From: a virus
Taxonomy: Duplodnaviria; Caudoviricetes
Reading direction: 5' to 3' (one strand)
Length of the DNA: 64,000 bases
IMG/VR virus record: IMGVR_UViG_3300009183_000045
Within the stretch, counting starts at the first letter, position 1, and every line of letters begins with the position of its first letter. A model generated the notes under the pieces. That model made no database searches, had not been told where the DNA came from, and was given only the letters and a program-made list of their open reading frames with translations. Of the stretch, positions 1-64,000 are shown in pieces. The translations under genes were made by a program, and so were the position numbers.

Positions 1-1
1 A

Positions 2-721
2 CTTAAAACTTTACTCGAAACCATTGATGCTGATCACTCTTCCAAACTTCAAAAGGTTGTGGAAGCAGTTAGCACTAATCATGCAGCCAAGCTTCAAAAG
101 GTTGTTTCTCATTACCGCAAGGCCATTAATGAAAAGGCCGGCACATTCAGCAACAAGATTGTTGCGGAAATGAGCAATTATTTAGACTTGTATTTGGACA
201 AGGTGATTCCAAGAGAACAATTGAGTGAAGCAGTGGCAAATACTTCCGCCAAGCAACAATTAGAACAAATCAAAAAGATTATATCGATGGATCCTTCCGC
301 TCTTAATGAAGATTTCAAGAGAATTGTTCTCCAAGGAAAGTCCAAGATTGATAATCTCCAAGCTCAACTCAATGAAACCTATAAAGAGAACATTGCTTTA
401 AATGAACAAGCAAAGGCTGCTAAAGCATCCCTTTTGATTGAACAAAAAACAAAGGGCATGGCCTCTTCTAAAAAAGAATTTATCACTAAAATATTAAGTG
501 ATAAGTCAGTTGAGTACATCAAAGAAAATTTTAGTTATGTAACTAATATGTTTGAAAGAGAAGATAGAGTCTCATCAAATGAATTAGTTAAAGAAGCATC
601 CAAGACAGCTGTCTCCAAGGATGCTAAAGTAGTTTACCCTCAGGTGATGACCGAATCTGTCCAATCACCTATTTCTAGTTCAGTAAATGATTATTTATCT
701 GGATTGAAAAGAGTTCGGTAA
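2..721 (+). CDS. gp22: Prohead core scaffold protein (T4 gp22-like), 5'-truncated by the window edge
   Basis: Frame is open from base 2 (LKTLLETIDADHSSKLQKVVEAVSTNHAAKLQKVV...). Coiled-coil, Glu/Lys-rich, and directly upstream of gp23 as in T4-like head modules. Confidence 0.7.
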   Translation, partial: LKTLLETIDADHSSKLQKVVEAVSTNHAAKLQKVVSHYRKAINEKAGTFSNKIVAEMSNYLDLYLDKVIPREQLSEAVANTSAKQQLEQIKKIISMDPSALNEDFKRIVLQGKSKIDNLQAQLNETYKENIALNEQAKAAKASLLIEQKTKGMASSKKEFITKILSDKSVEYIKENFSYVTNMFEREDRVSSNELVKEASKTAVSKDAKVVYPQVMTESVQSPISSSVNDYLSGLKRVR

Positions 722-731
722 TTTTAAGTTG

Positions 732-753
732 GAGTAATACACGGCGTATTCTC
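732..753 (+). other. Small stem-loop in the gp22-gp23 intergenic region
   Basis: gag(t)aatac-acggc-gtattctc, just upstream of the TAAATA box at 768. Confidence 0.35.
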
Positions 754-767
754 GAAAATATATGCAG

Positions 768-773
768 TAAATA
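768..773 (+). promoter_or_regulatory. T4-type late promoter core (TAAATA) for gp23
   Basis: TAAATA 19 nt upstream of the gp23 ATG; T4 late consensus is TATAAATA. Confidence 0.55.
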
Positions 774-792
774 GAAAAACAAATAACAAATT

Positions 793-2283
793 ATGAGTAA
801 TGTAAGTTCCGCACCCGGTTATATCAACACAAACCGTGCATCACAGCTCCTTGAGAAGTGGGCACCTATGCTTGATTTTTCAAGCGACAAAGTAGCACCC
901 ATCGAAGGTGAACATCAACGTTTGGCCACAGCCATGTTGATGGAAAACCAAGAGCAATGGTGCATTAATGAAGGCGGCAACAGCATCGGCGGCGGCGTTT
1001 TTGGTGGTAATTCCACTGGCGCTTACGGTGGTGCTCAAAGCGCATCAGACTGGTATGCAGGCGGCGACGCCCGTATGCCTAAGGTATTAATACCGATGGT
1101 AAGACGTACCTTCCCAGAATTGATCACTAACGAAATCGTTGGCGTTCAACCTATGAGTGGGCCCGTTGGATTAGCATTTGCTTTGCGTTATAAGTATGAG
1201 AATGCAGCTCTTGGCCAAGATGGCCAAGCTAACCCTGGTGGTACATCCGTAGGCAACTACGGTGGAGTAGGCAGAGAAGCAACACCTCGTGTTGCCGGAA
1301 CCGCCTCCCAATCTACCATTCCAGGAGCAGTTACAGGTGAAATGGGTTATCAATACCTTGATACACGCTTCACTGGTACAAGTGCAACTTGGTTGAATGG
1401 TGCCGCCGGAGATGGCGTCTACATCAGCCCAGAAGACACTGGTATCGCCGCTATTCTCAGTCAGTATGAACTTACTGGTAATATTCCTCAGGTCACTGTT
1501 GAATTCTCTAAGACCGCAGTTGAAGCCGGCACACGCCGTCTCGCAGCTCGTTGGTCCATTGAATTGGAACAGGATTTGAAGAACATGAACGGATTGGATA
1601 TCGATTCTGAATTGACAAATGCGATGAGCTATGAAATTCAGGCCGAAATCGACCGTGAAATGATTATCAGAATGCTTCAGATCTCACTTAACGCTGGTAA
1701 AGGCACTGGATATAGTTTCTGGTATGCAGCTTCCGCTGATGCCCGTTGGTTAGGAGAACGCAACCGCGACTTCTACGCCAAGGTTATCGTGGAAGCCAAC
1801 CGTATTGCAATTCGTAACCGCCGTGGTTCCGCTAATTTTATTATCGCGACTCCGAAGGTTTGTGCAATCATGGAAATGTTACCTGAATTTCAATGGATGC
1901 CCGTGAATGGCAACGTGAATACCCAAGGCTCTGGCATTGCCAAAGTCGGTACTCTCGGTGGTCGTTTCACCGTCTATCGTGATACACGTACAGAAGCCCA
2001 GAATCTTACGACCCGTGCAGCTAATAACACTACACTAGAGTATGCCTTGTTAGGTTACAAAGGTACCGAGTATTATGATACAGGTATCGTCTATTGTCCA
2101 TATATCCCAGTTATGATTCAACGTACAGTTGGACCTACCGATTTCAGCCCACGCGTTGGGTTGATGACCCGCTACGGCGTGGTTGATTACATCTTCGGTG
2201 CTTCCCTCTACTACCACACCATCATTATCAAGGGCCTTGGCACAGACAATGTAAACGGCAACGGTGGTAAGCTCTATATGTAA
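793..2283 (+). CDS. gp23: Major capsid protein (T4 gp23 family)
   Basis: Hallmark motifs LLEKWAPMLD, LIPMVRRTFPELITNEIVGVQPMSGPVGLAFALRYKY, ELEQDLKNMNGLD..SEL.NAMSYEIQAEIDRE, YCPYIP and MTRYG. Confidence 0.98.
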   Translation: MSNVSSAPGYINTNRASQLLEKWAPMLDFSSDKVAPIEGEHQRLATAMLMENQEQWCINEGGNSIGGGVFGGNSTGAYGGAQSASDWYAGGDARMPKVLIPMVRRTFPELITNEIVGVQPMSGPVGLAFALRYKYENAALGQDGQANPGGTSVGNYGGVGREATPRVAGTASQSTIPGAVTGEMGYQYLDTRFTGTSATWLNGAAGDGVYISPEDTGIAAILSQYELTGNIPQVTVEFSKTAVEAGTRRLAARWSIELEQDLKNMNGLDIDSELTNAMSYEIQAEIDREMIIRMLQISLNAGKGTGYSFWYAASADARWLGERNRDFYAKVIVEANRIAIRNRRGSANFIIATPKVCAIMEMLPEFQWMPVNGNVNTQGSGIAKVGTLGGRFTVYRDTRTEAQNLTTRAANNTTLEYALLGYKGTEYYDTGIVYCPYIPVMIQRTVGPTDFSPRVGLMTRYGVVDYIFGASLYYHTIIIKGLGTDNVNGNGGKLYM

Positions 2284-2301
2284 ACCATTGAGTTAGTCTT
2301 T

Positions 2302-2336
2302 AAATACCCATCCTCACAAGGGATGGGTATTTTTTT
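2302..2336 (+). terminator. Rho-independent terminator after gp23
   Basis: aaatacccatcc-tcacaag-ggatgggtattt followed by a T-run. Confidence 0.9.
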
Positions 2337-2338
2337 GC

Positions 2339-2367
2339 TTGGATTTCCCGGTTTTACACCTTATTAT
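2339..2367 (+). promoter_or_regulatory. Early/middle-type promoter with TTCCC box (leaderless)
   Basis: TTGGAT-TTCCCGGTTTTACACCT(17)-TATTAT-6 nt-ATG(2374). Confidence 0.7.
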
Positions 2368-2373
2368 AGGCAT

Positions 2374-2925
2374 ATGAATTTAAGATTTGCTCTTTGTGGA
2401 ACTCACGGAACAGGTAAAACCACAGTTTTAAAGGATATATCAAATGATCTCCTAGACGTCTACAACATTAAACCCATTTTTAACACTAGCAATGCACGCA
2501 AATTGTTCAAATTAGGAGAAGAATTAAATGATAAAGGTGGAAATTTTGTACAATATGTAGTACAAGCCAGCCACGTTAGTCGTTTTGCAGAAGAAAATTG
2601 GTTCGCTGACCGATGTGTTGTTGATGGATGGGCTTATATGAATGCTTCGGATCAAAAGGGAATAATTGATCCTCAGTGTAGGGATGCTGTGTCCAGTATG
2701 ATGAGGTTTTTCACTCCTTTATACACACAGATATTCTATGTTCCTATTGAATTTGAAATGGAAAGTGACGTAGTACGAAAAGATGACATAGAATATCAGA
2801 AGGAAATAGATAGTTATATGTCCAACACTCTAACAAGTTATAATAATGTCACCGTACTCAAAGGAAGTCGTGAAGAACGTAAGAATATTGTGTTAAAATA
2901 TATCCATGAACTTATTCATTCTTGA
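2374..2925 (+). CDS. P-loop nucleotide kinase/ATPase (AAA_28/NadR-like)
   Basis: FALCGTHGTGKTT Walker A, DRCVVD, and IFYVPIEF..E.D.VR. Start refined to ATG 2374 because the track's 2323 start lies inside the terminator. Confidence 0.75.
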   Translation: MNLRFALCGTHGTGKTTVLKDISNDLLDVYNIKPIFNTSNARKLFKLGEELNDKGGNFVQYVVQASHVSRFAEENWFADRCVVDGWAYMNASDQKGIIDPQCRDAVSSMMRFFTPLYTQIFYVPIEFEMESDVVRKDDIEYQKEIDSYMSNTLTSYNNVTVLKGSREERKNIVLKYIHELIHS

Positions 2926-3439
2926 TTTAGATCCTAAAAAAGCGGCCAATTACTACCAAGACCTTCATATAAATAAAATTATCATTGAAGGAACACAGCT
3001 ATTAGCTGCTGCATATCCTCTTGATAGACTGTCACAAGATGATTGTCCTCGTACCCAAAAAGGCACACCACGTAAACATGGACATTACAATCATCCTATG
3101 ACTAAATGGGTAAGGACAAATATGACAAATTTTGTATGGACTCTAAATCATTTAGATGGTTTGTATCAAGAAAGATTGTATAGATTTGAAAAAGAACATT
3201 TTAGCAAAGACTTTATAGATTGGGTGTGGAATAATCCTCCAGAGTTGCCTCACGATGAAATGACAGAACATCCACAATGTTTTGCGGTATCTTTTCCTCA
3301 GTGTATTGTGCCTGGCGATCCAGTCCAAGGATATCAAAATTATTATAATGCTGCCAAAAGAGAATTTAAATTTGGTAATAAAATTGTAAAGGCAAATTGG
3401 ACTAAAAGAGAAGTGCCTTACTTCTTCAAGGATAAATAA
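2906..3439 (+). CDS. Pyrimidine-dimer DNA glycosylase/endonuclease V-like protein
   Basis: MNLFILDLDP..AA.YYQDLHINKIIIEGTQLL, H.NHP.TKWVR and PQC...GYQNYY match the DenV-like (Pyr_excise) phage family pattern. Confidence 0.75.
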   Translation: MNLFILDLDPKKAANYYQDLHINKIIIEGTQLLAAAYPLDRLSQDDCPRTQKGTPRKHGHYNHPMTKWVRTNMTNFVWTLNHLDGLYQERLYRFEKEHFSKDFIDWVWNNPPELPHDEMTEHPQCFAVSFPQCIVPGDPVQGYQNYYNAAKREFKFGNKIVKANWTKREVPYFFKDK

Positions 3440-3443
3440 AAAT

Positions 3444-3911
3444 ATGAATTTTGTGCAATTTTACTCAGAAGCGGTTAATAAATTTAACACAGAATGGCAG
3501 GTTACTAGAGAAGAAGCAAAGAAAATTAAAGATGTAGATACTAAGATATCTCATGTCAAGAAATTTTTAATAGACAATCCCTCTTCTGCTAATTTTGGAA
3601 GAGTGGCAAACTGGACCCGAATGACAAAATTGGGTTACAAGAATAGTTCCATAGAAAGTGCTCAAAAATTTGAACATTTTCTTGATTATTTAGAATTGAA
3701 TAAACTCAAATTTGTGGAAGAAGATAAGGATATAGATTTAAATGATTTACCAATGGACAAATTTGTGGCTGTCTATAAAGATTTAGTTCATAGAAAGAAT
3801 GATTTTCAACACGGAGGAAAAAGACCGGTTTCTATGAGCCAATATCTATCTCAAATGCAAAGTGTTGCTAAAAAAAGAGGCATCCCTCTACCTCCTGATC
3901 CTCAAGACTAA
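3444..3911 (+). CDS. Hypothetical protein
   Basis: 155-aa ORF with TAAATA (3433-3438) 5 nt before its ATG. Confidence 0.7.
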   Translation: MNFVQFYSEAVNKFNTEWQVTREEAKKIKDVDTKISHVKKFLIDNPSSANFGRVANWTRMTKLGYKNSSIESAQKFEHFLDYLELNKLKFVEEDKDIDLNDLPMDKFVAVYKDLVHRKNDFQHGGKRPVSMSQYLSQMQSVAKKRGIPLPPDPQD

Positions 3912-4375
3912 CAGCCTTCTAGTATATCTAATTGATTCCTTTTAGATTTTCCATCTACAAAGCGATTAATTACTTCATCCCTCGTAGCAATAAGGATGTT
4001 ATTGGCTGCTGGTAATTTGGAAACAATTTCCTTTTTACCGGCTATGTCCATTTTCTTTAATTCAACTGCCACCGTGGCTTGTTTTTGCTGTAGATTAATA
4101 TTATTTAAAGAATCTATAGCTTTAGTGGTAGCACCCATTAAAGAAGCCATCGCAGATATTTCTTTAGGATCTGCTCCCATGGATATGTTATTAGACAATG
4201 TGGCTATAGCATCCAATCCCGCTTGTATAATCTCTGCAGTTTTTTGATATACATAGGTATTTACATTGTTATCTGTTATTATTTCCGGTTCTGGCCGCAC
4301 AGCCATTAGCATAGCAGGAGCTGATGTACTTTTTAGCTCACTGATGATATTATCTATTTCTGAATTGGATTCCAT
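3908..4375 (-). CDS. Possible terminase small subunit (gp16-like), helical protein
   Basis: Pattern YVY..TAEIIQAGLDAI...ADPKEISAMASLMGATTKAIDSL...NNILIATRDEV resembles the gp16 helical architecture. No adjacent gp17 in the window. Confidence 0.45.
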   Translation of the reverse strand: MESNSEIDNIISELKSTSAPAMLMAVRPEPEIITDNNVNTYVYQKTAEIIQAGLDAIATLSNNISMGADPKEISAMASLMGATTKAIDSLNNINLQQKQATVAVELKKMDIAGKKEIVSKLPAANNILIATRDEVINRFVDGKSKRNQLDILEGC

Positions 4376-4376
4376 G

Positions 4377-4405
4377 TTGCTTTTAAATTGAAGGTACTAT
4401 ATTAT
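4377..4405 (+). promoter_or_regulatory. Sigma70-like promoter
   Basis: TTGCTT-17 nt-TATTAT, 8 nt before ATG 4414. Confidence 0.5.
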
Positions 4406-4413
4406 TTAGCTAT

Positions 4414-4575
4414 ATGACTACAAAAATAACGATAGAAAATTACGGAACATTTTTTATAGACCAAAACAAAGTTGGAGAATTGATTAAATGGCTACAAGCA
4501 AATTATATAAATCCTTCTATTGGTGAAGTTGTCAATCTTCAAGCAATCAATGGCAATCAACTTATTAATGGCTAA
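4414..4575 (+). CDS. Small hypothetical protein (53 aa), not in the ORF track
   Basis: MTTKITIENYGTFFIDQNKVGELIKWLQANYINPSIGEVVNLQAINGNQLING*. It fills the gap between the promoter and dUTPase, and its stop lies 1 nt before ATG 4577. Confidence 0.6.
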   Translation: MTTKITIENYGTFFIDQNKVGELIKWLQANYINPSIGEVVNLQAINGNQLING

Positions 4576-4576
4576 T

Positions 4577-5029
4577 ATGGAACAACCAAACATTCTCAAA
4601 GCTCCTAAGATTGCCTTTAAAAAGTCCCACCCAGACGCCCAACTTCCTTTCAGGAAGAGAACCAATGATACTGGATATGATTTATTTTCAATTAGTGACG
4701 TATTAATTCCGGCAAAAGGAGATGCAGAAGTTCCAACCGGAATTACCGTAGCAAAGGTTCCATTCGGGGTGTGGTTCCTGATCTTGCCTCGATCCGGAAT
4801 GGGATTCCAGCACGGCATTCAACCTCATCTAGGAGTTATTGATAATCCTTATAGAGGAGACCTGTCTGTAAAGTTGTATAATTTTTCAGATAAAGACTAC
4901 CAGATATCTAAAGGAGATCGCATTGCACAGATAGCATACTTTCCTCTTCTGGCTCTAGAGCCAGAATGGTCAGATGAAGTAGAAAACACGGACCGGGGTG
5001 ATAAGGGGTTTGGCAATTCGGGAAAATAA
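4577..5029 (+). CDS. dut: dUTPase (trimeric)
   Basis: Motifs DTGYDL, VPTGI, ILPRSG, GVIDNPYRGD, GDRIAQ and RGDKGFGNSG. It reads on the + strand (atg gaa caa cca aac...) although the track labels it '-'. Alternative start at 4568. Confidence 0.95.
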   Translation: MEQPNILKAPKIAFKKSHPDAQLPFRKRTNDTGYDLFSISDVLIPAKGDAEVPTGITVAKVPFGVWFLILPRSGMGFQHGIQPHLGVIDNPYRGDLSVKLYNFSDKDYQISKGDRIAQIAYFPLLALEPEWSDEVENTDRGDKGFGNSGK

Positions 5030-5030
5030 T

Positions 5031-5972
5031 ATGAGTCAAGCAAATCATTACAACAAACTCTGGGTAGAAAAATATCGTCCCAAAAATTTAAATGATGTGG
5101 TTCTTTCCGCAGAGGTCAAAGAGCATTTTGAATCCCTGAATGATGACACCCCTCATCTTTTATTTTACGGATCACCAGGAACTGGTAAAAGTACAATGGC
5201 AAAAGTCATTGTTAATGACATTTTAAAGTGTCAATACCTTTACATTAATGCTTCAGATGAAAATGGAGTAGATACTATTAGAAACAAAGTCATCAGCTTT
5301 GCTCAAACTCGCTCCGTGGATGGAAAGAAGAAAGTAGTCATCTTAGAAGAAGCTGATGGTCTCACAGGAGATAGTCTCCGTATACTTCGTAATGTCATGG
5401 AAGACTATGAAGGCACCACTCGGTTCATTCTAACAGCAAATTACTTTAACAAAGTTATTGAACCTATTAGATCAAGGTGTTTGTTATTTAAATTACAACC
5501 AGATCTCAAAGAGATAGTTATTAGGTGTATACACATTCTTCAGGCAGAAAAAATAACAGTAGAAGAATCTCAAAAATCTGCTCTTCTTGCACACATTGAA
5601 ACCAATTATCCAGATTTAAGAAGGATCATTAATGATTTGCAAAAGTTTTCAACTTCAGGAAAGTTGATCATGAAAGAGCAGCATCAAATATCAGACATAG
5701 TAAATTATGTTTATGATAATCTTCTTTGCAAAACTTCAAGCTTAGAAATTCGAGCTAAAATTATTGAAAATGAAAAAACTTTCAACGGTGATTATCAAAC
5801 TCTAATGAAGGAATTATTTGAGGTCTTTTACAATTCAAAAAATGTAAAAGAGGTGACCAAAAAGATGGCAATGTGTGATATAGGAGAGTACATGTTTAGA
5901 GACTGCACAGTACTAGACCACGAGATTAATTTTTATATGTGTATTGCCTCCTTAGAAAATCATCTCAAATAA
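5031..5972 (+). CDS. gp44: Sliding-clamp loader AAA+ subunit (T4 gp44/RFC small subunit)
   Basis: LWVEKYRP, GSPGTGKS, INASDENGVDTIR, EEADGL, RFILTANY and IRSRC. Start refined to ATG 5031. Confidence 0.95.
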   Translation: MSQANHYNKLWVEKYRPKNLNDVVLSAEVKEHFESLNDDTPHLLFYGSPGTGKSTMAKVIVNDILKCQYLYINASDENGVDTIRNKVISFAQTRSVDGKKKVVILEEADGLTGDSLRILRNVMEDYEGTTRFILTANYFNKVIEPIRSRCLLFKLQPDLKEIVIRCIHILQAEKITVEESQKSALLAHIETNYPDLRRIINDLQKFSTSGKLIMKEQHQISDIVNYVYDNLLCKTSSLEIRAKIIENEKTFNGDYQTLMKELFEVFYNSKNVKEVTKKMAMCDIGEYMFRDCTVLDHEINFYMCIASLENHLK

Positions 5973-6542
5973 TTATTTGACCCTCTTAAAGGAAGCGGAA
6001 GAAGCTCCTTTAGAGTTTTTCAAAGTAACATTTTTTGTAGGCAAAGAATTGTCTACAGAATGATTGTCTAGTTTAGATTCCATGCGATAGACCTTAGCGG
6101 TTACATCCCCTACAGGTCTTTCATATCTGTTTGGAACACTTTCTAACGGTGGAAGATTGATACCATAATCTTTTACCTCCACGGAGTCGTAATCACCTGG
6201 CACAGTAAATTCATTGAATTCTGTAGGCCATTCAACTTTACGAGGATCAGTCCGAAGAACCAAATAGCAATCTCCAGCACCCTCGTTATCATTAGCATCT
6301 TTTACATTTTGTTTGGCACCATCTGCAACGACTCTTTTTATGAAGAATAAAACTTGATCTGCTATGAGTTCTTTTAAAAATTTAGCAAAAGCAGCACTGC
6401 CGGAATAATGCTTTTTAAAATAAGCATGTTTTAAAAATGAAGGTTTGAGTACCACGGCAGAACCCTCTCTAAATCCTCCATTTGAAAAGTGAGAAAAAGC
6501 AGTTTCAAATAAAGTTTCGAATTTGTTAAATTTTTGTTTCAT
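5973..6542 (-). CDS. Hypothetical protein (probably late/virion)
   Basis: 189-aa ORF divergent from gp25 and sharing the palindromic TAAATATTTA box. Confidence 0.7.
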   Translation of the reverse strand: MKQKFNKFETLFETAFSHFSNGGFREGSAVVLKPSFLKHAYFKKHYSGSAAFAKFLKELIADQVLFFIKRVVADGAKQNVKDANDNEGAGDCYLVLRTDPRKVEWPTEFNEFTVPGDYDSVEVKDYGINLPPLESVPNRYERPVGDVTAKVYRMESKLDNHSVDNSLPTKNVTLKNSKGASSASFKRVK

Positions 6543-6562
6543 ATAATATAGAGTTTGTCTAA

Positions 6563-6572
6563 TAAATATTTA
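6563..6572. promoter_or_regulatory. Palindromic late-promoter box TAAATATTTA (reads TAAATA on both strands)
   Basis: Perfect 10-bp palindrome in the 37-bp gap between divergent genes 6542(-) and 6580(+). Confidence 0.55.
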
Positions 6573-6579
6573 CCTTAAT

Positions 6580-7095
6580 ATGGCGACTATTTATTTAGAT
6601 AATTTGATTAAACCTCAAAAGGTCCAATCGCAATTTACAAATATTGCCACAGAACCCGAGCCCCTACATTACACATACAGGGACTTACATTTAGACTTAG
6701 AGATATTTAAAAACATCGGCAACGGGTTAAATGAGGTAAATTCTAAAGACATATCGGCAGATTATGACATCCAAGCCATACGTAATTCTATTTACAACAT
6801 CTTTACTACAAAACCAGGCGAGAAAATACTATCTCCCGGTTTTGGTAGTTCTTTAGAACAATTTTTATTTGAAAGTTTGTCTGAATTTAAAGCTAATATC
6901 ATAGGAAATTTAATTTTAAACAATCTCACAAAATATGAACCTCGTATAAATGTGACTAAAGTGTTGGTACATGCTAATTATAATGATTTACAATATGAAA
7001 TATATGTTTCTTATGATATTCCTGATCATGGGTTAGTAGACACATTACAAATGAACTTTAATACCACCACCCACTCTTCTATACAAATACTATAA
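6580..7095 (+). CDS. gp25: Baseplate wedge subunit gp25-like
   Basis: DISADYDIQAIRNSIYNIFTTKPGEKILSPGFGS.L..FLFE and YEPRINV. Confidence 0.9.
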   Translation: MATIYLDNLIKPQKVQSQFTNIATEPEPLHYTYRDLHLDLEIFKNIGNGLNEVNSKDISADYDIQAIRNSIYNIFTTKPGEKILSPGFGSSLEQFLFESLSEFKANIIGNLILNNLTKYEPRINVTKVLVHANYNDLQYEIYVSYDIPDHGLVDTLQMNFNTTTHSSIQIL

Positions 7096-7099
7096 TATC

Positions 7100-8899
7100 A
7101 TGGCCAATTTTATTCAACCAACCACCTTAAATCCCAATATAGCGTTTGATCCATCTGAATTGCGCAATAAAATTATTGATAGATTGAACCAAGGCCAGGT
7201 TTTTACGGATCAAAACTATCAGGGATCTAATTTATCTGCTATTATAGATATATTGGGGTATGTTTTCGGCACATTGATGTATTATAATAGCAAAACATCT
7301 GCTGAGTCCATGTTTTCAGAGTCTCAAATATACGAAAACATGAATCGTATAGTAAAATTAATCAATTATAAGCCCATTGGAAGATTAACCCAAAATGTAC
7401 CTTTTAATTTATTAGCCTATGAATTTTTAAATTCTGCCGCATATATTATTCCGCGTTTTAGCTCCATCACATCAGGAAATACCACATTTTCATTGACTTC
7501 AGATTTAGCATTTTCTAAATTAACCAATGCAGCAGAAACAATAGCAGATGTTAACAACAATTATTTATTGCATCAAGGCTCTATAGAAGAATATCCGCTG
7601 TATAACTCAATTGGAGTTGAAAATGAAGTAATATTTTTATCATTAAATGAGTCTATTCAAATAGATCACTTCAATATTTTCGTCTATGTAAAGTCTACGG
7701 ACAAAATCTGGAGAGAATATACCCGAGTTGAAGACAGATCTACCTACACAGCAAATGATAACTTATTTGAAGCAAGATTTAATGCCAATAAACGATATGA
7801 ATTATCTTTTGGTGATGGAATAAACGGCTCACAACTCAAACAAGGAGATCTGGTAGCAGTATATTATTTAAATATTGACCCCCTTGCAATCAACATCGGA
7901 GCTGGAGCTTTGGACGGAGCCAGATTAATACCGTTTAATTCTATACAATTTCAAGAAATTCTATATGATACCGCAAATTCTTACGGCAACTACCTAGCTG
8001 CTAATCAATTTAATTTCATCCAGATGTCTAATACGTTTCCCTCTTCTGATTATTCCCCCGAAGAAACCGTAGACTCTATAAGAAACAATTCACCTAAAAC
8101 TTTTAGATCTCAACATAGATTAGTTTCCTCTCAAGATTATCAATATTTTGTTAAAACAAATTTTAACAATCTAATATCCACTTCTCATATTGCCAGTAAT
8201 GATGAATATTTGAGGGGGCATATGAGGTATTTGTATAACATAGGACTTAACAAGCCTCAATCAGAAACTTTGGTGTTATTCAATCAAGTCAAATTTGCTA
8301 ACAGTTGTAACTTTAATAACATTTACGTATATTCTGTACCGGTCAGAGATCAATTATACCTATCTTCACCTCAAAAAGAATACATCTTAAATGAAATCAA
8401 TAATTTAAAAACTATTACCTCTCAAATAGTTTTTATGGATCCAGAATACATACTTTTTGATTTTTACACCAAAAGGGCAGACGGTTCTTTTGACACGAGC
8501 GATATAAAACAAAGCAAATTGAGAATATACAAAAATTCAAATGTCAGAAGATCTAATTCTGCCATTTTATATGATGTTATTCAAGTAATAACCCAAGCCT
8601 TTAATAAAAGCACATCATCCTTAGGTCAAGACATTAATACTCATCAATTATCAACAGACATTCTATCCATAGACGGAATCAAATCTTTGGAAACTTATAG
8701 AGCTGATATAGACAGTGGAGTCAACGAAATTTCTTTGATGGCTTGGAATTCCAAATACCCTTCAGATGACGTAAATGTGTATACTCAATCCATACGGTTA
8801 GATTATTTTCAATTTCCTCTATTTAATGAAATAGCCAATCTATCAAATCGTATAGAAATTGTAGATTTGTCTAATTCCATCAAAGTACCTGAATTTTAA
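7100..8899 (+). CDS. gp6: Baseplate wedge subunit gp6-like
   Basis: FTDQNYQGSNLSAIIDIL, ESMFSESQIYEN, YELSFGDGING and ETVDSIRNNSP..FRSQHRLVS..DY. Follows gp25. Confidence 0.9.
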   Translation: MANFIQPTTLNPNIAFDPSELRNKIIDRLNQGQVFTDQNYQGSNLSAIIDILGYVFGTLMYYNSKTSAESMFSESQIYENMNRIVKLINYKPIGRLTQNVPFNLLAYEFLNSAAYIIPRFSSITSGNTTFSLTSDLAFSKLTNAAETIADVNNNYLLHQGSIEEYPLYNSIGVENEVIFLSLNESIQIDHFNIFVYVKSTDKIWREYTRVEDRSTYTANDNLFEARFNANKRYELSFGDGINGSQLKQGDLVAVYYLNIDPLAINIGAGALDGARLIPFNSIQFQEILYDTANSYGNYLAANQFNFIQMSNTFPSSDYSPEETVDSIRNNSPKTFRSQHRLVSSQDYQYFVKTNFNNLISTSHIASNDEYLRGHMRYLYNIGLNKPQSETLVLFNQVKFANSCNFNNIYVYSVPVRDQLYLSSPQKEYILNEINNLKTITSQIVFMDPEYILFDFYTKRADGSFDTSDIKQSKLRIYKNSNVRRSNSAILYDVIQVITQAFNKSTSSLGQDINTHQLSTDILSIDGIKSLETYRADIDSGVNEISLMAWNSKYPSDDVNVYTQSIRLDYFQFPLFNEIANLSNRIEIVDLSNSIKVPEF

Positions 8900-8901
8900 A
8901 A

Positions 8902-11900
8902 ATGATAACTCCTACCGACTTTTCTATTAGTCCATCCTCCGGTGAATCCGGGGTCACAAATTTTGAATTAGATTCTGGTATTGTAGATACATCTTACAAA
9001 GTCACTTGGTATTTTGGTGACGGAAGCACCTTCTCTGGGCTTAAAGCTTCTCATACATATACATCTCCTGGAAAATATATAATTTCTTCAATAATATATC
9101 ACGGCTCTGATGCACCTGTGTTTTTACAAAAAGAAGTTGAAATATCTTTAAATTTAAACAATTCTATATGTTTTAGTTTTATACCCCCTCCAACATTTGC
9201 TGGACATTATAATAGATATCCGTTTAGAGTCAATATAACCTCTCCTGATGTACAAGACCATTATGTAAATCTTGGGTGCCAATTTTCTCGATCCGACTCC
9301 CCTCAAGATATACCGAATAAATGGTCTTTCTTAAGGCCACAGTGGAGATTTTTTGACGTCAAAGGAAATCCAGTTCAAAAAATCAAAACAATAGACACAC
9401 TTATAAAGGCAAACAGTGCAGGTAATATAGACCCTCTAGGCACCAATGTAATAGGAGTTTCTGGATATGCTGATTTTTACTTCACTGATGATATATACAA
9501 TTTTGATTTAGCGACTAGCAATCAACCATACACCACAATTATAGCCACCCTAGACACTTTAGATTCAAAAGACTTTACTTTACAATCAGATTCACAGAAC
9601 CTTCTCCCGAGCTTCGCAAATAGTTTAGCATCTGTTACTTGTCCTCATGTTTTTTTATGGAGAACTCCAGATTATTTAAAAATATCTGAAAATGGAATAC
9701 GCAAACACTCCAATCCTAGATGGACATCTAGCAATGTGCCTATAATGGTAAATTCCAATTTCAATACGGAGGTTTATGATCCATTTAAAGAAGGTAACGG
9801 TGTTAAAGTAATAAACCCAGATTCATTTTTCGTTCATAATTTTCCTGTAGACAACAGAGATTCTTTATATTTAAATCTTCAAAGTCCTAATCATAATGTA
9901 GCATTTTTTCCTGAACCCTCTTTAGAATGGACAGATAGTTCTTATTATAAGACACCTGGATACTACAAAGGAGTTTATAACCTACAAGAAGTTAGTGCTA
10001 CTAATTTACAAATAAATGCAGGGTTAACATTCAATATACCACCACTATCCGGCAATTATTACAGTCCATTGTTGTGGTTGTCTACGCCCTGTAAAAATCA
10101 ATTATATATTTCAGAACATCAAAAATTTCCAGAACTGCGCAACATATCAAGTAATGACCCAGTCTATACTCGCACAGTATTTCTATCCAGTACTCCAGCT
10201 TCTAATAACTATACAATTGCAGCAAATCTTTTACCGGATTATCATGCTTGGGTGTTAGATGAAAAATTTAAAAAAATACATAGAGTATCTTCCTTTGGTC
10301 AAATTTTAACATCAATAGATATACCCAAATTACTAGAAAATTCTCTGATTATTTCTTTGTCTGGTTTGGCTGAAAATTATCTCGCCCCCTCTTTTTTAAT
10401 AACTGACAGGGATAAAAATCTCTGGGTTTCTTTAAAGAATGGCATATCTTCTTTTAAATTGGATTCTTTTGGAAATTTTTTAACAGCAACCAATCCATTT
10501 ATTTCCGGAGGATATCGAGAGCACACTAAGCCGGTTAATGTTGAAACAGACACTCAGAGCAATTTATATGTGTCTTATACAAACTCTTCCGAGGTTTCGG
10601 GTTTTGTGGTAAAGTACTTTCCAGACGGCACTATATGTGAAACTAGAAATTTTTTAGAACCTGTAGCCAAGTGCAATCATATAAAATGTGATAATTCAAA
10701 TCATGTTTGGTTTGTACATTCTTTGGATCCAGTAAATAATTTTGACATAATAGAAAAAAAATCTGCAGAAGGCAATTTAGTATATTACACAGCAGCCAGT
10801 GCCACCAGTGCTGCTCAATTTGGGCCGTATAATAATGTAAATTATTTAACATTAGACAAACATCAAAATTTGTGGTTTACCTGTAACAATAAAAGTTTAT
10901 ATAAAATATCTTCAATTACATATGAAATTTCTAGCATAGAATTAATCAGCGAATTATCACCAATTGTTCCAGAAAGCAGATATGCTATTACCGGCCTGGC
11001 TTCTAATTTTAGTGGTAAGATATATGCCATTAATTCAGATGAAAATTTAGTATATGTAGTTAATGATTCTATGGTTATAGAAGATACGTTTTATATAAAA
11101 GCCTCTTCTTGTGCGGTGGGAGATTGGACTGGATTTAATTGGATTAACAAATATGGTGCTTCTATCCCTGAATTTTCTGTGGAAGAAACTTATAAAACCA
11201 TATATGGCAATTCAGAACCTTTAGATTTTTATGTAGACACTGCTACAAATTATAATTTTTTAAAGGTGAATGAAAATTATGATCTAGCCAAGACGCTAAA
11301 AGGCTATGCCTTTACACCCAAATTGAATGAAAGTCCGGAATTGTTTGATAAATTTTTTGGTTCCTTATATGGTCAGTATCCATTTAAGCCTAATGATCCT
11401 GGAGTTGAAACTTATCAAAAAATTGCAAATTTTGTATCCAACCACAATGACATAGATACTTGCAATATTGATCAATTATATAGTAATTCTGAAATGGTAG
11501 ATTTATTAACAGATGATTTTCGTTTAAAATATCCAGCTTCTATTCAAAGGTTGATGGATCTTGCTAGTATCAATCAAAGTAGATTGAGAGGTTCAACAGA
11601 TTCTGCTGGGTTAGAATTTAATGCCCGCAATCAATCTGGATTCTTCAATAGAGGCACTCTTATATCATCCTTTTCCTATAGAGTTTCTGGTGGTATTCCC
11701 TTGGTCCTAGGAAACAAAACAACATACAATCCTTATAAATTGATATACACCGGGAGAATAGGAGGCAAACGGTATTATGACATAGACGTATTGGCAGATT
11801 ACCTAGGTCTTCCTTATCCGTGGAGAAATGAATATGAATTTTATACCTACGTGCCTTCAACAGAGGGGGATCAATTAGAAGGTATAATAGACTGGAATAA

Positions 11901-12021
11901 TCCTCAAACAACTATTAGTTTTTCTAATTCCTCCTCCAATGTTTGGTCAGGACATGAAGGAATTTTAGAAACAGTTTTTGGTTACGAACTCTATAAAGGT
12001 TTAAATCTCTTGAACGATTAA
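8902..12021 (+). CDS. Baseplate/tail protein with N-terminal PKD domain, beta-propeller-like middle and possible gp7/Tail_P2_I-like C-terminal region
   Basis: PKD motif TWYFGDGS....ASHTYTSPGKY, repeats of the type D...NLWV and D....VWF, and position directly after gp6. Confidence 0.6.
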   Translation: MITPTDFSISPSSGESGVTNFELDSGIVDTSYKVTWYFGDGSTFSGLKASHTYTSPGKYIISSIIYHGSDAPVFLQKEVEISLNLNNSICFSFIPPPTFAGHYNRYPFRVNITSPDVQDHYVNLGCQFSRSDSPQDIPNKWSFLRPQWRFFDVKGNPVQKIKTIDTLIKANSAGNIDPLGTNVIGVSGYADFYFTDDIYNFDLATSNQPYTTIIATLDTLDSKDFTLQSDSQNLLPSFANSLASVTCPHVFLWRTPDYLKISENGIRKHSNPRWTSSNVPIMVNSNFNTEVYDPFKEGNGVKVINPDSFFVHNFPVDNRDSLYLNLQSPNHNVAFFPEPSLEWTDSSYYKTPGYYKGVYNLQEVSATNLQINAGLTFNIPPLSGNYYSPLLWLSTPCKNQLYISEHQKFPELRNISSNDPVYTRTVFLSSTPASNNYTIAANLLPDYHAWVLDEKFKKIHRVSSFGQILTSIDIPKLLENSLIISLSGLAENYLAPSFLITDRDKNLWVSLKNGISSFKLDSFGNFLTATNPFISGGYREHTKPVNVETDTQSNLYVSYTNSSEVSGFVVKYFPDGTICETRNFLEPVAKCNHIKCDNSNHVWFVHSLDPVNNFDIIEKKSAEGNLVYYTAASATSAAQFGPYNNVNYLTLDKHQNLWFTCNNKSLYKISSITYEISSIELISELSPIVPESRYAITGLASNFSGKIYAINSDENLVYVVNDSMVIEDTFYIKASSCAVGDWTGFNWINKYGASIPEFSVEETYKTIYGNSEPLDFYVDTATNYNFLKVNENYDLAKTLKGYAFTPKLNESPELFDKFFGSLYGQYPFKPNDPGVETYQKIANFVSNHNDIDTCNIDQLYSNSEMVDLLTDDFRLKYPASIQRLMDLASINQSRLRGSTDSAGLEFNARNQSGFFNRGTLISSFSYRVSGGIPLVLGNKTTYNPYKLIYTGRIGGKRYYDIDVLADYLGLPYPWRNEYEFYTYVPSTEGDQLEGIIDWNNPQTTISFSNSSSNVWSGHEGILETVFGYELYKGLNLLND

Positions 12022-12030
12022 CTTGTTTGC

Positions 12031-12036
12031 TAAATA
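12031..12036 (+). promoter_or_regulatory. Late promoter TAAATA, 6 nt before ATG
   Basis: TAAATA-ttagtc-ATG(12043). Confidence 0.6.
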
Positions 12037-12042
12037 TTAGTC

Positions 12043-15000
12043 ATGTCTAACAGCATTCAAGCTTTTAATATACAGACCATAGGCATCTGGCCTAATGAAA
12101 CGTATCAAATAAATCCGTTGGATCAATACATAGATCCAAATGCTGGGTTTTTACCCGCGGAAAATATGTTTCGGTATTTAAACAATTCCTTGAATGAAAC
12201 AGACTCTTTTCACACTGTAAATTATTCTGGCATAACTTACAACTTTTCTCCAATAGTTAGTCAATATGCAATAGACACCACTCCAAACTCTAAGTTTGTA
12301 TGGGATTTAACCTCTCACCGCAAAAATTATAATTTTGGACCACAATTTAATTATTTCTATGCTCTGTCCAATCCAGGAACTGATGCATACTATCGCAAAT
12401 ATTATGCATATCTCTTATATCCAGCTCGTTTATTTCTAAAACCCCTTTCTTTGCAGAAAAATGCTTCTTCTTGGACTCTCACCACAAGCACGGTTCTAGT
12501 ATCTCCTCAAACCTATTTCTTTTCGGGGTCTAGTCATGAATTTCCTTCATATCTTCAGCACACCCAACACATAAACACCAAACCCACTTTTTACCCTCTC
12601 CCAATAGACACTGCAAATAATTTTATATTTGAATTATCTGCCTGTAGGATGATGAAAGATGTTCCGGTGGTTTCTTTTACAGGAGATTTTAATCCCTACA
12701 GTGCTAGTAGATCTTTGGATCGGATAGGTGGGTGTATTAGACCAGATTCTACATTTATTTCTTATAATGTTGACTACACTCAACCCACTGGAAGCACTTC
12801 TTCATTGGGTCAAGTGTTGCCCGACACGGACCCCTTAATATCTCACGCATTTAAAACTTCTTATATTCTCAACCAATCAGAATTATCCTCTGGTAAATTA
12901 CAAAAATTTCAACTGCTTCAAAATAGGCCCCAAGAAGGCACTAAAAATTTAGGAGATTCCTCTTATTGCATACTCAGTGCAGTTTTTAATTTGTCGTCTA
13001 CAAATTTACAATATTTTAATTTACAGTTTATTAAGGAAAATTTTACTCATGTAAACGCGGTTACTGGCCGCGCCGGAAGCATAATAGGTGCTTCTTATAT
13101 AATAGACAGTGATAAATTTCTATTTTCAAATGAATCATGTCAAAGCACGTTTACTTCTTTTCAAATTAACGGCAGTGTTAAAACCCTAGGAATACCTGTA
13201 AATTACCAGAATCTGACAAGCAGTTCTACCTGGATAACAAAATATCCTCCACATTATTATAGTTATAAAACCTCTTTATATTCTCCTAGTAATGGTTACA
13301 ATAGCAAAGCAGATACCTGTAATCTAACATTCTTTCTACAAACATCTGTTTTAAATTTAACAACTTCCAATGCTTTACTTTCTTCTTTTATAGGATCAGA
13401 TTATAATGCATTGACTTACAATCTCCCGGATAACAATTTAAATGAATATATTAAATTTGAATTATTATCAGATAATTCATTGTTTAGAAACAACAATTCT
13501 TTAAGTGCTATTAATTTTTATTATGGTCCTTCATTAAACGTGCCTTATAATATAGAAATTTCTCCGTGGGTTCCGGTATCTTCTGCTTGTAAGCTGTTTA
13601 TAGATTATCCGGGCACCCCTTATGGTGAAACATTTTTAACAATTCGTTCCACTTTAAGCTCACCCGCTGGATATTTGGCATCTAAAGAAGCCGTAAACAT
13701 CTTTTTTGCACCAAATCAAACTCAATCTGCAGTTGGTAGTCCTATTTTTCTAGATTTAATAGATCAGCCCGTAGATGCATTCGACGTTACCAGTGCCTTT
13801 CTAACGGCAGCACCACAATGGCCTACTAAAAATTTAATAGGTTCTTTTATTTCCTGGGATTTCTTTCCCAAAACAATAGGAGCTCAACTTTATTCTATAG
13901 ATTCTTTAGGCAATCCTTTATTAGCACTTTCTGCTAATGAAAAAGTTGCTTTTTCTGATCTTACCCAAAATGTTAGATTGTCTGGTACAGGATTTTCGAC
14001 AGTGGTGATATATCTATCTTCCCAAAAATATAATCAAACCACTTCCCTCACTTCCAACTCTGCTTTATATGACCCGTTTGTTTTAAACAAATTTATTATA
14101 GGCCCCAATTCTGTTTTATCTAACGTTAACCGCACTCGAACAATAAGCTTAACAGCATTGCTGCCTTACGGGAATCAATTGTATAGCATACCTTACAACA
14201 CCCCAGTCTCTTGGACGTGGGATTATACCACAAACACTGCCCCTTCTAGAGGACCCATCAATGCATATTACGGACCTAACAAGACTCCATATGTGTATGC
14301 AACTGAAATGAGTGTTAATGTCTTAAGTTCTATTTATTTAGAAATAACTCCCACAGACAACGATTCAATTCCAGTTCTCAACCATGTTAGGGCTCACCTG
14401 AGCAGCAAAGTCAGAGTACCTGCCATATACTCAACCTATGAATTCGTTGTTGATGATTTTCCTGCTCGCTCTGTATTAAATTCAGATTTTCGTATAGGAT
14501 ATACAAGCTTTCAAAGCCCATCAGGAACTATTTTAGATACTGGTTTAGATCAATATGTTTTAACAAGGCCACAAGACGGAACAAATATATTATCCTTGTC
14601 TAGTTACGCTAATTCACACATCAGTCCCTCTACTACCTATGTATGGACCATTTCTGATAATGCAAACACCTTGTCTTCTGTTACGGTTCCGTATTCAAAT
14701 CATTTTATTAATTATAACATTAAAACTGCTGCAACTGCAACCTACATTTCATTAAGTGCAGTCAAAGCCGTAGTTGACGCCTGGGGCAATGTCAATATAA
14801 CTGATAATTCAGAATTTTTATCATCCCCGGAACATAGTGTAGAGACTAGTGTTTACATATATACACCCACTTCTGCAGAATTTTATAAGCCATTAGAATT
14901 TGTTATTTATCCCGAGTATGCTTGGTTGGGTGGTCGTCAATTAACATTATTAACTCCTTCTAATTACACCCTTTCCAAGGCACCTTCAGCATATTCTCAT

Positions 15001-17802
15001 AAAAAATCTAGTAGCCAAACTTTTTGGGTTAGTGCTAATAAAAAATTTAACGAATATAATTACTGCATAGGGTCTTCTTATAAATTTTTATCATCGGTCA
15101 ATGCTAATATTGGCCTCATAGACATTCCATATACCACAGAACTTTCTGATGTGTCTGGACTAATGATTTCTTTGTCGGGGTTTAGTTTAGCATATCCTTC
15201 ATACGCATCTATATATTATGTTAAACCGGAAAATGGGGTTTTAAAAACATTTACATTCCCTATCACCGCTCAAACTCAAAATTTATCCGGTAACCCCTCA
15301 TTAAATGTCTTTAAGTCAAATCCTTACATTGTACCTCATAAAATAGACACAGTGTTTAATTTTTCATTGGCGACTACCTCGTTGGATTTAGATTATACTA
15401 GAATAATAACTTTAACCCAGCACATTACAACCTCTCCTCTAGAAGCACCGGCTCAGCCTCTTAAGGATTTCGGGACTATTACCTATCTACTATCCACCGA
15501 TTATTGGGCTAAGGAAATTACAGTTCCTTCTATTGACGGCACATTTGACGCCATTTCCTTGAATATAGGTGATCCGTTTGAGGAAGGGTATATTAGCAAC
15601 TCTAAAACCAACCATTTATCATTCAGGCCGTTATTTGCCACGATGCCTTATCAGATACCTTCTTCAACTTTTGATAATTATTCTATATTCAGTTATGCCA
15701 GTGCCAGAGACCTATGGAGTCCGTATATCCAGACAACTAGTCTTTCTGCTACCAATGAATGGCAGACTCTTGTCGCATATTATACAGGGTCCATGCCACA
15801 GGCATTTTTGTCCACTTACATAGCTCTAACTGGCCAGGAAATATACATAGAATTCACCTCTCCAGATGAATTAGAACACCATTACATAACTCATTGTGTT
15901 ACAAATTTTGGCGAGCTTAGTGGAACATTTACCCAATCAGTCTCTTCTGACAAAAATCAACCGGCCAAGTATACATACAATTCAAGTGGCTCGTTCTTTA
16001 TACAATATGAAGTCTTTTATAACGATGGCACATCTAAGATTAATTTTCTTCCAGACGCCATTACAATATTTCCACAATGGACTGTATATAACCAGGAAGC
16101 CATTCGAACAATTAATGAAGCTTCTCTTGCATTTAATTATTCATTAGATCAAATAAAAATTCAACCCAATGAATGGGGTGATGTTGATATTTTTAATACA
16201 GCCATATCTCGTCTTCACGATAATTTACAATATTTGCGAGAAAATTCTCAAACTATTGACACAGATTCACCTTCTATGTTTTATGGTTGGTTGGGATGTA
16301 ATTCTTTTAAAAAATCTGAAGGCATACGTTGGTATGCTAAGAATTTTGATGAATTGTTTTATGAGGATTTAAATTTTGCCACAAATTCTGGCAGTTCTAG
16401 TTTTTCCAATATTCAAGACGTGGCAGCCACTGATGATTATATATTTGTGTTGGATAATTTTAAACTGAGAGGTTTTTATAATAAACATTATAAACCAGTA
16501 GAAACTCTTTTTGTATCTTCCTCTGACATTTCTTCTTCTTGGGACTTGGAAATGGTTGCTCCTTGCAGCATGGATATAGATACAAAAACTTCAAATATAT
16601 ATGTCGTAGACCCACCGCGCAATAAAGTGGTTTGCTTAAATATAGATTATAGCACTCCGGCAATAAACTTTTCTGTTAATATAGGAGGTTTTGGTTCTAA
16701 AAATGATTCCGGAAAATTTAATGCTCCTTCCCAAGTAATTGTTTCTAGTGATAGTGTTTTTGTGTTGGATTATAATAACCAATGTGTTAAGGAGTATACC
16801 ACAGACCTTAATTGGATTCACACTTATTTTACAGAAGATTTTAACACAGACCAACCTATTAGTATTGCTAGTACAAACAGTGGCACCGTTTATATTTTGA
16901 CTAAATCTATGAGAGTATATATCTTCATAGAATCTAACCCATCAACCCCGCTTATCCAGTTTTCTTTATTAGAAATGATGTCTAATAAAGAAGATGCTAT
17001 TAAAATGATATTAGACGAAAACGGAAGTTTCTTGTATATTACAACTCCCACAAAGATTTTTAAATATACATCAACTCCTATAAAAAACAGTACAACCACC
17101 TACATAGGGACTTATATAGGAATAGTAGATTTTAAATTTCCGTCTTCTGCAATTAAGAAAGCCACAAATCAGAATTTATTAATTGCCACTCCAAATGCAG
17201 TGGCAAAGGTCCAAGACATTGTGTCTTTATTTAAAATCGGGGATGGTCTTCCTTATCAAATGTGGTCTTTAGATCAATTATTACTTGATAAACAAGAATT
17301 TGCGTCTGATGTAAATTACAACAAATCACTTGTCAGATTAACTCAAAATATTAAAACATTTAGAAACAATCTCAATTCTAGATTTGTAAAAATTTATAAA
17401 AAAACAGATATAGGTGATTTATATTACTTTGCTTTAGATCCAGTACCGGTTGGTGATCAACCTCAATTTGAAAAAGATGTGGAAAATGAATCTGTAAACA
17501 TAGGAGTCAACGAATTACATATTCCTCAAGTATTTAACAGAGAATTGACAAAAATTTATAATGCCTTAGATCAATTGAGATTATTTTTAAATATTTCTGA
17601 TCTGTCTCTGTCTAGTGCGTCTATTATTAAAGAAAATTTTTGTTGGTCGTGGAAATCAACTGCTTGCCACAATTTAACCCTGCCATCTATTAAGGTAGCC
17701 AACGTAAATCCTATTACATTTACAGAACTTAAAAAGAATTTTCCTATAGAATATGCTCCTTCTAAGCTTTGGAAAGATGCAGTTTCTAATTGCTGTTCTT
17801 AA
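12043..17802 (+). CDS. Very large virion structural protein (1919 aa) with C-terminal NHL/YVTN-like propeller
   Basis: Ser/Thr/Asn-rich beta protein with NHL-like IYVVDPPRNKV, GGFGSKND.GKFNAPSQV and VFVLDYNNQCVKEY. Confidence 0.7.
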   Translation: MSNSIQAFNIQTIGIWPNETYQINPLDQYIDPNAGFLPAENMFRYLNNSLNETDSFHTVNYSGITYNFSPIVSQYAIDTTPNSKFVWDLTSHRKNYNFGPQFNYFYALSNPGTDAYYRKYYAYLLYPARLFLKPLSLQKNASSWTLTTSTVLVSPQTYFFSGSSHEFPSYLQHTQHINTKPTFYPLPIDTANNFIFELSACRMMKDVPVVSFTGDFNPYSASRSLDRIGGCIRPDSTFISYNVDYTQPTGSTSSLGQVLPDTDPLISHAFKTSYILNQSELSSGKLQKFQLLQNRPQEGTKNLGDSSYCILSAVFNLSSTNLQYFNLQFIKENFTHVNAVTGRAGSIIGASYIIDSDKFLFSNESCQSTFTSFQINGSVKTLGIPVNYQNLTSSSTWITKYPPHYYSYKTSLYSPSNGYNSKADTCNLTFFLQTSVLNLTTSNALLSSFIGSDYNALTYNLPDNNLNEYIKFELLSDNSLFRNNNSLSAINFYYGPSLNVPYNIEISPWVPVSSACKLFIDYPGTPYGETFLTIRSTLSSPAGYLASKEAVNIFFAPNQTQSAVGSPIFLDLIDQPVDAFDVTSAFLTAAPQWPTKNLIGSFISWDFFPKTIGAQLYSIDSLGNPLLALSANEKVAFSDLTQNVRLSGTGFSTVVIYLSSQKYNQTTSLTSNSALYDPFVLNKFIIGPNSVLSNVNRTRTISLTALLPYGNQLYSIPYNTPVSWTWDYTTNTAPSRGPINAYYGPNKTPYVYATEMSVNVLSSIYLEITPTDNDSIPVLNHVRAHLSSKVRVPAIYSTYEFVVDDFPARSVLNSDFRIGYTSFQSPSGTILDTGLDQYVLTRPQDGTNILSLSSYANSHISPSTTYVWTISDNANTLSSVTVPYSNHFINYNIKTAATATYISLSAVKAVVDAWGNVNITDNSEFLSSPEHSVETSVYIYTPTSAEFYKPLEFVIYPEYAWLGGRQLTLLTPSNYTLSKAPSAYSHKKSSSQTFWVSANKKFNEYNYCIGSSYKFLSSVNANIGLIDIPYTTELSDVSGLMISLSGFSLAYPSYASIYYVKPENGVLKTFTFPITAQTQNLSGNPSLNVFKSNPYIVPHKIDTVFNFSLATTSLDLDYTRIITLTQHITTSPLEAPAQPLKDFGTITYLLSTDYWAKEITVPSIDGTFDAISLNIGDPFEEGYISNSKTNHLSFRPLFATMPYQIPSSTFDNYSIFSYASARDLWSPYIQTTSLSATNEWQTLVAYYTGSMPQAFLSTYIALTGQEIYIEFTSPDELEHHYITHCVTNFGELSGTFTQSVSSDKNQPAKYTYNSSGSFFIQYEVFYNDGTSKINFLPDAITIFPQWTVYNQEAIRTINEASLAFNYSLDQIKIQPNEWGDVDIFNTAISRLHDNLQYLRENSQTIDTDSPSMFYGWLGCNSFKKSEGIRWYAKNFDELFYEDLNFATNSGSSSFSNIQDVAATDDYIFVLDNFKLRGFYNKHYKPVETLFVSSSDISSSWDLEMVAPCSMDIDTKTSNIYVVDPPRNKVVCLNIDYSTPAINFSVNIGGFGSKNDSGKFNAPSQVIVSSDSVFVLDYNNQCVKEYTTDLNWIHTYFTEDFNTDQPISIASTNSGTVYILTKSMRVYIFIESNPSTPLIQFSLLEMMSNKEDAIKMILDENGSFLYITTPTKIFKYTSTPIKNSTTTYIGTYIGIVDFKFPSSAIKKATNQNLLIATPNAVAKVQDIVSLFKIGDGLPYQMWSLDQLLLDKQEFASDVNYNKSLVRLTQNIKTFRNNLNSRFVKIYKKTDIGDLYYFALDPVPVGDQPQFEKDVENESVNIGVNELHIPQVFNRELTKIYNALDQLRLFLNISDLSLSSASIIKENFCWSWKSTACHNLTLPSIKVANVNPITFTELKKNFPIEYAPSKLWKDAVSNCCS

Positions 17803-17822
17803 TTTGATAAAAATAAATTATC

Positions 17823-17830
17823 TATAAATA
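17823..17830 (+). promoter_or_regulatory. Late promoter TATAAATA, 6 nt before ATG
   Basis: Full T4 late consensus TATAAATA-cctaaa-ATG(17837). Confidence 0.75.
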
Positions 17831-17836
17831 CCTAAA

Positions 17837-18457
17837 ATGTTTAATTCTTCCTCCATAACCTTAAATCCGTTGGAACTCACTCAAACATTAAACAGAGTAT
17901 CCCCCTTTGTATTGTCTATAAATCCACAATTTACAGATCCTCTATCAAAGTCTTATAAAATAGTATATGATTTTAATGACGGAACCTCTACAATTACCAA
18001 GATATTAAAAGCCACTCCATATCAAAAAAATGATCTTTTAAAATTTCCTTATGAAATAACAGACCCGCGCAATGAAATAGTTTCCCACACGTTTATTTTA
18101 CAAAAAGAAACTTCTAAAACTTTTTATATTAATGTTAAAGTATATTCGGTCATGGATGCTATCTTTGGATCTGGAGAAACCCCAAATTACAGTGAATTTA
18201 TAATAACTCTTCACCTACAAGCACCCACCCTTGATACCAAATCGATAGAATTAAGCAGTAATTTTTTTGAAGAAATTCACTTATTAAATTCCAGGATGTT
18301 TGATTTAGATAATACACTTTTATATAATTTTGAAAGCTCCAATCCTCACTATTTGTTGCCCACAGTGGTCAAATGGCATGATCCTTTCAATAACCTAAAC
18401 ACTGCACCTTTTCTTTTTGATCCAGAATATTCTCCAAGAGGAAGATACCCTAGATAA
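17837..18457 (+). CDS. Hypothetical virion protein (PKD-like YDFNDGT motif)
   Basis: 206-aa ORF in the tail cluster with a late promoter. Confidence 0.65.
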   Translation: MFNSSSITLNPLELTQTLNRVSPFVLSINPQFTDPLSKSYKIVYDFNDGTSTITKILKATPYQKNDLLKFPYEITDPRNEIVSHTFILQKETSKTFYINVKVYSVMDAIFGSGETPNYSEFIITLHLQAPTLDTKSIELSSNFFEEIHLLNSRMFDLDNTLLYNFESSNPHYLLPTVVKWHDPFNNLNTAPFLFDPEYSPRGRYPR

Positions 18458-18458
18458 T

Positions 18459-19397
18459 ATGCTTAATTTTCAAAACCACACCACACCAGGAGAACTTTGG
18501 CTGCGAGATCCCAAAGGCAATAAGGCATCTGCAGCTACTTTATTGAGTAATGTTTATAATAAATACCAAACATTAAACCCCTCAATAACTTCCAACTTAA
18601 ACGGCTCTGTATATCTCAATGACCAACAAATATATGATACATTTTATTCTGAATTAACCTCCAATCAAATAACTAGATTTGATACATTTTATGATAGCCT
18701 TTTTATTGAGACCAAATCTGGATGTATTTTTGAAAAGATATATGTTGATAAAGATGTAATTAAACCCTTTTCTGTTGCAGATAATTTTACAGCTAAGCAC
18801 AATGTTAATCCAGGATTTTTGTCTTATGATAGTTATGTAGATTATTGGTTTGATGAATCAAAGAATTATGTATACTTTGCGTATATTTCTAATTTAAATG
18901 AAAACAAAGATTTTCCTCTCAGATTTGCATTTGCTTTAATAGTAAATCAATTTGATTGCAAGACCGGATTAATAAGAACAATTATGTTGTGGAAGGTTAT
19001 CCTAGGATTTAATTCTAGTATAAATTGGGATATATTTGATTATGTATTAGAAGCTCCTAAAATTACCTTCAACTCCTCTACTCGTACTTTTAATGTTTCC
19101 TTCTTGTTAAAAAATATTGTTAGACAATTTGGATTGGTGAGTATAAACTTCAAGCAAACTGACACAGTTCAGCAAGGAACTTTTGAAATCACAGAAGTCA
19201 ATGGCCATTTACCATTTTTTGAGCTAGATCCCACCAAATGTGAAGCATATCCATATGACCCCAGAGCCCTGTCTCATTATCGAGTTGTAACGGTGGCTAG
19301 TGAGAAAACAGACCCAGCTTATAACCTCAAATTCATAACTTTAGTCTCTTACAATCCCGATGAAGAACTTGTCGCTAATTATCTTGTTGTGGAATAA
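18459..19397 (+). CDS. Hypothetical virion protein
   Basis: Start refined to ATG 18459, 1 nt after the upstream TAA (coupled). Confidence 0.65.
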   Translation: MLNFQNHTTPGELWLRDPKGNKASAATLLSNVYNKYQTLNPSITSNLNGSVYLNDQQIYDTFYSELTSNQITRFDTFYDSLFIETKSGCIFEKIYVDKDVIKPFSVADNFTAKHNVNPGFLSYDSYVDYWFDESKNYVYFAYISNLNENKDFPLRFAFALIVNQFDCKTGLIRTIMLWKVILGFNSSINWDIFDYVLEAPKITFNSSTRTFNVSFLLKNIVRQFGLVSINFKQTDTVQQGTFEITEVNGHLPFFELDPTKCEAYPYDPRALSHYRVVTVASEKTDPAYNLKFITLVSYNPDEELVANYLVVE

Positions 19398-19406
19398 GTA
19401 ATAAAA

Positions 19407-22400
19407 ATGGATCCTTTAATCACAAATGGCGAAATAAAAATTACAGACCTATCTAGGGCCCCGATTTTAAGATCTAGTGATCTATTCGTAGCCGCCACCC
19501 ATTTAGACGGTTCTGCTGATATAACCACCCAGGCCATATCCTCTTGCGTATTGCTTGATTATGTTCTCTCACACGGTCCCTATAATTTTGGAGCCAATTT
19601 ATCCAGTATAGGAGTCCACACCAATCCAACTCTCGATGGATGTTTTGTTTGTGATATTAATGCCAAACATTACAGTATTATTCCCAGCAACCCAGCATGG
19701 CCTCAATCTCAAAGCCAACCTGAAGCACCTAATTGCACAACTGATTCTTACTATTCTAACATAGGAGGAGGAACTGGTAATGTGGTATGGGGTACAGAAT
19801 CCACCATCGGCGGCGGTTGCTATAATACGGTAATGGACAGTAATTCTGTTATAGCCGGTGGTAAAAATAATATAATAAATTGCTGTGAATCCTCAATAGG
19901 TGGCGGCGGTAATAATATATCATGTGGAATATACACCACTATTGGAGGAGGAAATTGCAACGTAGCAAATCAAGAAGCTAGCACCATAGCCGGTGGTAAA
20001 CTCAACCTGATTACAACTCCAGAATTGACTAATATTACATACAGAGGAGGAGTTATTTCTGGGGGCACTAATAACGCTCTTTCTGGATGTTATGGATTTA
20101 TTGGCGGCGGATTTCATAATGATTCCACCGGCAACCACTCCGTTATAGTTGCTGGGGAATGTAACAATATAGATTCACACCACAGCTTTATCGGTGGTGG
20201 AGAATTTAATAATATTGCATCTGGTAATTGCAGTGTTATAATAGGAGGAGGTTCCAACATTATATCCGGCGGCGCCTCTATATTAATAGGAGGAACTCAC
20301 AATAATATTAATGGAATTTACTCCGTTGTAAATGGTGGCTATACTAATTCTATAACTGGTGAATATTCTTATATAGGCACCGGAGATCATAATCATATCT
20401 CTGGGAACAATTCTTCTGTAGTGGCAGGTGTTTGCAACTTTATTGCAAGTGATCATTCTTTTATAGGAACCGGTCTGTGTAATTCTGCCATTCAAACCCA
20501 TGCTTCAGTTCTTAATGGCAGGTGCAACAATTCATTGGGTGAGTTTTCGGCAATTCTTAATGGGCAGAATAATGTTGCTTTAGGATCTAACTCAACTGTT
20601 CTTAACGGGTGTGTTAATACTGCATCCGGAAATTGTAGTTTAATTGGTGGCGGCTGCTATAACATAGCATCTAATGCATATTCAACTATTCTAGGGGGTC
20701 ATCATAACTCAGCAAGTGCTGTACATTCTTTTATAGCTGGTGGAAGCTATAATAGCAGTAATTCCTATAACAATACTTTTATATTAGGATCAACTATAAG
20801 TGCCACCAGGGTTGATTTTACTTACGTAAACAATTTAAGTTCAGGAAATGAAATATATGCAGCCAACAATGTTTGTAGTATTAATCAATGTGCCACAGAT
20901 TGCATAGGTTCGGGTAACAACATATGTGCCACTAATACTATATGTGGAAATTATATATGTGGAAGATCTTGTGTAAGCACCCCTCGTTCATTTTCTTCTA
21001 TTTGTGCATCAACCCCTTTAATCAGTTCTCAGTATGCATATATCTCAGAAAAGTTGTATGGCAATATAATATATGCTAACAAGTGTGTACACACCACAGA
21101 TATAGAATCTTCCACTATAACCAATATAGGCACTCTTACAAATGTGGGCCAACTTACAAGTGTTGGGTCCATTTGCAATTACGGAGCATTTAACAACACT
21201 GGCACCATGTGCAATACAGGATATTTCCACAATGAAGGAACTATCTGCAACACCACTGGGTCTATATGCAGTAATAGTGATATAGTGGTGGGTACTACAG
21301 GAAGATTCTTATCGGGCGGTCAAGATTTATTAGAATTGTTTAATTCTTACACAGCTGGATCGGGGTTTTATAAAACCCCTTATGTGGTTCAATTTATAGG
21401 AGATGGTGTCACTACAAAATTTAGTGATTCAAATTTTCCCAGCATAAATCCAAATAATTTTTTAATTTCTATAGCGGGTTTAATTCAAAGACCTTATATA
21501 GATTTTACCAGCAATTTATCCAACAAAGGATCTGTGGTATTTTCTTCACCTCCACCAGCTGGGCAATTAATTAATATATACGCCAATCAAAGTAGTGAAG
21601 TGGGTAAGAGTATTGTTGGATTTTATAATCCTCAATATACAACCTTCATTGCGGACGGTACCTCCTTGGATTACTCTATTCCGAGTGAAGTATATAATGG
21701 CACAGACCCTAATGGATATTTGGTTTCTGTGACTGGATTGGTCCAAAGACCCACTACAGACTTTACAGTGTTAAGTGCTAATGATGGCTTAAATGGCATT
21801 ATACATTTTGTAGCCCCTCCACCCTTAAATGGAGCAGTAACCATACATTCATTTAAATTTTCTACAATTTCAATTTTTAATTCCATATTTAATTATCTCT
21901 CAGCTAGTAATTTTAATATTCCCATATCTTCATTTACCGCGCCTGGAATTACAGCTGCTCATATAGTAGCAACTTCTGATATATATACTCCTTTTATAAA
22001 TGCCACTCGTATAGCGGGTTCTACTGTCAGCGGAAATCTTACCATTACAGGTAATTTATCCACTTTAGGGACTACGACCTTCGTGGGTTCTATAATATCA
22101 AACACTAGTGCTTTGAGTGTGATAAATTACGGACCTTCTCCAGCACTGTGGGTGGGTCAATATAGTACAGCTGGGGACATAGCATCCTTTTATGACTTAG
22201 ACCAACAAAGAGAGGTGTTGCATGTAGGAGGCATTAACGGTATTAACCCAAATGTTGGTATTTTAACTTCCACTCCCAATAAAACATTAACTGTAGTGGG
22301 AGAAATTAGTGCCACCGGAAGTCTTTTCTCTTCAGGAAACCTTAATGTAACCGGTTCGGGTATTAATTACATAAACGGCAATGTTGGATTAGGCACTTTA

Positions 22401-24131
22401 ACTCCTCGCAGTAAATTGGATCTTAATGCCGGAGTTATAGCCGGAGTTGCTAATATTAGAGGGGTTTCTAATTCTGGAGCTTATTCTATATGGGGTGGTT
22501 TAGGGACAGATGGAGCTATAGATGGAGGTTATGTACAATTGTATGGTAGTGCTCACACTGGTTATCCAAATTTATTATTATTTGGAAACTCTTCTTCCAA
22601 TGAAACAATGCGCATTGCTTCAAACGGCAATGTAGGAATAAACGATACTGCTCCCTCTGAAAAGCTATCAGTCACTGGTAATATTAGAGCCACAGGCACC
22701 CTCAACATAGGAGGTACCAGCTTACTCCATGGCCCGTTATGGTTGGGTAGACAAGACGCTTCATTGGAAGGAGGACAATTAACTTTTGCCAAAGCATTAG
22801 ATAATACAGAAGCTTGGACCATTGATGTTTTCGGAAATGATGCATCTCCTCGTTTAAGATTTTTTACTTCTAACGAAAAGATGACCATTTTAAACAATGG
22901 CAAAGTTGGAATAGGAACCGCTGCTCCTACTAGAACATTAGAAGTAAACGGAGATTTCCAAGCAACTAACATTTATGGATCTTTAAATGTAAATCAAATA
23001 GCCGGGACTCTTTTAACCTCTCAAGGCGGAACAGGCGGCGCCACCGCTTCAGCGGGTGCAAAGAATTTATTAGACGGGATAGGCACTGGTACATCTGGTT
23101 ATGTTTTAAAAACAGGAGGTGCTGGAAATTATTATTGGGCAGCAGAAACGGGAGCCACCGTCCAAGTAGGAACTCTTATAAATTCTACTCGGGCGGCATG
23201 GACGGCCACGGCCTCTCAAACTGTATTCACGGCCCCTTCTTATACAACCGGAGCCAATCAATTAAGAGTATATGTTAATGGCGTTCGCCAAACCACCAAT
23301 GATTACGCAGAAACATCTACAACTTCTTTTACATTAACAGTTGGTTGTAATGCTGGAGATTATGTTTTAGCAGAGGTGGATGGATATTATACATATCCAA
23401 ACATAGCGTCTGCAGTAGTGTTTAGCCCCACAGGCAATGTCGCTGCTATAAATGTTCAATCTGCAATAGCAGAGCTAGATACAGAAAAATTTGATAAAAC
23501 TGGGGGACCTATTTCCGGGGATGTAACAATGTCTGCTGCTAAAATAACCTTAGCTGCAGGAACTACCACTAAACCGCCTTTAGTGTTTTCATCTGGTGCA
23601 ACCCTTAGTAGTTTATTGGCTGGCGCCGTGGAATGGGACGGTTCTAAACTATATGTCACATATACTGCGGGCCCTACAAGAAAAACAGTGGCCACAGAAG
23701 ATTATGTAACCACGGCCTTAGGATCTTATGCCCCTAAAGCAGCTCCTGCTTTCACAGGAGCTTGCCAAATTGGTGTAAGTGGAACTAATGGTAGTCTTTT
23801 AGTTTACGGCGACATAAATGCCACAGGCGATGTAATTGCTGCTTATGCCCCCTCAGATATAAGACTTAAATCTAACATAGTTCCTATATCCGATGCGTTA
23901 AACAAAATTGATAAAATTTCTGGTGTTGAATTTATATGGAATAATAAACAGCAACTTTATAAAGGCAAGGATGTGGGAGTTATTGCCCAGGAAATAGAAA
24001 AAGTCTTACCCGAAGTGGTAGCCGTCAGACATGATGGATATAATGGGGTAAAATATGAAAAAATTGTGGCTCTATTAATTGAAGGTATTAAAGAATTAAG
24101 AAAAGAAGTAGAGGAGTTAAAAAGAAAGTAA
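19407..24131 (+). CDS. Long tail fibre/adhesin with GGGxxN beta-roll repeats and C-terminal Peptidase_S74 intramolecular chaperone
   Basis: Repeats such as STIGGGCYN and SVIAGGKNN, fibre motifs GNVGIN and GKVGIGT.AP, and C-terminal SDIRLKSNIVPISDALNKIDKISGVEF...[16 protein letters not shown]...VKYEKIVALLIEGIKEL. Confidence 0.85.
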   Translation: MDPLITNGEIKITDLSRAPILRSSDLFVAATHLDGSADITTQAISSCVLLDYVLSHGPYNFGANLSSIGVHTNPTLDGCFVCDINAKHYSIIPSNPAWPQSQSQPEAPNCTTDSYYSNIGGGTGNVVWGTESTIGGGCYNTVMDSNSVIAGGKNNIINCCESSIGGGGNNISCGIYTTIGGGNCNVANQEASTIAGGKLNLITTPELTNITYRGGVISGGTNNALSGCYGFIGGGFHNDSTGNHSVIVAGECNNIDSHHSFIGGGEFNNIASGNCSVIIGGGSNIISGGASILIGGTHNNINGIYSVVNGGYTNSITGEYSYIGTGDHNHISGNNSSVVAGVCNFIASDHSFIGTGLCNSAIQTHASVLNGRCNNSLGEFSAILNGQNNVALGSNSTVLNGCVNTASGNCSLIGGGCYNIASNAYSTILGGHHNSASAVHSFIAGGSYNSSNSYNNTFILGSTISATRVDFTYVNNLSSGNEIYAANNVCSINQCATDCIGSGNNICATNTICGNYICGRSCVSTPRSFSSICASTPLISSQYAYISEKLYGNIIYANKCVHTTDIESSTITNIGTLTNVGQLTSVGSICNYGAFNNTGTMCNTGYFHNEGTICNTTGSICSNSDIVVGTTGRFLSGGQDLLELFNSYTAGSGFYKTPYVVQFIGDGVTTKFSDSNFPSINPNNFLISIAGLIQRPYIDFTSNLSNKGSVVFSSPPPAGQLINIYANQSSEVGKSIVGFYNPQYTTFIADGTSLDYSIPSEVYNGTDPNGYLVSVTGLVQRPTTDFTVLSANDGLNGIIHFVAPPPLNGAVTIHSFKFSTISIFNSIFNYLSASNFNIPISSFTAPGITAAHIVATSDIYTPFINATRIAGSTVSGNLTITGNLSTLGTTTFVGSIISNTSALSVINYGPSPALWVGQYSTAGDIASFYDLDQQREVLHVGGINGINPNVGILTSTPNKTLTVVGEISATGSLFSSGNLNVTGSGINYINGNVGLGTLTPRSKLDLNAGVIAGVANIRGVSNSGAYSIWGGLGTDGAIDGGYVQLYGSAHTGYPNLLLFGNSSSNETMRIASNGNVGINDTAPSEKLSVTGNIRATGTLNIGGTSLLHGPLWLGRQDASLEGGQLTFAKALDNTEAWTIDVFGNDASPRLRFFTSNEKMTILNNGKVGIGTAAPTRTLEVNGDFQATNIYGSLNVNQIAGTLLTSQGGTGGATASAGAKNLLDGIGTGTSGYVLKTGGAGNYYWAAETGATVQVGTLINSTRAAWTATASQTVFTAPSYTTGANQLRVYVNGVRQTTNDYAETSTTSFTLTVGCNAGDYVLAEVDGYYTYPNIASAVVFSPTGNVAAINVQSAIAELDTEKFDKTGGPISGDVTMSAAKITLAAGTTTKPPLVFSSGATLSSLLAGAVEWDGSKLYVTYTAGPTRKTVATEDYVTTALGSYAPKAAPAFTGACQIGVSGTNGSLLVYGDINATGDVIAAYAPSDIRLKSNIVPISDALNKIDKISGVEFIWNNKQQLYKGKDVGVIAQEIEKVLPEVVAVRHDGYNGVKYEKIVALLIEGIKELRKEVEELKRK

Positions 24132-24146
24132 TAAATTTATTAAATT

Positions 24147-24758
24147 ATGACAAAAGTTAAAAGTTCAACATTAGATTTAACAAATCTTTCAGCAATAGCC
24201 GCCGCCACCGGCGGAGCCACCTACACAGGCGCTTGGACCCCTGGGAGCGGTGGAACTTTTGTTTCTACTTCTTGTTCTGGAAATGCAGCAACCGCTAGTG
24301 CTTGTACCGGCAACGCAGCTACAGCTACAAATGCAACCGCATTGCGCAATGCTGCCACCACCGCATACATACTCGCAGCTCTTTCCGGTGCTAGTACGAT
24401 AGTACAAACTGACACATACGGGTCCATAACAGCCACCGGAGACGTAACCGCATATTCAGATGCTAAACTTAAAGAAAATGTAAAAACTATTGACAATGCT
24501 TTGGATAAAACATTAAAATTAAGAGGAGTCTATTATAATAAAATAGATGATCAAACGAAGCGTCAAAATGTTGGAGTTATAGCCCAGGAAATTAAAGAAA
24601 TTTTACCAGAAGTGGTACATTGCGTTGATTCAGAGAATGAAGATTCTATTTTATCAGTTAGTTACGGCAACATTGTTGCTCTTCTTATAGAAGCTATTAA
24701 AGAACAACAAAAACAAATAGAAGATTTAAAGAAGGTTGTTACTAAGTTAAATAAATAA
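24147..24758 (+). CDS. Short tail fibre protein with Peptidase_S74 chaperone domain
   Basis: [33 protein letters not shown]...[14 protein letters not shown]...[18 protein letters not shown]. Confidence 0.85.
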
Positions 24759-24759
24759 T

Positions 24760-26637
24760 ATGAGTTTCGTCAAAGCCACTTTAAATATGTTTGAAATTCC
24801 ACTCAGTGGAGTTTTAGCCGGTAAAAACTCTGTAGTCAATCATGATAACAGTTTCATTATCGGATCGAACATGATGTCAACATCAGCAAATGTTTTATTT
24901 GTTAATAGTTTAAGTGCTTCTGGCAAAATTTTTGGAGTTACTGATGGTAGCATGGTTAACTCTGTAGGAGGAAAAAGAGGCAATGTAACCTTAGAAATTC
25001 CGGATGTTAATTACCTGGAAACAACTTTACAAAGTATTGAGCAAACTCTTTATTCTAAATTAGATTTAGTAGGAGGTACCATTGTTGGAGATCTTACAGT
25101 CACGGGAGGAATATCTGCACAGGGAGGAGTTCATTTTGCCAATACCATATTTTCCACAACCTCTTCTTTAAGTGTGGTCAACACTGGGTACGGCCCCGCT
25201 CTTTATGTATATCAAGGCAAAGGATCTGGAGATGTCGCTTCTTTCTATGACGGTGACGGAATAGAAGTTTTACATATAGGAAACGCAAAAAATACAGCAG
25301 GGCTGGATCCATCTGGGGTCATTGGGATTAAAACCTCTAATCCCAACAAAACTTTAACGGTTGTGGGTGAAATCAGTGCTACCTCAGATATTACCACTTC
25401 TGGTAAATTTAAAGGAGATGGAACTTCTTTGACATTGCCTTTGGCAACCTCTGGTCTTGCAGGTGTATTTAAATTAGGAGCTGGGTTATCTTTGGATCCG
25501 AACGGCGCTTTGAATATTGCCAATATTTTCACCGGTGCCACTGGAGCTACGGGTCCCATTGGAGCCTCTGGAGCCACTGGACCTCTAGGAATTACTGGAG
25601 CTACGGGACCTTCCGGGCCTATCGGATTTTCGGGCTCTCCTGGTCAAACAGGGACCCAAGGATCTACTGGAGCCACTGGATTGGGCGCTACTGGAGCCAC
25701 TGGCATTCAAGGTCCAAACGGCGCCACTGGACCCTTTGGTGCCACCGGCCTTGGAGCCACCGGCGCCACAGGCATTCAAGGCCCGAGTGGGGCGACAGGT
25801 CCTCAGGGTATTCAAGGAACTCCTGGAGGAGCCACTGGGCTTCAGGGTCCTACAGGAGCCACGGGATTAGGAGCCACCGGAGTTCAGGGGCCAGCCGGCA
25901 TTCAAGGGGCCACTGGAATAGGAGTTCAGGGACTTAGTGGTAATCCAGGAGCTACTGGAGTCATGGGTCCCGCCGGGCCTGTAGGTGCTACTGGAATAGG
26001 TGCCACCGGACTTCAGGGCACTATAGGAATACAAGGAATTCAAGGTCCAAGCGGGGCCACGGGTATTCAGGGTGCCACTGGTTTAGGAGCAACCGGCATT
26101 CAAGGACCCACAGGTGCCACGGGAATACAGGGTGTCTCTGGTTTATCTGGTAGTCTAGGACAAACTGGACCCACAGGTGCTACTGGTATTCAGGGAGCCA
26201 CAGGAATACAAGGTGCTACTGGTATTCAGGGAGCCACTGGTGCAAACTTAGACAGTACTAAACTTCCTCTAGCAGGTGGAACCATGACTGGTGGGATAAA
26301 TCTTCTCTACGTCACAGAAACATATGCAGTCCCTTCCATTGTATCCAATGCAGTTGCTTTTGATTTAACATCTGCCTCTTTATTTAGATTAACTCTAAAT
26401 TCTACAGTCACTATAACCTTTACAAACACCCCAACTGCTCCAAAAGTTTATAGTTTTGCTTTACAGACTATAGGAGACGGAACTGCTAGAGCCATTACTT
26501 GGCCCACTACTATTAAATGGCCAACAGGAGTTGCACCCACCGTAACATCTACTCTTAATAAAGTAGATACATACAGCTTTCTCACATCAGATGGTGGCTC
26601 CAACTGGTATGGATATATAGGTTATCAGGGACATTAA
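24760..26637 (+). CDS. Collagen-like tail fibre protein
   Basis: Long GAT/GPT/GIQ Gly-X-Y tract (about 25530-26245) and C-terminal fibre domain [18 protein letters not shown]....[16 protein letters not shown]. Confidence 0.85.
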
Positions 26638-26639
26638 TT

Positions 26640-27125
26640 ATGAAATTATATTGCTTAGTAGAAGACAGAAAAGATGAAGAAGGTAATGTTTATAAGAGTA
26701 TAAACCAAGGTCCCACAGAATTGCCGCAAAACACTTCATTTGTTTCTAATTTAAATTCTTTAGACGAAACCTCTCTTAAAGAATTGGGATGGTTGCCTTA
26801 TAAAAAGCAATCAGAAGACAAAGAAGTTTATGTTTCTTCTAAATATGAAATTTTAGAAGACAAAGTAATTGAAATTATAGAAACCAGAAATAAAACCGAA
26901 GAAGAATTAAACATTGATAAAGAAAAGAGAGAATATTATCTATGGCAAGATTTGAGAAAACAAAGAGATCAGTTGTTGTCTGAATCTGATAAAATGGTCA
27001 TGGTGGACAAGTGGGAAAAAATGAATGAATTTGAAAGAGAAAGGATATCCACATATCGTCAATCTTTAAGAGACTTGCCAGATTTAACCAAAGATCCTGC
27101 CGAAGTAAACTTTCCAGTTCTTTAA
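26640..27125 (+). CDS. Tail fibre assembly chaperone-like protein
   Basis: LKELGWLPY and C-terminal LRKQRDQLLSESDK...YRQSLRDLP......VNFP (phage tail assembly chaperone pattern). Confidence 0.75.
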   Translation: MKLYCLVEDRKDEEGNVYKSINQGPTELPQNTSFVSNLNSLDETSLKELGWLPYKKQSEDKEVYVSSKYEILEDKVIEIIETRNKTEEELNIDKEKREYYLWQDLRKQRDQLLSESDKMVMVDKWEKMNEFERERISTYRQSLRDLPDLTKDPAEVNFPVL

Positions 27126-27129
27126 TTTT

Positions 27130-28899
27130 ATGTCTTTCTTATTTGCCCAGCGCAGGAGTTTTTCGAATTCTTTGTCCGTCAAAGGCCTCGGAACATTTAA
27201 TAGAATTGCAGCGACCGACGGCTGTTCTTTGGCTCTTAAAAGTGATGGCACATTAATTGGATGGGGAATTGGCCCTCACCTTATCATTCCTTCTAGTGCT
27301 AATTCAGGGGTGGTGGACATTAAAGTAAGCCAGCAAGGTTGTTTGGCTCTTAAAAGTGATGGTTCAGTGATAGGATGGGGCACTAATTGGTATGGTGAAT
27401 TCACCATTCCTATTGGAGTTAGTTCTAAAGTGGTGAGTATTTCCCTGGGCGGCCATCATTCTCTAGCTCTTAAAAGTGATGGCACTGTAGTTGGCTGGGG
27501 GGATAATAGTTACGGCCAAATTACTATTCCTTCTAGTGCCACTTCTGGTGTGGTGGCTATTGCTTGTGGGTATTACCATTCTCTAGCTCTTAAAAGTGAT
27601 GGATCTGTAATTGCCTGGGGATTTAATAATTTTGGTCAAACCACTATTCCTATTAGTGCTAATTCTAATGTGGTTGCTATTGCTGCAGGTGGCTTCCATT
27701 CTCTAGCTCTTAAAAGTAATGGCACTGTAGTTGGCTGGGGGAGCTATGTTTATGGAGAGCTCGCCATTACAGATTCTAATGTGGTGGCTATTGCTGCTAG
27801 TGGGAATGTTTCCTTGGCTCTTAAAAGTGATGGCTCTGTAATTAGTGCCGGACAATGGGCGTTCTACAACGCCAATACCAATCAAATGTATTATGTCGGG
27901 GTCACCAATCCCACTAGTGTTAGTTCTGGCGTGGTTACTATTGATACCTCTAGTCGAAGTTGTTTAGCCATTAAAAGTGATGGCTCTATAATTGGTTGGG
28001 GGGATAATAGTGTCGGCCAAATTACTATTTCTACTACAACCCTTTCTAGAGCAGCCTGTGCAAAAAGAATTGCTGCTGGCCGCACCCATTCTCTAGCTCT
28101 TAAAAGTGATGGATCTGTAATTGCCTGGGGATTGAATAATTTTGGTCAAACCACTATTCCTTCTAGTGCCACTTCTGGTGTGGTGGCTATTGCTGGCGGC
28201 TGGCGCCATTCTCTAGCTCTTAAAAGTGACGGCTCTGTAATTGCCTGGGGAGATAATTTTTATGACCAAACTACTATTCCTTCTAGTGCCACCTCTGGTG
28301 TGGTGGCTATTGATTGTGGGGATTACCATTCTCTAGCTCTTAAAAGTGACGGCTCTGTAATTGCCTGGGGATATGGTGTTGACGGTCAAACCACCATTCC
28401 ATCCAGTGCCACTTCTGGTGTGGTGGCTATTGCTTGTGCCCAATATTATTCTCTAGCCCTTAAAAGTGACGGCTCTGTAATCTCCTGGGGGCGTAATAGT
28501 GTCGGTCAAGCCCCCATTCCATCCAGTGCTGCTTCTGGTGTGGTGGCTATTGCTTGTGGCGTCGAGTATTCCATGGCCCTTAAAAGTGACGGCTCTGTGA
28601 TTGGTTGGGGAATCAATATTTACGGGACGTCACCCGTTATTCCATCCAGCGCGCTTTCTGGTGTAGTGGCTATTGCTTGTGGTGGCAACCATTATCTAGC
28701 ACTTAAAAGTGACGGCTCTGTAATTGCCTGGGGATATAATAATTATGGTCAAACCACCATTCCATCCAGCGCACTTTCTGGTGTAGTGGCTATTGCTGGC
28801 GGCAGCGAGCATTCCATGGCCCTTAAAAGTGACGGCTCTGTAATTGCCTGGGGAAATAATAGTAGTGGTCAAACCACTGTTCCAGCATCTTTAACTTAA
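27130..28899 (+). CDS. RCC1-repeat protein (14 repeats, probable double 7-bladed propeller)
   Basis: 14 copies of HSLALKSDGSVIAWG.N..GQTTIPSSATSGVVAIA.G. Confidence 0.9.
   Translation: MSFLFAQRRSFSNSLSVKGLGTFNRIAATDGCSLALKSDGTLIGWGIGPHLIIPSSANSGVVDIKVSQQGCLALKSDGSVIGWGTNWYGEFTIPIGVSSKVVSISLGGHHSLALKSDGTVVGWGDNSYGQITIPSSATSGVVAIACGYYHSLALKSDGSVIAWGFNNFGQTTIPISANSNVVAIAAGGFHSLALKSNGTVVGWGSYVYGELAITDSNVVAIAASGNVSLALKSDGSVISAGQWAFYNANTNQMYYVGVTNPTSVSSGVVTIDTSSRSCLAIKSDGSIIGWGDNSVGQITISTTTLSRAACAKRIAAGRTHSLALKSDGSVIAWGLNNFGQTTIPSSATSGVVAIAGGWRHSLALKSDGSVIAWGDNFYDQTTIPSSATSGVVAIDCGDYHSLALKSDGSVIAWGYGVDGQTTIPSSATSGVVAIACAQYYSLALKSDGSVISWGRNSVGQAPIPSSAASGVVAIACGVEYSMALKSDGSVIGWGINIYGTSPVIPSSALSGVVAIACGGNHYLALKSDGSVIAWGYNNYGQTTIPSSALSGVVAIAGGSEHSMALKSDGSVIAWGNNSSGQTTVPASLT
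27210..28890 (+). repeat. About 120-bp in-frame coding tandem repeats (RCC1 blades)
   Basis: The core ctagctcttaaaagtga(t/c)gg.tctgtaattgcctgggg recurs with near identity; for example the copies at about 27577 and 28087 differ at one base over about 75 bp. Confidence 0.9.
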
Positions 28900-28935
28900 C
28901 AGAAGAGTTATACTATCATAGTTAACCATTCTTGA

Positions 28936-28941
28936 TAAATA
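28936..28941 (+). promoter_or_regulatory. Late promoter TAAATA, 6 nt before ATG
   Basis: TAAATA-gtatag-ATG(28948). Confidence 0.6.
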
Positions 28942-28947
28942 GTATAG

Positions 28948-31900
28948 ATGTCCGTTTCTTTTAATTTTCCAGACCTCAACACTATTCAATGGCTCCCAGT
29001 TAATTATAAAACTGTAGGCCAAGATTATGTTACTAAATTTACTACTTTAAAATTTCAAGACGGAGTAACTTTTGGGTTGAATGAATGTTTAAAGAATTTT
29101 AAAGATGCATCATTTAATAAGAGCACTGGAATGTTCTTAACTGACATTAACACTAGTTCTAACATTTTAGAAGATGCTAGTAACCCCGACGATATTAGCA
29201 ATCTGGCTCAAATTTTTACACCCATATGCACAGTTGATTCACTAGACAATAAATTAATAACTCTATCTACAACCTATGAATTGTCTGCCACATCTCGTGT
29301 GGCTATGGATTTATTTGGTAAAAATTCTAATGCTCAATCCTCAGATAATTTTAATTTTATTTTCTCTAAAGATTTCACACATGTATTAAACAACGCAGAA
29401 GAAAATTTTGTTTCGGTAGAAACCACTTATTATAGCAAAAACACTCAGGAAGTTCCTCATCAATTTTTATTAACTTGGAATAATATTAATAATAAATTAA
29501 TTTTTCAACCAAAAATACATCCAGATAGTAATAGTCAGAAATTTTCTTATCTATTGTCCGATGATGGTATTTGTTTATTTAAACCGGATACAAACTTTTC
29601 TATACTGGTAGATAAGGATTCAAGCTCAGATACTTTTGTTTTTAAAAACTATACACCGACTCCGAATGAAGCCCTTCCTCTTTCTTCCTTTTTAAAATTT
29701 GTTTCTTATAAAATCCAGCAACTCTCTCATTCAGATATTGTAGACAGCCATTTGACTCGGTATGCAGTTAACAAATTAGACTATCAACAAGAAATAGTCC
29801 CAGACCCAGAAATTAATTCTGAGCCATATTCTCAAAATTTCTTAGGCATTTTTCCAGTAGAGAAACCCGTAATTGAAGATGATAGAGCTACCTACAATTT
29901 ACAAATACACGGATTAAAAAATTATCAAACCCCTGAATACAATTACTCTTTTAATAAAAATTATGTAGATGGATACAATGGAGTTCATCGAATATATGAT
30001 CACATATTTTCCGGATCCAATCAAAAAGAAGGTCTTCTTAATGTCCATTTGGGGTATACCGCAAATACTTCAGAGTTAACATTTTTAAGAGACCAAGAAA
30101 CCCCATTTAATTTTGCCTCTACTTCTTTTAGAATGCCTTTGAGTAGTGCGGGCCTTATAGAAGACGGAGCCATTCCTGGTCATCATCCGTTTGTTTCTGA
30201 TCGCATATACTTTCGCCAAATGGATTATAATGGACAAATACAGGGAGTGCCCCAACCTCCTAGTATAAACAAATTCACCAATACATGGTTATGTGCTTGG
30301 TTATCTGGGTCTAATAGCAATGGTTCATTATGGATGGATAGATTTTATAATGCAGCTTATTATACTTTAGACCAAGCCCTGACTTCAAACAATTTAATTT
30401 ATCATGATAAAATAGACCCTTCTCAGAGTTACATAATAGATGTTCCTTCTACTATGTTTTTAGAACCAGGAGCCTTTTATAGATACTATCACAGTGGTAT
30501 TAAGACTAGTCAACAATATGTGCCTTTTATAGACGGAACCTTCAACTCTCCGCTTGGATCAAAGGTACTGCATATAAGTTCTTGGAATTCTAATCCTTTA
30601 CAGGACAATTCTTTATACCAAAACAATGGTTTAATACATCCTGTGGGTTTTTTGAACAAAGAATCTGATTATTGGGATTTGACTGGAGATAATCATGTTG
30701 TGTTTCCATCTAAAAGTCAATTATTAGAAGAACATCACTTTACAACCTCTTTATGGGTCAAAGTGTCTAACTGGTCTAATATTCAAGGGAAACAGATATT
30801 CGGTAATTTCTATGACAGTGGATATGGCCTACTCAATGATACATCTTTAACAGCACCTTTATTATCCTTTATAGATAAATCTACCGGACAACTTTATAAT
30901 TTAAATTATAAATTTAAAATTGTAAACACTTCTGATACTCCTATAGATGCCTTAACCAAAAATATTATCACCGTCAGGCTTCCAGATTTTACTTATTGGG
31001 TATTTGATGCCAATAACGGAACTGGTATTAAATTTGACATTGAAGGAAGGAAATTAAAATCCACCACTCAAAGATTTTTTAGAATAGCTCAAATAGAAGT
31101 AGATGAAAATTCAAATCTACATATATTTCAACCTTACAAAAAAAGAGTAATTGTTTTAAATCAACATGGTGTTTTATTAAACAAACTTACTTATCACATT
31201 AAAAAAAGAGCCTCAGTTCGAGTGGAGCTTTTTAAATATCAAAATTTTTCTAAAACATCTGTTATTGAAATTTTTGGAAATGCTTCCGTGATTGACAATG
31301 AAGGACACATCTGGCAAGTGTTAGGCAATAACCTGTACAAGTCAACTTACAATGCAATTTCAGATGTTCATGGGTCACCGACATTTTTTGCGACTCTGGG
31401 AGTTACCCAACAAATAACCTGTGACTCTTATAACAATATATGGATATTACACGATCAAGATAAAATATCCATTCTTAAAGCAAATCAAAAATCTTTTCAG
31501 ACCTTTAGAATGGGCAAACGCAAAGGCCTTCCTGAAGACCCTTGTTTAAAAAATTCTGTTAGGTTTCGATATCTTAACTTCGTCAAAACACCAGAAACTA
31601 GTACAGTAGATTGTGAGGTTCAAAAATATAAAGATTTAGCAATATTAATAGATGTAAGAGACAACGAATTAATGTTATTAGATTTAAACGGAGATCTCCT
31701 CACTCGTTTAGACATGACCACATTGTATGGATTAAAATCTTCCGTTCCAGAATTTTGTGCGGATGGTGATTTTACTGGATATCAATTATTGAGAAGATTT
31801 AAGAGCAATAGTAAAAACATAGGTTGGAAATTTTATATAGCAGAAAAGACTGGTAGATACCCAGAAACATTATCTTTAAAATATGACAGTTCTTTACTGC

Positions 31901-32433
31901 ATCCCGGGTGGCATCATTTTACTTTTGTTTTTGATGCAGAAAATGGAGTTGCCTCTTATTATATAGATTCTGTTTTAGTGGATCAAACCCCAGTAGACAA
32001 AACCAAACAATTGTGGTTTGATTATCGCTCCTCTTTATTGTTAGGTGCAGAATCTGTAAAAAATAGTAGTTTAAATGATTTAATTAATCTTCAAGATGCT
32101 TATAAATTTATAGGGCAAGTTGCAGATTTGAGAATTTATAATAAATCTTTATCTCAGGGAGATGTTGAACAATTATATTTTAGTTTTAAATATTCAGACA
32201 ATCGCAAACCGTTAATTTGGAATATGTCTACAGGTAAACGAAATTATATCGAAAACATTCAACACTGGTTTCAATTACAATTACCCGGAAGCAAGAGTAA
32301 ATATTTTAACATTAACATTCACAATTTAAACACAACACCGGAAATACAAGCTCTTATAGAAGATGCTATAAGAAAAAATATATCTAAATTAGCACCTGCC
32401 TATACTTCTTTGTATAAAATAAACTGGTCATAA
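28948..32433 (+). CDS. Virion protein with LamG/concanavalin-like domains
   Basis: FTTSLWVKVSNW and C-terminal GWHHFTFVFD...G.ASYYIDSV.V...FIGQVADLRIYNKSLS..DVEQLY. Confidence 0.75.
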   Translation: MSVSFNFPDLNTIQWLPVNYKTVGQDYVTKFTTLKFQDGVTFGLNECLKNFKDASFNKSTGMFLTDINTSSNILEDASNPDDISNLAQIFTPICTVDSLDNKLITLSTTYELSATSRVAMDLFGKNSNAQSSDNFNFIFSKDFTHVLNNAEENFVSVETTYYSKNTQEVPHQFLLTWNNINNKLIFQPKIHPDSNSQKFSYLLSDDGICLFKPDTNFSILVDKDSSSDTFVFKNYTPTPNEALPLSSFLKFVSYKIQQLSHSDIVDSHLTRYAVNKLDYQQEIVPDPEINSEPYSQNFLGIFPVEKPVIEDDRATYNLQIHGLKNYQTPEYNYSFNKNYVDGYNGVHRIYDHIFSGSNQKEGLLNVHLGYTANTSELTFLRDQETPFNFASTSFRMPLSSAGLIEDGAIPGHHPFVSDRIYFRQMDYNGQIQGVPQPPSINKFTNTWLCAWLSGSNSNGSLWMDRFYNAAYYTLDQALTSNNLIYHDKIDPSQSYIIDVPSTMFLEPGAFYRYYHSGIKTSQQYVPFIDGTFNSPLGSKVLHISSWNSNPLQDNSLYQNNGLIHPVGFLNKESDYWDLTGDNHVVFPSKSQLLEEHHFTTSLWVKVSNWSNIQGKQIFGNFYDSGYGLLNDTSLTAPLLSFIDKSTGQLYNLNYKFKIVNTSDTPIDALTKNIITVRLPDFTYWVFDANNGTGIKFDIEGRKLKSTTQRFFRIAQIEVDENSNLHIFQPYKKRVIVLNQHGVLLNKLTYHIKKRASVRVELFKYQNFSKTSVIEIFGNASVIDNEGHIWQVLGNNLYKSTYNAISDVHGSPTFFATLGVTQQITCDSYNNIWILHDQDKISILKANQKSFQTFRMGKRKGLPEDPCLKNSVRFRYLNFVKTPETSTVDCEVQKYKDLAILIDVRDNELMLLDLNGDLLTRLDMTTLYGLKSSVPEFCADGDFTGYQLLRRFKSNSKNIGWKFYIAEKTGRYPETLSLKYDSSLLHPGWHHFTFVFDAENGVASYYIDSVLVDQTPVDKTKQLWFDYRSSLLLGAESVKNSSLNDLINLQDAYKFIGQVADLRIYNKSLSQGDVEQLYFSFKYSDNRKPLIWNMSTGKRNYIENIQHWFQLQLPGSKSKYFNINIHNLNTTPEIQALIEDAIRKNISKLAPAYTSLYKINWS

Positions 32434-32436
32434 CCC

Positions 32437-33225
32437 ATGAGTTCCATTCCAAACATTCCTACCAAATTTAAAGAAGGTTGCTCTTTGATATATCTTATAG
32501 ATGAAAATCAATGTGTGGCACATTCCAGAGACACCATTAATAACAATATTTCTTCTTTGTCTAGCAATTTGCTAAATCTTGAAAATTATGCCCAGTATTG
32601 GAATACAGCATATTCAACTTTTTTATCCAACAGTGCTTCCTGGTTGATTGCATCTTCTCATATACAACAATACAATAAATTGTGGTCTGGGACTTATACC
32701 ACGGTTAATGCTTTAAGTGCTAGTTGGTACACTCCTTTTACATTATACTACCCTCAAATTGTTTTAATAGATACCTGGTATAGCAATCCAGCCGCCTATA
32801 CCGGCAAGCTTATTCCCGATTGGTTAACAACAAATTTTCCTCCTTTAAAATATGCCCCTTCACAAATAGTATATATTCAAGTTAATCTGTATCAGCAACA
32901 ACCCTTTAGTTTTAGTTTTAGCAGATCTCTTTGGGAGGGATGTGCCCCTCAAGGAGGTGCCTCATTTGTTTGTAATCAAGAATGCGGAGACAGACCTAAT
33001 AGAGGATGTAATCACCATGACGAACATGCTGGTTGGGGTGCCTGTGATAATGCCTTTGATCACTGTGGGGTTTCTGTAAGAGCTTTAAATTCTTCTTTCT
33101 CTTGCGGCAGTTCTGGCGGAAGACAATTACAAATAAATAAAAACTTAACATCGGTAGACACGAGTGTTGCTCGAATTTTAAAATTTACCTATAAAAACAT
33201 TAACAATACTTGGAGTTTGATATAA
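32437..33225 (+). CDS. Hypothetical virion protein, paralog 1 of a tandem trio; Cys/His-rich insert
   Basis: Shares blocks with 33226 and 34124 (TVNALSASWYTPFTLYYP; WLTTNFP). Confidence 0.65.
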   Translation: MSSIPNIPTKFKEGCSLIYLIDENQCVAHSRDTINNNISSLSSNLLNLENYAQYWNTAYSTFLSNSASWLIASSHIQQYNKLWSGTYTTVNALSASWYTPFTLYYPQIVLIDTWYSNPAAYTGKLIPDWLTTNFPPLKYAPSQIVYIQVNLYQQQPFSFSFSRSLWEGCAPQGGASFVCNQECGDRPNRGCNHHDEHAGWGACDNAFDHCGVSVRALNSSFSCGSSGGRQLQINKNLTSVDTSVARILKFTYKNINNTWSLI

Positions 33226-34110
33226 ATGTACAACTTTACCGCCATAGGCCTTTCTTCAACTATAGGTGACTCTTTGCCTCTTGTAAACCAAAATTATGAA
33301 TTTTTGGATCAATGGACTGCAAACATACAATTAAGTGCCACTCAATATTGGCAACCTTTGATAGATTTGTATAATAGACATTTAACAGATTGGAACCAAT
33401 CTTTAACACTGGCTCAGCAAAACTCTGCAATTTGGACCAGTGTTTCTACCACAGTTGAAAGTTTTAGTGCAGCGTGGCTTACTCCATTATCTCTGTTTTA
33501 TCCCCAAATATATCCTCAAAATACAGATCTGGCCACCGTTAAAAATACTATAACTGCATGGCTCAATCAAAATTTTCCAGTATCAAATGCATTCACATCT
33601 GCTCCCTATTATGTAGAAAATCAAAAAGCAATTGTTTATAATTACAATTATTATATAGCAAACATTGTCAATGAAAAACAAACAATTGTAGATCAAACTA
33701 CCTGCAGCACGCAAGACGGTGTTTCTGTAATTAATTGTCGTAGTGATTTAACCGGAACTGCATTTTGTAGTAATGGAGATGTGGCCTGTGATGGTAATGG
33801 TAGTCAATGTGCTCATAATGAAAGTGTAAGTTGTTCATTTAACGCCGGTCCCTATATTGTGGGTCAGGGATATAAAACTGTAGTAGTGCCCAGAGATCCT
33901 ATAAGAACTATTGATGATGATGGTAATACTGTTCTCACGGCTCAATCGCCGATAACTACCACAGTTTATGGCAATTTAAGTAATACAGGCCAATCTTATA
34001 TACAAGCAAATATAAGCACCTATTTTGTAAATCAATCCGAAACAACCTCTCTTAATTATTTTAAATTTATAGTCAAGGACTGTCAGTGGGTTTATGTTTC
34101 ATCCTTTTAA
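33226..34110 (+). CDS. Hypothetical virion protein, paralog 2; Cys-rich insert
   Basis: TTVESFSAAWLTPLSLFYP; WLNQNFP. Confidence 0.65.
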   Translation: MYNFTAIGLSSTIGDSLPLVNQNYEFLDQWTANIQLSATQYWQPLIDLYNRHLTDWNQSLTLAQQNSAIWTSVSTTVESFSAAWLTPLSLFYPQIYPQNTDLATVKNTITAWLNQNFPVSNAFTSAPYYVENQKAIVYNYNYYIANIVNEKQTIVDQTTCSTQDGVSVINCRSDLTGTAFCSNGDVACDGNGSQCAHNESVSCSFNAGPYIVGQGYKTVVVPRDPIRTIDDDGNTVLTAQSPITTTVYGNLSNTGQSYIQANISTYFVNQSETTSLNYFKFIVKDCQWVYVSSF

Positions 34111-34123
34111 TAGATAATTCAAT

Positions 34124-35503
34124 ATGGCAAATAACCGACAATTCACCTATGAAATATTTGAACAAGATTGCTTAGGCAACAGTGCTGGAAAACATAATTT
34201 TAATAGCTTGAGCTTAGAAACTCAAATATGTAATTTGTCCAGTTCTTTCATGTCTCCTAATAACTTGTTTACGACTTCTTTAAGTGGATTTTTGGCACAA
34301 GTAGATAAACTTAAACAATTCGGAGATTTAAATAGATTTAATAAAACCTTTACCACAGTTTCTTTGTTAAGTTCTTATTGGAATGTTCAAGACTTTTCAG
34401 TTTTATACCCTCTCAATATATCCAGCCAAGGAGGCCAGTCAATAGTAGGCCCAACCTCACAAACTCCAGCAACAGAATTAATTTCATTGGCTCAGTCTTA
34501 TTTAACTGCCAATTTTCCTAATAGTTCTTATACACCAAATACAAGAGCCAGTGTAAACATGTTTGTTTATAACTATCCCTCTAATCCGTATGATCCCAAT
34601 ATTCTTAATTCTGTAACAAATTCTAATGAATTTTCCTTTACAAACAGAAGCATGAATGTTTCTATGTCTAGACAAGACATACATCTAGAAAAGGGAAACA
34701 TTTTCCAATTTTCAAATATTAACAATAAATGGGCCAGCATTAATGTATTAGGACCCACCGTTGTCTTGGACTCAACTACCAACAGAAAAAAAATAACATT
34801 AACCATCAATTCAAATCAAATAAATTTTAATGTAGGAGACGTTATTAGAAAGATGCCAGAGTATGTGCAAGGCCACACAGATGTCGTGCTGACTATCAAT
34901 AGTGGGGTTATAATATCCAGTGGTAGACCAGAAGATGCGGCTCTTTCAATAGCTAATCTTAGTAATGGAGATTATGTATTTTTGTTTAATAATGGTATTA
35001 TTATTGGATGTGGTGGATCCGGCGGTCAAGGAGGTGATAGTTTGGATACAAAAAACACCAAAGGTGCTGCCGGCAGTCGCGGTGGACCTGCCATAGCCGC
35101 TTTTGTTCCTTGTACCATAGAAAACCACGGGCACATTTATGCGGGCGGCGGCGGCGGTGCCGGCGGAACTGGTGGTTTAACTGGATCAACCTCGGTCGGA
35201 GGCGGCGGCGGCGGCGGTGCTGGAATATACGGAGGCACAGGTGGTCGCAGAGGCACTAACATCATTTATAGAAGTAAAGGGGTATTTGTGAATGATGGTT
35301 TGCCAGGAGAGCGTTCCTTAGGTGGCATAGGAGGTCCGGGTTTGTCTACAGATCCTTTAGCTACGGGGGGTAATGGTGGTAATATCGGTAAGCCTGGATT
35401 TAAATCAGATTCAGCAGATGGAGGGCCTGCGGGATATTATATACTAGGAAATTCAAATGTTTTCTGGGCTATTACCGGTGACGTAAAAGGCGAGGTGTCT
35501 TAA
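34124..35503 (+). CDS. Hypothetical virion protein, paralog 3, with C-terminal glycine-rich domain
   Basis: TTVSLLSSYW..DFSVLYP; YLTANFP. The C-terminal NNGIIIGCGGSGG...IENHGHIYAGGGGGAGG domain resembles that of 53605. Confidence 0.7.
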   Translation: MANNRQFTYEIFEQDCLGNSAGKHNFNSLSLETQICNLSSSFMSPNNLFTTSLSGFLAQVDKLKQFGDLNRFNKTFTTVSLLSSYWNVQDFSVLYPLNISSQGGQSIVGPTSQTPATELISLAQSYLTANFPNSSYTPNTRASVNMFVYNYPSNPYDPNILNSVTNSNEFSFTNRSMNVSMSRQDIHLEKGNIFQFSNINNKWASINVLGPTVVLDSTTNRKKITLTINSNQINFNVGDVIRKMPEYVQGHTDVVLTINSGVIISSGRPEDAALSIANLSNGDYVFLFNNGIIIGCGGSGGQGGDSLDTKNTKGAAGSRGGPAIAAFVPCTIENHGHIYAGGGGGAGGTGGLTGSTSVGGGGGGGAGIYGGTGGRRGTNIIYRSKGVFVNDGLPGERSLGGIGGPGLSTDPLATGGNGGNIGKPGFKSDSADGGPAGYYILGNSNVFWAITGDVKGEVS

Positions 35504-35511
35504 TATAATAT

Positions 35512-35913
35512 ATGTTTGCCTTGTTTAATACAAATCTTAATTTTATAGGTTATTCGCCAGACATTCAAGACCAGCCCCATATTTTAAAAAAAGAAATACC
35601 GGAACACCAAAGAGATCTTAATGTTTGGAAATGGGAAGGAAATTATACAGATGGAAAAATGGTTTCTATTTTTGAAGAAGGGATTCCTCAAGAAGAATTA
35701 GAAGAACAAAAAAGAATGTTTAATGATTTAAATTCAAAATATCCAACCGGAGTTCAGTTGGTTAATATTATAAGACAACTTAAAAAAATAGCAGAACAAT
35801 CTGAACTTCAAGATGACAGGTTTATGGACATGGCTGAAAATGTTTTAAATGTTATGGACAAACACGATAAACATCTTAAATATGTTTTAACCAGAAAGAA
35901 ATTTTTTAATTAA
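35512..35913 (+). CDS. Hypothetical protein
   Basis: 133-aa ORF tightly packed in the operon. Confidence 0.7.
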   Translation: MFALFNTNLNFIGYSPDIQDQPHILKKEIPEHQRDLNVWKWEGNYTDGKMVSIFEEGIPQEELEEQKRMFNDLNSKYPTGVQLVNIIRQLKKIAEQSELQDDRFMDMAENVLNVMDKHDKHLKYVLTRKKFFN

Positions 35914-35915
35914 AA

Positions 35916-36389
35916 ATGAATACCAAAAATCCAGACCCCTATTTATTTTTCAAATATAATCGTGGCGTGGGAGACCTCGTTGCCAGCATTCTACATTCAA
36001 AGGCCTTCGGGTGGCTTACAAAGAGAATTACCGGAAAAGATAAACCATGTACCATCTGCTCCAAAAGAGCTGATGCTTTAAATACTTTATTTCCTATACC
36101 ATTTTGGAGATTGTTTTTTAAAGATGTCGCAATCATGACCGAATCTTTAAGTGATGATCTTCGTCGTGCCGGATATCAAACTTCCATGACATCAAATAGA
36201 TCTGAGATATCTTCCATGAAAACAGAATTTATTCCCGAAGAAGGAAACAATAACAAATCTGTAAATTTTAATCCTTTAAATGATATATTCAATGATGAAA
36301 AATTGGCAAAATATTTCTTTATAAGCTCTAGTGATCAGGAAGTGGATCATTTATTAATACGCACACAATATTTTAAACTTAAACCTTAA
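35916..36389 (+). CDS. Hypothetical protein with CxxC (KPCTICSKR)
   Basis: 157-aa coupled ORF with a GVGDLVA...CxxC..R..ALN pattern. Confidence 0.65.
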   Translation: MNTKNPDPYLFFKYNRGVGDLVASILHSKAFGWLTKRITGKDKPCTICSKRADALNTLFPIPFWRLFFKDVAIMTESLSDDLRRAGYQTSMTSNRSEISSMKTEFIPEEGNNNKSVNFNPLNDIFNDEKLAKYFFISSSDQEVDHLLIRTQYFKLKP

Positions 36390-36391
36390 TT

Positions 36392-36853
36392 ATGGAAATT
36401 ACCGTTATACGAGCCCCTGAGGAAAATTCCTTGGAATCTACACAATATTTTGGATTATTGTTATCAAAAACCTTGACTCTAATACACATGACTCATTGGT
36501 ATATTTTAAATCCAAATATTCATGAAATATTGGGAGATCTATATGAAGACTTAGATGGTCTATTTGACAAACTGCAAGAAGAGGTTATAGGCACTACTAA
36601 ACTTCAAGGCAAGCCGTTTCCATATTTTTCACCTGATTGTTTAGATATAGAAAATTTAGATCAATATAAAGGTGACAACGTAGATCTTATGGAAACCTAT
36701 CACAAGACTACCACAAAACTTATAGCCATATTAAATTCCTTAGAATTTACCAATTATATAGGTTCTGTGTCTTCTGGACTAAACAACACCAAGGAAGACA
36801 TCCTTTCCCGTGTTAATAAGGCTAATTATTTATTAGCCATGATACAAGTATAG
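36392..36853 (+). CDS. Dps/ferritin-like four-helix protein (DUF5856-like)
   Basis: HMTHW.....IHEILGDLYEDLDGLFDKLQEE is the Dps-type H-x3-W...H...D-x3-E metal-site pattern. Confidence 0.75.
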   Translation: MEITVIRAPEENSLESTQYFGLLLSKTLTLIHMTHWYILNPNIHEILGDLYEDLDGLFDKLQEEVIGTTKLQGKPFPYFSPDCLDIENLDQYKGDNVDLMETYHKTTTKLIAILNSLEFTNYIGSVSSGLNNTKEDILSRVNKANYLLAMIQV

Positions 36854-37971
36854 TCAGTACCGTACATACCTTCTAAATTCAGATCTGAATGCGGTTCATA
36901 CCAGCCATTTCCTTGGTAGATATCTAATACTTGTTGGAAGTAGTGTTCATATTTTCTAGCTATCACACTCATGGAGTAATTAGCATTTGCCCAGGCGGCA
37001 CATGTATAGGGGTTAATGTTTTTAATATTATTAATAGCCCATATAAAATCACCCATAGTTCTTCCACGATAACCCGTAACTCCGTGAGGATTGACTTCTG
37101 TAAAAGCTCCCCAATCAGATGAAATTACCGGAGTTCCGGACATGTGGTATTCTACTTGTACTCCTCCAAATGGTTCTATGTAGGTGCTCGCAATAAAACC
37201 AGCCTTTGCCTTAGACATCAGCTTTCTTCGGGTTTCAATATCTGCGTAACCTATACATTCAACATGAGACGGCCATTCTTTGAGACCCACATTAGAAGGA
37301 TCTCCCTGACCTGCTATAATTAATTTGTGTCCAGTTTTTTCAGTGGCCTGAATGGCTATGTCTACTCCCTTGGCGCTAGTTATTCGGCCCAGAGCTAAAA
37401 TGTAATCATCTTTCTCTGCTTCAAATGTAAATTCTGTAGGATCAAAATAATTGGGAATTACAGTATGATACCAATCCATAATACCCATGGCCACAGCATT
37501 CACTCCACACAAAGCATGCATTACTGCATAAGACTCATACACCTTGAAACGAGAAAAAGAATGTGGATATCCAATACCTGGTTCCACCACAATCAAATCC
37601 TGATTAGCATCACAGGCACCCTTAACTCCATATCCCCAAAAAGCTAAAATAAAATCATTCTTTTGTTTTCGTTTAGCAATTTCTTTTCCGGCTCTTTCAT
37701 TAAAAACCGTATGAGCATGATCCCCTGCATTATGCTTGAAGAAATTTTTCTTCCAATCATAATTGCCATAAGCAATCTCTAAATCTTCATCAGTGGTGAC
37801 TGTAACATGTTCATCGGCATCTACCACACTATCTGCGTGTCCATAATGAATAAGAGTGTGACCTCTCCCTTTCATCATCCTACAGAACTTGACAACCTTT
37901 TGAGTAAAGGCACAAGCATTATATTCTGGGGAACTAACGGTGTGTGGTAGACCTAGGACATGAAATCTCAT
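36826..37971 (-). CDS. Glycosyltransferase family 4 (GT-B, retaining)
   Basis: LALGRITSAKGVDIAI, LIIAGQG, and the EX7E motif YIEPFGGVQVEYHMSGTPVISSDWGAFTE. Confidence 0.9.
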   Translation of the reverse strand: MRFHVLGLPHTVSSPEYNACAFTQKVVKFCRMMKGRGHTLIHYGHADSVVDADEHVTVTTDEDLEIAYGNYDWKKNFFKHNAGDHAHTVFNERAGKEIAKRKQKNDFILAFWGYGVKGACDANQDLIVVEPGIGYPHSFSRFKVYESYAVMHALCGVNAVAMGIMDWYHTVIPNYFDPTEFTFEAEKDDYILALGRITSAKGVDIAIQATEKTGHKLIIAGQGDPSNVGLKEWPSHVECIGYADIETRRKLMSKAKAGFIASTYIEPFGGVQVEYHMSGTPVISSDWGAFTEVNPHGVTGYRGRTMGDFIWAINNIKNINPYTCAAWANANYSMSVIARKYEHYFQQVLDIYQGNGWYEPHSDLNLEGMYGTDYTCIMANK

Positions 37972-38022
37972 AATATTATATATAAGATATTCATTCCTAT
38001 TTTCAACTATTCAACTAAAATA

Positions 38023-41000
38023 TTATCTTATAAAAGACACCCCAATTTCATTACAATTATACAAATTACCTGCATATGCAGCCTGAATTCTACACGAATT
38101 AATTGTTTTAGAATCAGCAATCGTAGAACGTGCTCCAATTGAAAGACCTCCATCAACAGCGGTTGTACTATAATAAACACCACCTTGTATGACATAGTAT
38201 GCATCAATCATAGGAGATGTAAATGTTATAGTATAATCGCCATTGGCATTACTAACAATATGGTCTACATTAAATGAGGCCTTTATCATAGATCTGATTG
38301 TCAAGGTTCCTGCTGGCGCATTACCATAGTCGAGGCTTACTTCGAATGTATAACTGTTGGCATCGAGCTCTGTAATAACACGGCCAACACTAGTGTCCCA
38401 TATACTATAATCAGGTGACGAATTAGAATCCATCGCATTAACTATTTCTGCTATCATACCCGTGGAATAACCATGAGATGTATGAGTAACAGTCACCAAG
38501 TTCCCGCTTCGGGTATAAGGCTTGGTTGTTTGAGGCACACCACAAAAGGTTACCCAAGCTTTTGTTGAAAACCGAGTATCACTTCCCAACACAACCTGGT
38601 CACCTCCCGCATTGGTGTCTGGTGCAGCCGTATCCACTAAGGCAGCTGTGCCCAAAGATAATGATCGAGAGGATGCATAAGTTACTAATCCAGTGGAATT
38701 GACTTCTATAACGGGAATTGATAGAGATAAATCACTTATGGTTTTTGGAACATGGGTAAAATCACCAGAGGGCACACTAATAGAAGCATTTCTAAGATTT
38801 GACACCCAGTTAGTATTGGCTGGGCTATTGTATATAATACCCGGACTAGTAGAATTTCTCACCCATTTTCCGTTTCCATATACTCCACTATATGTTGCAC
38901 CCGGAGATGTTCCAGCCGCCTGCCACGCAATTCCGTCTGTGGTACTGTACCAAATGCCTTGGGTTCTTAAATAAAGTATTCCGTTTTGTTGAACAAAGGT
39001 TGCTGATGTGCCCAATCCCGAGACAACCAAGTTTCCTAAGGCAAATCTCTTTAGGTCGGAAGAATAATACACAACAATACGAGCCGTTGAACTTATGTAT
39101 TGAGTGGTTATTAGTATATACAAAGAATTGTAGTATACAATGCTAGATGGACCCGTCGTAGACCACCCAGTCAAAGCTTTAAAATGTTCTCCATCTGTAG
39201 AATCTGTAATTGTTCCTGCATATCCAACACCAGTATATTTGTTGTTGACATATAATAAAGAATTAAATAGAGGAAAATTGTTATAAAGATTTGCGGGGCT
39301 CCGGGTGAATAGATAATCAGGTGGACTAATTCTTTTCCAATTGACCAAATCTGTGGAAGTGCAAAGATAACTGCCACAAGTAATCCATCTACCGTTTAAA
39401 TACCATATACCATATTGAGTCATCGTTGACCAATGGGATGAGGTCAGGCTAGAAGAAATATTGGTATAAAGATCTGTCAAGCTAGTTGGTGCTGCTACGG
39501 TCGTCCAAGTTATTCCATCTGCAGAAGATTGCATTATGACATTGGTGGTACTTGCATTTAAATAATAACGCCCATTCGCATATGTCATGGAATTTACCCC
39601 CACTGTGGTAGCGGGAACTGAATATGTCCAAGTAATTCCGTCTGTTGACATATAAAATCTTACAGTTGTACTAGAAATAATACAAAATTTACCATTCAGA
39701 AATTTTATGTTTGCAACAGTTCCGGTCCACGATGCTATTGTTCGTGTGGTCCAATTTATCCCGTCTGTTGAAGTTGTACATTTGCCAGCGGAGTCCACCA
39801 TGACAAATGTATTATTACCAAAAACCACTCCTTTTATATGAGTAGCTAAACCGCCTGTAGCATAAGGAATAGAGCGCCTAGTCCAGGTCAGGCCATCAGA
39901 AGAAGTTGCAAAAGAGGTTCCATAGGATCCCGTAGGACTCAGTCTGTAATTACCGGCGGTTACAAACAGTCCGTTGCCGTAAGTCACGGTATTTAGGCCG
40001 TATAAAAAACCCGCCGTTGTTCCGGTATCTGCCGGAGAGAGGGCATTATAAAGTAATCCACTGACATATATTTCAGCCCAATCTTCCCCGTTGGTAGAAG
40101 TGTATATCCCTCTTTTTGTGCCTGTGCTGCTGCCGCCAACTGCCACATAAAGCCCGTTTGCATATGTTAAATCCGCAAAATTAAAAGTACCAATAGAGCC
40201 ACCTGGTGCATTTCTTTCAAACCAGGTATTAGAATCTGTGGAAGTAATAAGCCTGTCTATTGTAGAACCCATTATTATATATTTTGAATTTAAATATTGA
40301 GCGCCCGGACTTATACTAGTAAAATAAGCATCTAAAGTTCCACCATCAGCGATATTGTTTACACTTTTAATGACCCAATTAATGCCATCAGAAGATATGT
40401 AAATTCTTCCATAAGATGCAGATACCACAAATTTTCCTTCATTATAGGTTATAGAGTTTGCAATAGTTGAAGAAGTTAAAGGAACTGAATACATTCCAGA
40501 CAAAGAAATAGTCCAGGTAACTCCACCATTTAAAGAATAATAAATAGTATCATCACACACCACAACATAGGTATTTGACCCCGATGCATAGGCAACTCCG
40601 GAAAAAGTTCCTAAAAAATTATTTGATTTCCAAGTTATTCCGTCTGAAGAATTTAATTTGGAACCAGAACCCAGAGCCCATATATAATTTCCAGCAACTG
40701 CAAAAGAAGAACCCAAATCTAACCCACCAGAAATAGTCCAATTTAGTGCATCTGTAGAGCGAGCATATGAGCCAGAATCTATTGAACCGTCTTTATTCTG
40801 CAATCTACATATATAAAGATTGTTAAAAAATTCTAAGTAACGGGCAGTTTTACCACCAAATACATTAGTGGTGTGGTTCCAGGTTGTCGTGTCTGATAAA
40901 GATGCAAGTGCGGCTAATCCTTTATTATCAGTTGCCAATAAAGGGGCGTATGGTTTTTCGGAAGATTTAACTATGGAAGTAATTACTCCGTACGCTGCAT

Positions 41001-43488
41001 TCGCTACATTTCCGAAAAGTGGGTCCTTTTCTGCCCACACTCTACTCAATCTTCCTAGAGTTAAATCTATATAAGATGACACAATACGAATCCCGTCCGT
41101 GTACACCACTTGTATTTTATTTGAATCTGGTGACAATGATAAACAAATAGAATCATTTTGAATAGGATAGGCGCCTTGTGCGGCTAAAATGCCTATATCA
41201 TTTTCACTGTTGTATAGAGTTAATCCAGGAGTGTTAGGGTCCATTATAGCCCACCCCAAACCGTTAAGTTGATAACTTGTATCAAATCCTCCATCAATAC
41301 CGTTTTTAAATATTATACTAGAATGGAATGGAATTGTTTGGCCCACATTATCATCTAAATTATACCCGGCTACAACAAAATAATGAGCATCTGTTTTTCC
41401 GGTTTTGACTCTTAAATATCCAATATTTCCTATAGCACCTATTCTAAGAGGATGGGTTGAACCATATAAGGCAGCATAGGGGCCTATATTTTCAGCTGCC
41501 GGATCAGCAAAATTATATATTGACTTCCATTCCATATACCCCCCATTGTTGCCGGTGTTCCAATTTATACCCGTTGAATGATATAAAGAATATTGAGGTA
41601 CCACAGTTGCGGCAATTGATTGAGTAGGTTCACCATTGCGAGTTAATGCCCAAAAAAATTCACCATTATATCCAATTTTAGCAATGCTTGGCAATGTCCC
41701 GACGCCACTATTTATATGCAGTTGCAAGTTCTTCCATGTTAACCCATCCGTGGAACTGTAACCATATGAAAAAACAGCAGGGTCTCCGTTTACAATTTTT
41801 ATAAATTGATTATCAATACAAAACATGTTAACTAATATTGCACTATTAGGGTTGAAGTACGCCGCAAAATCATGTAAACTATAATTCCAGGTGATTCCTC
41901 CATCTAAGGATACAGCATTTGCGTAATTAGAAAAACAGATAAGAATTTTTTTATCACTCTGTGCAACACCTACCACAGAGGGAGCAGTCGTCTGTCCTTG
42001 GAAAACTCCAATTTGAGACAACACAATTACATTATCCTGCCAAGTAATTCCTTCATCTGTGGAAATATGAGTTCTTATTTGAGGAGTTATTCCGTCAGCA
42101 AGATATTCTATTCCGGTATCAAAAAACAAAAGCCCGGCAGTAGAAAACCCGTAAGACCCCGCTGGCGAAGGATTTAGAGCAGACAAAGAACCCACACCAG
42201 AGCCGGTTACAATGCCGGTTAAGTGGCTGCCGTCTCCGTAAAGAGTTGTTGCTGAGACATAAGAAGAAAAGGTACCAGAAGAAATGCTTAAATTTGAAGG
42301 ATATGCACCGGTGGCTCCAATAAGCCCTTGTATGCCTGTGGCTCCTGTGGTCCCTTGTATACCTGTAGCACCTAGCCCAGTAGCTCCAATAAGCCCTTGT
42401 ATGCCTGTGGTCCCTTGTATACCTGTAGCACCTAGCCCAGTAGCTCCAATAAGCCCTTGTATACCTGTGGCTCCTGTGGTCCCTTGTATACCTGTAGCAC
42501 CTAGCCCAGTGGCTCCAATAAGCCCTTGTATGCCTGTGGCTCCTGTGGTCCCTTGTATACCTGTAGCACCTAGCCCAGTGGCTCCAATAAGCCCTTGTAT
42601 GCCTGTGGCTCCTGTGGTCCCGGTAAGTCCTTGTATACCAGTAGCACCACCGGGTGTGCCTTGTAATCCAGTAGCGCCTTGTATACCAGTAGCACCACCG
42701 GGTGTGCCTTGTAATCCAGTAGCGCCTTGTAATCCAGTGGCACCTATTCCAGTAGCGCCTTGTAATCCAGTGGCACCTTGTAAACCTGTAGCACCTCCCG
42801 GCGTCCCTTGTATACCAGTGGCTCCTTGTACTCCCGTGGCCCCAGTAGGACCACCAGAGGGACCAGTAGATCCCACAGGGCCCGTGGCTCCTGTAGCACC
42901 TAGTCCCGTAGCCCCTTTTAGTCCCATGATGCCGGCAGGGCCACTGGGCCCCGTTGATCCAGTAGCTCCCAATGATCCTGTGGCACCTGTGGGGCCTCCT
43001 GAAGGCCCCGTGGCCCCTAAGGGTCCTGTGGCACCTTGCACGCCTGTAGCACCAGAAGCTCCTATACCCGTAGCACCCGTAGCTCCTATACCCGTAGCTC
43101 CAGTAGCACCAGCGTGCCCATCTGGTCCAACATTTCCGGTTAATCCCATAGGTCCGCTGGGTCCTGTAGAACCAGTCAATCCAGTGTTTCCTGTAAAGCC
43201 AGTCAATCCAATAGGCCCAGAGGCTCCATCAGGTCCGGTCGGTCCAATAGGTCCTGTGCTTCCTATAGGTCCGTCTAATCCAGTGGGTCCAATGGGACCG
43301 GAAGGCCCGGAGGCACCCAGAGGCCCAGTGGCTCCTAATAATATAACATCTCTTACAACACCGGCTACGTAATTATTAATAGCACTCAACGGTAATGTGC
43401 TGGTAATATTGTTGTGACTAGCCAAGAGCACATCAGTCGCACTCGGATTGGTCACTAAAGGAAAATCTCTGATGGTTTTATTACGCAT
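38023..43488 (-). CDS. Collagen-like tail fibre with BNR/propeller repeats and C-terminal receptor-binding-like domain
   Basis: About 340-aa GAT/GPT/GIQ collagen tract, many S.DG..W (Asp-box/BNR) repeats, and C-terminal [27 protein letters not shown]. Confidence 0.85.
42311..42620. repeat. 69-bp tandem repeat array in the collagen tract (4 units plus a partial; unit 2 lacks 9 bp)
   Basis: Unit gtggctccaataagcccttgtatgcctgtggctcctgtggtcccttgtatacctgtagcacctagccca starts at 42311, 42380 (60 bp), 42440, 42509 and 42578 (partial). A separate 48-bp duplication lies at 42641/42689. Confidence 0.9.
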
Positions 43489-43501
43489 ATTATAATTATA
43501 T

Positions 43502-46500
43502 TTAGATCCAAGCTATCGGTTTTTGATCATCTCCCGTTAAGATGTCTTCTAGATCATCTACAATGAAATTTCCTTCGGTGTCTATATTGAAAGTTATGTA
43601 TATTGGCACACTACTAACCATACCCATTAAGTTACTAACTTGACACACATAGACCCCCGAGGTTTCTGGCACAGATTTAAATATTTTATAATCAGTAAAG
43701 GCGCCACCAACTATGGGTGTATTATTATGATACCATTGATAACTAAAGGGTTGTTCGCCAGATGCTATTATAGATAAGGCACAGAAAGATCCTACATTAA
43801 TACTAAGAGCAGAAGCAGTCTGAAATATAATAGTAGGAGGCAACTTTTTAATATGTATCACTTCTGTTTGTAATTGTTTATACAAGCCGTAATCATTACC
43901 AAATATGTCACATCTCCATTGAACCATGGTACCTTTATTGGCTAATAATTTATTAACATGAGTTCCATATACATCGGATAAAAGTTCTTTTCTGTAATTA
44001 GAATCCGAAGTTTTATCTTTCCATATTACATTATTATCCTCATTAAATTTCCAAAATTGAAAATCATCTTGCTGACGCGCCAAGCCATGAGTGTTATAAC
44101 CTAATATTTCATAATCAGATTGATATGGAGTAAATTTTTGGTTTTCCTTGGTTCCTAATATAACACCAGCCTTGGCACCAGATCCATAAGGCTCCATTAT
44201 CCATTTGTTATCTATTCCATCTAATACAACGGGAGATAATTGATCCTTTTTAGTCAATCCTCTATTGCGAGATCCATACTTTTTGGGATCCAAAAACACC
44301 GCTTCACTATTAGATAAACTTATAGCCGATAAATTAGTTTGATTAACAGAATAACTATACCCTCTTCCTCTGTAGGTAGATACTCCCAAATTTTCAGGTA
44401 ACATATACCCACCTACTTCATTTTCTGTTACGGCTAAATTAGGGAAAGAAACCGTGGCTGCGGTCGGAAAAAATCTATTATCCAAATTTGCATAAGGTTC
44501 CGCAGGTTCTATAAACACACCCGAATTGAAAATTATATAATTGGATATGCATCTGTTTTTTAGATACAAATTTTCAGAATAAGAAAAAGAATTTACAGCA
44601 TAATAATGATATCTTGCTGGTTTATATTCAGAATATCCTTCTAATAAAATATCACTTAGTTCTGTAGAGCCTTGTATAATACAATCTAGTTTATTAGACC
44701 GTAAAATAGATTCTAAATTAGAATACTTCTTGTCAAATATAATTTTATTCCATTGAACAGTATTAATAGTAACATCAAAATTTAATGGTTGATCCCACCC
44801 TAAATCCAAGGCTCCAATTCTATTGTATTGAACATAATCCCCAGTGTTTAAAGACATGACAGAAATGTCTGGCTGATGGAGAGGCACATAATCATATACA
44901 AATTTAATTTGCCCAGCATAAACCACTGGGTTTGTAGGAACCTTTGCCCAAAAAGGTTTTGCCCCAAAAGAAGGGCCCACATTTAGGTTTGAAAAATTAC
45001 TCATTTCATAATCCCAACCATCCAATTTAATATTGATAGTAAATGATACACCCGGTTGATAAAATTCCACACCAGCAAAGGTGTCAATGTAGGAAGTGCC
45101 GCCTTGATGTTCGTATATTAAATAATCATTAGGTCTTAATATAATATCAGATACCAATGTAGTTTCTATCCAATTACCACTTTGATTTTTGATAGCCTTG
45201 CGCCACACCGGATAGAAGGGCACACACCCATTTATTCTTGTAGATATGTAACTTATAAAAGAATCATAATTTCCGTCCCCGGATACAAGATATTTATAAA
45301 GATTAAAATGGGTTTGATCTGAAGTAGCTATTTGTTCCATCAAGCTATTAGTTAGAGATAATTCTCCCATACTAATAGCTTGAATTTCTATACCTTTATT
45401 TTTATATTGTTTTGCTAAACTTACAATATCTGCGGAATCTTCTGTGGTAGATACCCCATCACTAATAATAACAATTTTTTGTATAGCACCTTTTTGAGGC
45501 GAATTTAAAGCCCCACTCAATTTTGATTGATTCGCCAGTGTAACATTAAGACTACTGCATAAAGTTTTTAAATCTAAAAGAGTTTTGTCTAATCCAGGAG
45601 ATGTTGGATTTAAGATATTGTCACACAAACGCAAAGCAGCTGAAAAGTTAGTTTGATAATCTGGAAATTGAGTGGGACAATTTAAAGCTTCTATTTGAAG
45701 ATTTAGTTCATACTCTTCATTGGTAAGATAGTTTACCATTACACTATTAGCAGCAAATCCTACTATAGCAACCTGCACAGATTTTTGTCTATCATAACAA
45801 ACATTTGAACCATCATTTGTGCAGGCATTAATAAGCTTAGAACATATAGTGTTTACAGCCTTTTTAACTTTATCAAAATCAAAACTTTGAGATCTGCTAT
45901 AGTCTAAGGCTATAACAATGTCATACTTTACATCATTACCATCACACATGATGGCATTTAATTTTGGATATATGTAATTGCAAACAAAATAAGGTGAAGA
46001 TTTGGCAGATATAGTATTACCAGCACCACTGGAACTATTAGTTCTAAGACCAGATCTGCAATAGGTATAACGTCGACCGGTTTTCAAAATCATTCTATCA
46101 CCTACTTCAGACAATGTAGTATCGCTGGTTTTCCATCTACCAGTACCAAACCCAATGTTTCCATCTCCTTCAGTTTGATCTAATTGAAAGAAGGAGAATT
46201 GTGGGCTATCCTTTATATTCAAGCCTCTCGTGTCTACCCAAGAACCTATAGTAAATTTATCTCCAAGACCAAAAGGATCTGCAAACAGATAGTCTGCTGT
46301 GCCGTTATAATCTGTGACCTTATTCCCTTTATGACCAATCGGTGAATAGTGTACGGCTTTACAAGAACATTGAGTCCAATAATTTTTATTAGATAAAGAA
46401 ACCGGGTTAACAAAGTCTTGGTCTTTGTAATATTCATGTGGATATGTTTTTCCATACACACAATTCTTTTCATGGTTAATATATTTAAACACCTCATCAG

Positions 46501-48409
46501 CAAAGGTATCTTCTCCGCACCATATGAAAGATATCTTCTCATTAGCATTTGCTTTAAATGATATAGAACTTTGTATTGAACCATCCACAAAATGAGAACA
46601 TTCAACGGCACTCATTTGGCCATAAATCATTATGTTTTGGGTGGTTATGTTTAAGTGACTCACCGGTTCACTTCCGTACCAGGCAGCTTCTGTTGCTTGG
46701 GTAACATCACCTCTGCTGTTTAATTTATAAATTACATCTGATGTGGAAATAGTCTGCCCGGCAACTGCACCGGCCATAGCATAAGAAGAATTAACCTCTG
46801 ATAGTCTTATAGGTAAACAATCATTTTCTGTGAAATTGGTAGGTAAAGTGTCACCAGTTGTGAAAGTTTGTACCGGCCATTGTATATTATTAGTCCCCTT
46901 GATGATTGCTAAATCTGTTCTATCAAATTTATAAACAAATGATATCTCAGTATCTATCCCCGAGTGAATTTCCGGAGTTGTATAATCATGAGTTCTTTTT
47001 ATAATGACATCTGCTTCATCAGAAAATTTACCCGCAGTGGCCCCTCTGTCTATTAAAGTACTTTGATTTAAATAAATGGGAAGGGAAGCTGTTAGAGGAA
47101 AATTTGTAGTATAATATTTGGTTAAAATGTCTACTTGTTGTTCGGTAGTTAAAGCTTTAAAGAATTTATCATTATTTCTTTCTAAATTAAAGTTTTTGAA
47201 AATCATTTCTTGGGTATCTAGGTCATACCCAACAAACGGATATAAAAACTCTGTAACCTCTCCGCCTTTTAATATGATATTAGTTCTACCGTTTACTGGT
47301 AAACTATATGGCCCTTGTAACCAAGCTCCTTCCACTGTTCCATTTTTATCAGAAAATAATAAATCAGAATTTGTGTAAGTCGAACCCGGAGTTGCTCCGG
47401 ATTGAATAAAAGAAGATTCTTGAATGTTTATAGGTGAATATGAATTATTATAAACATTATGTTTTAATTCTTGATATCCACTTGGCCATAAAAACCAATT
47501 ATCTCCCTGAGCCATTCCTACATTTAATATAAAATCTGGCTGAGCCACTTCTTCCAATTTTACAGCAGTAAGACCGTACAAGGTTTCACCTAAAAATTTT
47601 TGACTAATGGCTATTTGATTATTGATCTGAGAAGTTTGGCTGGATAAAGAGGGGTTTGAAGTTACATTAGAAAGATAATCTTTGAATATGTTAGAGAGTG
47701 GAGTGTCTGACACCCTGTCTAAAAATCTAGTAGAAATCATGCCAAGTATTTCCTTTTCAGAAAAGGGATTTACATCATCTTTTAATGGTAAAAAATCTTC
47801 TATGTGGCTATAATCCAGATATTCTTTTACATCAACACTCGGATCTGAGTCATGATAATTTGCAACATCATGCAGCTCTTCTAGTTCTATAAAGAAATCA
47901 TTTTTTATAGAACTTAATTCCGGAAACATTGTTTGTATCGGCAATGCCGGAATTTGAGTAACCAACCCGTCCCTTTGAGTAAAGGTTCTCAATACATAAT
48001 CATATAACAAAGACTCTAAACCTTTATTAGAACCTATTAAATTAAATTTATTTTTAGCTCTTTTAACAGACTCTCTTTTTGAATTTAAAACTTTGGCCAC
48101 CTCTGTAAGTTTCTTGGCAAAAAAAGGAATTGCTAAAATAAGATCTTCTTGATTATTATAATCTATATCTTTTATAAAAAGATTAGTTTCATTTTGAGCA
48201 AAAATAAAATTAAGATCTTTAATTAACTGTATAAATTCTTGTTTTAATGCCTCCTTAGCTTTAGATGAATGCTGATTTTTGTTATTGTACCATTGTTTGA
48301 GGTATTGTATATAAGCAGATTCAGAAGCCCCGTGAACATCTGCATAACTCTGTTGCATTTGCCATTGGCTAAAAGTCCATGGTGTTGAGTTTTCAGAATG
48401 ATTAGACAT
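43502..48409 (-). CDS. Large virion protein with vWA (MIDAS) domain and C-terminal Ig (I-set-like) domain
   Basis: [11 protein letters not shown] (DxSxS), TNFSAAL and IVIISDG; Ig motif [16 protein letters not shown].....[16 protein letters not shown]. Confidence 0.8.
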
Positions 48410-48415
48410 TGGTAA

Positions 48416-48423
48416 TATTTATA
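48416..48423 (-). promoter_or_regulatory. Late promoter TATAAATA, 6 nt before ATG
   Basis: Minus strand TATAAATA-ttacca-ATG(48409). Confidence 0.75.
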
Positions 48424-49965
48424 TTATAAAACTAAAAGCCTTCGAGAATTACCATTAGAATCTTGACAGGTTATATATCCACTAGCGGATGTTCCGTTAG
48501 AGAGAGATAAAGGTTGTGTTGTATATGCACCGAACCTTACATTTGTTCCTAAATCTATATACTTTGTATCTGTCCCAGGGTATAATTTTAATCCAACCTG
48601 GTCAGAACTGTTTTCTGCCCCATTTACAGAAATAAGACTATGACCGTTAGAGTCAGCGCCAGTTACCCTAACATGACTCACCGCAGAATTTGCATTAGAA
48701 ATTTCAAATTGAGTAAAACTATTATAGGTGTTAAACAATATAGAATTAGAATCTGGAGTTTTGATGTATAATTTTCCGACACTAGAAGAAACAGCCGCGT
48801 TATCATTCCAGGTGGTTAAGCTGGTGTATATGCTAGAGGTTAAATTGGAGCTACCATTTATAACCCCGTACGTATTAAACTCCATACCGTATCTTCCGTT
48901 ACTCAAAGCAACTGCATTATAGCATTCTATTTCTCCAGCTGTCTGAGCATAAAAACCAGATCTTGTATTTAAACTAGAAGTAGTATTTTTAGCATCTATT
49001 TGTGAATTGGAATAAGAATTATAACCATTGGTGGTATTATAAGTTGCTTGGGAATACTTAGCATTTATTTGAGAATGGTTTTCAGCCAAATAACCAGCTA
49101 AATTGTGATTTGAATTGGCATGGTTGGCCGATATATGAGAACGGTTACTTGCATAAAAACCATTTCCATATGCACAATTTTTAGTCTCTACATAGTCTGC
49201 TAAAATAACTGAACCTCTATCTGCCATTACTCCGTGTCTGCAATTATTAATAATAACATTGGAACCTAATTGTATAAAAGCTCCCCCATCAGCCTTAATA
49301 GCTGCATAGGCATTGGCGGCGTCGCCCACGCCGGTTATTGTTACACCGTTTATTAACCCAAAAGAATTCCCGTTGGTACAGGTTATTAAGTCAAATCCAG
49401 GAATTAAAGGATTGTTCATTAATAAATTAACATTAACTGGAGTGTTTACATCTCCTATAAGTTGTATATTTTGACCATATGGATGATTTAAATTAAGAGT
49501 TTGGTTTAAATTCCAAGTGCCTGGACCTAATTTTATTTGCACAGTTCCTTCAATGTGCCACTTTTTAATTTTATTAAAAATGTTTAATATAGAACGATCC
49601 GAGTCAACGTCGTTGACGGGATTTATTACTACAGTTGAACCATAAGGAACAAAAAGTCTTTCTCCTAAAGCTGCCAAAGAAGCAGTGGCTAAATCTGTAT
49701 AATCATTTGTCGTATAAAATTGCTCAAGTTTGTCGTTAACTGAAACGTCAGGTTTTGTATCAGTTCCTTCAAACCTAACCAATCTGGCAGCCAAAGACAA
49801 ATCATCTAAAAGATCATCCAAAGAATTGGCTAAATTCTGGGTACTAATTTTTACCTCTACATTAGTTGTACCCGGTCTATAACCCACTATATAATCCGTG
49901 TCATTTATAGGATCGACTAAAGTCCCTCCTTTAGTGGTAAAATCTGCAAAAGTTTTGTTAGCCAT
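48424..49965 (-). CDS. Tail spike-like protein with right-handed beta-helix (pectin lyase-like)
   Basis: VQIKLGPGTWNL...LNHPYGQNIQLIG followed by about 22-aa repeats of GF.A...S.I.A. Confidence 0.7.
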   Translation of the reverse strand: MANKTFADFTTKGGTLVDPINDTDYIVGYRPGTTNVEVKISTQNLANSLDDLLDDLSLAARLVRFEGTDTKPDVSVNDKLEQFYTTNDYTDLATASLAALGERLFVPYGSTVVINPVNDVDSDRSILNIFNKIKKWHIEGTVQIKLGPGTWNLNQTLNLNHPYGQNIQLIGDVNTPVNVNLLMNNPLIPGFDLITCTNGNSFGLINGVTITGVGDAANAYAAIKADGGAFIQLGSNVIINNCRHGVMADRGSVILADYVETKNCAYGNGFYASNRSHISANHANSNHNLAGYLAENHSQINAKYSQATYNTTNGYNSYSNSQIDAKNTTSSLNTRSGFYAQTAGEIECYNAVALSNGRYGMEFNTYGVINGSSNLTSSIYTSLTTWNDNAAVSSSVGKLYIKTPDSNSILFNTYNSFTQFEISNANSAVSHVRVTGADSNGHSLISVNGAENSSDQVGLKLYPGTDTKYIDLGTNVRFGAYTTQPLSLSNGTSASGYITCQDSNGNSRRLLVL

Positions 49966-49974
49966 GATAGTAAT

Positions 49975-50232
49975 TTAGAAAAAAAGTAAAAAGTCTCCGC
50001 CGTTATCTACTGATTGATAGTAATAATTACCTGCAGCAGTAAGAAGAAATTGTCTTTGAAGGTAATAAGAGGGGTCTGGTTTCTCAGAAAGAATTTGATC
50101 TCTTTCTTCCTTTGTCATACCAGTGTTTAAATTACAATTAATATCCCCATTAATTGTAATAGGAAACCTTCCATTAAGCATTTTACCATTTTTTAGGTAA
50201 CTGGTTTGATAAATGATTTCTTCTAAAGGCAT
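49975..50232 (-). CDS. Small hypothetical protein
   Basis: Start refined to ATG 50232 (MPLEEII), preceded by TAAGTT-5 nt; this avoids overlap with the + gene. Confidence 0.55.
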   Translation of the reverse strand: MPLEEIIYQTSYLKNGKMLNGRFPITINGDINCNLNTGMTKEERDQILSEKPDPSYYLQRQFLLTAAGNYYYQSVDNGGDFLLFF

Positions 50233-50269
50233 ATAAAAACTTATGGCAAAAGGAATACTTTGATATAAA

Positions 50270-51034
50270 ATGTATGATATGTTTTCCAAAAAAATTCAAA
50301 TAGAATTTATAGCCAATAGCAAAGACATGTTGGAAATAACAGAAAAACCATACCCAGCTATCCAGAACACTCCAGAATGGTTCAAGAATTCTGAAAGGTA
50401 TATACACGGCATAAAAGATATAGATGTTTATAACGATCCTAACAGCACCATTAAGAAATGCATGCCGGTGGTAGATTTGATAGGTGCTGGTTATCACATC
50501 CCACTCCATTCTGATGTATGGGTTGAAAACGGCGGAGAACAACAATTATCCTTTAAATGGTCTTGGGATTCTATAGAGATAGTAAGTCTTCAAAAAGCAG
50601 AGCAACATTCCAAATACCCAACTCCTTCTGGATATTATAATACAATTTTTAAATGGATCAATCCTTGGTGTGTTAAGACTCCTCCTGGCTGGTCTTGTTT
50701 ATTTGTCCACCCACAACATCACGAAGAGCTACCCTTTCGTAGCATGTCTGCCTTAGTAGATACGGACAAACATCCTATTCCGGTTCATTTTCCGTTTCAT
50801 CTCAAAAAAGGATTTGATGGATTAATTTCAAAAGGAACTCCAATGATTCAAATTATTCCGTTTAAACGGGAAAAATTTAGATCTTCTTTTTCCTGGGACA
50901 AAGGAAACATGCTCAAAAATGCCTGGACCAAGGCCCATACCGTTTTCTTTGAAAGATATCAAAAGACCTTTCGTTCTCCCAAAACCTTCGAACAGGGAAC
51001 AGAAAAGAAATCCAAGTGTCCTCTAGGATTCTGA
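50270..51034 (+). CDS. Conserved phage hypothetical protein (T4-like phage family; DUF6065-like)
   Basis: PEWFK...TIKKCMPVVD..GAGY.IPL, W..KTPPGWSCLF.HP and GTP..QIIPFKRE. Alternative start at 50279. Confidence 0.65.
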   Translation: MYDMFSKKIQIEFIANSKDMLEITEKPYPAIQNTPEWFKNSERYIHGIKDIDVYNDPNSTIKKCMPVVDLIGAGYHIPLHSDVWVENGGEQQLSFKWSWDSIEIVSLQKAEQHSKYPTPSGYYNTIFKWINPWCVKTPPGWSCLFVHPQHHEELPFRSMSALVDTDKHPIPVHFPFHLKKGFDGLISKGTPMIQIIPFKREKFRSSFSWDKGNMLKNAWTKAHTVFFERYQKTFRSPKTFEQGTEKKSKCPLGF

Positions 51035-51043
51035 GAATTCTGG

Positions 51044-51072
51044 TGGCAGTTCCCCCCATTCCCTTCTATTAT
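51044..51072 (+). promoter_or_regulatory. TTCCC-box promoter (leaderless)
   Basis: TGGCAG-TTCCCCCCATTCCCTTC(17)-TATTAT-6 nt-ATG(51079). Confidence 0.65.
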
Positions 51073-51078
51073 TAAAAC

Positions 51079-51921
51079 ATGATTAACACATTGACATACG
51101 AAGAAGCAGTTCAGAAATGCCCCGCTATTGCAGCCACCGAGCCGTCTAGCAAGGCTTCAAAAAAGTACAACTTCATCTCCACTGGAGAAATTGTTCGCAA
51201 GGCCATGGATAATGATTGGGTTATTCGAGACACTAAAGCAGGACGAGGTCTCCACGGAGTTCATACGGTAAATTTGGTTCACAAATCTCAAACAGTTGTG
51301 GACCATCAAGAAGGATTTCCTCAGATTAGCCTGATTAATAGTCATAACCTTTCTCGCAGGTTTTCCTTGTCCCTTGGATTCTTTCGCTTGGTCTGCTCTA
51401 ACGGACTAATTGCTCCCGTTGGTTTGTGTCAATCTATTCGCCCCACACTCCACCGTCAAGGTGCTTTTGGCGACGGTAATGATGTCTTGGCTCTCCTCAA
51501 TGAATCTTTTGGTCAATTTGACAACATTGTAAAACAGACCAAGACCATGAAGGAACGCCGGCTTTCCGGGGAAGAAAGGACCGTACTGGCTCGTTATGCC
51601 TACTATATCCGCTTTCGGTATCGCATGATGCAACCCAAGAAAGTAGATATGGGAGAACTTCTCAAACCTCGACGGACTGCAGATGCAGGCACAGATCTAT
51701 GGACCACTTTCAATGTGATTCAAGAAAATCTCGTCCGTGGAGGAACCCGAATTGGTAATGGTATCACCCAATTTCAGGATGAACTCCGATTCAATCAAGA
51801 ACTTTGGACCGGAGTTGATAAAGCCGTGAATCACTGTGGAACAGATCTAGAAGTAGTTCTCAAGAATCTCTTTCCCAAGAAAGAAAGGGAAAAGAAAACC
51901 TTGATCATTGGGGATAATTAA
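51079..51921 (+). CDS. DUF932/DUF945 family protein
   Basis: PQISLINSHN...FSLSLGFFRLVCSNGL and DLWTTFNVIQENLVRGG. Confidence 0.85.
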   Translation: MINTLTYEEAVQKCPAIAATEPSSKASKKYNFISTGEIVRKAMDNDWVIRDTKAGRGLHGVHTVNLVHKSQTVVDHQEGFPQISLINSHNLSRRFSLSLGFFRLVCSNGLIAPVGLCQSIRPTLHRQGAFGDGNDVLALLNESFGQFDNIVKQTKTMKERRLSGEERTVLARYAYYIRFRYRMMQPKKVDMGELLKPRRTADAGTDLWTTFNVIQENLVRGGTRIGNGITQFQDELRFNQELWTGVDKAVNHCGTDLEVVLKNLFPKKEREKKTLIIGDN

Positions 51922-51934
51922 TTATTTACAATAT

Positions 51935-52144
51935 ATGAGCCTTCAAGTTTCTTTCGAAGATTTTCACAAAATGGTGAATAAAGAATGTCTTAAACAAACT
52001 GGTTTAAACTTAATTGACATTCCCACCATATTTTGTGAAGATTTTTGGCCGGGAGATTATCAAGAAGTGGTAACAATTCAAGACGCCAAAGTGGCCATGG
52101 AATTTATTATGGAGGCCATTCTTGAAGTCCTTGAGATTAGTTGA
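51935..52144 (+). CDS. Small hypothetical protein
   Basis: Start refined to ATG 51935 (MSLQVSF). Confidence 0.55.
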   Translation: MSLQVSFEDFHKMVNKECLKQTGLNLIDIPTIFCEDFWPGDYQEVVTIQDAKVAMEFIMEAILEVLEIS

Positions 52145-52156
52145 TAAGTATTTTTC

Positions 52157-52927
52157 ATGGCAGTACATGCAAACCCACCAGCACTGATTTCAATGTCCCA
52201 GATAGTAGCAGAATTTGGAGGCACGGCCCCTCATTCTCTTTCTGAATACTACAGGAATGGTATCTATGTGGTGGGCACTGGCGCTCCTAGTGTACCAATT
52301 AGCCCAGCAGCCATTCGTTTAAGTAATTTTTACGGAGCTTCTTTGTATACTCCCGGTGAACAATCATTTTCATCAGTTGGTAATTTCAGTTTTACAGTTC
52401 CTTCTGGAGCAACAAACTTAATGGTTATGGTTGTCGGCGGCGGCGGAGGTGGCGGCGGCTGTCAAGGAAGTGGAGATAGTCACGCCGGCGGCGGCGGTGG
52501 TTCTGGTGGAAATACTGGTCTTGTTCATTTGGATGTCTCCCCTGGTCAGGTTTTTTATGGTAAAGTTGGAGCGGGGGGTCAAAACGCTGGGGTTTATTTT
52601 AATCAATGGATATTTCATAACAATAATACTTTTACAGGAACCCAGGGAGGCACCTCCACTTTTGGAACATTAAATGCAACTGGCGGCTTCGGCGGTTCTA
52701 GCAGTAATGGAGATTCCTGCACAGGGGCTTCTGGCGCTGGTGGCTCCCCAAATGGTGTAGCTGGCGGTGCTATAGATTGTAATAGAAATTCATACGCAGC
52801 CACTCAGGGCGGCTATTATGGTTATGGTGGTGGTTATGGCCGCGGAGGAAATAGTCACGGTTATGGTGGTTCAGGTATATATAACGGAACTTACGGAGGA
52901 AACGGTTATGTGTATTTATACTGGTAA
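52157..52927 (+). CDS. Glycine-rich virion/fibre protein
   Basis: N-terminal ISMSQIVAEFGG..PHSLSEYYRNG, then FTVPSGAT.LMVMVVGGGGGGG. TAAGTA lies 6 nt before the ATG. Confidence 0.75.
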   Translation: MAVHANPPALISMSQIVAEFGGTAPHSLSEYYRNGIYVVGTGAPSVPISPAAIRLSNFYGASLYTPGEQSFSSVGNFSFTVPSGATNLMVMVVGGGGGGGGCQGSGDSHAGGGGGSGGNTGLVHLDVSPGQVFYGKVGAGGQNAGVYFNQWIFHNNNTFTGTQGGTSTFGTLNATGGFGGSSSNGDSCTGASGAGGSPNGVAGGAIDCNRNSYAATQGGYYGYGGGYGRGGNSHGYGGSGIYNGTYGGNGYVYLYW

Positions 52928-52955
52928 ATGATATTGAAAATTGGGATATTAATTG

Positions 52956-52961
52956 TAAATA
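52956..52961 (+). promoter_or_regulatory. Late promoter TAAATA for hsp20
   Basis: Predicted start at about 52967, coinciding with the 5' panhandle arm. Confidence 0.55.
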
Positions 52962-52964
52962 TTA

Positions 52965-52988
52965 TTAGTTCTGGTGCTCAAGTAGACT
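52965..52988 (+). repeat. 5' arm of the inverted repeat flanking hsp20
   Basis: ttagttctggtgctcaagtagact; its core tctggtgctca (52970-52980) is the exact reverse complement of tgagcaccaga (53527-53537). Confidence 0.85.
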
Positions 52989-53002
52989 AGAATCAAAACA
53001 AC

Positions 53003-53021
53003 ACTTGCTCGAAAGAGGAGT
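53003..53021 (+). promoter_or_regulatory. Hairpin sequestering the hsp20 Shine-Dalgarno (candidate RNA thermometer)
   Basis: actt(g)ctc-GAAA-gaggagt: GNRA loop, with SD GAGGAG on the 3' strand, a bulged G and a G-U pair. Confidence 0.55.
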
Positions 53022-53027
53022 ATTAAT

Positions 53028-53516
53028 ATGACAACAAAACTAATAACTAGCACAAAGTCTCTAGCAGACACCTTGTATGGCTTCAACCAATTGCCAGCAT
53101 TGTTCAACGATAATTGGTTCCATAGTATCTTTGGTCAAGTCGACAAAGCATTTGACGCCCCCGGAGTTCACTATCCTTATAACGTCCTGGTCCATCGATC
53201 CAAGGACACAAACTCCCCATTTGAATATGAAATTCAAGTAGCTCTGGCTGGATTGAACCGAGAGGATATTAAAATTCAAGTCAAAGAAAATAAACTAATC
53301 ATTGGTATAAATCCCAAAGAAGATGATATTATTGTCGATCATTTTATTTCTTATGTTCGAAATGGTATTAGCTATAGAAGAGCTTCTTTAGAATTCAGTT
53401 TAGCTAAAGAAGTAGAACCTCAAAACATCCATAGCAAATTTAAAAACGGTTTACTAAAGGTTTATGTCCCTTTAACTAAGCAAACATCCACAGACATTAA
53501 CATCTCAGTAGATTAA
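53028..53516 (+). CDS. hsp20: Small heat-shock protein Hsp20/IbpA-like
   Basis: YPYNV...YEIQVALAGLNREDIKI.V.EN.LII, RNGISYR.....FSLA..V......KFKNGLLKVYVP. Confidence 0.92.
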   Translation: MTTKLITSTKSLADTLYGFNQLPALFNDNWFHSIFGQVDKAFDAPGVHYPYNVLVHRSKDTNSPFEYEIQVALAGLNREDIKIQVKENKLIIGINPKEDDIIVDHFISYVRNGISYRRASLEFSLAKEVEPQNIHSKFKNGLLKVYVPLTKQTSTDINISVD

Positions 53517-53543
53517 AGTCCTTGCCTGAGCACCAGAGACTAA
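53517..53543 (+). repeat. 3' arm of the inverted repeat flanking hsp20
   Basis: agtccttgcctgagcaccagagactaa, directly after the stop codon and before the terminator. Confidence 0.85.
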
Positions 53544-53548
53544 CTTTT

Positions 53549-53584
53549 AAACTTGAGTATTTTAATTAATACTCAAGTTTTTTA
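53549..53584 (+). terminator. Rho-independent terminator after hsp20
   Basis: 13-bp stem aaacttgagtatt-ttaatt-aatactcaagttt plus a T-run. Confidence 0.8.
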
Positions 53585-53592
53585 TTTTTACA

Positions 53593-53598
53593 TAAATA
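53593..53598 (+). promoter_or_regulatory. Late promoter TAAATA, 6 nt before ATG
   Basis: TAAATA-ttatat-ATG(53605), directly after the terminator. Confidence 0.65.
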
Positions 53599-53604
53599 TT
53601 ATAT

Positions 53605-54510
53605 ATGGCTATTCATAATGACACCGCTCCTATTAAAATGTCTCAAATTGCTGCTGAATTTAGCCAGACATTTTCTAATATGCATTTAAAATCATATTAC
53701 AGAGGAGGTGGTATTGTTGGGACCAATAACACCAATGTGCCAGTGTCTCCTAATCCTATAGGTGTAAAAAGTTTCTACGGAGCAGCAGCTGCTTTTACAT
53801 ACTCAGACATAATAGCCAGTGATACATACTATTATGATTTATACAGTGTTGCGGTTGCGGCTGGGTGGAATAAAGTAATTCCTTTAAAGTTCTCAGCAAC
53901 AATAAATAACGGTGTTGTAGTGGGTAGTGGCCCGGCGACAATACCTTGGTACTGGCTCAAGCAGGCATTTTATGTCCAGGGAACATTTCCCGCCGGTAGT
54001 GAAATAACTATATATAACAATGGTTATATAGTGGGCCAGGGCGCTTGTGGCGGCGGCGGCGGCCAATGGCCTTGGGAAAACAGCGGCGCAGGTCAAGGTG
54101 CTGGATGGCCTGGTTATAACGGGTGGGATGCTCTTTATGTTGAAACTCCAGTCATTATTTATAATTACGGGACTATTGGCGGCGGCGGCGGCGGCGGAGC
54201 CGGTGGAAAAAGTGCCGACAGTGGTCGCGAGTTATGGAACCGAGCCGGCTCCGGCGGCGGCGGTGCTGGAGCAGCTCCCTGTAATAATTATGTGTCGACC
54301 CCGGGAACTTTAACAACTGGAGGTGCAGGTTCTGATCCCATTGGAACTGACCCAGCTCGGGGCACGCGTGGGGGTAATGGTGGAAACCTTGGCTATGCCG
54401 GTGAAAGTATGTTTGGCATCGCTGGTGGCTCAGCTGGTAAATGTGTAATAGGAAATCAATATATTACTTGGGCAGTCACAGGTACTCGCCTCGGGCTAAT
54501 TACAAATTAA
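53605..54510 (+). CDS. Glycine-rich virion/fibre protein (paralog of 52157 N-terminus and 34124 C-terminus)
   Basis: IKMSQIAAEF....HLKSYYRGG; IYNNGYIVGQGACGG; IYNYGTIGGGGGGGAGG. Confidence 0.75.
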   Translation: MAIHNDTAPIKMSQIAAEFSQTFSNMHLKSYYRGGGIVGTNNTNVPVSPNPIGVKSFYGAAAAFTYSDIIASDTYYYDLYSVAVAAGWNKVIPLKFSATINNGVVVGSGPATIPWYWLKQAFYVQGTFPAGSEITIYNNGYIVGQGACGGGGGQWPWENSGAGQGAGWPGYNGWDALYVETPVIIYNYGTIGGGGGGGAGGKSADSGRELWNRAGSGGGGAGAAPCNNYVSTPGTLTTGGAGSDPIGTDPARGTRGGNGGNLGYAGESMFGIAGGSAGKCVIGNQYITWAVTGTRLGLITN

Positions 54511-54591
54511 TTAATTTAAAATATATTCAAATTCTCAGATAAGCCTTTAAACAACTCTAGACTTTAAAGCCTATGTGTCATAAATAGATAC

Positions 54592-54798
54592 ATGGGCTTT
54601 CGTATTGATCCAGTAGATAAAGGGGGCGTATTTGATCATGATTTTTATACGTCTGAAAATTACACAAATGAAGTAAAGACTTTGATGTATTATTTAGAGG
54701 CAGAAGGATTTAACAGAAAACAAGAATCATTTTCTATCATGGTACAAGGTAGGACCTGGTTAGTAAAGCCTCATGAAACACCTCCAAAGAAAAAATGA
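54592..54798 (+). CDS. Small hypothetical protein
   Basis: 68 aa; TAAATA (54581-54586) 5 nt before the ATG. Confidence 0.6.
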   Translation: MGFRIDPVDKGGVFDHDFYTSENYTNEVKTLMYYLEAEGFNRKQESFSIMVQGRTWLVKPHETPPKKK

Positions 54799-55244
54799 AA
54801 ACTAGAACTATAATATCAGCTAGTTTATTGATCCCAATAGTTTTATTTGGGTCAATAAAAGAAACCCCTGAAAATTCTACACCCAATTTAAACAAACTTC
54901 GAATTAATCAAGAGGTTTATTTAACTGACACCCAAGGTATTGTTAATCCTAAAACAGTTTCAGTGTTACAAGTAGGAGATAATGTCCGTATCTATCGTCC
55001 TGATGGCACTCTCTACATCGGATTGGTGACAGAGACTAAGGAAGAAGAAGGGTCCCTTCGTATATACGGTAAAATTAATAACGTAGAAGACACTCAATTT
55101 GGTTTTGCATTTGCAGCTGGTGGTCATTTTGCCGGCGCTATTATAGAACGAAAAAATGATAGGATATATGCCTTAGAACTTAGTGAAGCTCATAAGGGAT
55201 TTATTTTTCTCTATACTACAAAGTATGATAAGAAATTAATTTGA
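54795..55244 (+). CDS. Hypothetical exported protein (N-terminal signal/TM)
   Basis: MKTRTIISASLLIPIVLFGS hydrophobic N-terminus; ATGA overlap with the upstream gene. Confidence 0.65.
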   Translation: MKTRTIISASLLIPIVLFGSIKETPENSTPNLNKLRINQEVYLTDTQGIVNPKTVSVLQVGDNVRIYRPDGTLYIGLVTETKEEEGSLRIYGKINNVEDTQFGFAFAAGGHFAGAIIERKNDRIYALELSEAHKGFIFLYTTKYDKKLI

Positions 55245-55257
55245 TAAAGTAAAACAA

Positions 55258-55287
55258 AAAACCCTTCCCGATACCAGGAAGGGTTTT
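55258..55287. terminator. Bidirectional terminator between convergent genes
   Basis: aaaacccttcc-cgatacca-ggaagggtttt, with A- and T-runs on either side. Confidence 0.8.
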
Positions 55288-55306
55288 ATTTTGGAGAAAT
55301 TTAAAC

Positions 55307-56095
55307 TTAGAAAGTCAATTCTACCCCAGCACTAGCAATCCAGAAATTAGGCTTCTCTGCATTCACCTTCTTGTCTGTGAATAAACGCGTCAGACTGGTA
55401 TTCAGACTAACATTCTTTGCAATCTCTGTAGATGCTTCAAGACCTACAGTAGTATAGCTACACTTCTGATTTGCAGCATAGAAACCATCTGTACCGTAAT
55501 TTACATTAACTGGTAACACGAATGTGGTCTTGTAAGCCTTACCAACTGTAGGAGCAACTCCTACCTGATAGAAGGTCCCACGACCAGAGCCTTGACCAGG
55601 AGTTCCTGCCAATCCCTTATAGACGGAGACATGAGGATCCAATCCCAACAAGCCCCTATAATCCAGGGTCAAATCTACAGCCTGGCTGCTACCCTTTTCA
55701 CTATTAGGACTAGTGTTAGAATGATAAGAGGGGGTCAATGTAAAATTACCCCTAGTCAAACCAACTCCTACGACTACTTCTGAACGAACCCAATCATTTA
55801 GGACTGCATTAGGATTTGAGAACTGCCTTGTGGAGACATCCACAGAAGCGGAATCAATTCCGTAAGCATGGACCTCAAAAGGAAGACTCAAATTGAGGTA
55901 GGTTTGTGTGGATGATGTGGAATCTAGATGCACTCCCTTATAGGTGTATCCGTTGGATACATCCACCCCAAAGGAACCATTTACTGGTAGTAATCCCTTT
56001 TCTGTAGAGGTGAGAGGCTTGCTCGGGGTTCCGGCCTGAGCGGTTAAGGCAGCTGCAATAAGAGCTGCCACGGCATATGTTTGTGTTTTTGTCAT
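55307..56095 (-). CDS. Outer-membrane beta-barrel (porin-like) protein
   Basis: Signal peptide MTKTQTYAVAALIAAALTAQA|G, alternating amphipathic strands, and C-terminal BAM-type motif WIASAGVELTF. Start could be 56095 or 56110. Confidence 0.75.
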   Translation of the reverse strand: MTKTQTYAVAALIAAALTAQAGTPSKPLTSTEKGLLPVNGSFGVDVSNGYTYKGVHLDSTSSTQTYLNLSLPFEVHAYGIDSASVDVSTRQFSNPNAVLNDWVRSEVVVGVGLTRGNFTLTPSYHSNTSPNSEKGSSQAVDLTLDYRGLLGLDPHVSVYKGLAGTPGQGSGRGTFYQVGVAPTVGKAYKTTFVLPVNVNYGTDGFYAANQKCSYTTVGLEASTEIAKNVSLNTSLTRLFTDKKVNAEKPNFWIASAGVELTF

Positions 56096-56193
56096 ATGAT
56101 TTGTTTTCATGTAGAATGTACTACACATTTTTTATTTTAAAGCTTTCTCGGAAAACGTCACGTGTGTTTTTACGTTCTGTTATAAATTATAGT

Positions 56194-56502
56194 ATGTCCG
56201 AATTTGAAGACTTCGCTAATGACGCCCTTGAAAATTTAAGAAGGGAGAGGAATAAATTCATGGCTCCAAAAGTTACAGAAACTTATATTCAGCCGGATGA
56301 AAAGGATTCAGATCCTACACCACCCTCTTTGGCTTACCTGGAACAATGTTGTCCAGAATCAGCTAATAGAAAAAAAGAAGATCCCAAAGATCGAAAAAAA
56401 AAATTACTAGATGATTTTATAATCACTATAGTTAATCAGTATCCTGAAAGTATTAGATCTCAAATTTTAGAGGAAGTAAAAAAATCTACTTCCGCGCCTT
56501 GA
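56194..56502 (+). CDS. Hypothetical protein
   Basis: Start refined to ATG 56194 (MSEFEDF), after TATAAATT. Confidence 0.55.
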   Translation: MSEFEDFANDALENLRRERNKFMAPKVTETYIQPDEKDSDPTPPSLAYLEQCCPESANRKKEDPKDRKKKLLDDFIITIVNQYPESIRSQILEEVKKSTSAP

Positions 56503-56818
56503 CTTTGAGCCTCTCTTTAATTTCATGCACGTCTACCTCTGGCTCCGGAAAGAATCCCAACACCGGACTTTTTCCTAACATGGTTCCTACAAGAAGGACT
56601 TCTTCCATAGGCTTCAATTTCCACACACCTGTCTTCCTATCAAACTCGGCATAATCTGCTGCGATGAGACGGGTCTTCCAGGCGGATTCTTTGTCTTCTA
56701 GTCCGTGTGTATAGCCCTTGATGTATCCACTAACTTGAGACTGTACTCCGATCAATACAGCCAAGGAGATACCAGCGACACCTTTGATATAAGGCAAACT
56801 CTTTTTAAATTCAATCAT
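56486..56818 (-). CDS. Hypothetical membrane-anchored protein
   Basis: N-terminal hydrophobic segment YIKGVAGISLAVLIGV; has its own TTCCC-box promoter. Confidence 0.7.
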   Translation of the reverse strand: MIEFKKSLPYIKGVAGISLAVLIGVQSQVSGYIKGYTHGLEDKESAWKTRLIAADYAEFDRKTGVWKLKPMEEVLLVGTMLGKSPVLGFFPEPEVDVHEIKERLKVKARK

Positions 56819-56824
56819 GTTTAT

Positions 56825-56853
56825 ATTCTAGTAGAGGTTTGTGGGAACGACCC
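56825..56853 (-). promoter_or_regulatory. TTCCC-box promoter (leaderless)
   Basis: Minus strand GGGTCG-TTCCCACAAACCTCTAC(17)-TAGAAT-6 nt-ATG(56818). Confidence 0.65.
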
Positions 56854-56856
56854 GAT

Positions 56857-57768
56857 TTACTTTGACACTGCGGTCCAAACGGTCGACGCACTCCGACCGT
56901 TCTTAACAACGAGCCCGGCATTGACTAGATCTTTCATTACCTTCTGGACCTTGGATACATCCCCGATGACCTCTGCAGCCTCCGCGGAGTTAATACTGCC
57001 TTGCTTTTTAATATGAGCCAGCACAGAATCCACAGCCACCTGGGATTTAGACTTGGTAGGTTTTTCATCATCCGAAATTCCTACAGATTCAAAAGAAAAT
57101 CCACTCTCGGTCATGGGAAACGCGGTTGTACCCGTACGACCGAAACGATTCTTGGTCACTTCAATTTCACGCACGGTTTCATCTTCTTCTGAAACTCGAA
57201 GCATAATGTTAGAATCAACACTATGAGGTAAAAGCGTCGAACCTTTATACTTTCCCTGCTTGGTAATATGGAGAATAATTCCTACCACTACTTCGAGCTC
57301 CTTAGCACGAGCGGTGATGTAATTGGAAAGGTATTCTTCTTTCCGTTTACCCTCCAATCCAGAACGGGTCTCCAAAGAGGGAAGAGAATCGAGAACGATC
57401 ATCTTATACCCACCTTCTTTTACTGCATCAAAGATATCTTCAACCACCGTAACATTTGCGATCGTAATATTCTTAAGATTCAAACGCTTGGCTGCAAACG
57501 CCACCTGATAGATAGATTCTTCGCCAGAGACATAAGCGGTCTTCTTACCAGACTTTTCAAGCAACTCCAGGGTCTGGAGAAGCAAGGTGGTCTTACCTGC
57601 TCCCGGCTCACCTGCTAGGGTAAAGGTCTGACCAGGAAGAAATCCTTCACCTCCAAGAGCGAAATCTAAATCTTCAATTCCGGTCTTAAAACGGCGATAG
57701 AAGATTTCTGGAATTTCTACCTCACTTACTTTCTGGAACCCACTTGTTGCTTTCATAATTTTCATCAT
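56857..57768 (-). CDS. radA: RadA/Sms-like RecA-family ATPase with C-terminal wHTH-like domain
   Basis: TGIEDLDFALGG, GEPGAGKTT, YVSGEES, IVLDSL, LHITKQG and the diagnostic KNRFG motif. Start refined to 57768. Confidence 0.85.
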   Translation of the reverse strand: MMKIMKATSGFQKVSEVEIPEIFYRRFKTGIEDLDFALGGEGFLPGQTFTLAGEPGAGKTTLLLQTLELLEKSGKKTAYVSGEESIYQVAFAAKRLNLKNITIANVTVVEDIFDAVKEGGYKMIVLDSLPSLETRSGLEGKRKEEYLSNYITARAKELEVVVGIILHITKQGKYKGSTLLPHSVDSNIMLRVSEEDETVREIEVTKNRFGRTGTTAFPMTESGFSFESVGISDDEKPTKSKSQVAVDSVLAHIKKQGSINSAEAAEVIGDVSKVQKVMKDLVNAGLVVKNGRSASTVWTAVSK

Positions 57769-57774
57769 GTAATA

Positions 57775-57803
57775 ATAATAGAGGATCTTAGAGGGAAGCT
57801 CCC
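57775..57803 (-). promoter_or_regulatory. TTCCC-box promoter for the radA-like gene (leaderless)
   Basis: Minus strand GGGAGC-TTCCCTCTAAGATCCTC(17)-TATTAT-6 nt-ATG(57768). Confidence 0.65.
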
Positions 57804-57859
57804 GCGATTTCCTCACGATGCTCATCTTGAGCTTTGTGATTGTTGGAGTTCTTCTTCAT
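57788..57859 (-). CDS. Unannotated 23-aa small ORF MKKNSNNHKAQDEHREEIAGASL
   Basis: ATG at 57859 and TAA at 57788-57790, preceded by its own TTCCC-box promoter. Confidence 0.4.
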   Translation of the reverse strand: MKKNSNNHKAQDEHREEIAGASL

Positions 57860-57868
57860 CCTGTAATA

Positions 57869-57897
57869 ATCTTAGGAGAGGTTGTGGGGAACTTCAA
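57869..57897 (-). promoter_or_regulatory. TTCCC-box promoter upstream of the 23-aa ORF
   Basis: Minus strand TTGAAG-TTCCCCACAACCTCTCC(17)-TAAGAT-9 nt-ATG; the spacer is very similar to the promoter at 56825-56853. Confidence 0.6.
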
Positions 57898-57911
57898 GAT
57901 CTTTTTTAGAG

Positions 57912-57940
57912 TTGACTTCCCTTCAAATAGGATCTATCTT
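57912..57940 (+). promoter_or_regulatory. Sigma70-like/TTCCC-box promoter (leaderless)
   Basis: TTGACT-17-TATCTT-6 nt-ATG(57947), with TTCCC at 57917-57921. Confidence 0.6.
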
Positions 57941-57946
57941 AAAATT

Positions 57947-58159
57947 ATGCATTGGAAACACCGGGAAATTACCTTAGAAAGACTAAGACAAACTGTAGAG
58001 AGAAGCCAGCAAGATCTGTCCAAACTTTTGTTAGAGGGAATTCTGGCAAAGCAACTAGATTCAGTGGAATATTACAAAGCACAAAGTCTCCTCACGGCAC
58101 GCCTAAACATGTCTAAAAAAGACTTAGAAGCTTGGTTAGACATTCCCCGTTCCTTCTGA
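57947..58159 (+). CDS. Small hypothetical protein
   Basis: Start refined to ATG 57947 (MHWKHRE) from the promoter spacing. Confidence 0.55.
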   Translation: MHWKHREITLERLRQTVERSQQDLSKLLLEGILAKQLDSVEYYKAQSLLTARLNMSKKDLEAWLDIPRSF

Positions 58160-58205
58160 TAATATATAAACATGATTGAATCCTTTATTTGCATTAAGTA
58201 TTAAT

Positions 58206-58328
58206 ATGGGAAAGAAACACAATTCCGCTGATGATGGAATCCCTGCTGAAGCCTTCCTTTTTTTTCTTTCCGTTCTCTTAATACAAATAATTATTTTTAC
58301 TGGAATAATGATCAGGGTAAGTCTTTAG
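58206..58328 (+). CDS. Small single-pass membrane protein (40 aa), not in the ORF track
   Basis: MGKKHNSADDGIPAEAFLFFLSVLLIQIIIFTGIMIRVSL*; TAAGTA 5 nt before the ATG. Confidence 0.5.
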   Translation: MGKKHNSADDGIPAEAFLFFLSVLLIQIIIFTGIMIRVSL

Positions 58329-58342
58329 GATAAATATATTAT

Positions 58343-58732
58343 ATGCGCACAAAAGATCACATCGGATTAGAAAAAGTTTATTCATTGATAATGGAATCCA
58401 GAGCCGCTGGAGCCGAAAGTCAAGTTGCTGGAGAAAGTGCTAAAGCATTGGCTATAGAAAAGACTTTAATCAAATCCATTACAGAAGATTTGAATACAAC
58501 TGCTGCTCATCTTCAGAATATTCAACCGTTAATTGGAACCTTTGAAGAAGGAGCCTTAGGAGAAGATTTTCAATCTTTGATGACCGCCATTCAGTCCGTT
58601 CAAGCGGCAGCAGAGTCTTTGCAGGGAAGAATGCCCGAAGAAGAAGAATCTGTTGAAGGAGAAGGCGAAGGCGGCGAAGTTCCTTCGGATTTCCCTGAAA
58701 ACGGCGGAGAAGGTGAAATGCCTCCTGTTTAA
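58343..58732 (+). CDS. Acidic hypothetical protein (late; possibly head-associated)
   Basis: TAAATA-6 nt-ATG, DHIGLEKVYSLIMES N-terminus, Glu/Gly-rich tail. Confidence 0.7.
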   Translation: MRTKDHIGLEKVYSLIMESRAAGAESQVAGESAKALAIEKTLIKSITEDLNTTAAHLQNIQPLIGTFEEGALGEDFQSLMTAIQSVQAAAESLQGRMPEEEESVEGEGEGGEVPSDFPENGGEGEMPPV

Positions 58733-58758
58733 TTTCCTATAGAAGCAGTAAAATAATC

Positions 58759-58789
58759 AAAAAAGCCACGGCAAATCCGTGGCTTTTTT
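58759..58789 (+). terminator. Rho-independent terminator
   Basis: aaaaaagccacgg-caaat-ccgtggctttttt. Confidence 0.9.
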
Positions 58790-58790
58790 G

Positions 58791-58819
58791 TTGCACTTCC
58801 GCCAATTTAAATGTATTAT
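58791..58819 (+). promoter_or_regulatory. TTCC-box promoter for the RNA ligase operon (leaderless)
   Basis: TTGCAC-TTCCGCCAATTTAAATG(17)-TATTAT-6 nt-ATG(58826). Confidence 0.7.
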
Positions 58820-58825
58820 AGAGTT

Positions 58826-59830
58826 ATGAAATTAGCAGTCATTGAAAAAATTAATGAACTTCTTCCTATTGAAGGAGCAGATCGTATTGAATTGGCAGTG
58901 GTCCAGGGATGGAAGGCAGTTGTTAAGAAGGGTGAATTCGAAGTAGGACAAATGGTGGTCTTCATTCCTATTGATACCGTTATGGAGCCCAGACATTGGA
59001 ATGAATTCCTCTGGGACAAAGAAGACCCTAGCAAACCCATCAGAGTAAAGACCGTCAAACTTCGAGGACAAGTATCTCAGGGTCTTGTGTTCTCCGTTAA
59101 AATCACTGGTACTATCTGGCAAGTGATGGGCAATGATGTTTCCGAGACTTTAGGAGTTACCAAATATGAACGCCCGATTCCAGCTAGCTTGCAAGGTGAA
59201 GTGAGAGGTAGTTTCCCTTCTCACTTGATCAGTCGGACAGATGAAGATAATCTCCTGTCCAATATTAAGGTCTTAGAAGAGTTGAAAAAAAGTGACTATG
59301 TCCAGGTAACTTTAAAAATGGATGGTAGTAGCATGACCGCTCTTAAAACTGCAGAAGGAGAATTTCATGTTTGTTCGCGCAATTTAGATTTGAAAGAAAC
59401 AGAAGAGAATTCTTTCTGGAAAGCAGCTAGAATGTATAATCTAGAAGAACAGATTGAACCCGGCACTGCCTTCCAGTTTGAACTGTGCGGACCTGGAATT
59501 CAAAAAAATCTAATAGGATTAAAAGAATTAAGTTTATATTTGTTTAATGCCAAGAACCTTTCATCTGGAGAATACTTCAACCCAGTATTCAGGCCCAACG
59601 AATCGACTATAAAAAGTGTTCCACTTGTTAAGTCTTTCACTGCTGGAGAGATCCTCCAGTTGACTACAGAAGAATTGCAAGAATTGGCCAATAAACAAAA
59701 GTATCCAAGTGGTCTTCCTGCTGAGGGTATTGTTATAAGAGGATTTGATAGCGAAGGTAAATCTAGATACAGCGAGCATTTGCAAAAGATGTTAAGTGTT
59801 AAGATTATTAATCAAAATTACAAAGATTAA
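58826..59830 (+). CDS. RNA ligase, DRB0094/Rnl2-like family
   Basis: N-terminal LAVIEKI..LLPIEGADRIE.A.V.GW..VVKKGEF, TDEDNL, motif I TLKMDGSS, FELCGPGIQKN, EGIVIR and SVKIIN..Y. Confidence 0.9.
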   Translation: MKLAVIEKINELLPIEGADRIELAVVQGWKAVVKKGEFEVGQMVVFIPIDTVMEPRHWNEFLWDKEDPSKPIRVKTVKLRGQVSQGLVFSVKITGTIWQVMGNDVSETLGVTKYERPIPASLQGEVRGSFPSHLISRTDEDNLLSNIKVLEELKKSDYVQVTLKMDGSSMTALKTAEGEFHVCSRNLDLKETEENSFWKAARMYNLEEQIEPGTAFQFELCGPGIQKNLIGLKELSLYLFNAKNLSSGEYFNPVFRPNESTIKSVPLVKSFTAGEILQLTTEELQELANKQKYPSGLPAEGIVIRGFDSEGKSRYSEHLQKMLSVKIINQNYKD

Positions 59831-60310
59831 ATGAAATTAATTATTATTAGAGGCATTCCAGGATCTGGAAAAACTACATTAGCTTGCAAACTTAAAGAAG
59901 AATTATGGAAAGAAACCTATTTAGTAGCCCATCTTGAAGCTGATATGTATTTTGAAGTTATGGATGTGTTAACTGGGCACTGGCAATATCGTTTTGATCC
60001 CTCTCGATTGAGTGAAGCCCATAAAACGTGTCTACTTGAAACAGAAGTCTCTTTAAAAGATGGTGACAATGTAATAATATCAAATACCTTTACACGTATT
60101 TCAGAAATGCAACCTTATTTAAAGTTGGCAGATTCTTATCAAGCTGAAATAGAAATTTATGAAATGTCTAATGAGCCAGTTTTAGAGAAAACTCAAAAGA
60201 GCATTCACAATATACCTGATTCTGTTATAGACAAAATGGTAAATCGTTGGGAAGAGTTACCTTCAAATTTAATCCCTTTCAAAAAATTAACATCAAAGAA
60301 CATCTCTTAG
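59831..60310 (+). CDS. Polynucleotide-kinase-like P-loop kinase (AAA_33)
   Basis: LIIIRGIPGSGKTT, EADMYF, AH..C, VIISNTFT and SIHNIP. Confidence 0.8.
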   Translation: MKLIIIRGIPGSGKTTLACKLKEELWKETYLVAHLEADMYFEVMDVLTGHWQYRFDPSRLSEAHKTCLLETEVSLKDGDNVIISNTFTRISEMQPYLKLADSYQAEIEIYEMSNEPVLEKTQKSIHNIPDSVIDKMVNRWEELPSNLIPFKKLTSKNIS

Positions 60311-60795
60311 AGAGGGGTGTGGATTTTAATATTCACACTCCTTCTATTTCAAAAGACTCTGCTACATTTTTTCTTTATAATCTCAGTGGTCAAATTGTAG
60401 GATACCAACGCTACATGCCTTTAAATTTTAAGAAAAAACGCAATGATGAAATGGGTCGCTACTATACCTATAGATCTAACAACATCGGTATATTTGGTTT
60501 AGAAACTTATACATTAGATTGTCCGTGTGTATTTCTTACAGAAGGCATATTTGATGCTGTAAGATTGACTCGCAGAGGATGTTGTGCCTTAGCATTGCTA
60601 TGCAACAATCCGGATAGTTCTTTGTATAATTTTCTGCATTGTCTAGGCAAGCCTCTGGTTAGTGTTTGCGATAAAGACATTGGGGGTAGATCTCTAAGAA
60701 AAGTTGGTCATTACTTTGAAGAATCACCTGAAAAGGATCTAGGGGTTTCAGACGAATCGTTTGTTGATTATTTAATAAAAACCTATTACAATTAA
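60247..60795 (+). CDS. Stand-alone TOPRIM-domain protein (primase-like)
   Basis: VFLTEGIFDA (EGxxD), VCDKD.GG (DxD) and KDLG. No in-frame ATG near the 5' end, so the start is uncertain (TTG 60247 or ATT 60286). Confidence 0.7.
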   Translation: MGRVTFKFNPFQKINIKEHLLERGVDFNIHTPSISKDSATFFLYNLSGQIVGYQRYMPLNFKKKRNDEMGRYYTYRSNNIGIFGLETYTLDCPCVFLTEGIFDAVRLTRRGCCALALLCNNPDSSLYNFLHCLGKPLVSVCDKDIGGRSLRKVGHYFEESPEKDLGVSDESFVDYLIKTYYN

Positions 60796-60798
60796 TAT

Positions 60799-62004
60799 AT
60801 GGATAATGAAGTATCAGAGTTGCTGAGAGAATTTGGCAGAGAAGGTCTTTATTCAAAAAAAGAATCTAAGTCTATGAACAGAGGTCTTCATAAAGAAAAA
60901 CTTAAAAGAGACTTTAAACAAAAAATTAAACTGCCAGAAAATTTTCCAAAAGTTACATTCGATTCTCGTCCAGATGGTATTTGGGAAACTTCTTATATTA
61001 TAGCATCTCTTTATCATAATAAACCCCTTTCTGAATTTTCTTTTACCCCCTCCCTTTTAGATTATAAACTTTTAAATTTCTTAGAAAAGAATGCTATTTG
61101 CATTACAAGAAGTACTACAGAAACCTCAGTCGATGCAAATTATCTTTTCTTGTATAAAGAAGTTTTTCTTTTTTTAACAATAGGCACAAAAGAAGAAACT
61201 GATGACGTTTTATTGATTACAGGTTTAATTGCCTATTATGATATTGAAAAGGGATTACCTTATGAACTTTTTGATAAGTTTAAAACAGAACCACCAGTAG
61301 AAAGATCTAAGATAGGAATTATTAAATCAGGTCGCGGCGGCATGTACGTCTCTAAGATATCTCTTTCACATAATCAAACATTTAGTTTTGATCATTACAA
61401 TGAAGATTTTGCAACATTTGAAAATAATATCACCAATCAATTAGCAGAAAAGAAACCTGGTTTGTTTTTATTTCACGGAGAACCCGGCACTGGAAAATCA
61501 TCTGCCATTAGGCATTTAGTAGAAAAAGTCAAAAGAAATTTTATATTCATTCCACCACAAATGATTAGCCATTTGTCTTCTCCAGAATTTGCCGATATCA
61601 TTACAGACACTCACAAGGGATCTGTTTTGATTTTAGAAGATGCAGAGAAGGCTTTAATGAAAAGAGAATCAGATGATGGATTTTCTAATTCAACGCTCGT
61701 GTCTTCTATATTAAACTTGACAGATGGGCTATATGCTGATCTAGGACAATTGGCTATTATTGCTACATATAACTGTGATCGTAATCTCATTGATCCCGCC
61801 TTGCTTCGCAAAGGACGTCTGAAAGCTGAATATCGTTTTGATAAATTGGATACAGACAGAGCAAAACTCTTAGTAAAAAAATTGGGCAAGAATCTAAATA
61901 TTAAGGAACCCAAAACACTAGCAGATATCTTCAATGATGATGAACAATATACAAATAATGAAAAGTCAAAAAAAGAACCTATAGGGTTTGGTTTTAGTAG
62001 TTAA
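60799..62004 (+). CDS. AAA+ ATPase (BCS1/FtsH-like clade)
   Basis: LFHGEPGTGKSS, LILEDAE, ILNLTDG, IATYN, IDPALLRKGRL and EPIGFG. Confidence 0.85.
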   Translation: MDNEVSELLREFGREGLYSKKESKSMNRGLHKEKLKRDFKQKIKLPENFPKVTFDSRPDGIWETSYIIASLYHNKPLSEFSFTPSLLDYKLLNFLEKNAICITRSTTETSVDANYLFLYKEVFLFLTIGTKEETDDVLLITGLIAYYDIEKGLPYELFDKFKTEPPVERSKIGIIKSGRGGMYVSKISLSHNQTFSFDHYNEDFATFENNITNQLAEKKPGLFLFHGEPGTGKSSAIRHLVEKVKRNFIFIPPQMISHLSSPEFADIITDTHKGSVLILEDAEKALMKRESDDGFSNSTLVSSILNLTDGLYADLGQLAIIATYNCDRNLIDPALLRKGRLKAEYRFDKLDTDRAKLLVKKLGKNLNIKEPKTLADIFNDDEQYTNNEKSKKEPIGFGFSS

Positions 62005-62009
62005 TTTTT

Positions 62010-62708
62010 ATGGATGAAATAGATTTAAGAACAGATAATTTAAATATTTTTGATCAAAGCAATCTTTCATCCTGTGCCAGTGTTTCAACCTTAAATTTGT
62101 TGCATTATGTTCTTTCTACTCATTTAAACAATTATGAAAAATTTTCTTATATGTTTTCTTATCATGCCGCAAGGCGATTAGAGGGAAATGAAAACTTAAA
62201 TTGTGGAGTTCATATTAGAAGTGTTTTAAAGGCTATAAAACACTACGGAGTTCTTCCTAAAGATTTGTGGAAATATAAAGAAAAAAAACAAAGACAGGAG
62301 ATTCTAAATTTGGCTAGTCAATCTATTAAGATGGATAATGTCTTTCCGGTTTTCTTAGATAATAGTAATATAGAAGGAGTTTATCAAAATTTAAAAAACA
62401 AATTACCATTTGTTTTTGGTATAACTATAGATAATTCCTTCTCAGCGGCTGATAAGAATAGGGGAATAGTGTCCTTGCCCACCAGTGAAGTGGGTAATAG
62501 TATATCCGGACATGCTTTATTTGGTTTAGGCATTAAAAAATTTGAAGGTAAATGGTATGTAATAGCCCAAAACAGTAGAGGAAAAAAATGGGGAGACAAC
62601 GGTTATTGTTATCTCCCCATTTCATATTTAACAAGTGTTAATTTAACTCCAGAATGTTGGTCTTTTAGTATGACGAACCAATATAACCGGTCACTTTTAA
62701 TTCCTTAG
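62010..62708 (+). CDS. Papain-like cysteine peptidase (C1 family)
   Basis: DQSNLSSCAS (catalytic Cys), GHALFGLG (His) and IAQNSRGKKWGDNGYCYLP (Asn). Confidence 0.85.
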   Translation: MDEIDLRTDNLNIFDQSNLSSCASVSTLNLLHYVLSTHLNNYEKFSYMFSYHAARRLEGNENLNCGVHIRSVLKAIKHYGVLPKDLWKYKEKKQRQEILNLASQSIKMDNVFPVFLDNSNIEGVYQNLKNKLPFVFGITIDNSFSAADKNRGIVSLPTSEVGNSISGHALFGLGIKKFEGKWYVIAQNSRGKKWGDNGYCYLPISYLTSVNLTPECWSFSMTNQYNRSLLIP

Positions 62709-63999
62709 GAGCTCCATCTTTTCCAGGCTCTGCAGCCGGTAACATTCCAATTCTTCTCAGGTAATTAGCACTCTGATAAAGGCCCCATTTAGATTTTTTT
62801 CTAGTTATTATTTTAATAGATCCGTTAATAATAGTTTCAGCAATTCGAACTTCGTCAGAGGTAACAACAAAATTAATTGCTTTATTAATAATACCAACCC
62901 ATAGTCTTTTAGACTGAGCTGCCACGCTTTTAAGATTTAATTTTACATTCGGTAATTTAGACCTATTAATTACCATGTCGTAAGCTTCTCTAACAATTGT
63001 AGTAACCCCCTGAACCACCTTAACAGACCGAGTAATTGGCGATGGGATATAACCTATTACAGTAACCACTTGACTTAAATTCCATGGAGTTTTTTTGTAG
63101 TGATAATCTAATCCGGATCTTTTTACATATTTACTAACAGTCTCCAGCTTACTAACCATGTCCGTAGAATCCGCACCCGATCCAGCTGCGGCCCTTACGA
63201 CAGAACTCACTTTTGTCATAGTTCTTCTGCTTTGTTTTTTCTTCTTTGGAATTAGTTTTTTTTGTGGACTACCGAACACACCCAAGCTAGCAAAATAATT
63301 ATACACATACTCCGCAGTTAAATACATTCCTTTTTGAGTCGGCGTAATTATTACATTACCCGCCGTTTTAGAGAAACCTCCACCATTATAATCTGGATAA
63401 AGATGTTTTACTGTAGCATAGGTTAAATCTATTCCGTGGTGTGTATTTCCGGATCCCTCTTCATAACCAGCAGGACCCGCATCCACTAATGGCACAACTA
63501 CTTCTCTTCCGTTGGCTTGTACCAAGACATGAGGATCTACTTTTAACATCAAAGCCGCATTATATGTTCCCCAAAACATTCTTATAGCTTCCTGGTTAAG
63601 AGATATACCGAGTAACTTCGGATCACCAGTTTGGTAACCCAGGCCCTTCGCAATCCTGTCAGGCCTGCTCGGGTTATAGAACGCGCCAAGTTGATTATCT
63701 GTTTTATCTAGTTTGCCTATGCCATTTAAACCAAATATAGTAGCGTGTCCAGTAAATGATTGAGACTGAACTTTGGGGTGGGTTGACGCTACAGGCTGCA
63801 AATTAGCCTTCCAGCACATCTTACCCCATAGATGAGGGGCTACCCTGTTATAGGCATCCTGCAAAGCCATCTTCCAGGTATACTTATATTTGCCAAAAAC
63901 ATTTGTTGAATTCCTAAGCATGTGATAAACCTCCGGAGGATTTATCATAGAATATGTTACTGGAGAGTATTTAACACCATAGTCCCATTCACAGCAGCT
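62665..63999 (-). CDS. Virion-associated protein with RlpA-like double-psi beta-barrel (possible cell-wall lytic domain), 5'-truncated
   Basis: Frame is open to the window end (SCCEWDYGVKYSPVTYS precedes MINPP). VVVPLVDAGP....H.GIDLTYA is an RlpA/DPBB pattern. Confidence 0.55.
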   Translation of the reverse strand, partial: SCCEWDYGVKYSPVTYSMINPPEVYHMLRNSTNVFGKYKYTWKMALQDAYNRVAPHLWGKMCWKANLQPVASTHPKVQSQSFTGHATIFGLNGIGKLDKTDNQLGAFYNPSRPDRIAKGLGYQTGDPKLLGISLNQEAIRMFWGTYNAALMLKVDPHVLVQANGREVVVPLVDAGPAGYEEGSGNTHHGIDLTYATVKHLYPDYNGGGFSKTAGNVIITPTQKGMYLTAEYVYNYFASLGVFGSPQKKLIPKKKKQSRRTMTKVSSVVRAAAGSGADSTDMVSKLETVSKYVKRSGLDYHYKKTPWNLSQVVTVIGYIPSPITRSVKVVQGVTTIVREAYDMVINRSKLPNVKLNLKSVAAQSKRLWVGIINKAINFVVTSDEVRIAETIINGSIKIITRKKSKWGLYQSANYLRRIGMLPAAEPGKDGAPKELKVTGYIGSSY

Positions 64000-64000
64000 C

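Follow-up and report, generated by a model that had tools for sequence, protein, structure and literature searches.

A conserved TTCC box in sigma70-like promoters that adjoin the start codons of non-structural genes in a T4-like lake phage

Promoter cassettes in the window

The window analysed here, 64,000 nucleotides of an uncultured T4-like lake phage with 37% G+C, carries bacterial-type promoters that abut the start codons of non-structural genes. Each is a cassette of ~38 bp, in which a −35 element of the form (T/G)(T/G)Gnnn is followed by a 17-bp spacer opening with TTCC(CC), a −10 element TAnnAT, 6 nt that usually end in AC, and ATG. Seven such sites had been listed in a sequence-only reading of this DNA; all were recovered in place and on the same strands, one of them, 57912(+), as a variant with N13, and the genes downstream are those of an AAA_28 NTPase, a DUF932 protein, a RecA/KaiC-like ATPase and an RNA ligase, together with small ORFs. 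A further site at 58137–58174(+) was missing from that list. Seven of the eight fall within 51–59 kb. Sites were scored with a PWM trained on one relative alone, with the ATG excluded, and then applied to the window, where it recovered six of the sites at 15.1 to 37.0 bits; the null gave a mean maximum of 11.7 bits and a highest value of 17.5.

The promoter of the AAA_28 NTPase gene (2339–2376, +) comprises TTGGAT (2339–2344), TTCCC (2345–2349), −10 TATTAT (2362–2367) and an ATG at 2374; it begins 1–2 nt past the T-run of the gp23 terminator and is the weakest member in the window (<8 bits, box at 2345). The DUF932 promoter (51044–51081, +; 27.4 bits) consists of TGGCAG, TTCCCC (51050–51055), −10 TATTAT (51067–51072) and ATG at 51079. 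On the minus strand, a 110-aa ORF (56486–56818), whose homologue in the relative G001 is 48% identical, is headed by a promoter at 56816–56853 (20.0 bits) with GGGTCG (56853–56848), TTCCCA (56847–56842), −10 TAGAAT (56830–56825) and ATG at 56818, and the RecA/KaiC-like ATPase gene (56857–57768) by one at 57766–57803 (29.5 bits) with GGGAGC (57803–57798), TTCCCT (57797–57792), −10 TATTAT (57780–57775) and ATGATG from 57768. The best match to the family consensus (37.0 bits) lies at 57857–57897(−): TTGAAG (57897–57892), TTCCCC (57891–57886) and −10 TAAGAT (57874–57869) are followed by TATTACAGG and an ATG at 57859, opening an ORF of 23 aa that overlaps the next promoter. Back to back with it stands the divergent promoter (57912–57949, +) of a 70-aa ORF (57947–58159), with TTGAC, TTCCC (57917–57921), N13, −10 TATCTT (57935–57940) and ATG at 57947.

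The eighth site (58137–58174, +; 15.1 bits) reads TAGACA, TTCCCC (58143–58148), N11, −10 TAATAT (58160–58165), N6 and ATG at 58172. Its 5'-terminal ORF has 10 codons only, and two window cassettes thus lead only into ORFs of 10 and 23 aa; its stretch ATAAACATGATTGAAT is identical in the cassette at 56818. The pair of near-copy spacers remarked on earlier is real. The operon of RNA-ligase, polynucleotide-kinase-like and AAA genes has its promoter at 58791–58828 (+; 16.2 bits), with TTGCAC, TTCCG (58797–58801), −10 TATTAT (58814–58819) and ATG at 58826. Canonical TTGAnn-N17-TAnnAT promoters without TTCC are a minority, at 60764–60801 in the window and at 89224, 94900 and 214667 in G001.

Enrichment and consensus of the cassette

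Among the 53 TAnnWT-N6-ATG sites of the window, TTCC stands at offset −17 from the −10 element in six and at −18 in one, while each of 38 other offsets yields 0–1. The full composite is found six times where 0.22 are expected; none of 300 Markov simulations gave more than three. Taken by itself, the regex shows slight enrichment only (13 observed, 8.3 expected), and significance resides in the geometry.

The family consensus is cCTTGAgG-TTCCCC-N11-TAAGAT-atatAC-ATGATGAAa. Within one genome, the TTCC(CC) box carries 1.0–1.8 bits per position, compared with 0–0.6 in the remaining spacer, and its information content exceeds that of either hexamer. The −10 element is of the TAnnAT type at all eight window sites and all G001 sites (consensus TAAGAT or TATTAT), its distance from the −35 element is exactly 17, or 18 in the N13 variants, and positions −1/+1 are CA. 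Earlier, a fixed TTCC had been paired with a freely varying −35 hexamer; the fixed box stands, but the −35 is not free. Across 74 distinct sites its third position is G in about 61 and nearly invariant, and TTG is the commonest triplet (35/74) ahead of GGG (11) and GTG (10); the second half of the hexamer departs from consensus. There are also perfect TTGACA/TTGACC hexamers with TTCC behind them, and a poorer −35 is not offset by a better box (rho 0.09, p 0.43). We found no TG extended −10 in the cassette consensus, and no palindrome, repeat, covariation or conserved hairpin inside the cassette. Upstream lies a G/C-rich consensus (..gtaagcCTTGAGG), which coincides with the final part of the ORF before it; in G001, a stop triplet occurs ≤12 nt upstream of the −35 at 34 of 50 sites.

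Distribution among related phages

G001, a complete relative of 227 kb whose gp23 is 77% identical, contains about 50 copies of the cassette. Almost all of them share a strand and form a one-promoter-per-gene array before small ORFs. A strict scan returned 35 matches (33 on one strand) against none in the reversed control. A relaxed scan returned 83 TTCC[CG]-spaced −10 matches, 70 of them on one strand; ATG follows the −10 by exactly 6 nt in 36, and the promoter-like matches crowd at 47–110 kb ahead of ORFs of 50–300 aa. The −10-to-ATG gap peaks sharply at 6 nt in this genome (53 vs ~10 and 61 vs ~17 in two counts), and since 34 of the ~44 excess −10-N6-ATG gene starts carry TTCC, these promoters are its main non-late type. 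They also precede a gp41-like helicase gene and an HNH gene.

Phylogenetic footprints before the DUF932, RNA-ligase, RecA/KaiC-like and AAA_28 genes retain TTG, TTCC, −10 and ATG spacing while the spacers diverge. At the AAA_28 promoter, the order terminator/TT(G/T)GAT/TTCCC/−10/ATG is kept in G005 and G001; at the DUF932 promoter, GTTG(C/A)nn-TTCCCC-N11-TAnnAT-N6-ATG is kept in four orthologues; at the RNA-ligase promoter, terminator-GTTGnn-TTCC-...-10-N6-ATG is kept in G001 and G005; and orthologues of the RecA/KaiC-like promoter occur in L081 and G001. Even where the encoded proteins are only 58–62% identical and the spacers are scrambled, orthologous promoters still have the box. Some G001 copies are, however, recent duplicates with identical spacers, so part of the similarity among cassettes reflects shared descent. 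The TTCC(CC) box, which would span roughly −29 to −24, is under selection. Bacterial RNA polymerase is not known to make sequence-specific contacts with these bases, a point against the reading preferred below.

The box is confined to one clade: G001 and G005 (gp23 77–78% identical) carry it, whereas G003 (69%) does not, its analogous small-gene arrays being headed by ordinary cassettes with an A-tract, CTTGnCA, N16–17, TAnAcT and 9–10 nt. Outside these phages, the strict cassette recurs in none of ~185,000 bacterial species genomes (four single matches), as far as single hits aside from repetition can tell. The sequence-only reading had also allowed for a host-specific sigma motif; in four Verrucomicrobiota MAGs, pointed to as candidate hosts by one auxiliary gene, and in a fifth, probably mis-binned, assembly, the motif is not enriched. 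On a coarse view, gene order and content differ between the window and G001, with changes of content where cassettes border.

Terminators and leaderless geometry

Two cassettes directly adjoin terminators, as the sequence-only reading had it. An intrinsic terminator after gp23 (2302–2337, +; 13-bp stem and T-run, −18.5 kcal/mol) runs up to the 2339 promoter, and a bidirectional hairpin (58758–58790; 14-bp stem with A-run and T-run, −20.3 kcal/mol) stops 1 nt short of the −35 that belongs to the RNA-ligase operon. Both stems show compensatory substitutions in relatives (in G005 and G001 for the gp23 terminator). Only 36–37 nt separate T-run and conserved ATG at these two sites and their orthologues, and any promoter there must therefore initiate within a few nucleotides of the ATG. 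A hairpin with T-run was called at three of the eight window sites, of which these two are genuine terminators, and precedes four of the 50 G001 sites.

The gap between −10 and ATG is exactly 6 nt at seven of the eight window sites, and at six of the seven known before, the exception in both cases being 57897(−) with 9 nt. The start codons are backed by orthologue N-termini and the Pfam domain start. No Shine–Dalgarno peak was seen in any of these phages, where the 4-mer profile is flat. As the −10 adjoins the start codon, the messages probably begin at AUG and would be leaderless, a conclusion drawn from promoter geometry. The 9-nt variants, five in G001 reading TAC-A(A/C)G-ATG and the one in the window with AGG, amount to TAC-A(A/C/G)G-ATG, where the first ATG of the ATGATG pair carried by relatives is mutated; at 57897(−), a start on the A that follows TAC would give a leader of 3 nt.

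We regard as scarcely credible the notion that these are not promoters and that TAnnAT-N6-ATG serves longer transcripts as an AT-rich signal for the start of translation: internal cistrons would need some such signal where Shine–Dalgarno sequences are missing, but TTG and TTCC stand upstream at fixed promoter-type spacing, two cassettes and their orthologues directly follow strong terminators and must hold a promoter in those 36–37 nt, and two cassettes lie divergently back to back.

Proposed role of the TTCC box

The cassette has the layout of a sigma70-type promoter. With moderate confidence, we take TTCC cassettes to be the standard non-late, early-type promoters of these phages, served by the host primary sigma and producing leaderless mRNAs, with the box as a positive element. 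Host primary-sigma RNA polymerase would read the −10 and, where present, TTG; transcription would start on the A of the ATG; and each gene would have its own promoter because the 5'-terminal AUG serves as its translation signal. The most likely role of the TTCC(CC) box would be that of a positive upstream element making up for a poor −35.

The sequence-only reading had instead proposed a distinct regulon, comparable to T4 middle promoters, under a phage activator or sigma factor. That the promoters form a real and conserved class, with TTCC(C) at a fixed place and a geometry placing +1 on the A of ATG, has held up; the separate MotA-like middle regulon has gained no support, given that TTCC promoters are the main non-late type, form an early-like array before small ORFs, also precede the helicase and HNH genes and keep TTG/G at 17 bp. 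A separate factor may nevertheless read the box. By E. coli rules the 39 of 74 sites that lack TTG, in a class whose consensus shows no TG extended −10, would be poor promoters for sigma70 holoenzyme on its own, and an activator could have a part in their use. In the fullest form of this idea, which we judge unlikely though the strongest of the alternatives, a phage-encoded or virion-delivered protein would bind GnnnTTCCCC (~−33 to −24) and replace −35 recognition, giving a delayed regulon after a few canonical promoters. The box is indeed more informative than either hexamer, the minority of canonical promoters without TTCC could serve immediate-early genes, and both its restriction to one clade, which fits co-evolution with a phage factor, and the lack of recurrence of the strict cassette in bacterial genomes are as expected. 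Against this, the small-ORF arrays that the majority class heads are early in T4-type phages, TTCC accompanies even perfect −35 hexamers, box and −35 quality do not offset each other, and the box resembles the MotA box in neither sequence nor position. The search for a dedicated factor that had been suggested turned up only a gp55-like late sigma factor in the relatives, and no match to Pfam MotA_activ or AsiA in five related records (four at least 99% complete), a weak result as the controls were silent too.

Still less probable is an operator, by which host polymerase would use the promoters immediately and a phage protein made early or in the middle period would later bind TTCC(CC) and shut off the early class, in place of AsiA-type shut-off. 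A location between −35 and −10 is typical of repressors, a single short asymmetric site is common to ~50 promoters of one phage, and AsiA was not detected. Yet the cassette has none of the palindromes or repeats that dimeric repressors usually need, nor covariation or a hairpin, no candidate protein was found, and the initial recognition of sites without TTG would be left unexplained.

Very improbable, in our view, is a box with no role in transcription, whether recombining cassettes keep it alike through concerted evolution or it serves as a recombination signal. The latter idea has been raised for polyG/polyC tracts in PeSLs (promoter-early stem-loops), cassettes that recombine and for whose GGGG...CCCC tracts a role as protein targets has been put forward (PMC2839356). 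Several TTCC cassettes are identical duplicates, and gene content differs at their borders, the RecA/KaiC-like module of G001 lying ~14 kb from the RNA-ligase block. However, neighbouring spacer bases in one genome are much less conserved than the box, which keeps a set distance from the −10 and outlasts the scrambling of spacers at orthologous promoters.

Comparison with known promoter systems

The nearest known elements are T4-type early promoters and PeSLs, the latter being mobile regulatory cassettes of the T4-type phages RB49/phi1, T4/PST and KVP40/nt-1 (PMC2839356, PMC4122927). Like PeSLs, the TTCC cassettes repeat a near-uniform, presumably early promoter of sigma70 type before each small accessory gene across the plastic parts of a T4-like genome, with gene content at the units varying between relatives and C/G tracts within the conserved unit. 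Unlike PeSLs, most TTCC cassettes have no stem-loop (present at four of 50 sites in G001, and at two genuine sites and one further call among eight in the window), they lack an AT-rich upstream element, although the sister phage G003 has A-tracts, they leave no space for a leader or ribosome-binding site with the −10 being 6 nt from the ATG, and they conserve a TTCC(CC) box inside the spacer.

T4 early promoters follow a phage-specific extended sigma70 consensus that is good in the −35 region, have A-rich DNA further upstream, and yield leadered mRNAs with Shine–Dalgarno sequences. The TTCC promoters share with them a sigma70-type −10/−35 frame, large numbers, conserved positions outside the hexamers and a place at the head of early small genes, and differ in a degenerate −35, extra conservation at spacer positions 1–6 and mRNAs predicted to be leaderless. 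With T4 MotA/AsiA middle promoters they have in common a sigma70 −10 and a box near −30 whose conservation exceeds that of a −35 hexamer. The MotA box, (a/t)(a/t)(a/t)TGCTT(t/c)A, is nevertheless different from TTCCCC, which is preceded by (T/G)(T/G)Gnnn and lies closer to the −10; moreover, about half of the sites retain TTG at −35, the class is the majority of non-late promoters, and motA/asiA were not detected in relatives in a search that is weak because its controls were silent.

In Deinococcus-Thermus, −10 elements lie adjacent to ORFs (PMC12340547), and the Thermus phage phiYS40 has leaderless middle and late mRNAs (Sevostyanova 2007, as summarised in PMC3594737). The present promoters resemble both in a −10 some 6–7 nt before the start codon with no ribosome-binding site needed, a start on AUG being predicted here, and, going by that summary, resemble phiYS40 in a leaderless layout used by a phage for whole gene classes. 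They differ from phiYS40 as summarised there in belonging to a T4-like lake phage with 37% G+C, and their putative start sites are placed from sequence alone. These two accounts (PMC12340547, PMC3594737) describe no counterpart of the TTCC box. Relative to T4-type early promoters and PeSL cassettes, the TTCC box is a new detail.

The window phage and its relatives

The window (64 kb, 37% G+C) comes from a distant T4-like myovirus that encodes the gp23 major capsid protein at 793-2283 (Pfam Gp23, 3e-88), a clamp loader, a gp6-like baseplate wedge and many tail-fibre genes; no tRNAs were found in it. None of 50,697 phage records matched it at the DNA level, a tail-fibre protein had no match by tblastn, and the closest gp23 in the phage-record search (~33% identical) was from cyanomyophages. 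Its uncultured relatives in IMG/VR form a large family (gp23 61–80% identical to that of the window), and near-identical DNA was found only in freshwater and lake metagenomes (DNA runs, with no RNA run among them). For comparison we used G001 (complete, 227 kb, gp23 77% identical), G005 (a 131-kb fragment, 78%) and, from a sister clade, G003 (complete, 212 kb, 69%). The 9-mer TTAAAAGTG occurs in the window in 13 copies with a period of ~120 nt (27236-28823), inside the gene at 27130-28899 for a tail-associated, 589-aa RCC1-repeat ('regulator of chromosome condensation'-like) protein, the repeats of which are homogenised at the DNA level.

TTCC promoters in the window

A sequence-only reading had reported seven promoters with a TTCC(C) box near -30, and that observation is confirmed: all seven are present, at 2339(+), 51044(+), 56853(-), 57803(-), 57897(-), 57912(+) and 58791(+), with an eighth at 58137-58174(+). 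A loose regular expression is barely enriched (13 vs 8.3), whereas the fixed register to the -10 stands out: TTCC lies at -17 in 6 of 53 TAnnWT-N6-ATG sites and at -18 in one, against 0–1 at each other offset, and the full composite was observed six times (0.22 expected). A weight matrix trained on G001 sites only, with the ATG excluded, gave window sites scores of 37, 29.5, 27.4, 20, 16.2 and 15.1 bits, against a null mean maximum of 11.7 and a top null value of 17.5 bits; the 2345 site (the 2339 promoter) is a weak family member (<8 bits), yet is kept in orthologues. A generic sigma70 consensus scan showed no enrichment over shuffles in the window (41 vs 38.5; 24 vs 24.8) and is useless in such AT-rich DNA.

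The terminators said to adjoin the promoters at 2339 and 58791 are real, and the genes downstream of TTCC promoters are non-structural, as had been proposed: an AAA_28 NTPase, DUF932, a RecA/KaiC-like ATPase and small ORFs, together with an RNA ligase gene that has polynucleotide-kinase-like and AAA ATPase genes after it. This putative RNA-repair operon (58826-62004), 3' of the terminator and promoter at 58791, includes an RNA ligase bearing a PHA02142 OB-fold N-domain, a polynucleotide-kinase-like P-loop protein and a protein of 182 aa whose PHROG hits are primase-like; its AAA ATPase has its own canonical promoter, TTGATT-N17-TACAAT-N6-ATG (60764-60801). At 57857-57949 two divergent TTCC promoters lie back to back on opposite strands, their boxes 26 nt apart. 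The minus-strand promoter precedes an ORF of 23 aa, which runs into the TTCC promoter that comes next; the ORF at this place in G001 has 28 aa and no obvious similarity to it. The pair may represent tandem promoters or micro-genes.

Conservation and clade limits of the box

G001 contains 35 strict matches to the cassette, 33 of them on one strand, against none in the reversed control. A relaxed scan returned 83 (70 on one strand), with the ATG exactly 6 nt past the -10 in 36, and promoter-like matches cluster at 47-110 kb, before ORFs of 50–300 aa. In the derived consensus, cCTTGAgG-TTCCCC-(a)caac.tC..c-TAAGAT-atatAC-ATGATGAAa, the box carries 1.0–1.8 bits per position, exceeding both the -10 and the -35, and the remaining spacer 0–0.6 bits. 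At orthologous promoters (DUF932, RNA ligase, RecA/KaiC-like and AAA_28), TTG, TTCC, -10 and ATG are in register while the spacers have diverged, and the terminator stems upstream show compensatory substitutions between relatives. The form in G005 is shorter, TTGAnn-TTCC(n).

The box is absent from G003, where the small-gene array bears ordinary cassettes instead (A-tract, CTTGnCA-type -35, N16-17, TAnAcT, 9–10 nt, ATG), and it is therefore specific to the window/G001/G005 clade. At G003:C1:50300-55500 (L117), the early cassette comprises a gaaaaaaag A-tract, CTTG(A/T/C)CA or CTTCCCA at -35, a 16–17-bp spacer, TA(C/T)A(C/G)T, ..cgtt and the ATG at 9–10 nt, and the -35 hexamer itself can be TTCCC(A/T); a repeated-9-mer census missed this cassette, which was found by direct reading of the array. 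Within IMG/VR, G001 and a fragment of that phage were the sole records with the strict pattern, and ~185,000 bacterial species genomes yielded four single hits without recurrence. A search of the literature on TTCCCC promoters and on leaderless T4-like early or late promoters found nothing on the TTCC motif. What these analyses newly demonstrate is that the TTCC(CC) box is under selection and confined to one clade, and that promoters with it are the prevailing non-late type.

Cassette identity extends into the coding region (window 56816-56830 and 58166-58187; G001 and G005 DUF932 starts), ATAAACATGATTGAAT is common to unrelated genes, and most G001 cassettes start ATGATGAA(A/G); the unit may take in the first 2–3 codons, which would serve as the initial stretch of transcript or of protein. 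At cassette borders, the window (51-59 kb) and G001 (91 kb and 104-110 kb) do not share the same gene order: the RecA/KaiC-like gene adjoins the RNA-ligase block in the window and lies ~14 kb from it in G001, and the stretch from DUF932 to orf129, which in the window includes hsp20 and tail-fibre-like genes, measures 6.4 kb there vs ~2.9 kb in G001.

Promoter class

Judged by its layout, the TTCC unit is a sigma70-type promoter with a degenerate -35, canonical 17-bp spacing, the box at spacer positions 1–6 and a good -10. Among 74 distinct sites the -35 triplet was TTG in 35, GGG in 11 and GTG in 10, and TTCC was also found after perfect TTGACA and TTGACC hexamers. The earlier interpretation, a distinct middle/early regulon with leaderless transcripts, is supported in part. 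A separate minority 'middle' class did not hold up: the -10-N6-ATG peak of G001 comprises 61 gene starts (~17 at neighbouring distances), 34 of them with TTCC and only 7 with TTG but without TTCC. TTCC promoters also head a gp41-like helicase gene and an HNH gene.

Predicted leaderless transcription

Several independent features suggest that TTCC promoters give rise to leaderless mRNAs. The gap from -10 to ATG is exactly 6 nt, with CA at -1/+1; no Shine-Dalgarno peak was seen in these phages; and start codons are backed by orthologue N-termini and a Pfam domain start. Two cassettes, like their orthologues, have just 36–37 nt between a strong terminator and the ATG, space enough for a minimal promoter alone. 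Variants with a 9-nt gap read TAC-A(A/C/G)G-ATG, the usual ATGATG pair with its first ATG mutated, and are predicted to yield a 3-nt leader.

Many structural genes of the window carry a late-type hexamer (TAAATA, once TAAATT) 6 nt before the ATG, so late mRNAs are probably leaderless too. Examples are the ATGs at 12043 (12025-12045), 28948 (28930-28950), 53605 (53587-53607) and 58343 (58325-58345) and, on the minus strand, those at 43502 (43490-43514) and 48424 (48410-48430 region), and the peak at 5–6 nt recurs in G001, G003 and G005. The gp23 gene is an exception, with a 19-nt A-rich leader. Nearly the whole expression programme appears to run without ribosome-binding sites, early-type TTCC and late TAAATA promoters both abutting starts. 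Such a programme would account for the one-promoter-per-gene layout, itself a sign of leaderless transcription, since translation from a 5'-terminal AUG would require it.

What reads the box

At the position of the TTCC(CC) box, no recognition of sequence by bacterial RNA polymerase is known. The leading candidate, though slightly short of probable, is that the transcription machinery of the host reads the box directly. As a host clue, hsp20 gave only 28–31% matches of mixed phyla, and the DUF1501 auxiliary gene of relatives lies nearest to Verrucomicrobiota MAGs (63% Chthoniobacteraceae, 54–55% Opitutae), which makes them candidate gene donors. In those MAGs the TTCC/-10/ATG composite did not exceed the reversed control and almost no -35/-10/ATG hits were found; they are probably not the host, because the matched sequences look far more G+C-rich than the 37% of the phage. 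A 28-kb contig binned as 'uncultured Bacteriovoracaceae' (L139, CAYOWH010000027.1) carries a DUF1501 protein that matches the G001 copy at 77% identity, far more closely than any bacterial homologue does. The contig probably comes from a phage of this family and ended up in a bacterial MAG.

Tentatively, GnnnTTCC(CC) could be the docking site of a protein that replaces the -35/sigma region 4 contact in upstream promoter recognition. The protein might come from the phage, made early or delivered with the virion, or be a lineage-specific component of host transcription. If so, the arrangement would parallel in function the sigma appropriation by MotA/AsiA, having evolved independently in a T4-like lineage in which neither gene was found, and would be tied to leaderless translation as an obligatory mode. 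Reading by a phage activator is rather doubtful. The only sigma-like protein of the relatives is gp55-like (phrog_234, 2e-27) and fits the TAAATA late promoters, and Pfam searches of these genomes returned no MotA or AsiA match, weak evidence since the search controls were also silent.

The box is unlikely to be an operator for early shut-off, and quite improbably lacks any transcriptional role. Three features speak for a positive role: TTG is missing from half of the sites, the consensus lacks a TG extended -10, and no part is better conserved than the box. The quality of the -35 and that of the box show no compensation (rho 0.09, p 0.43). Placement of the box in a hairpin loop or stem was rejected: a few sites resemble it, but columns do not covary, and mean folding energy was -2.7 vs -2.1 kcal/mol for shuffles.

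Implications and comparison with known systems

For freshwater T4-like phages of this large, as yet uncultured group, the result is a promoter grammar exact enough to test. Its box is short and exceeds both classical hexamers in conservation, and identifying what reads it would bring to light either a phage transcription factor or a polymerase–DNA contact not known before. Expression without ribosome-binding sites, as it appears here, would limit the possible hosts. In practice, the motif flags gene starts and early-gene regions in metagenomic contigs of the window/G001/G005 clade.

Likeness to MotA middle promoters is in layout only; of the marks of that class, the MotA box was looked for and not found, and the negative for motA and asiA is weak, as said above. 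The closest known elements are T4-type early promoters and the promoter-early stem-loop (PeSL) cassettes of T4-type phages (PMC2839356, PMC4122927); in contrast to these, TTCC units possess a spacer box, mostly lack a stem-loop, and have no AT-rich upstream element and no predicted leader. The leaderless layout resembles that of Deinococcus-Thermus ORFs with an adjacent -10 (PMC12340547) and that of the leaderless middle and late mRNAs of Thermus phage phiYS40 (PMC3594737).

What the first reader, a model, noticed from the sequence alone, without database searches (positions are those of the whole stretch)
52956..53584. hsp20 transcript with complementary 5' and 3' ends (long-range RNA panhandle)
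Seen in sequence: the hsp20 ORF is bracketed by an inverted repeat. The 11-bp core tctggtgctca (52970-52980) pairs perfectly with tgagcaccaga (53527-53537). Pairing extends outward (ttagt / actaa, with a bulge) and inward (gact 52985-88 / agtc 53517-20). The 5' arm begins just downstream of a TAAATA late box (52956) and the 3' arm lies between the stop codon and the terminator (53549-53584), so the arms are the first and last nucleotides of the predicted monocistronic mRNA. Inference: the mRNA closes into a loop around a 489-nt ORF, which could control stability or nuclease processing, or act as a heat-melted translational switch. A DNA-level alternative is that the arms are the ends of a cassette inserted between two paralogous glycine-rich genes. 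I do not know of this being described for phage hsp20.
Basis: partly seen in the sequence, partly recalled or inferred. Interest (0 to 1): 0.8.

Follow-up and report, generated by a model that had tools for sequence, protein, structure and literature searches.

The report
Phage hsp20 mRNA with paired ends

Summary
The 11-nt inverted repeat lies exactly where stated and is the core of a 14-bp helix with one bulged G (52967-52980 with 53527-53541).

Comparative evidence:
- All 22 homologous loci with a 3' arm can form a 16-22 bp duplex of -22 to -35 kcal/mol. Ten of these loci were fetched afterwards as a held-out test.
- In the first set, 13 of 19 pairs show changes on both sides.
- Cognate arms beat non-cognate arms in all 50,000 permutations.
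- The helix starts 5 nt after a conserved TAAATA late-promoter box, at the predicted first nucleotide of the transcript.

The helix is too stable to act as a thermometer: its predicted probability is 1.00 from 10 to 45 C. A separate SD-masking hairpin (53003-53021), with a UUGCU motif and an invariant bulged G, is the ROSE-like thermosensor candidate.

Sister clades and cultured Kyanoviridae phages keep the same leader plan but pair the 5' end with a local partner. The common denominator is therefore a sequestered 5' end. I infer that the panhandle protects a translationally gated mRNA from nucleases. This function is untested.

The cassette alternative is rejected. The scan has noted ROSE-like hsp20 leaders on other phage DNA before, but not the panhandle.

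The parts
52956..52961 (+). TAAATA box, a T4-type late-promoter -10-like element
   Evidence: It is conserved exactly 5 nt upstream of the helix start in 10 of the 11 group 1/3 loci where a box could be read; L128 differs by 1 nt and L135 is too short (L158's box read by eye). It is also present in the 10 held-out loci. RTAAATA is enriched in the 3% of the window that is non-coding: 16 of 94 copies lie there. The window is a T4-like myovirus, with a gp23-like head protein and a gp6-like baseplate wedge.
52967..52985 (+). 5' arm: the first ~19 nt of the predicted mRNA. Window pairs are 52967-52980, with an extension at 52985-52988.
   Evidence: See the anchored pair table, duplex folds, the whole-mRNA MFE and centroid, and RNAalifold.
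52968..52993 (+). Alternative local 5' hairpin HP1 (52968-52975 with 52986-52993, -7.3 kcal/mol). It is mutually exclusive with the panhandle and is probably a co-transcriptional, metastable form.
   Evidence: It is predicted in all leaders. It is homologous to the strong local hairpin of group 2 and of cultured phages. Natural variants at 52986 and 52989 fall in its 3' strand.
53003..53021 (+). ROSE-like SD-masking hairpin HP2: ACUU[G]CUC, a GAAA loop, then GAGGAGU. The bulged G is 53007 and the SD is 53015-53020.
   Evidence: The bulged G is invariant in 21 of 21 leaders. Pairs at -4, -3, -1, +1 and +3 covary. Stability is -4.8 kcal/mol at 37 C and -9.2 at 15 C. The motif matches the definition in PMC11342760.
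53028..53516 (+). hsp20 ORF (162 aa, alpha-crystallin domain)
   Evidence: Pfam PF00011 at 6.9e-14 and phrog_432 at 4.8e-16.
53527..53541 (+). 3' arm in the 3' UTR: TGAGC ACCAGA [G] ACT, with the bulged G at 53538. An inner extension AGTC lies at 53517-53520.
   Evidence: Close relatives in four DNA runs show no variant inside the arm cores, while the CDS carries about 14.
53549..53590 (+). Intrinsic terminator: a 13-bp stem, 6-nt loop and T-rich tail, 7 nt after the 3' arm
   Evidence: In the first set three of the other four group-1 loci have a terminator-like hairpin right after the arm, and L128 has a strong hairpin with a short T run; most marine group-3 loci have none within 130 nt.

Best explanation
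The hsp20 gene is transcribed from a T4-type late promoter as a monocistronic mRNA. The 5'-terminal ~14-22 nt of that mRNA base-pair with a 3'-UTR segment that lies 0-12 nt after the stop codon and, in this clade, just before the terminator. This closes the message into a panhandle.

Shown here:
- The helix is conserved, and it is maintained by compensatory changes.
- It begins at the nucleotide predicted to be +1.
- It competes with a weaker local 5' hairpin.

A second, independent module precedes the start codon: a ROSE-like hairpin with a UUGCU motif and a bulged G opposite the SD.

Inferred mechanism:
- The local hairpin forms first, during transcription.
- Once the 3' arm is made, it invades through the hairpin loop and gives the far more stable end-to-end duplex.
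- The duplex hides the 5' end from 5'-end-dependent decay (RppH, the RNase E 5' sensor, or RNase J) and ties down the 3' UTR.
- A late mRNA that is poorly translated while the thermometer hairpin is closed is thereby kept intact until it is needed.

My odds: about 0.9 that the RNA helix is real and under selection, about 0.8 that HP2 is a ROSE-like occluder of the ribosome site, and about 0.45-0.5 that end protection is the function. The confidence given for this entry is for the whole statement, function included.
For: Structure:
- All 12 first-set loci pair with 17-22 bp at -22.8 to -30 kcal/mol.
- The anchored table shows 19 positions almost always paired, 13 of them with double changes. 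Pairing stops exactly at idx -10/-11, which is upstream of TAAATA + 5 nt.
- 95% of cells are paired, against 32-52% in slid controls. No column shuffle of 2000 reaches the observed values.
- Cognate arms average -23.7 kcal/mol and non-cognate arms -14.4; 0 of 20,000 permutations match.
- RNAalifold on an unsupervised MAFFT alignment of the full mRNA recovers the helix, with 6 doubly changed pairs.
- The MFE and centroid folds of the 624-nt window mRNA both contain it.
- Its predicted probability is 1.00 in 9 of 9 homologues.

Held-out replication: 10 of 10 new loci pair at -23.5 to -34.5 kcal/mol, starting at nt 1-3. They carry new compensations (U-A to C-G at idx -4; U-A to C-G or A-U at idx -7). 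0 of 50,000 permutations match.

Strand: there are 31 G.U pairs against 4 A.C mismatches in the duplexes.

Function:
- Group 2 and the cultured Kyanoviridae phages keep the promoter, a 5'-terminal hairpin and HP2, but pair the 5' end locally.
- L152 has the window's own arm sequence (GUCUGGUGCUC) paired with a local partner.
- 5'-terminal base pairing is an established block to RNase E-dependent decay (Bouvet and Belasco 1992, as cited in PMC3997798).
- A 14-bp 5'/3'-UTR interaction protects B. subtilis hbs mRNA (PMC5737220).
Against: - There is no RNA evidence. Transcript ends are inferred from promoter and terminator motifs only.
- The protective function is an inference from architecture.
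- The marine group-3 loci lack an obvious terminator after the arm, so their 3' ends are unknown.
- L002/L129 carry an uncompensated A.A mismatch in the middle of the helix.
- A local hairpin would suffice for 5' protection, as in group 2. This leaves unexplained why a 550-nt-range partner is kept in two clades.
- A perfect ~20-bp duplex is also a potential RNase III substrate.
- The G.U versus A.C asymmetry is partly inflated by an ambiguous U.G/bulge assignment and by shared ancestry.
Confidence: 0.5

Rival explanations
1. The end-to-end duplex is a double-strand-specific nuclease (RNase III) site. Its cleavage matures or destroys the mRNA, as in S. aureus icaR, where 5'/3'-UTR pairing creates an RNase III target.
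For: The duplex is 16-22 bp, about two helical turns, with conserved small bulges (a bulged G at 53538; a bulged U or mismatch at idx -1) that could steer cleavage. icaR is the precedent (PMC3868564).
Against: Clades that lack the 3' arm replace it with an 8-11 bp local hairpin, which is too short for RNase III. This points to 5'-end sequestration as the shared role. Unlike in icaR, the arm does not touch the SD.
Confidence: 0.15
2. The panhandle is a translational latency or heat switch. In this view, closing or opening the ends changes access to the ribosome-binding site. It would work hok-like (tac/fbi), or by the arms melting on heat shock.
For: The architecture resembles hok: a 5' element with a local metastable partner and a 3'-UTR partner (PMC9841398). 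In 3 of 9 homologues, removing the 3' UTR in silico raises SD accessibility.
Against: The core helix has predicted probability 1.00 from 10 to 45 C. There is no conserved complementarity between the 5' arm and the anti-SD strand, or between the released HP1 strand and the SD/AUG. The CAAGT/ACTTG pairing seen in the window is absent in L128, L132 and group 3. SD accessibility is unchanged in 6 of 9 homologues.
Confidence: 0.08
3. The pairing acts between molecules or through loops. Either a 3'-UTR-derived small RNA pairs in trans with hsp20 5' ends, or two local hairpins kiss through complementary loops without forming the extended duplex.
For: In marine group 3, both the 5' and the 3' UTR can form local TTTTAG/CTAAAA hairpins whose loops are complementary.
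Against: Group 1 has no conserved local 3' hairpin. The outer positions idx -9 and -8 lie outside the local 5' stem, and they covary with the 3' arm, not with the local partner. Cis pairing is entropically favoured and is predicted at probability 1.00.
Confidence: 0.05
4. The repeat is a DNA-level feature: the arms are terminal inverted repeats or recombination sites of a mobile hsp20 cassette.
For: The flanking gene content varies. The glycine-rich genes are present in the window and L001 and absent elsewhere. Contig breakpoints lie near 52955 and 53509 in two runs.
Against: The arms lie inside the promoter-terminator unit at a fixed 5 nt from the promoter box. No transposase or target duplication is present. 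Synteny around hsp20 is otherwise conserved, and the glycine-rich genes are the inserts. Helix positions drift freely while staying complementary, with G.U pairs far outnumbering A.C mismatches on the sense strand. The homologous 5' arm pairs locally in group 2.
Confidence: 0.03

Closest known systems
hok mRNA tac/fbi end-pairing with a metastable 5' hairpin (hok/sok, plasmid R1; PMC9841398)
   Same: A 5'-terminal element pairs with a 3'-UTR element of the same mRNA. The same 5' element can first pair with a segment immediately downstream during transcription. The end-pairing stabilises the full-length RNA, and phylogenetic covariation supports it.
   Different: In hok the pairing indirectly locks the SD through a ucb/anti-SD exchange and is released by 3' trimming. 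Here no conserved alternative pairing to the anti-SD exists, a terminator hairpin follows the 3' arm, and the gene encodes a chaperone in a lytic phage, not a toxin.
B. subtilis hbs mRNA 5'/3'-UTR interaction (PMC5737220)
   Same: A ~14-bp long-range duplex between the UTRs of a short monocistronic mRNA with a strong SD, which limits endonuclease access to the leader.
   Different: The hbs pairing overlaps an internal RNase Y site and does not include the very 5' end. Its conservation by covariation across many taxa has not been reported in what I read. The host nucleases differ.
S. aureus icaR 5'/3'-UTR pairing (PMC3868564)
   Same: The 3' UTR pairs with the 5' UTR of the same mRNA.
   Different: The icaR 3' UTR pairs with the SD itself, blocks translation and recruits RNase III. 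Here the SD is masked by its own local hairpin, and the long-range arm is 25 nt upstream of it.
ROSE-like RNA thermometers of small-heat-shock genes (PMC11342760, PMC3669281)
   Same: HP2 has the U(U/C)GCU motif imperfectly paired with the SD, a bulged G flanked by a U.G and a C-G pair, and marginal stability. It sits before an hsp20-family gene.
   Different: It does not match the Rfam ROSE models. It is in a phage late mRNA. In some relatives the masked sequence is an AU-rich stretch or the AUG itself, not an SD. Temperature response is untested.
5'-terminal stabilising stem-loops (ompA leader; Bouvet and Belasco 1992, cited in PMC3997798)
   Same: Base pairing of the first nucleotides of the mRNA. 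Group 2 and the cultured relatives use exactly such a local hairpin.
   Different: In the window's clade the pairing partner lies ~550 nt away in the 3' UTR.

Membership tests
Bacterial mRNA 5'/3'-UTR long-range interaction (hok, hbs, icaR type) | Complementary segments lie in the 5' and 3' UTR of one transcription unit | tested here: met
   the arms lie between the TAAATA box and the terminator.
Bacterial mRNA 5'/3'-UTR long-range interaction (hok, hbs, icaR type) | The pairing is maintained in evolution by compensatory changes | tested here: met
   13 of 19 pairs have double changes, 22 of 22 loci pair, and the held-out set confirms it.
Bacterial mRNA 5'/3'-UTR long-range interaction (hok, hbs, icaR type) | The interaction and the transcript ends are shown on RNA in vivo or in vitro | not testable with these tools
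   No RNA run holding the stretch was listed.
hok-type tac/fbi switch | The 5' element has an alternative partner that frees or locks the SD | tested here: not met
   no conserved arm to anti-SD pairing; the effect on SD accessibility is inconsistent.
hok-type tac/fbi switch | A metastable local hairpin uses the same 5' element | tested here: met
   a local HP1 is predicted in all 12 group 1/3 leaders (-3.5 to -11.3 kcal/mol) and is weaker than the panhandle.
ROSE-like RNA thermometer | A U(U/C)GCU motif pairs imperfectly with the SD in the 5' UTR of a heat-shock gene | tested here: met
   UUGCU in group 1 and UCGCU in group 3, opposite GAGGAG or AAGGAG. The definition comes from PMC11342760.
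ROSE-like RNA thermometer | A bulged G lies opposite the SD | tested here: met
   the G is invariant in 21 of 21 leaders and is flanked by covarying pairs.
ROSE-like RNA thermometer | The sequence matches the curated Rfam ROSE covariance models | tested here: not met
   no ROSE hit at E up to 10 in the window region or up to 1 in 8 loci.
ROSE-like RNA thermometer | Translation rises with temperature | not testable with these tools
   Only predicted energies are available: -4.8 kcal/mol at 37 C and -9.2 at 15 C. SD unpaired probability is 0.05 at 10 C and 0.26 at 45 C.
T4-type late promoter | A TATAAATA-like -10 element lies about 5-7 nt before the start, with no -35 element | tested here: inconclusive
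   The TAAATA box is conserved at fixed spacing and enriched in non-coding DNA, and the phage is T4-like. The start site itself is not mapped, and I did not look for a gp55 homologue.
Terminal inverted repeats of a mobile element | A transposase or recombinase cargo, target-site duplication, and the same ends around varied cargo | tested here: not met
   hsp20 is the only cargo, there is no duplication, and the arms were found only at hsp20.

The most novel reading that the evidence does not exclude
The panhandle and the ROSE-like hairpin together form a ribosome-independent storage state. In this reading the late promoter fills the cell with hsp20 mRNA that is closed at both ends and poorly translated in the cold. 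Warming opens the SD hairpin. Terminating ribosomes then repeatedly unzip the inner half of the end-helix, because the stop codon lies only 0-12 nt from it. Stability would thus be high when the message is idle and handed over to ribosome protection when it is in use. This would be a closed-loop logic not described for bacterial or phage mRNAs.
Probability: 0.22. Interest if true: 0.8.

Novelty: new variant of a known kind. Interest (0 to 1): 0.62.

Why it matters
Well-supported pairing between the two ends of a bacterial-type mRNA is known from only a handful of cases (hok, hbs, icaR). In the literature I searched I found no such case in a phage late gene.

This case comes with unusually clean comparative evidence and a natural control. 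Sister clades and cultured phages have the same leader but a local partner. That makes a direct question testable with simple reporters: what does tying the 5' end to the 3' UTR add over an ordinary 5' hairpin?

The finding also shows that the leader plan of late promoter, 5' hairpin and ROSE-like hairpin is shared by hsp20 genes of marine and freshwater T4-like phages. This suggests that these phages gate a chaperone by temperature.

Tried and rejected
- No whole genome is held for this window.
- GenBank phages have no DNA similarity to the locus.
- Rfam gave no meaningful hit.
- A 14-mer scan for the 3' arm in IMG/VR returned over 100 scattered chance hits. The 16-mer of the SD hairpin found only the same three contigs plus unrelated matches.
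- No RNA holder was listed for the stretch, so no transcript ends could be read.
- Laying four DNA runs gave no variants inside the arm cores, so it provided no population-level covariation.
- The 5' arm is also complementary to the left half of the window's terminator (52976-52983 with 53551-53558). This is absent in the relatives' terminators.
- ORF 56077-56502 had a stronger flank duplex energy than hsp20, but it has no discrete inverted repeat and its flanks lie inside other ORFs.
- The G.U versus A.C count in the first set alone (8 vs 5) did not decide the strand. The larger set is more asymmetric.
- MAFFT misaligned the SD hairpin between groups, so I tabulated it by anchoring on the bulged G.
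- I did not use the count of structure pairs, because it needs a 614-character structure string. I ran equivalent controls in Python instead.

Full report
WHAT IS THERE

The window is part of an uncultured freshwater T4-like myovirus. It has a gp23-like major head protein and a gp6-like baseplate wedge. Only freshwater or lake DNA runs hold the stretch.

The ORF at 53028-53516 encodes a 162-aa Hsp20/alpha-crystallin protein. The inverted repeat is exactly as described: TCTGGTGCTCA at 52970-52980 and TGAGCACCAGA at 53527-53537. Read as RNA, the helix in the window runs from 52967 to 52980 and pairs with 53527-53541, with a single bulged G at 53538. An inner GACU/AGUC extension follows. A 13-bp intrinsic terminator lies at 53549-53580.

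IS IT MORE THAN CHANCE?

In the window alone it is suggestive. Among 49 ORFs, hsp20 has the longest perfect complement between its flanks (11 nt; the next are 9 and 8). Its flank duplex energy ranks second. The decisive evidence is comparative.

The first set of homologous loci came from IMG/VR and JGI metagenomes. They fall into three groups:
- Group 1: freshwater, 59-74% amino-acid identity.
- Group 3: marine, about 42% identity.
- Group 2: 42-47% identity.

All 12 distinct group 1 and group 3 loci pair a 25-nt 5' segment with a 26-nt 3'-UTR segment, giving 17-22 bp at -22.8 to -30 kcal/mol. The arms themselves are only 63-79% identical to the window's.

I anchored the arms on the invariant G of GCUC. 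From position -9 to +9, 19 positions are paired in nearly every sequence, and 13 of them show at least two Watson-Crick pair types reached by changes on both sides. Examples:
- L128 has CUGGUGCUCUGUU opposite AACAGAGCACCAG.
- L132 has UCUGGGGCUCUUGUG opposite CACAAGAGUCCCAGA, with GAU/AUC replacing AGU/ACU.
- The marine group has UAGUUUUAG[U]GCUCAACAAA opposite UUUGUUGAGCCUAAAACUA.

Controls:
- 95% of cells are paired, against 32-52% when the partner is slid by 1-3 nt.
- 13 doubly changed columns are seen, against 2-5 in the slid controls.
- No column shuffle of 2000 reaches the observed values.
- Cognate arm pairs average -23.7 kcal/mol and non-cognate pairs -14.4; 0 of 20,000 permutations match.
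- RNAalifold on an unsupervised MAFFT alignment of the whole ~600-nt mRNA predicts the same long-range helix, with six doubly changed pairs.
- The MFE and centroid folds of the window's 624-nt transcript both close on it.

HELD-OUT TEST

After fixing the model, I searched the 5.8-billion-protein collection and found 182 relatives at E <= 1e-20. I then fetched DNA for ten new proteins.

All ten loci show the duplex at -23.5 to -34.5 kcal/mol. It starts at nucleotide 1-3 of the transcript predicted from the promoter box. They carry compensations not seen before:
- U-A to C-G at position -4 in L168, L169 and L175.
- U-A to C-G at position -7 in L172 and L173, and to A-U in L174.

The cognate versus non-cognate test gives 0 of 50,000, both for the ten alone and for all 22.

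WHERE THE HELIX STARTS

A TAAATA box lies exactly 5 nt upstream of position -9 in 10 of the 11 group 1 and group 3 loci where a box could be read (L128 differs by 1 nt; L135 is too short), and by eye in L158. Pairing is kept at -9 in 12 of 12 loci, but not at -10 (7 of 12) or -11 (4 of 12).

T4 late promoters are a -10-like element at the position of the bacterial -10 (PMC7892883). The T4 consensus TATAAATA at -13 to -6 is from my memory.

RTAAATA is enriched in the 3% of the window that is non-coding. It sits 5-6 nt before the ATG of seven other genes, which independently suggests a start about 5-6 nt after the box. The helix therefore begins at the predicted first nucleotide. This is an inference: no RNA data were available.

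A SECOND, SEPARATE MODULE

Positions 53003-53021 form ACUU[G]CUC, a GAAA loop, then GAGGAGU. This is a hairpin that masks the SD.
- Across 21 leaders the bulged G is invariant.
- Pairs at -4, -3, -1, +1 and +3 covary.
- Positions -3 to +3 are paired in 100% of sequences.
- Stability is marginal: -3 to -5 kcal/mol at 37 C and -6 to -9 at 15 C.

This matches the published definition of ROSE-like thermometers: U(U/C)GCU imperfectly paired to the SD, with a bulged G flanked by U.G and C-G (PMC11342760). The Rfam ROSE models do not match it. In group 2 the masked strand is UAAUAAUA or includes the AUG itself.

NATURAL CONTROLS

Group 2 has no 3' arm; its flank duplex energies are only -6 to -17 kcal/mol. 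Its 5' end forms a strong local hairpin that starts at the predicted +1 (-8.8 to -11.9 kcal/mol). In L152 the 5' strand is GUCUGGUGCUC, the window's arm, paired with a local GAGGUCAGAC.

Cultured Kyanoviridae phages have the same plan of TATAAATA, local 5' hairpin, A-rich spacer and ROSE-like hairpin. I checked Pelagibacter phages Mosig and HTVC008M, Methylophilales phage Melnitz, and cyanophages P-RSM6 and P-SSM7. None has a long-range duplex above shuffled background.

Groups 1 and 3 can also form the local hairpin, but weakly (-3.5 to -7.3 kcal/mol in most). Positions -9 and -8 covary with the 3' arm and not with the local partner.

On the Hsp20 tree the 22 uncultured sequences form one clade. 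Group 1 (support 92/94) and group 3 (100/100) are separated by group 2. The panhandle was therefore either ancestral and lost, or gained twice from homologous sequence.

MECHANISM

Shown: a conserved end-to-end RNA helix, a competing local hairpin, and an independent SD hairpin.

Inferred:
- The local hairpin forms co-transcriptionally.
- The 3' arm nucleates on its loop and displaces it. This is analogous to the metastable hairpin and tac/fbi end-pairing of hok mRNA (PMC9841398).
- What is common to all clades is that the first nucleotides are base-paired. I therefore favour protection from 5'-end-dependent decay. 5'-terminal base pairing is an established block to RNase E (Bouvet and Belasco 1992, cited in PMC3997798), and hbs gives a precedent for a UTR-UTR duplex limiting endonuclease access (PMC5737220).
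- Protection would matter most for a message whose ribosome site is masked.

The panhandle itself is not a thermometer. Its core has predicted probability 1.00 from 10 to 45 C in 9 of 9 homologues.

It is not a consistent SD switch either. Removing the 3' UTR in silico changes SD access in only 3 of 9 homologues.

RIVALS

- RNase III target, icaR-like: possible given ~20 bp, but it fits poorly with the short local hairpins of sister clades.
- Loop-loop kissing or trans action: plausible only for marine group 3, whose 3' UTR has its own hairpin with a complementary loop.
- DNA-level cassette ends: contradicted by several lines. The arms lie between promoter and terminator. The spacing to the promoter box is fixed. 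Synteny is conserved (DUF932, a ~65-aa ORF, hsp20, a ~66-aa ORF and a ~148-aa ORF), with the glycine-rich genes as the inserts. Complementary positions drift freely. There are 31 G.U pairs against 4 A.C mismatches on the sense strand. That asymmetry is a modest argument, because some U.G pairs are ambiguous with the bulge and the sequences are related.

NOVELTY

UTR-UTR pairing in bacterial mRNAs is a known kind. My searches of the held literature found nothing on such pairing in phage hsp20 genes or on ROSE-like control of them.

The scan's own earlier notes report ROSE-type leaders on phage hsp20 in at least eight other genomes, but none reports a panhandle.

I class this as a new variant of a known kind. 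It is well supported structurally and open functionally.

Noticed in passing
window 3444, 17837, 28948, 43502-48409(-), 53605, 54592, 58343 (gene starts): An RTAAATA late-promoter-like box ends 5-6 nt before the ATG of seven genes. If transcription starts ~5-6 nt after the box, these late mRNAs are leaderless or nearly so. hsp20, with a 61-nt structured leader and the window's clearest SD, is the exception.
   Followed up: partly
window 52157-52927 and 53605-54510: The two glycine-rich, tail-fibre-like genes that flank hsp20 are absent from most relatives. There, hsp20 sits between homologues of 51908-52144 and 54592-54798. The glycine-rich genes are therefore the inserted elements, each with its own RTAAATA box.
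   Followed up: partly
window 53086-53092 with 53112-53118: RNAalifold predicts a conserved 7-bp hairpin inside the CDS (ACCAAUU/AAUUGGU, in the codons for NQLPALFNDNWF). One pair switches A-U to G-C through synonymous changes, split between groups 1 and 3. The evidence is weak: one covarying pair and one event.
   Followed up: no
window 52976-52983 with 53551-53558: The 5' arm (GCTCAAGT) is also complementary to the left half of the window's own terminator stem. This is not conserved in the relatives' terminators and is probably coincidental.
   Followed up: yes
window 52955 and 53509 (runs X6, X8): One contig in a lake run joins a different upstream sequence directly before the TAAATA box. 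Another joins a sequence ending GGACTTACTAAA to 53509, so the last three hsp20 codons, the 3' arm and the terminator follow a different gene end. This may be an hsp20-less or divergent variant. Each is a single low-depth contig.
   Followed up: no
L147, L149, L150, L152, L153 (group 2b leaders): The bulged-G hairpin homologous to the ROSE-like element pairs CAUA with UAUG. It masks the start codon in leaders that have no SD at all.
   Followed up: partly
L134, L137, L139, L155, L158 (marine group 3): No terminator-like hairpin lies within 130 nt after the 3' arm. The 3' UTR has its own TTTTAG/CTAAAA hairpin whose loop is complementary to the loop of the 5' hairpin. A kissing complex is an alternative to the extended duplex there.
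   Followed up: partly
L160-L165 (cultured Kyanoviridae: Mosig, HTVC008M, Melnitz-3, P-RSM6, P-SSM7): The hsp20 genes of cultured marine T4-like phages carry TATAAATA, a 5'-terminal hairpin and a CUUUGCUU or CUCGCUU/AAGGAG bulged-G hairpin. This is an apparently undescribed ROSE-like leader in phages that can be grown and tested.
   Followed up: partly
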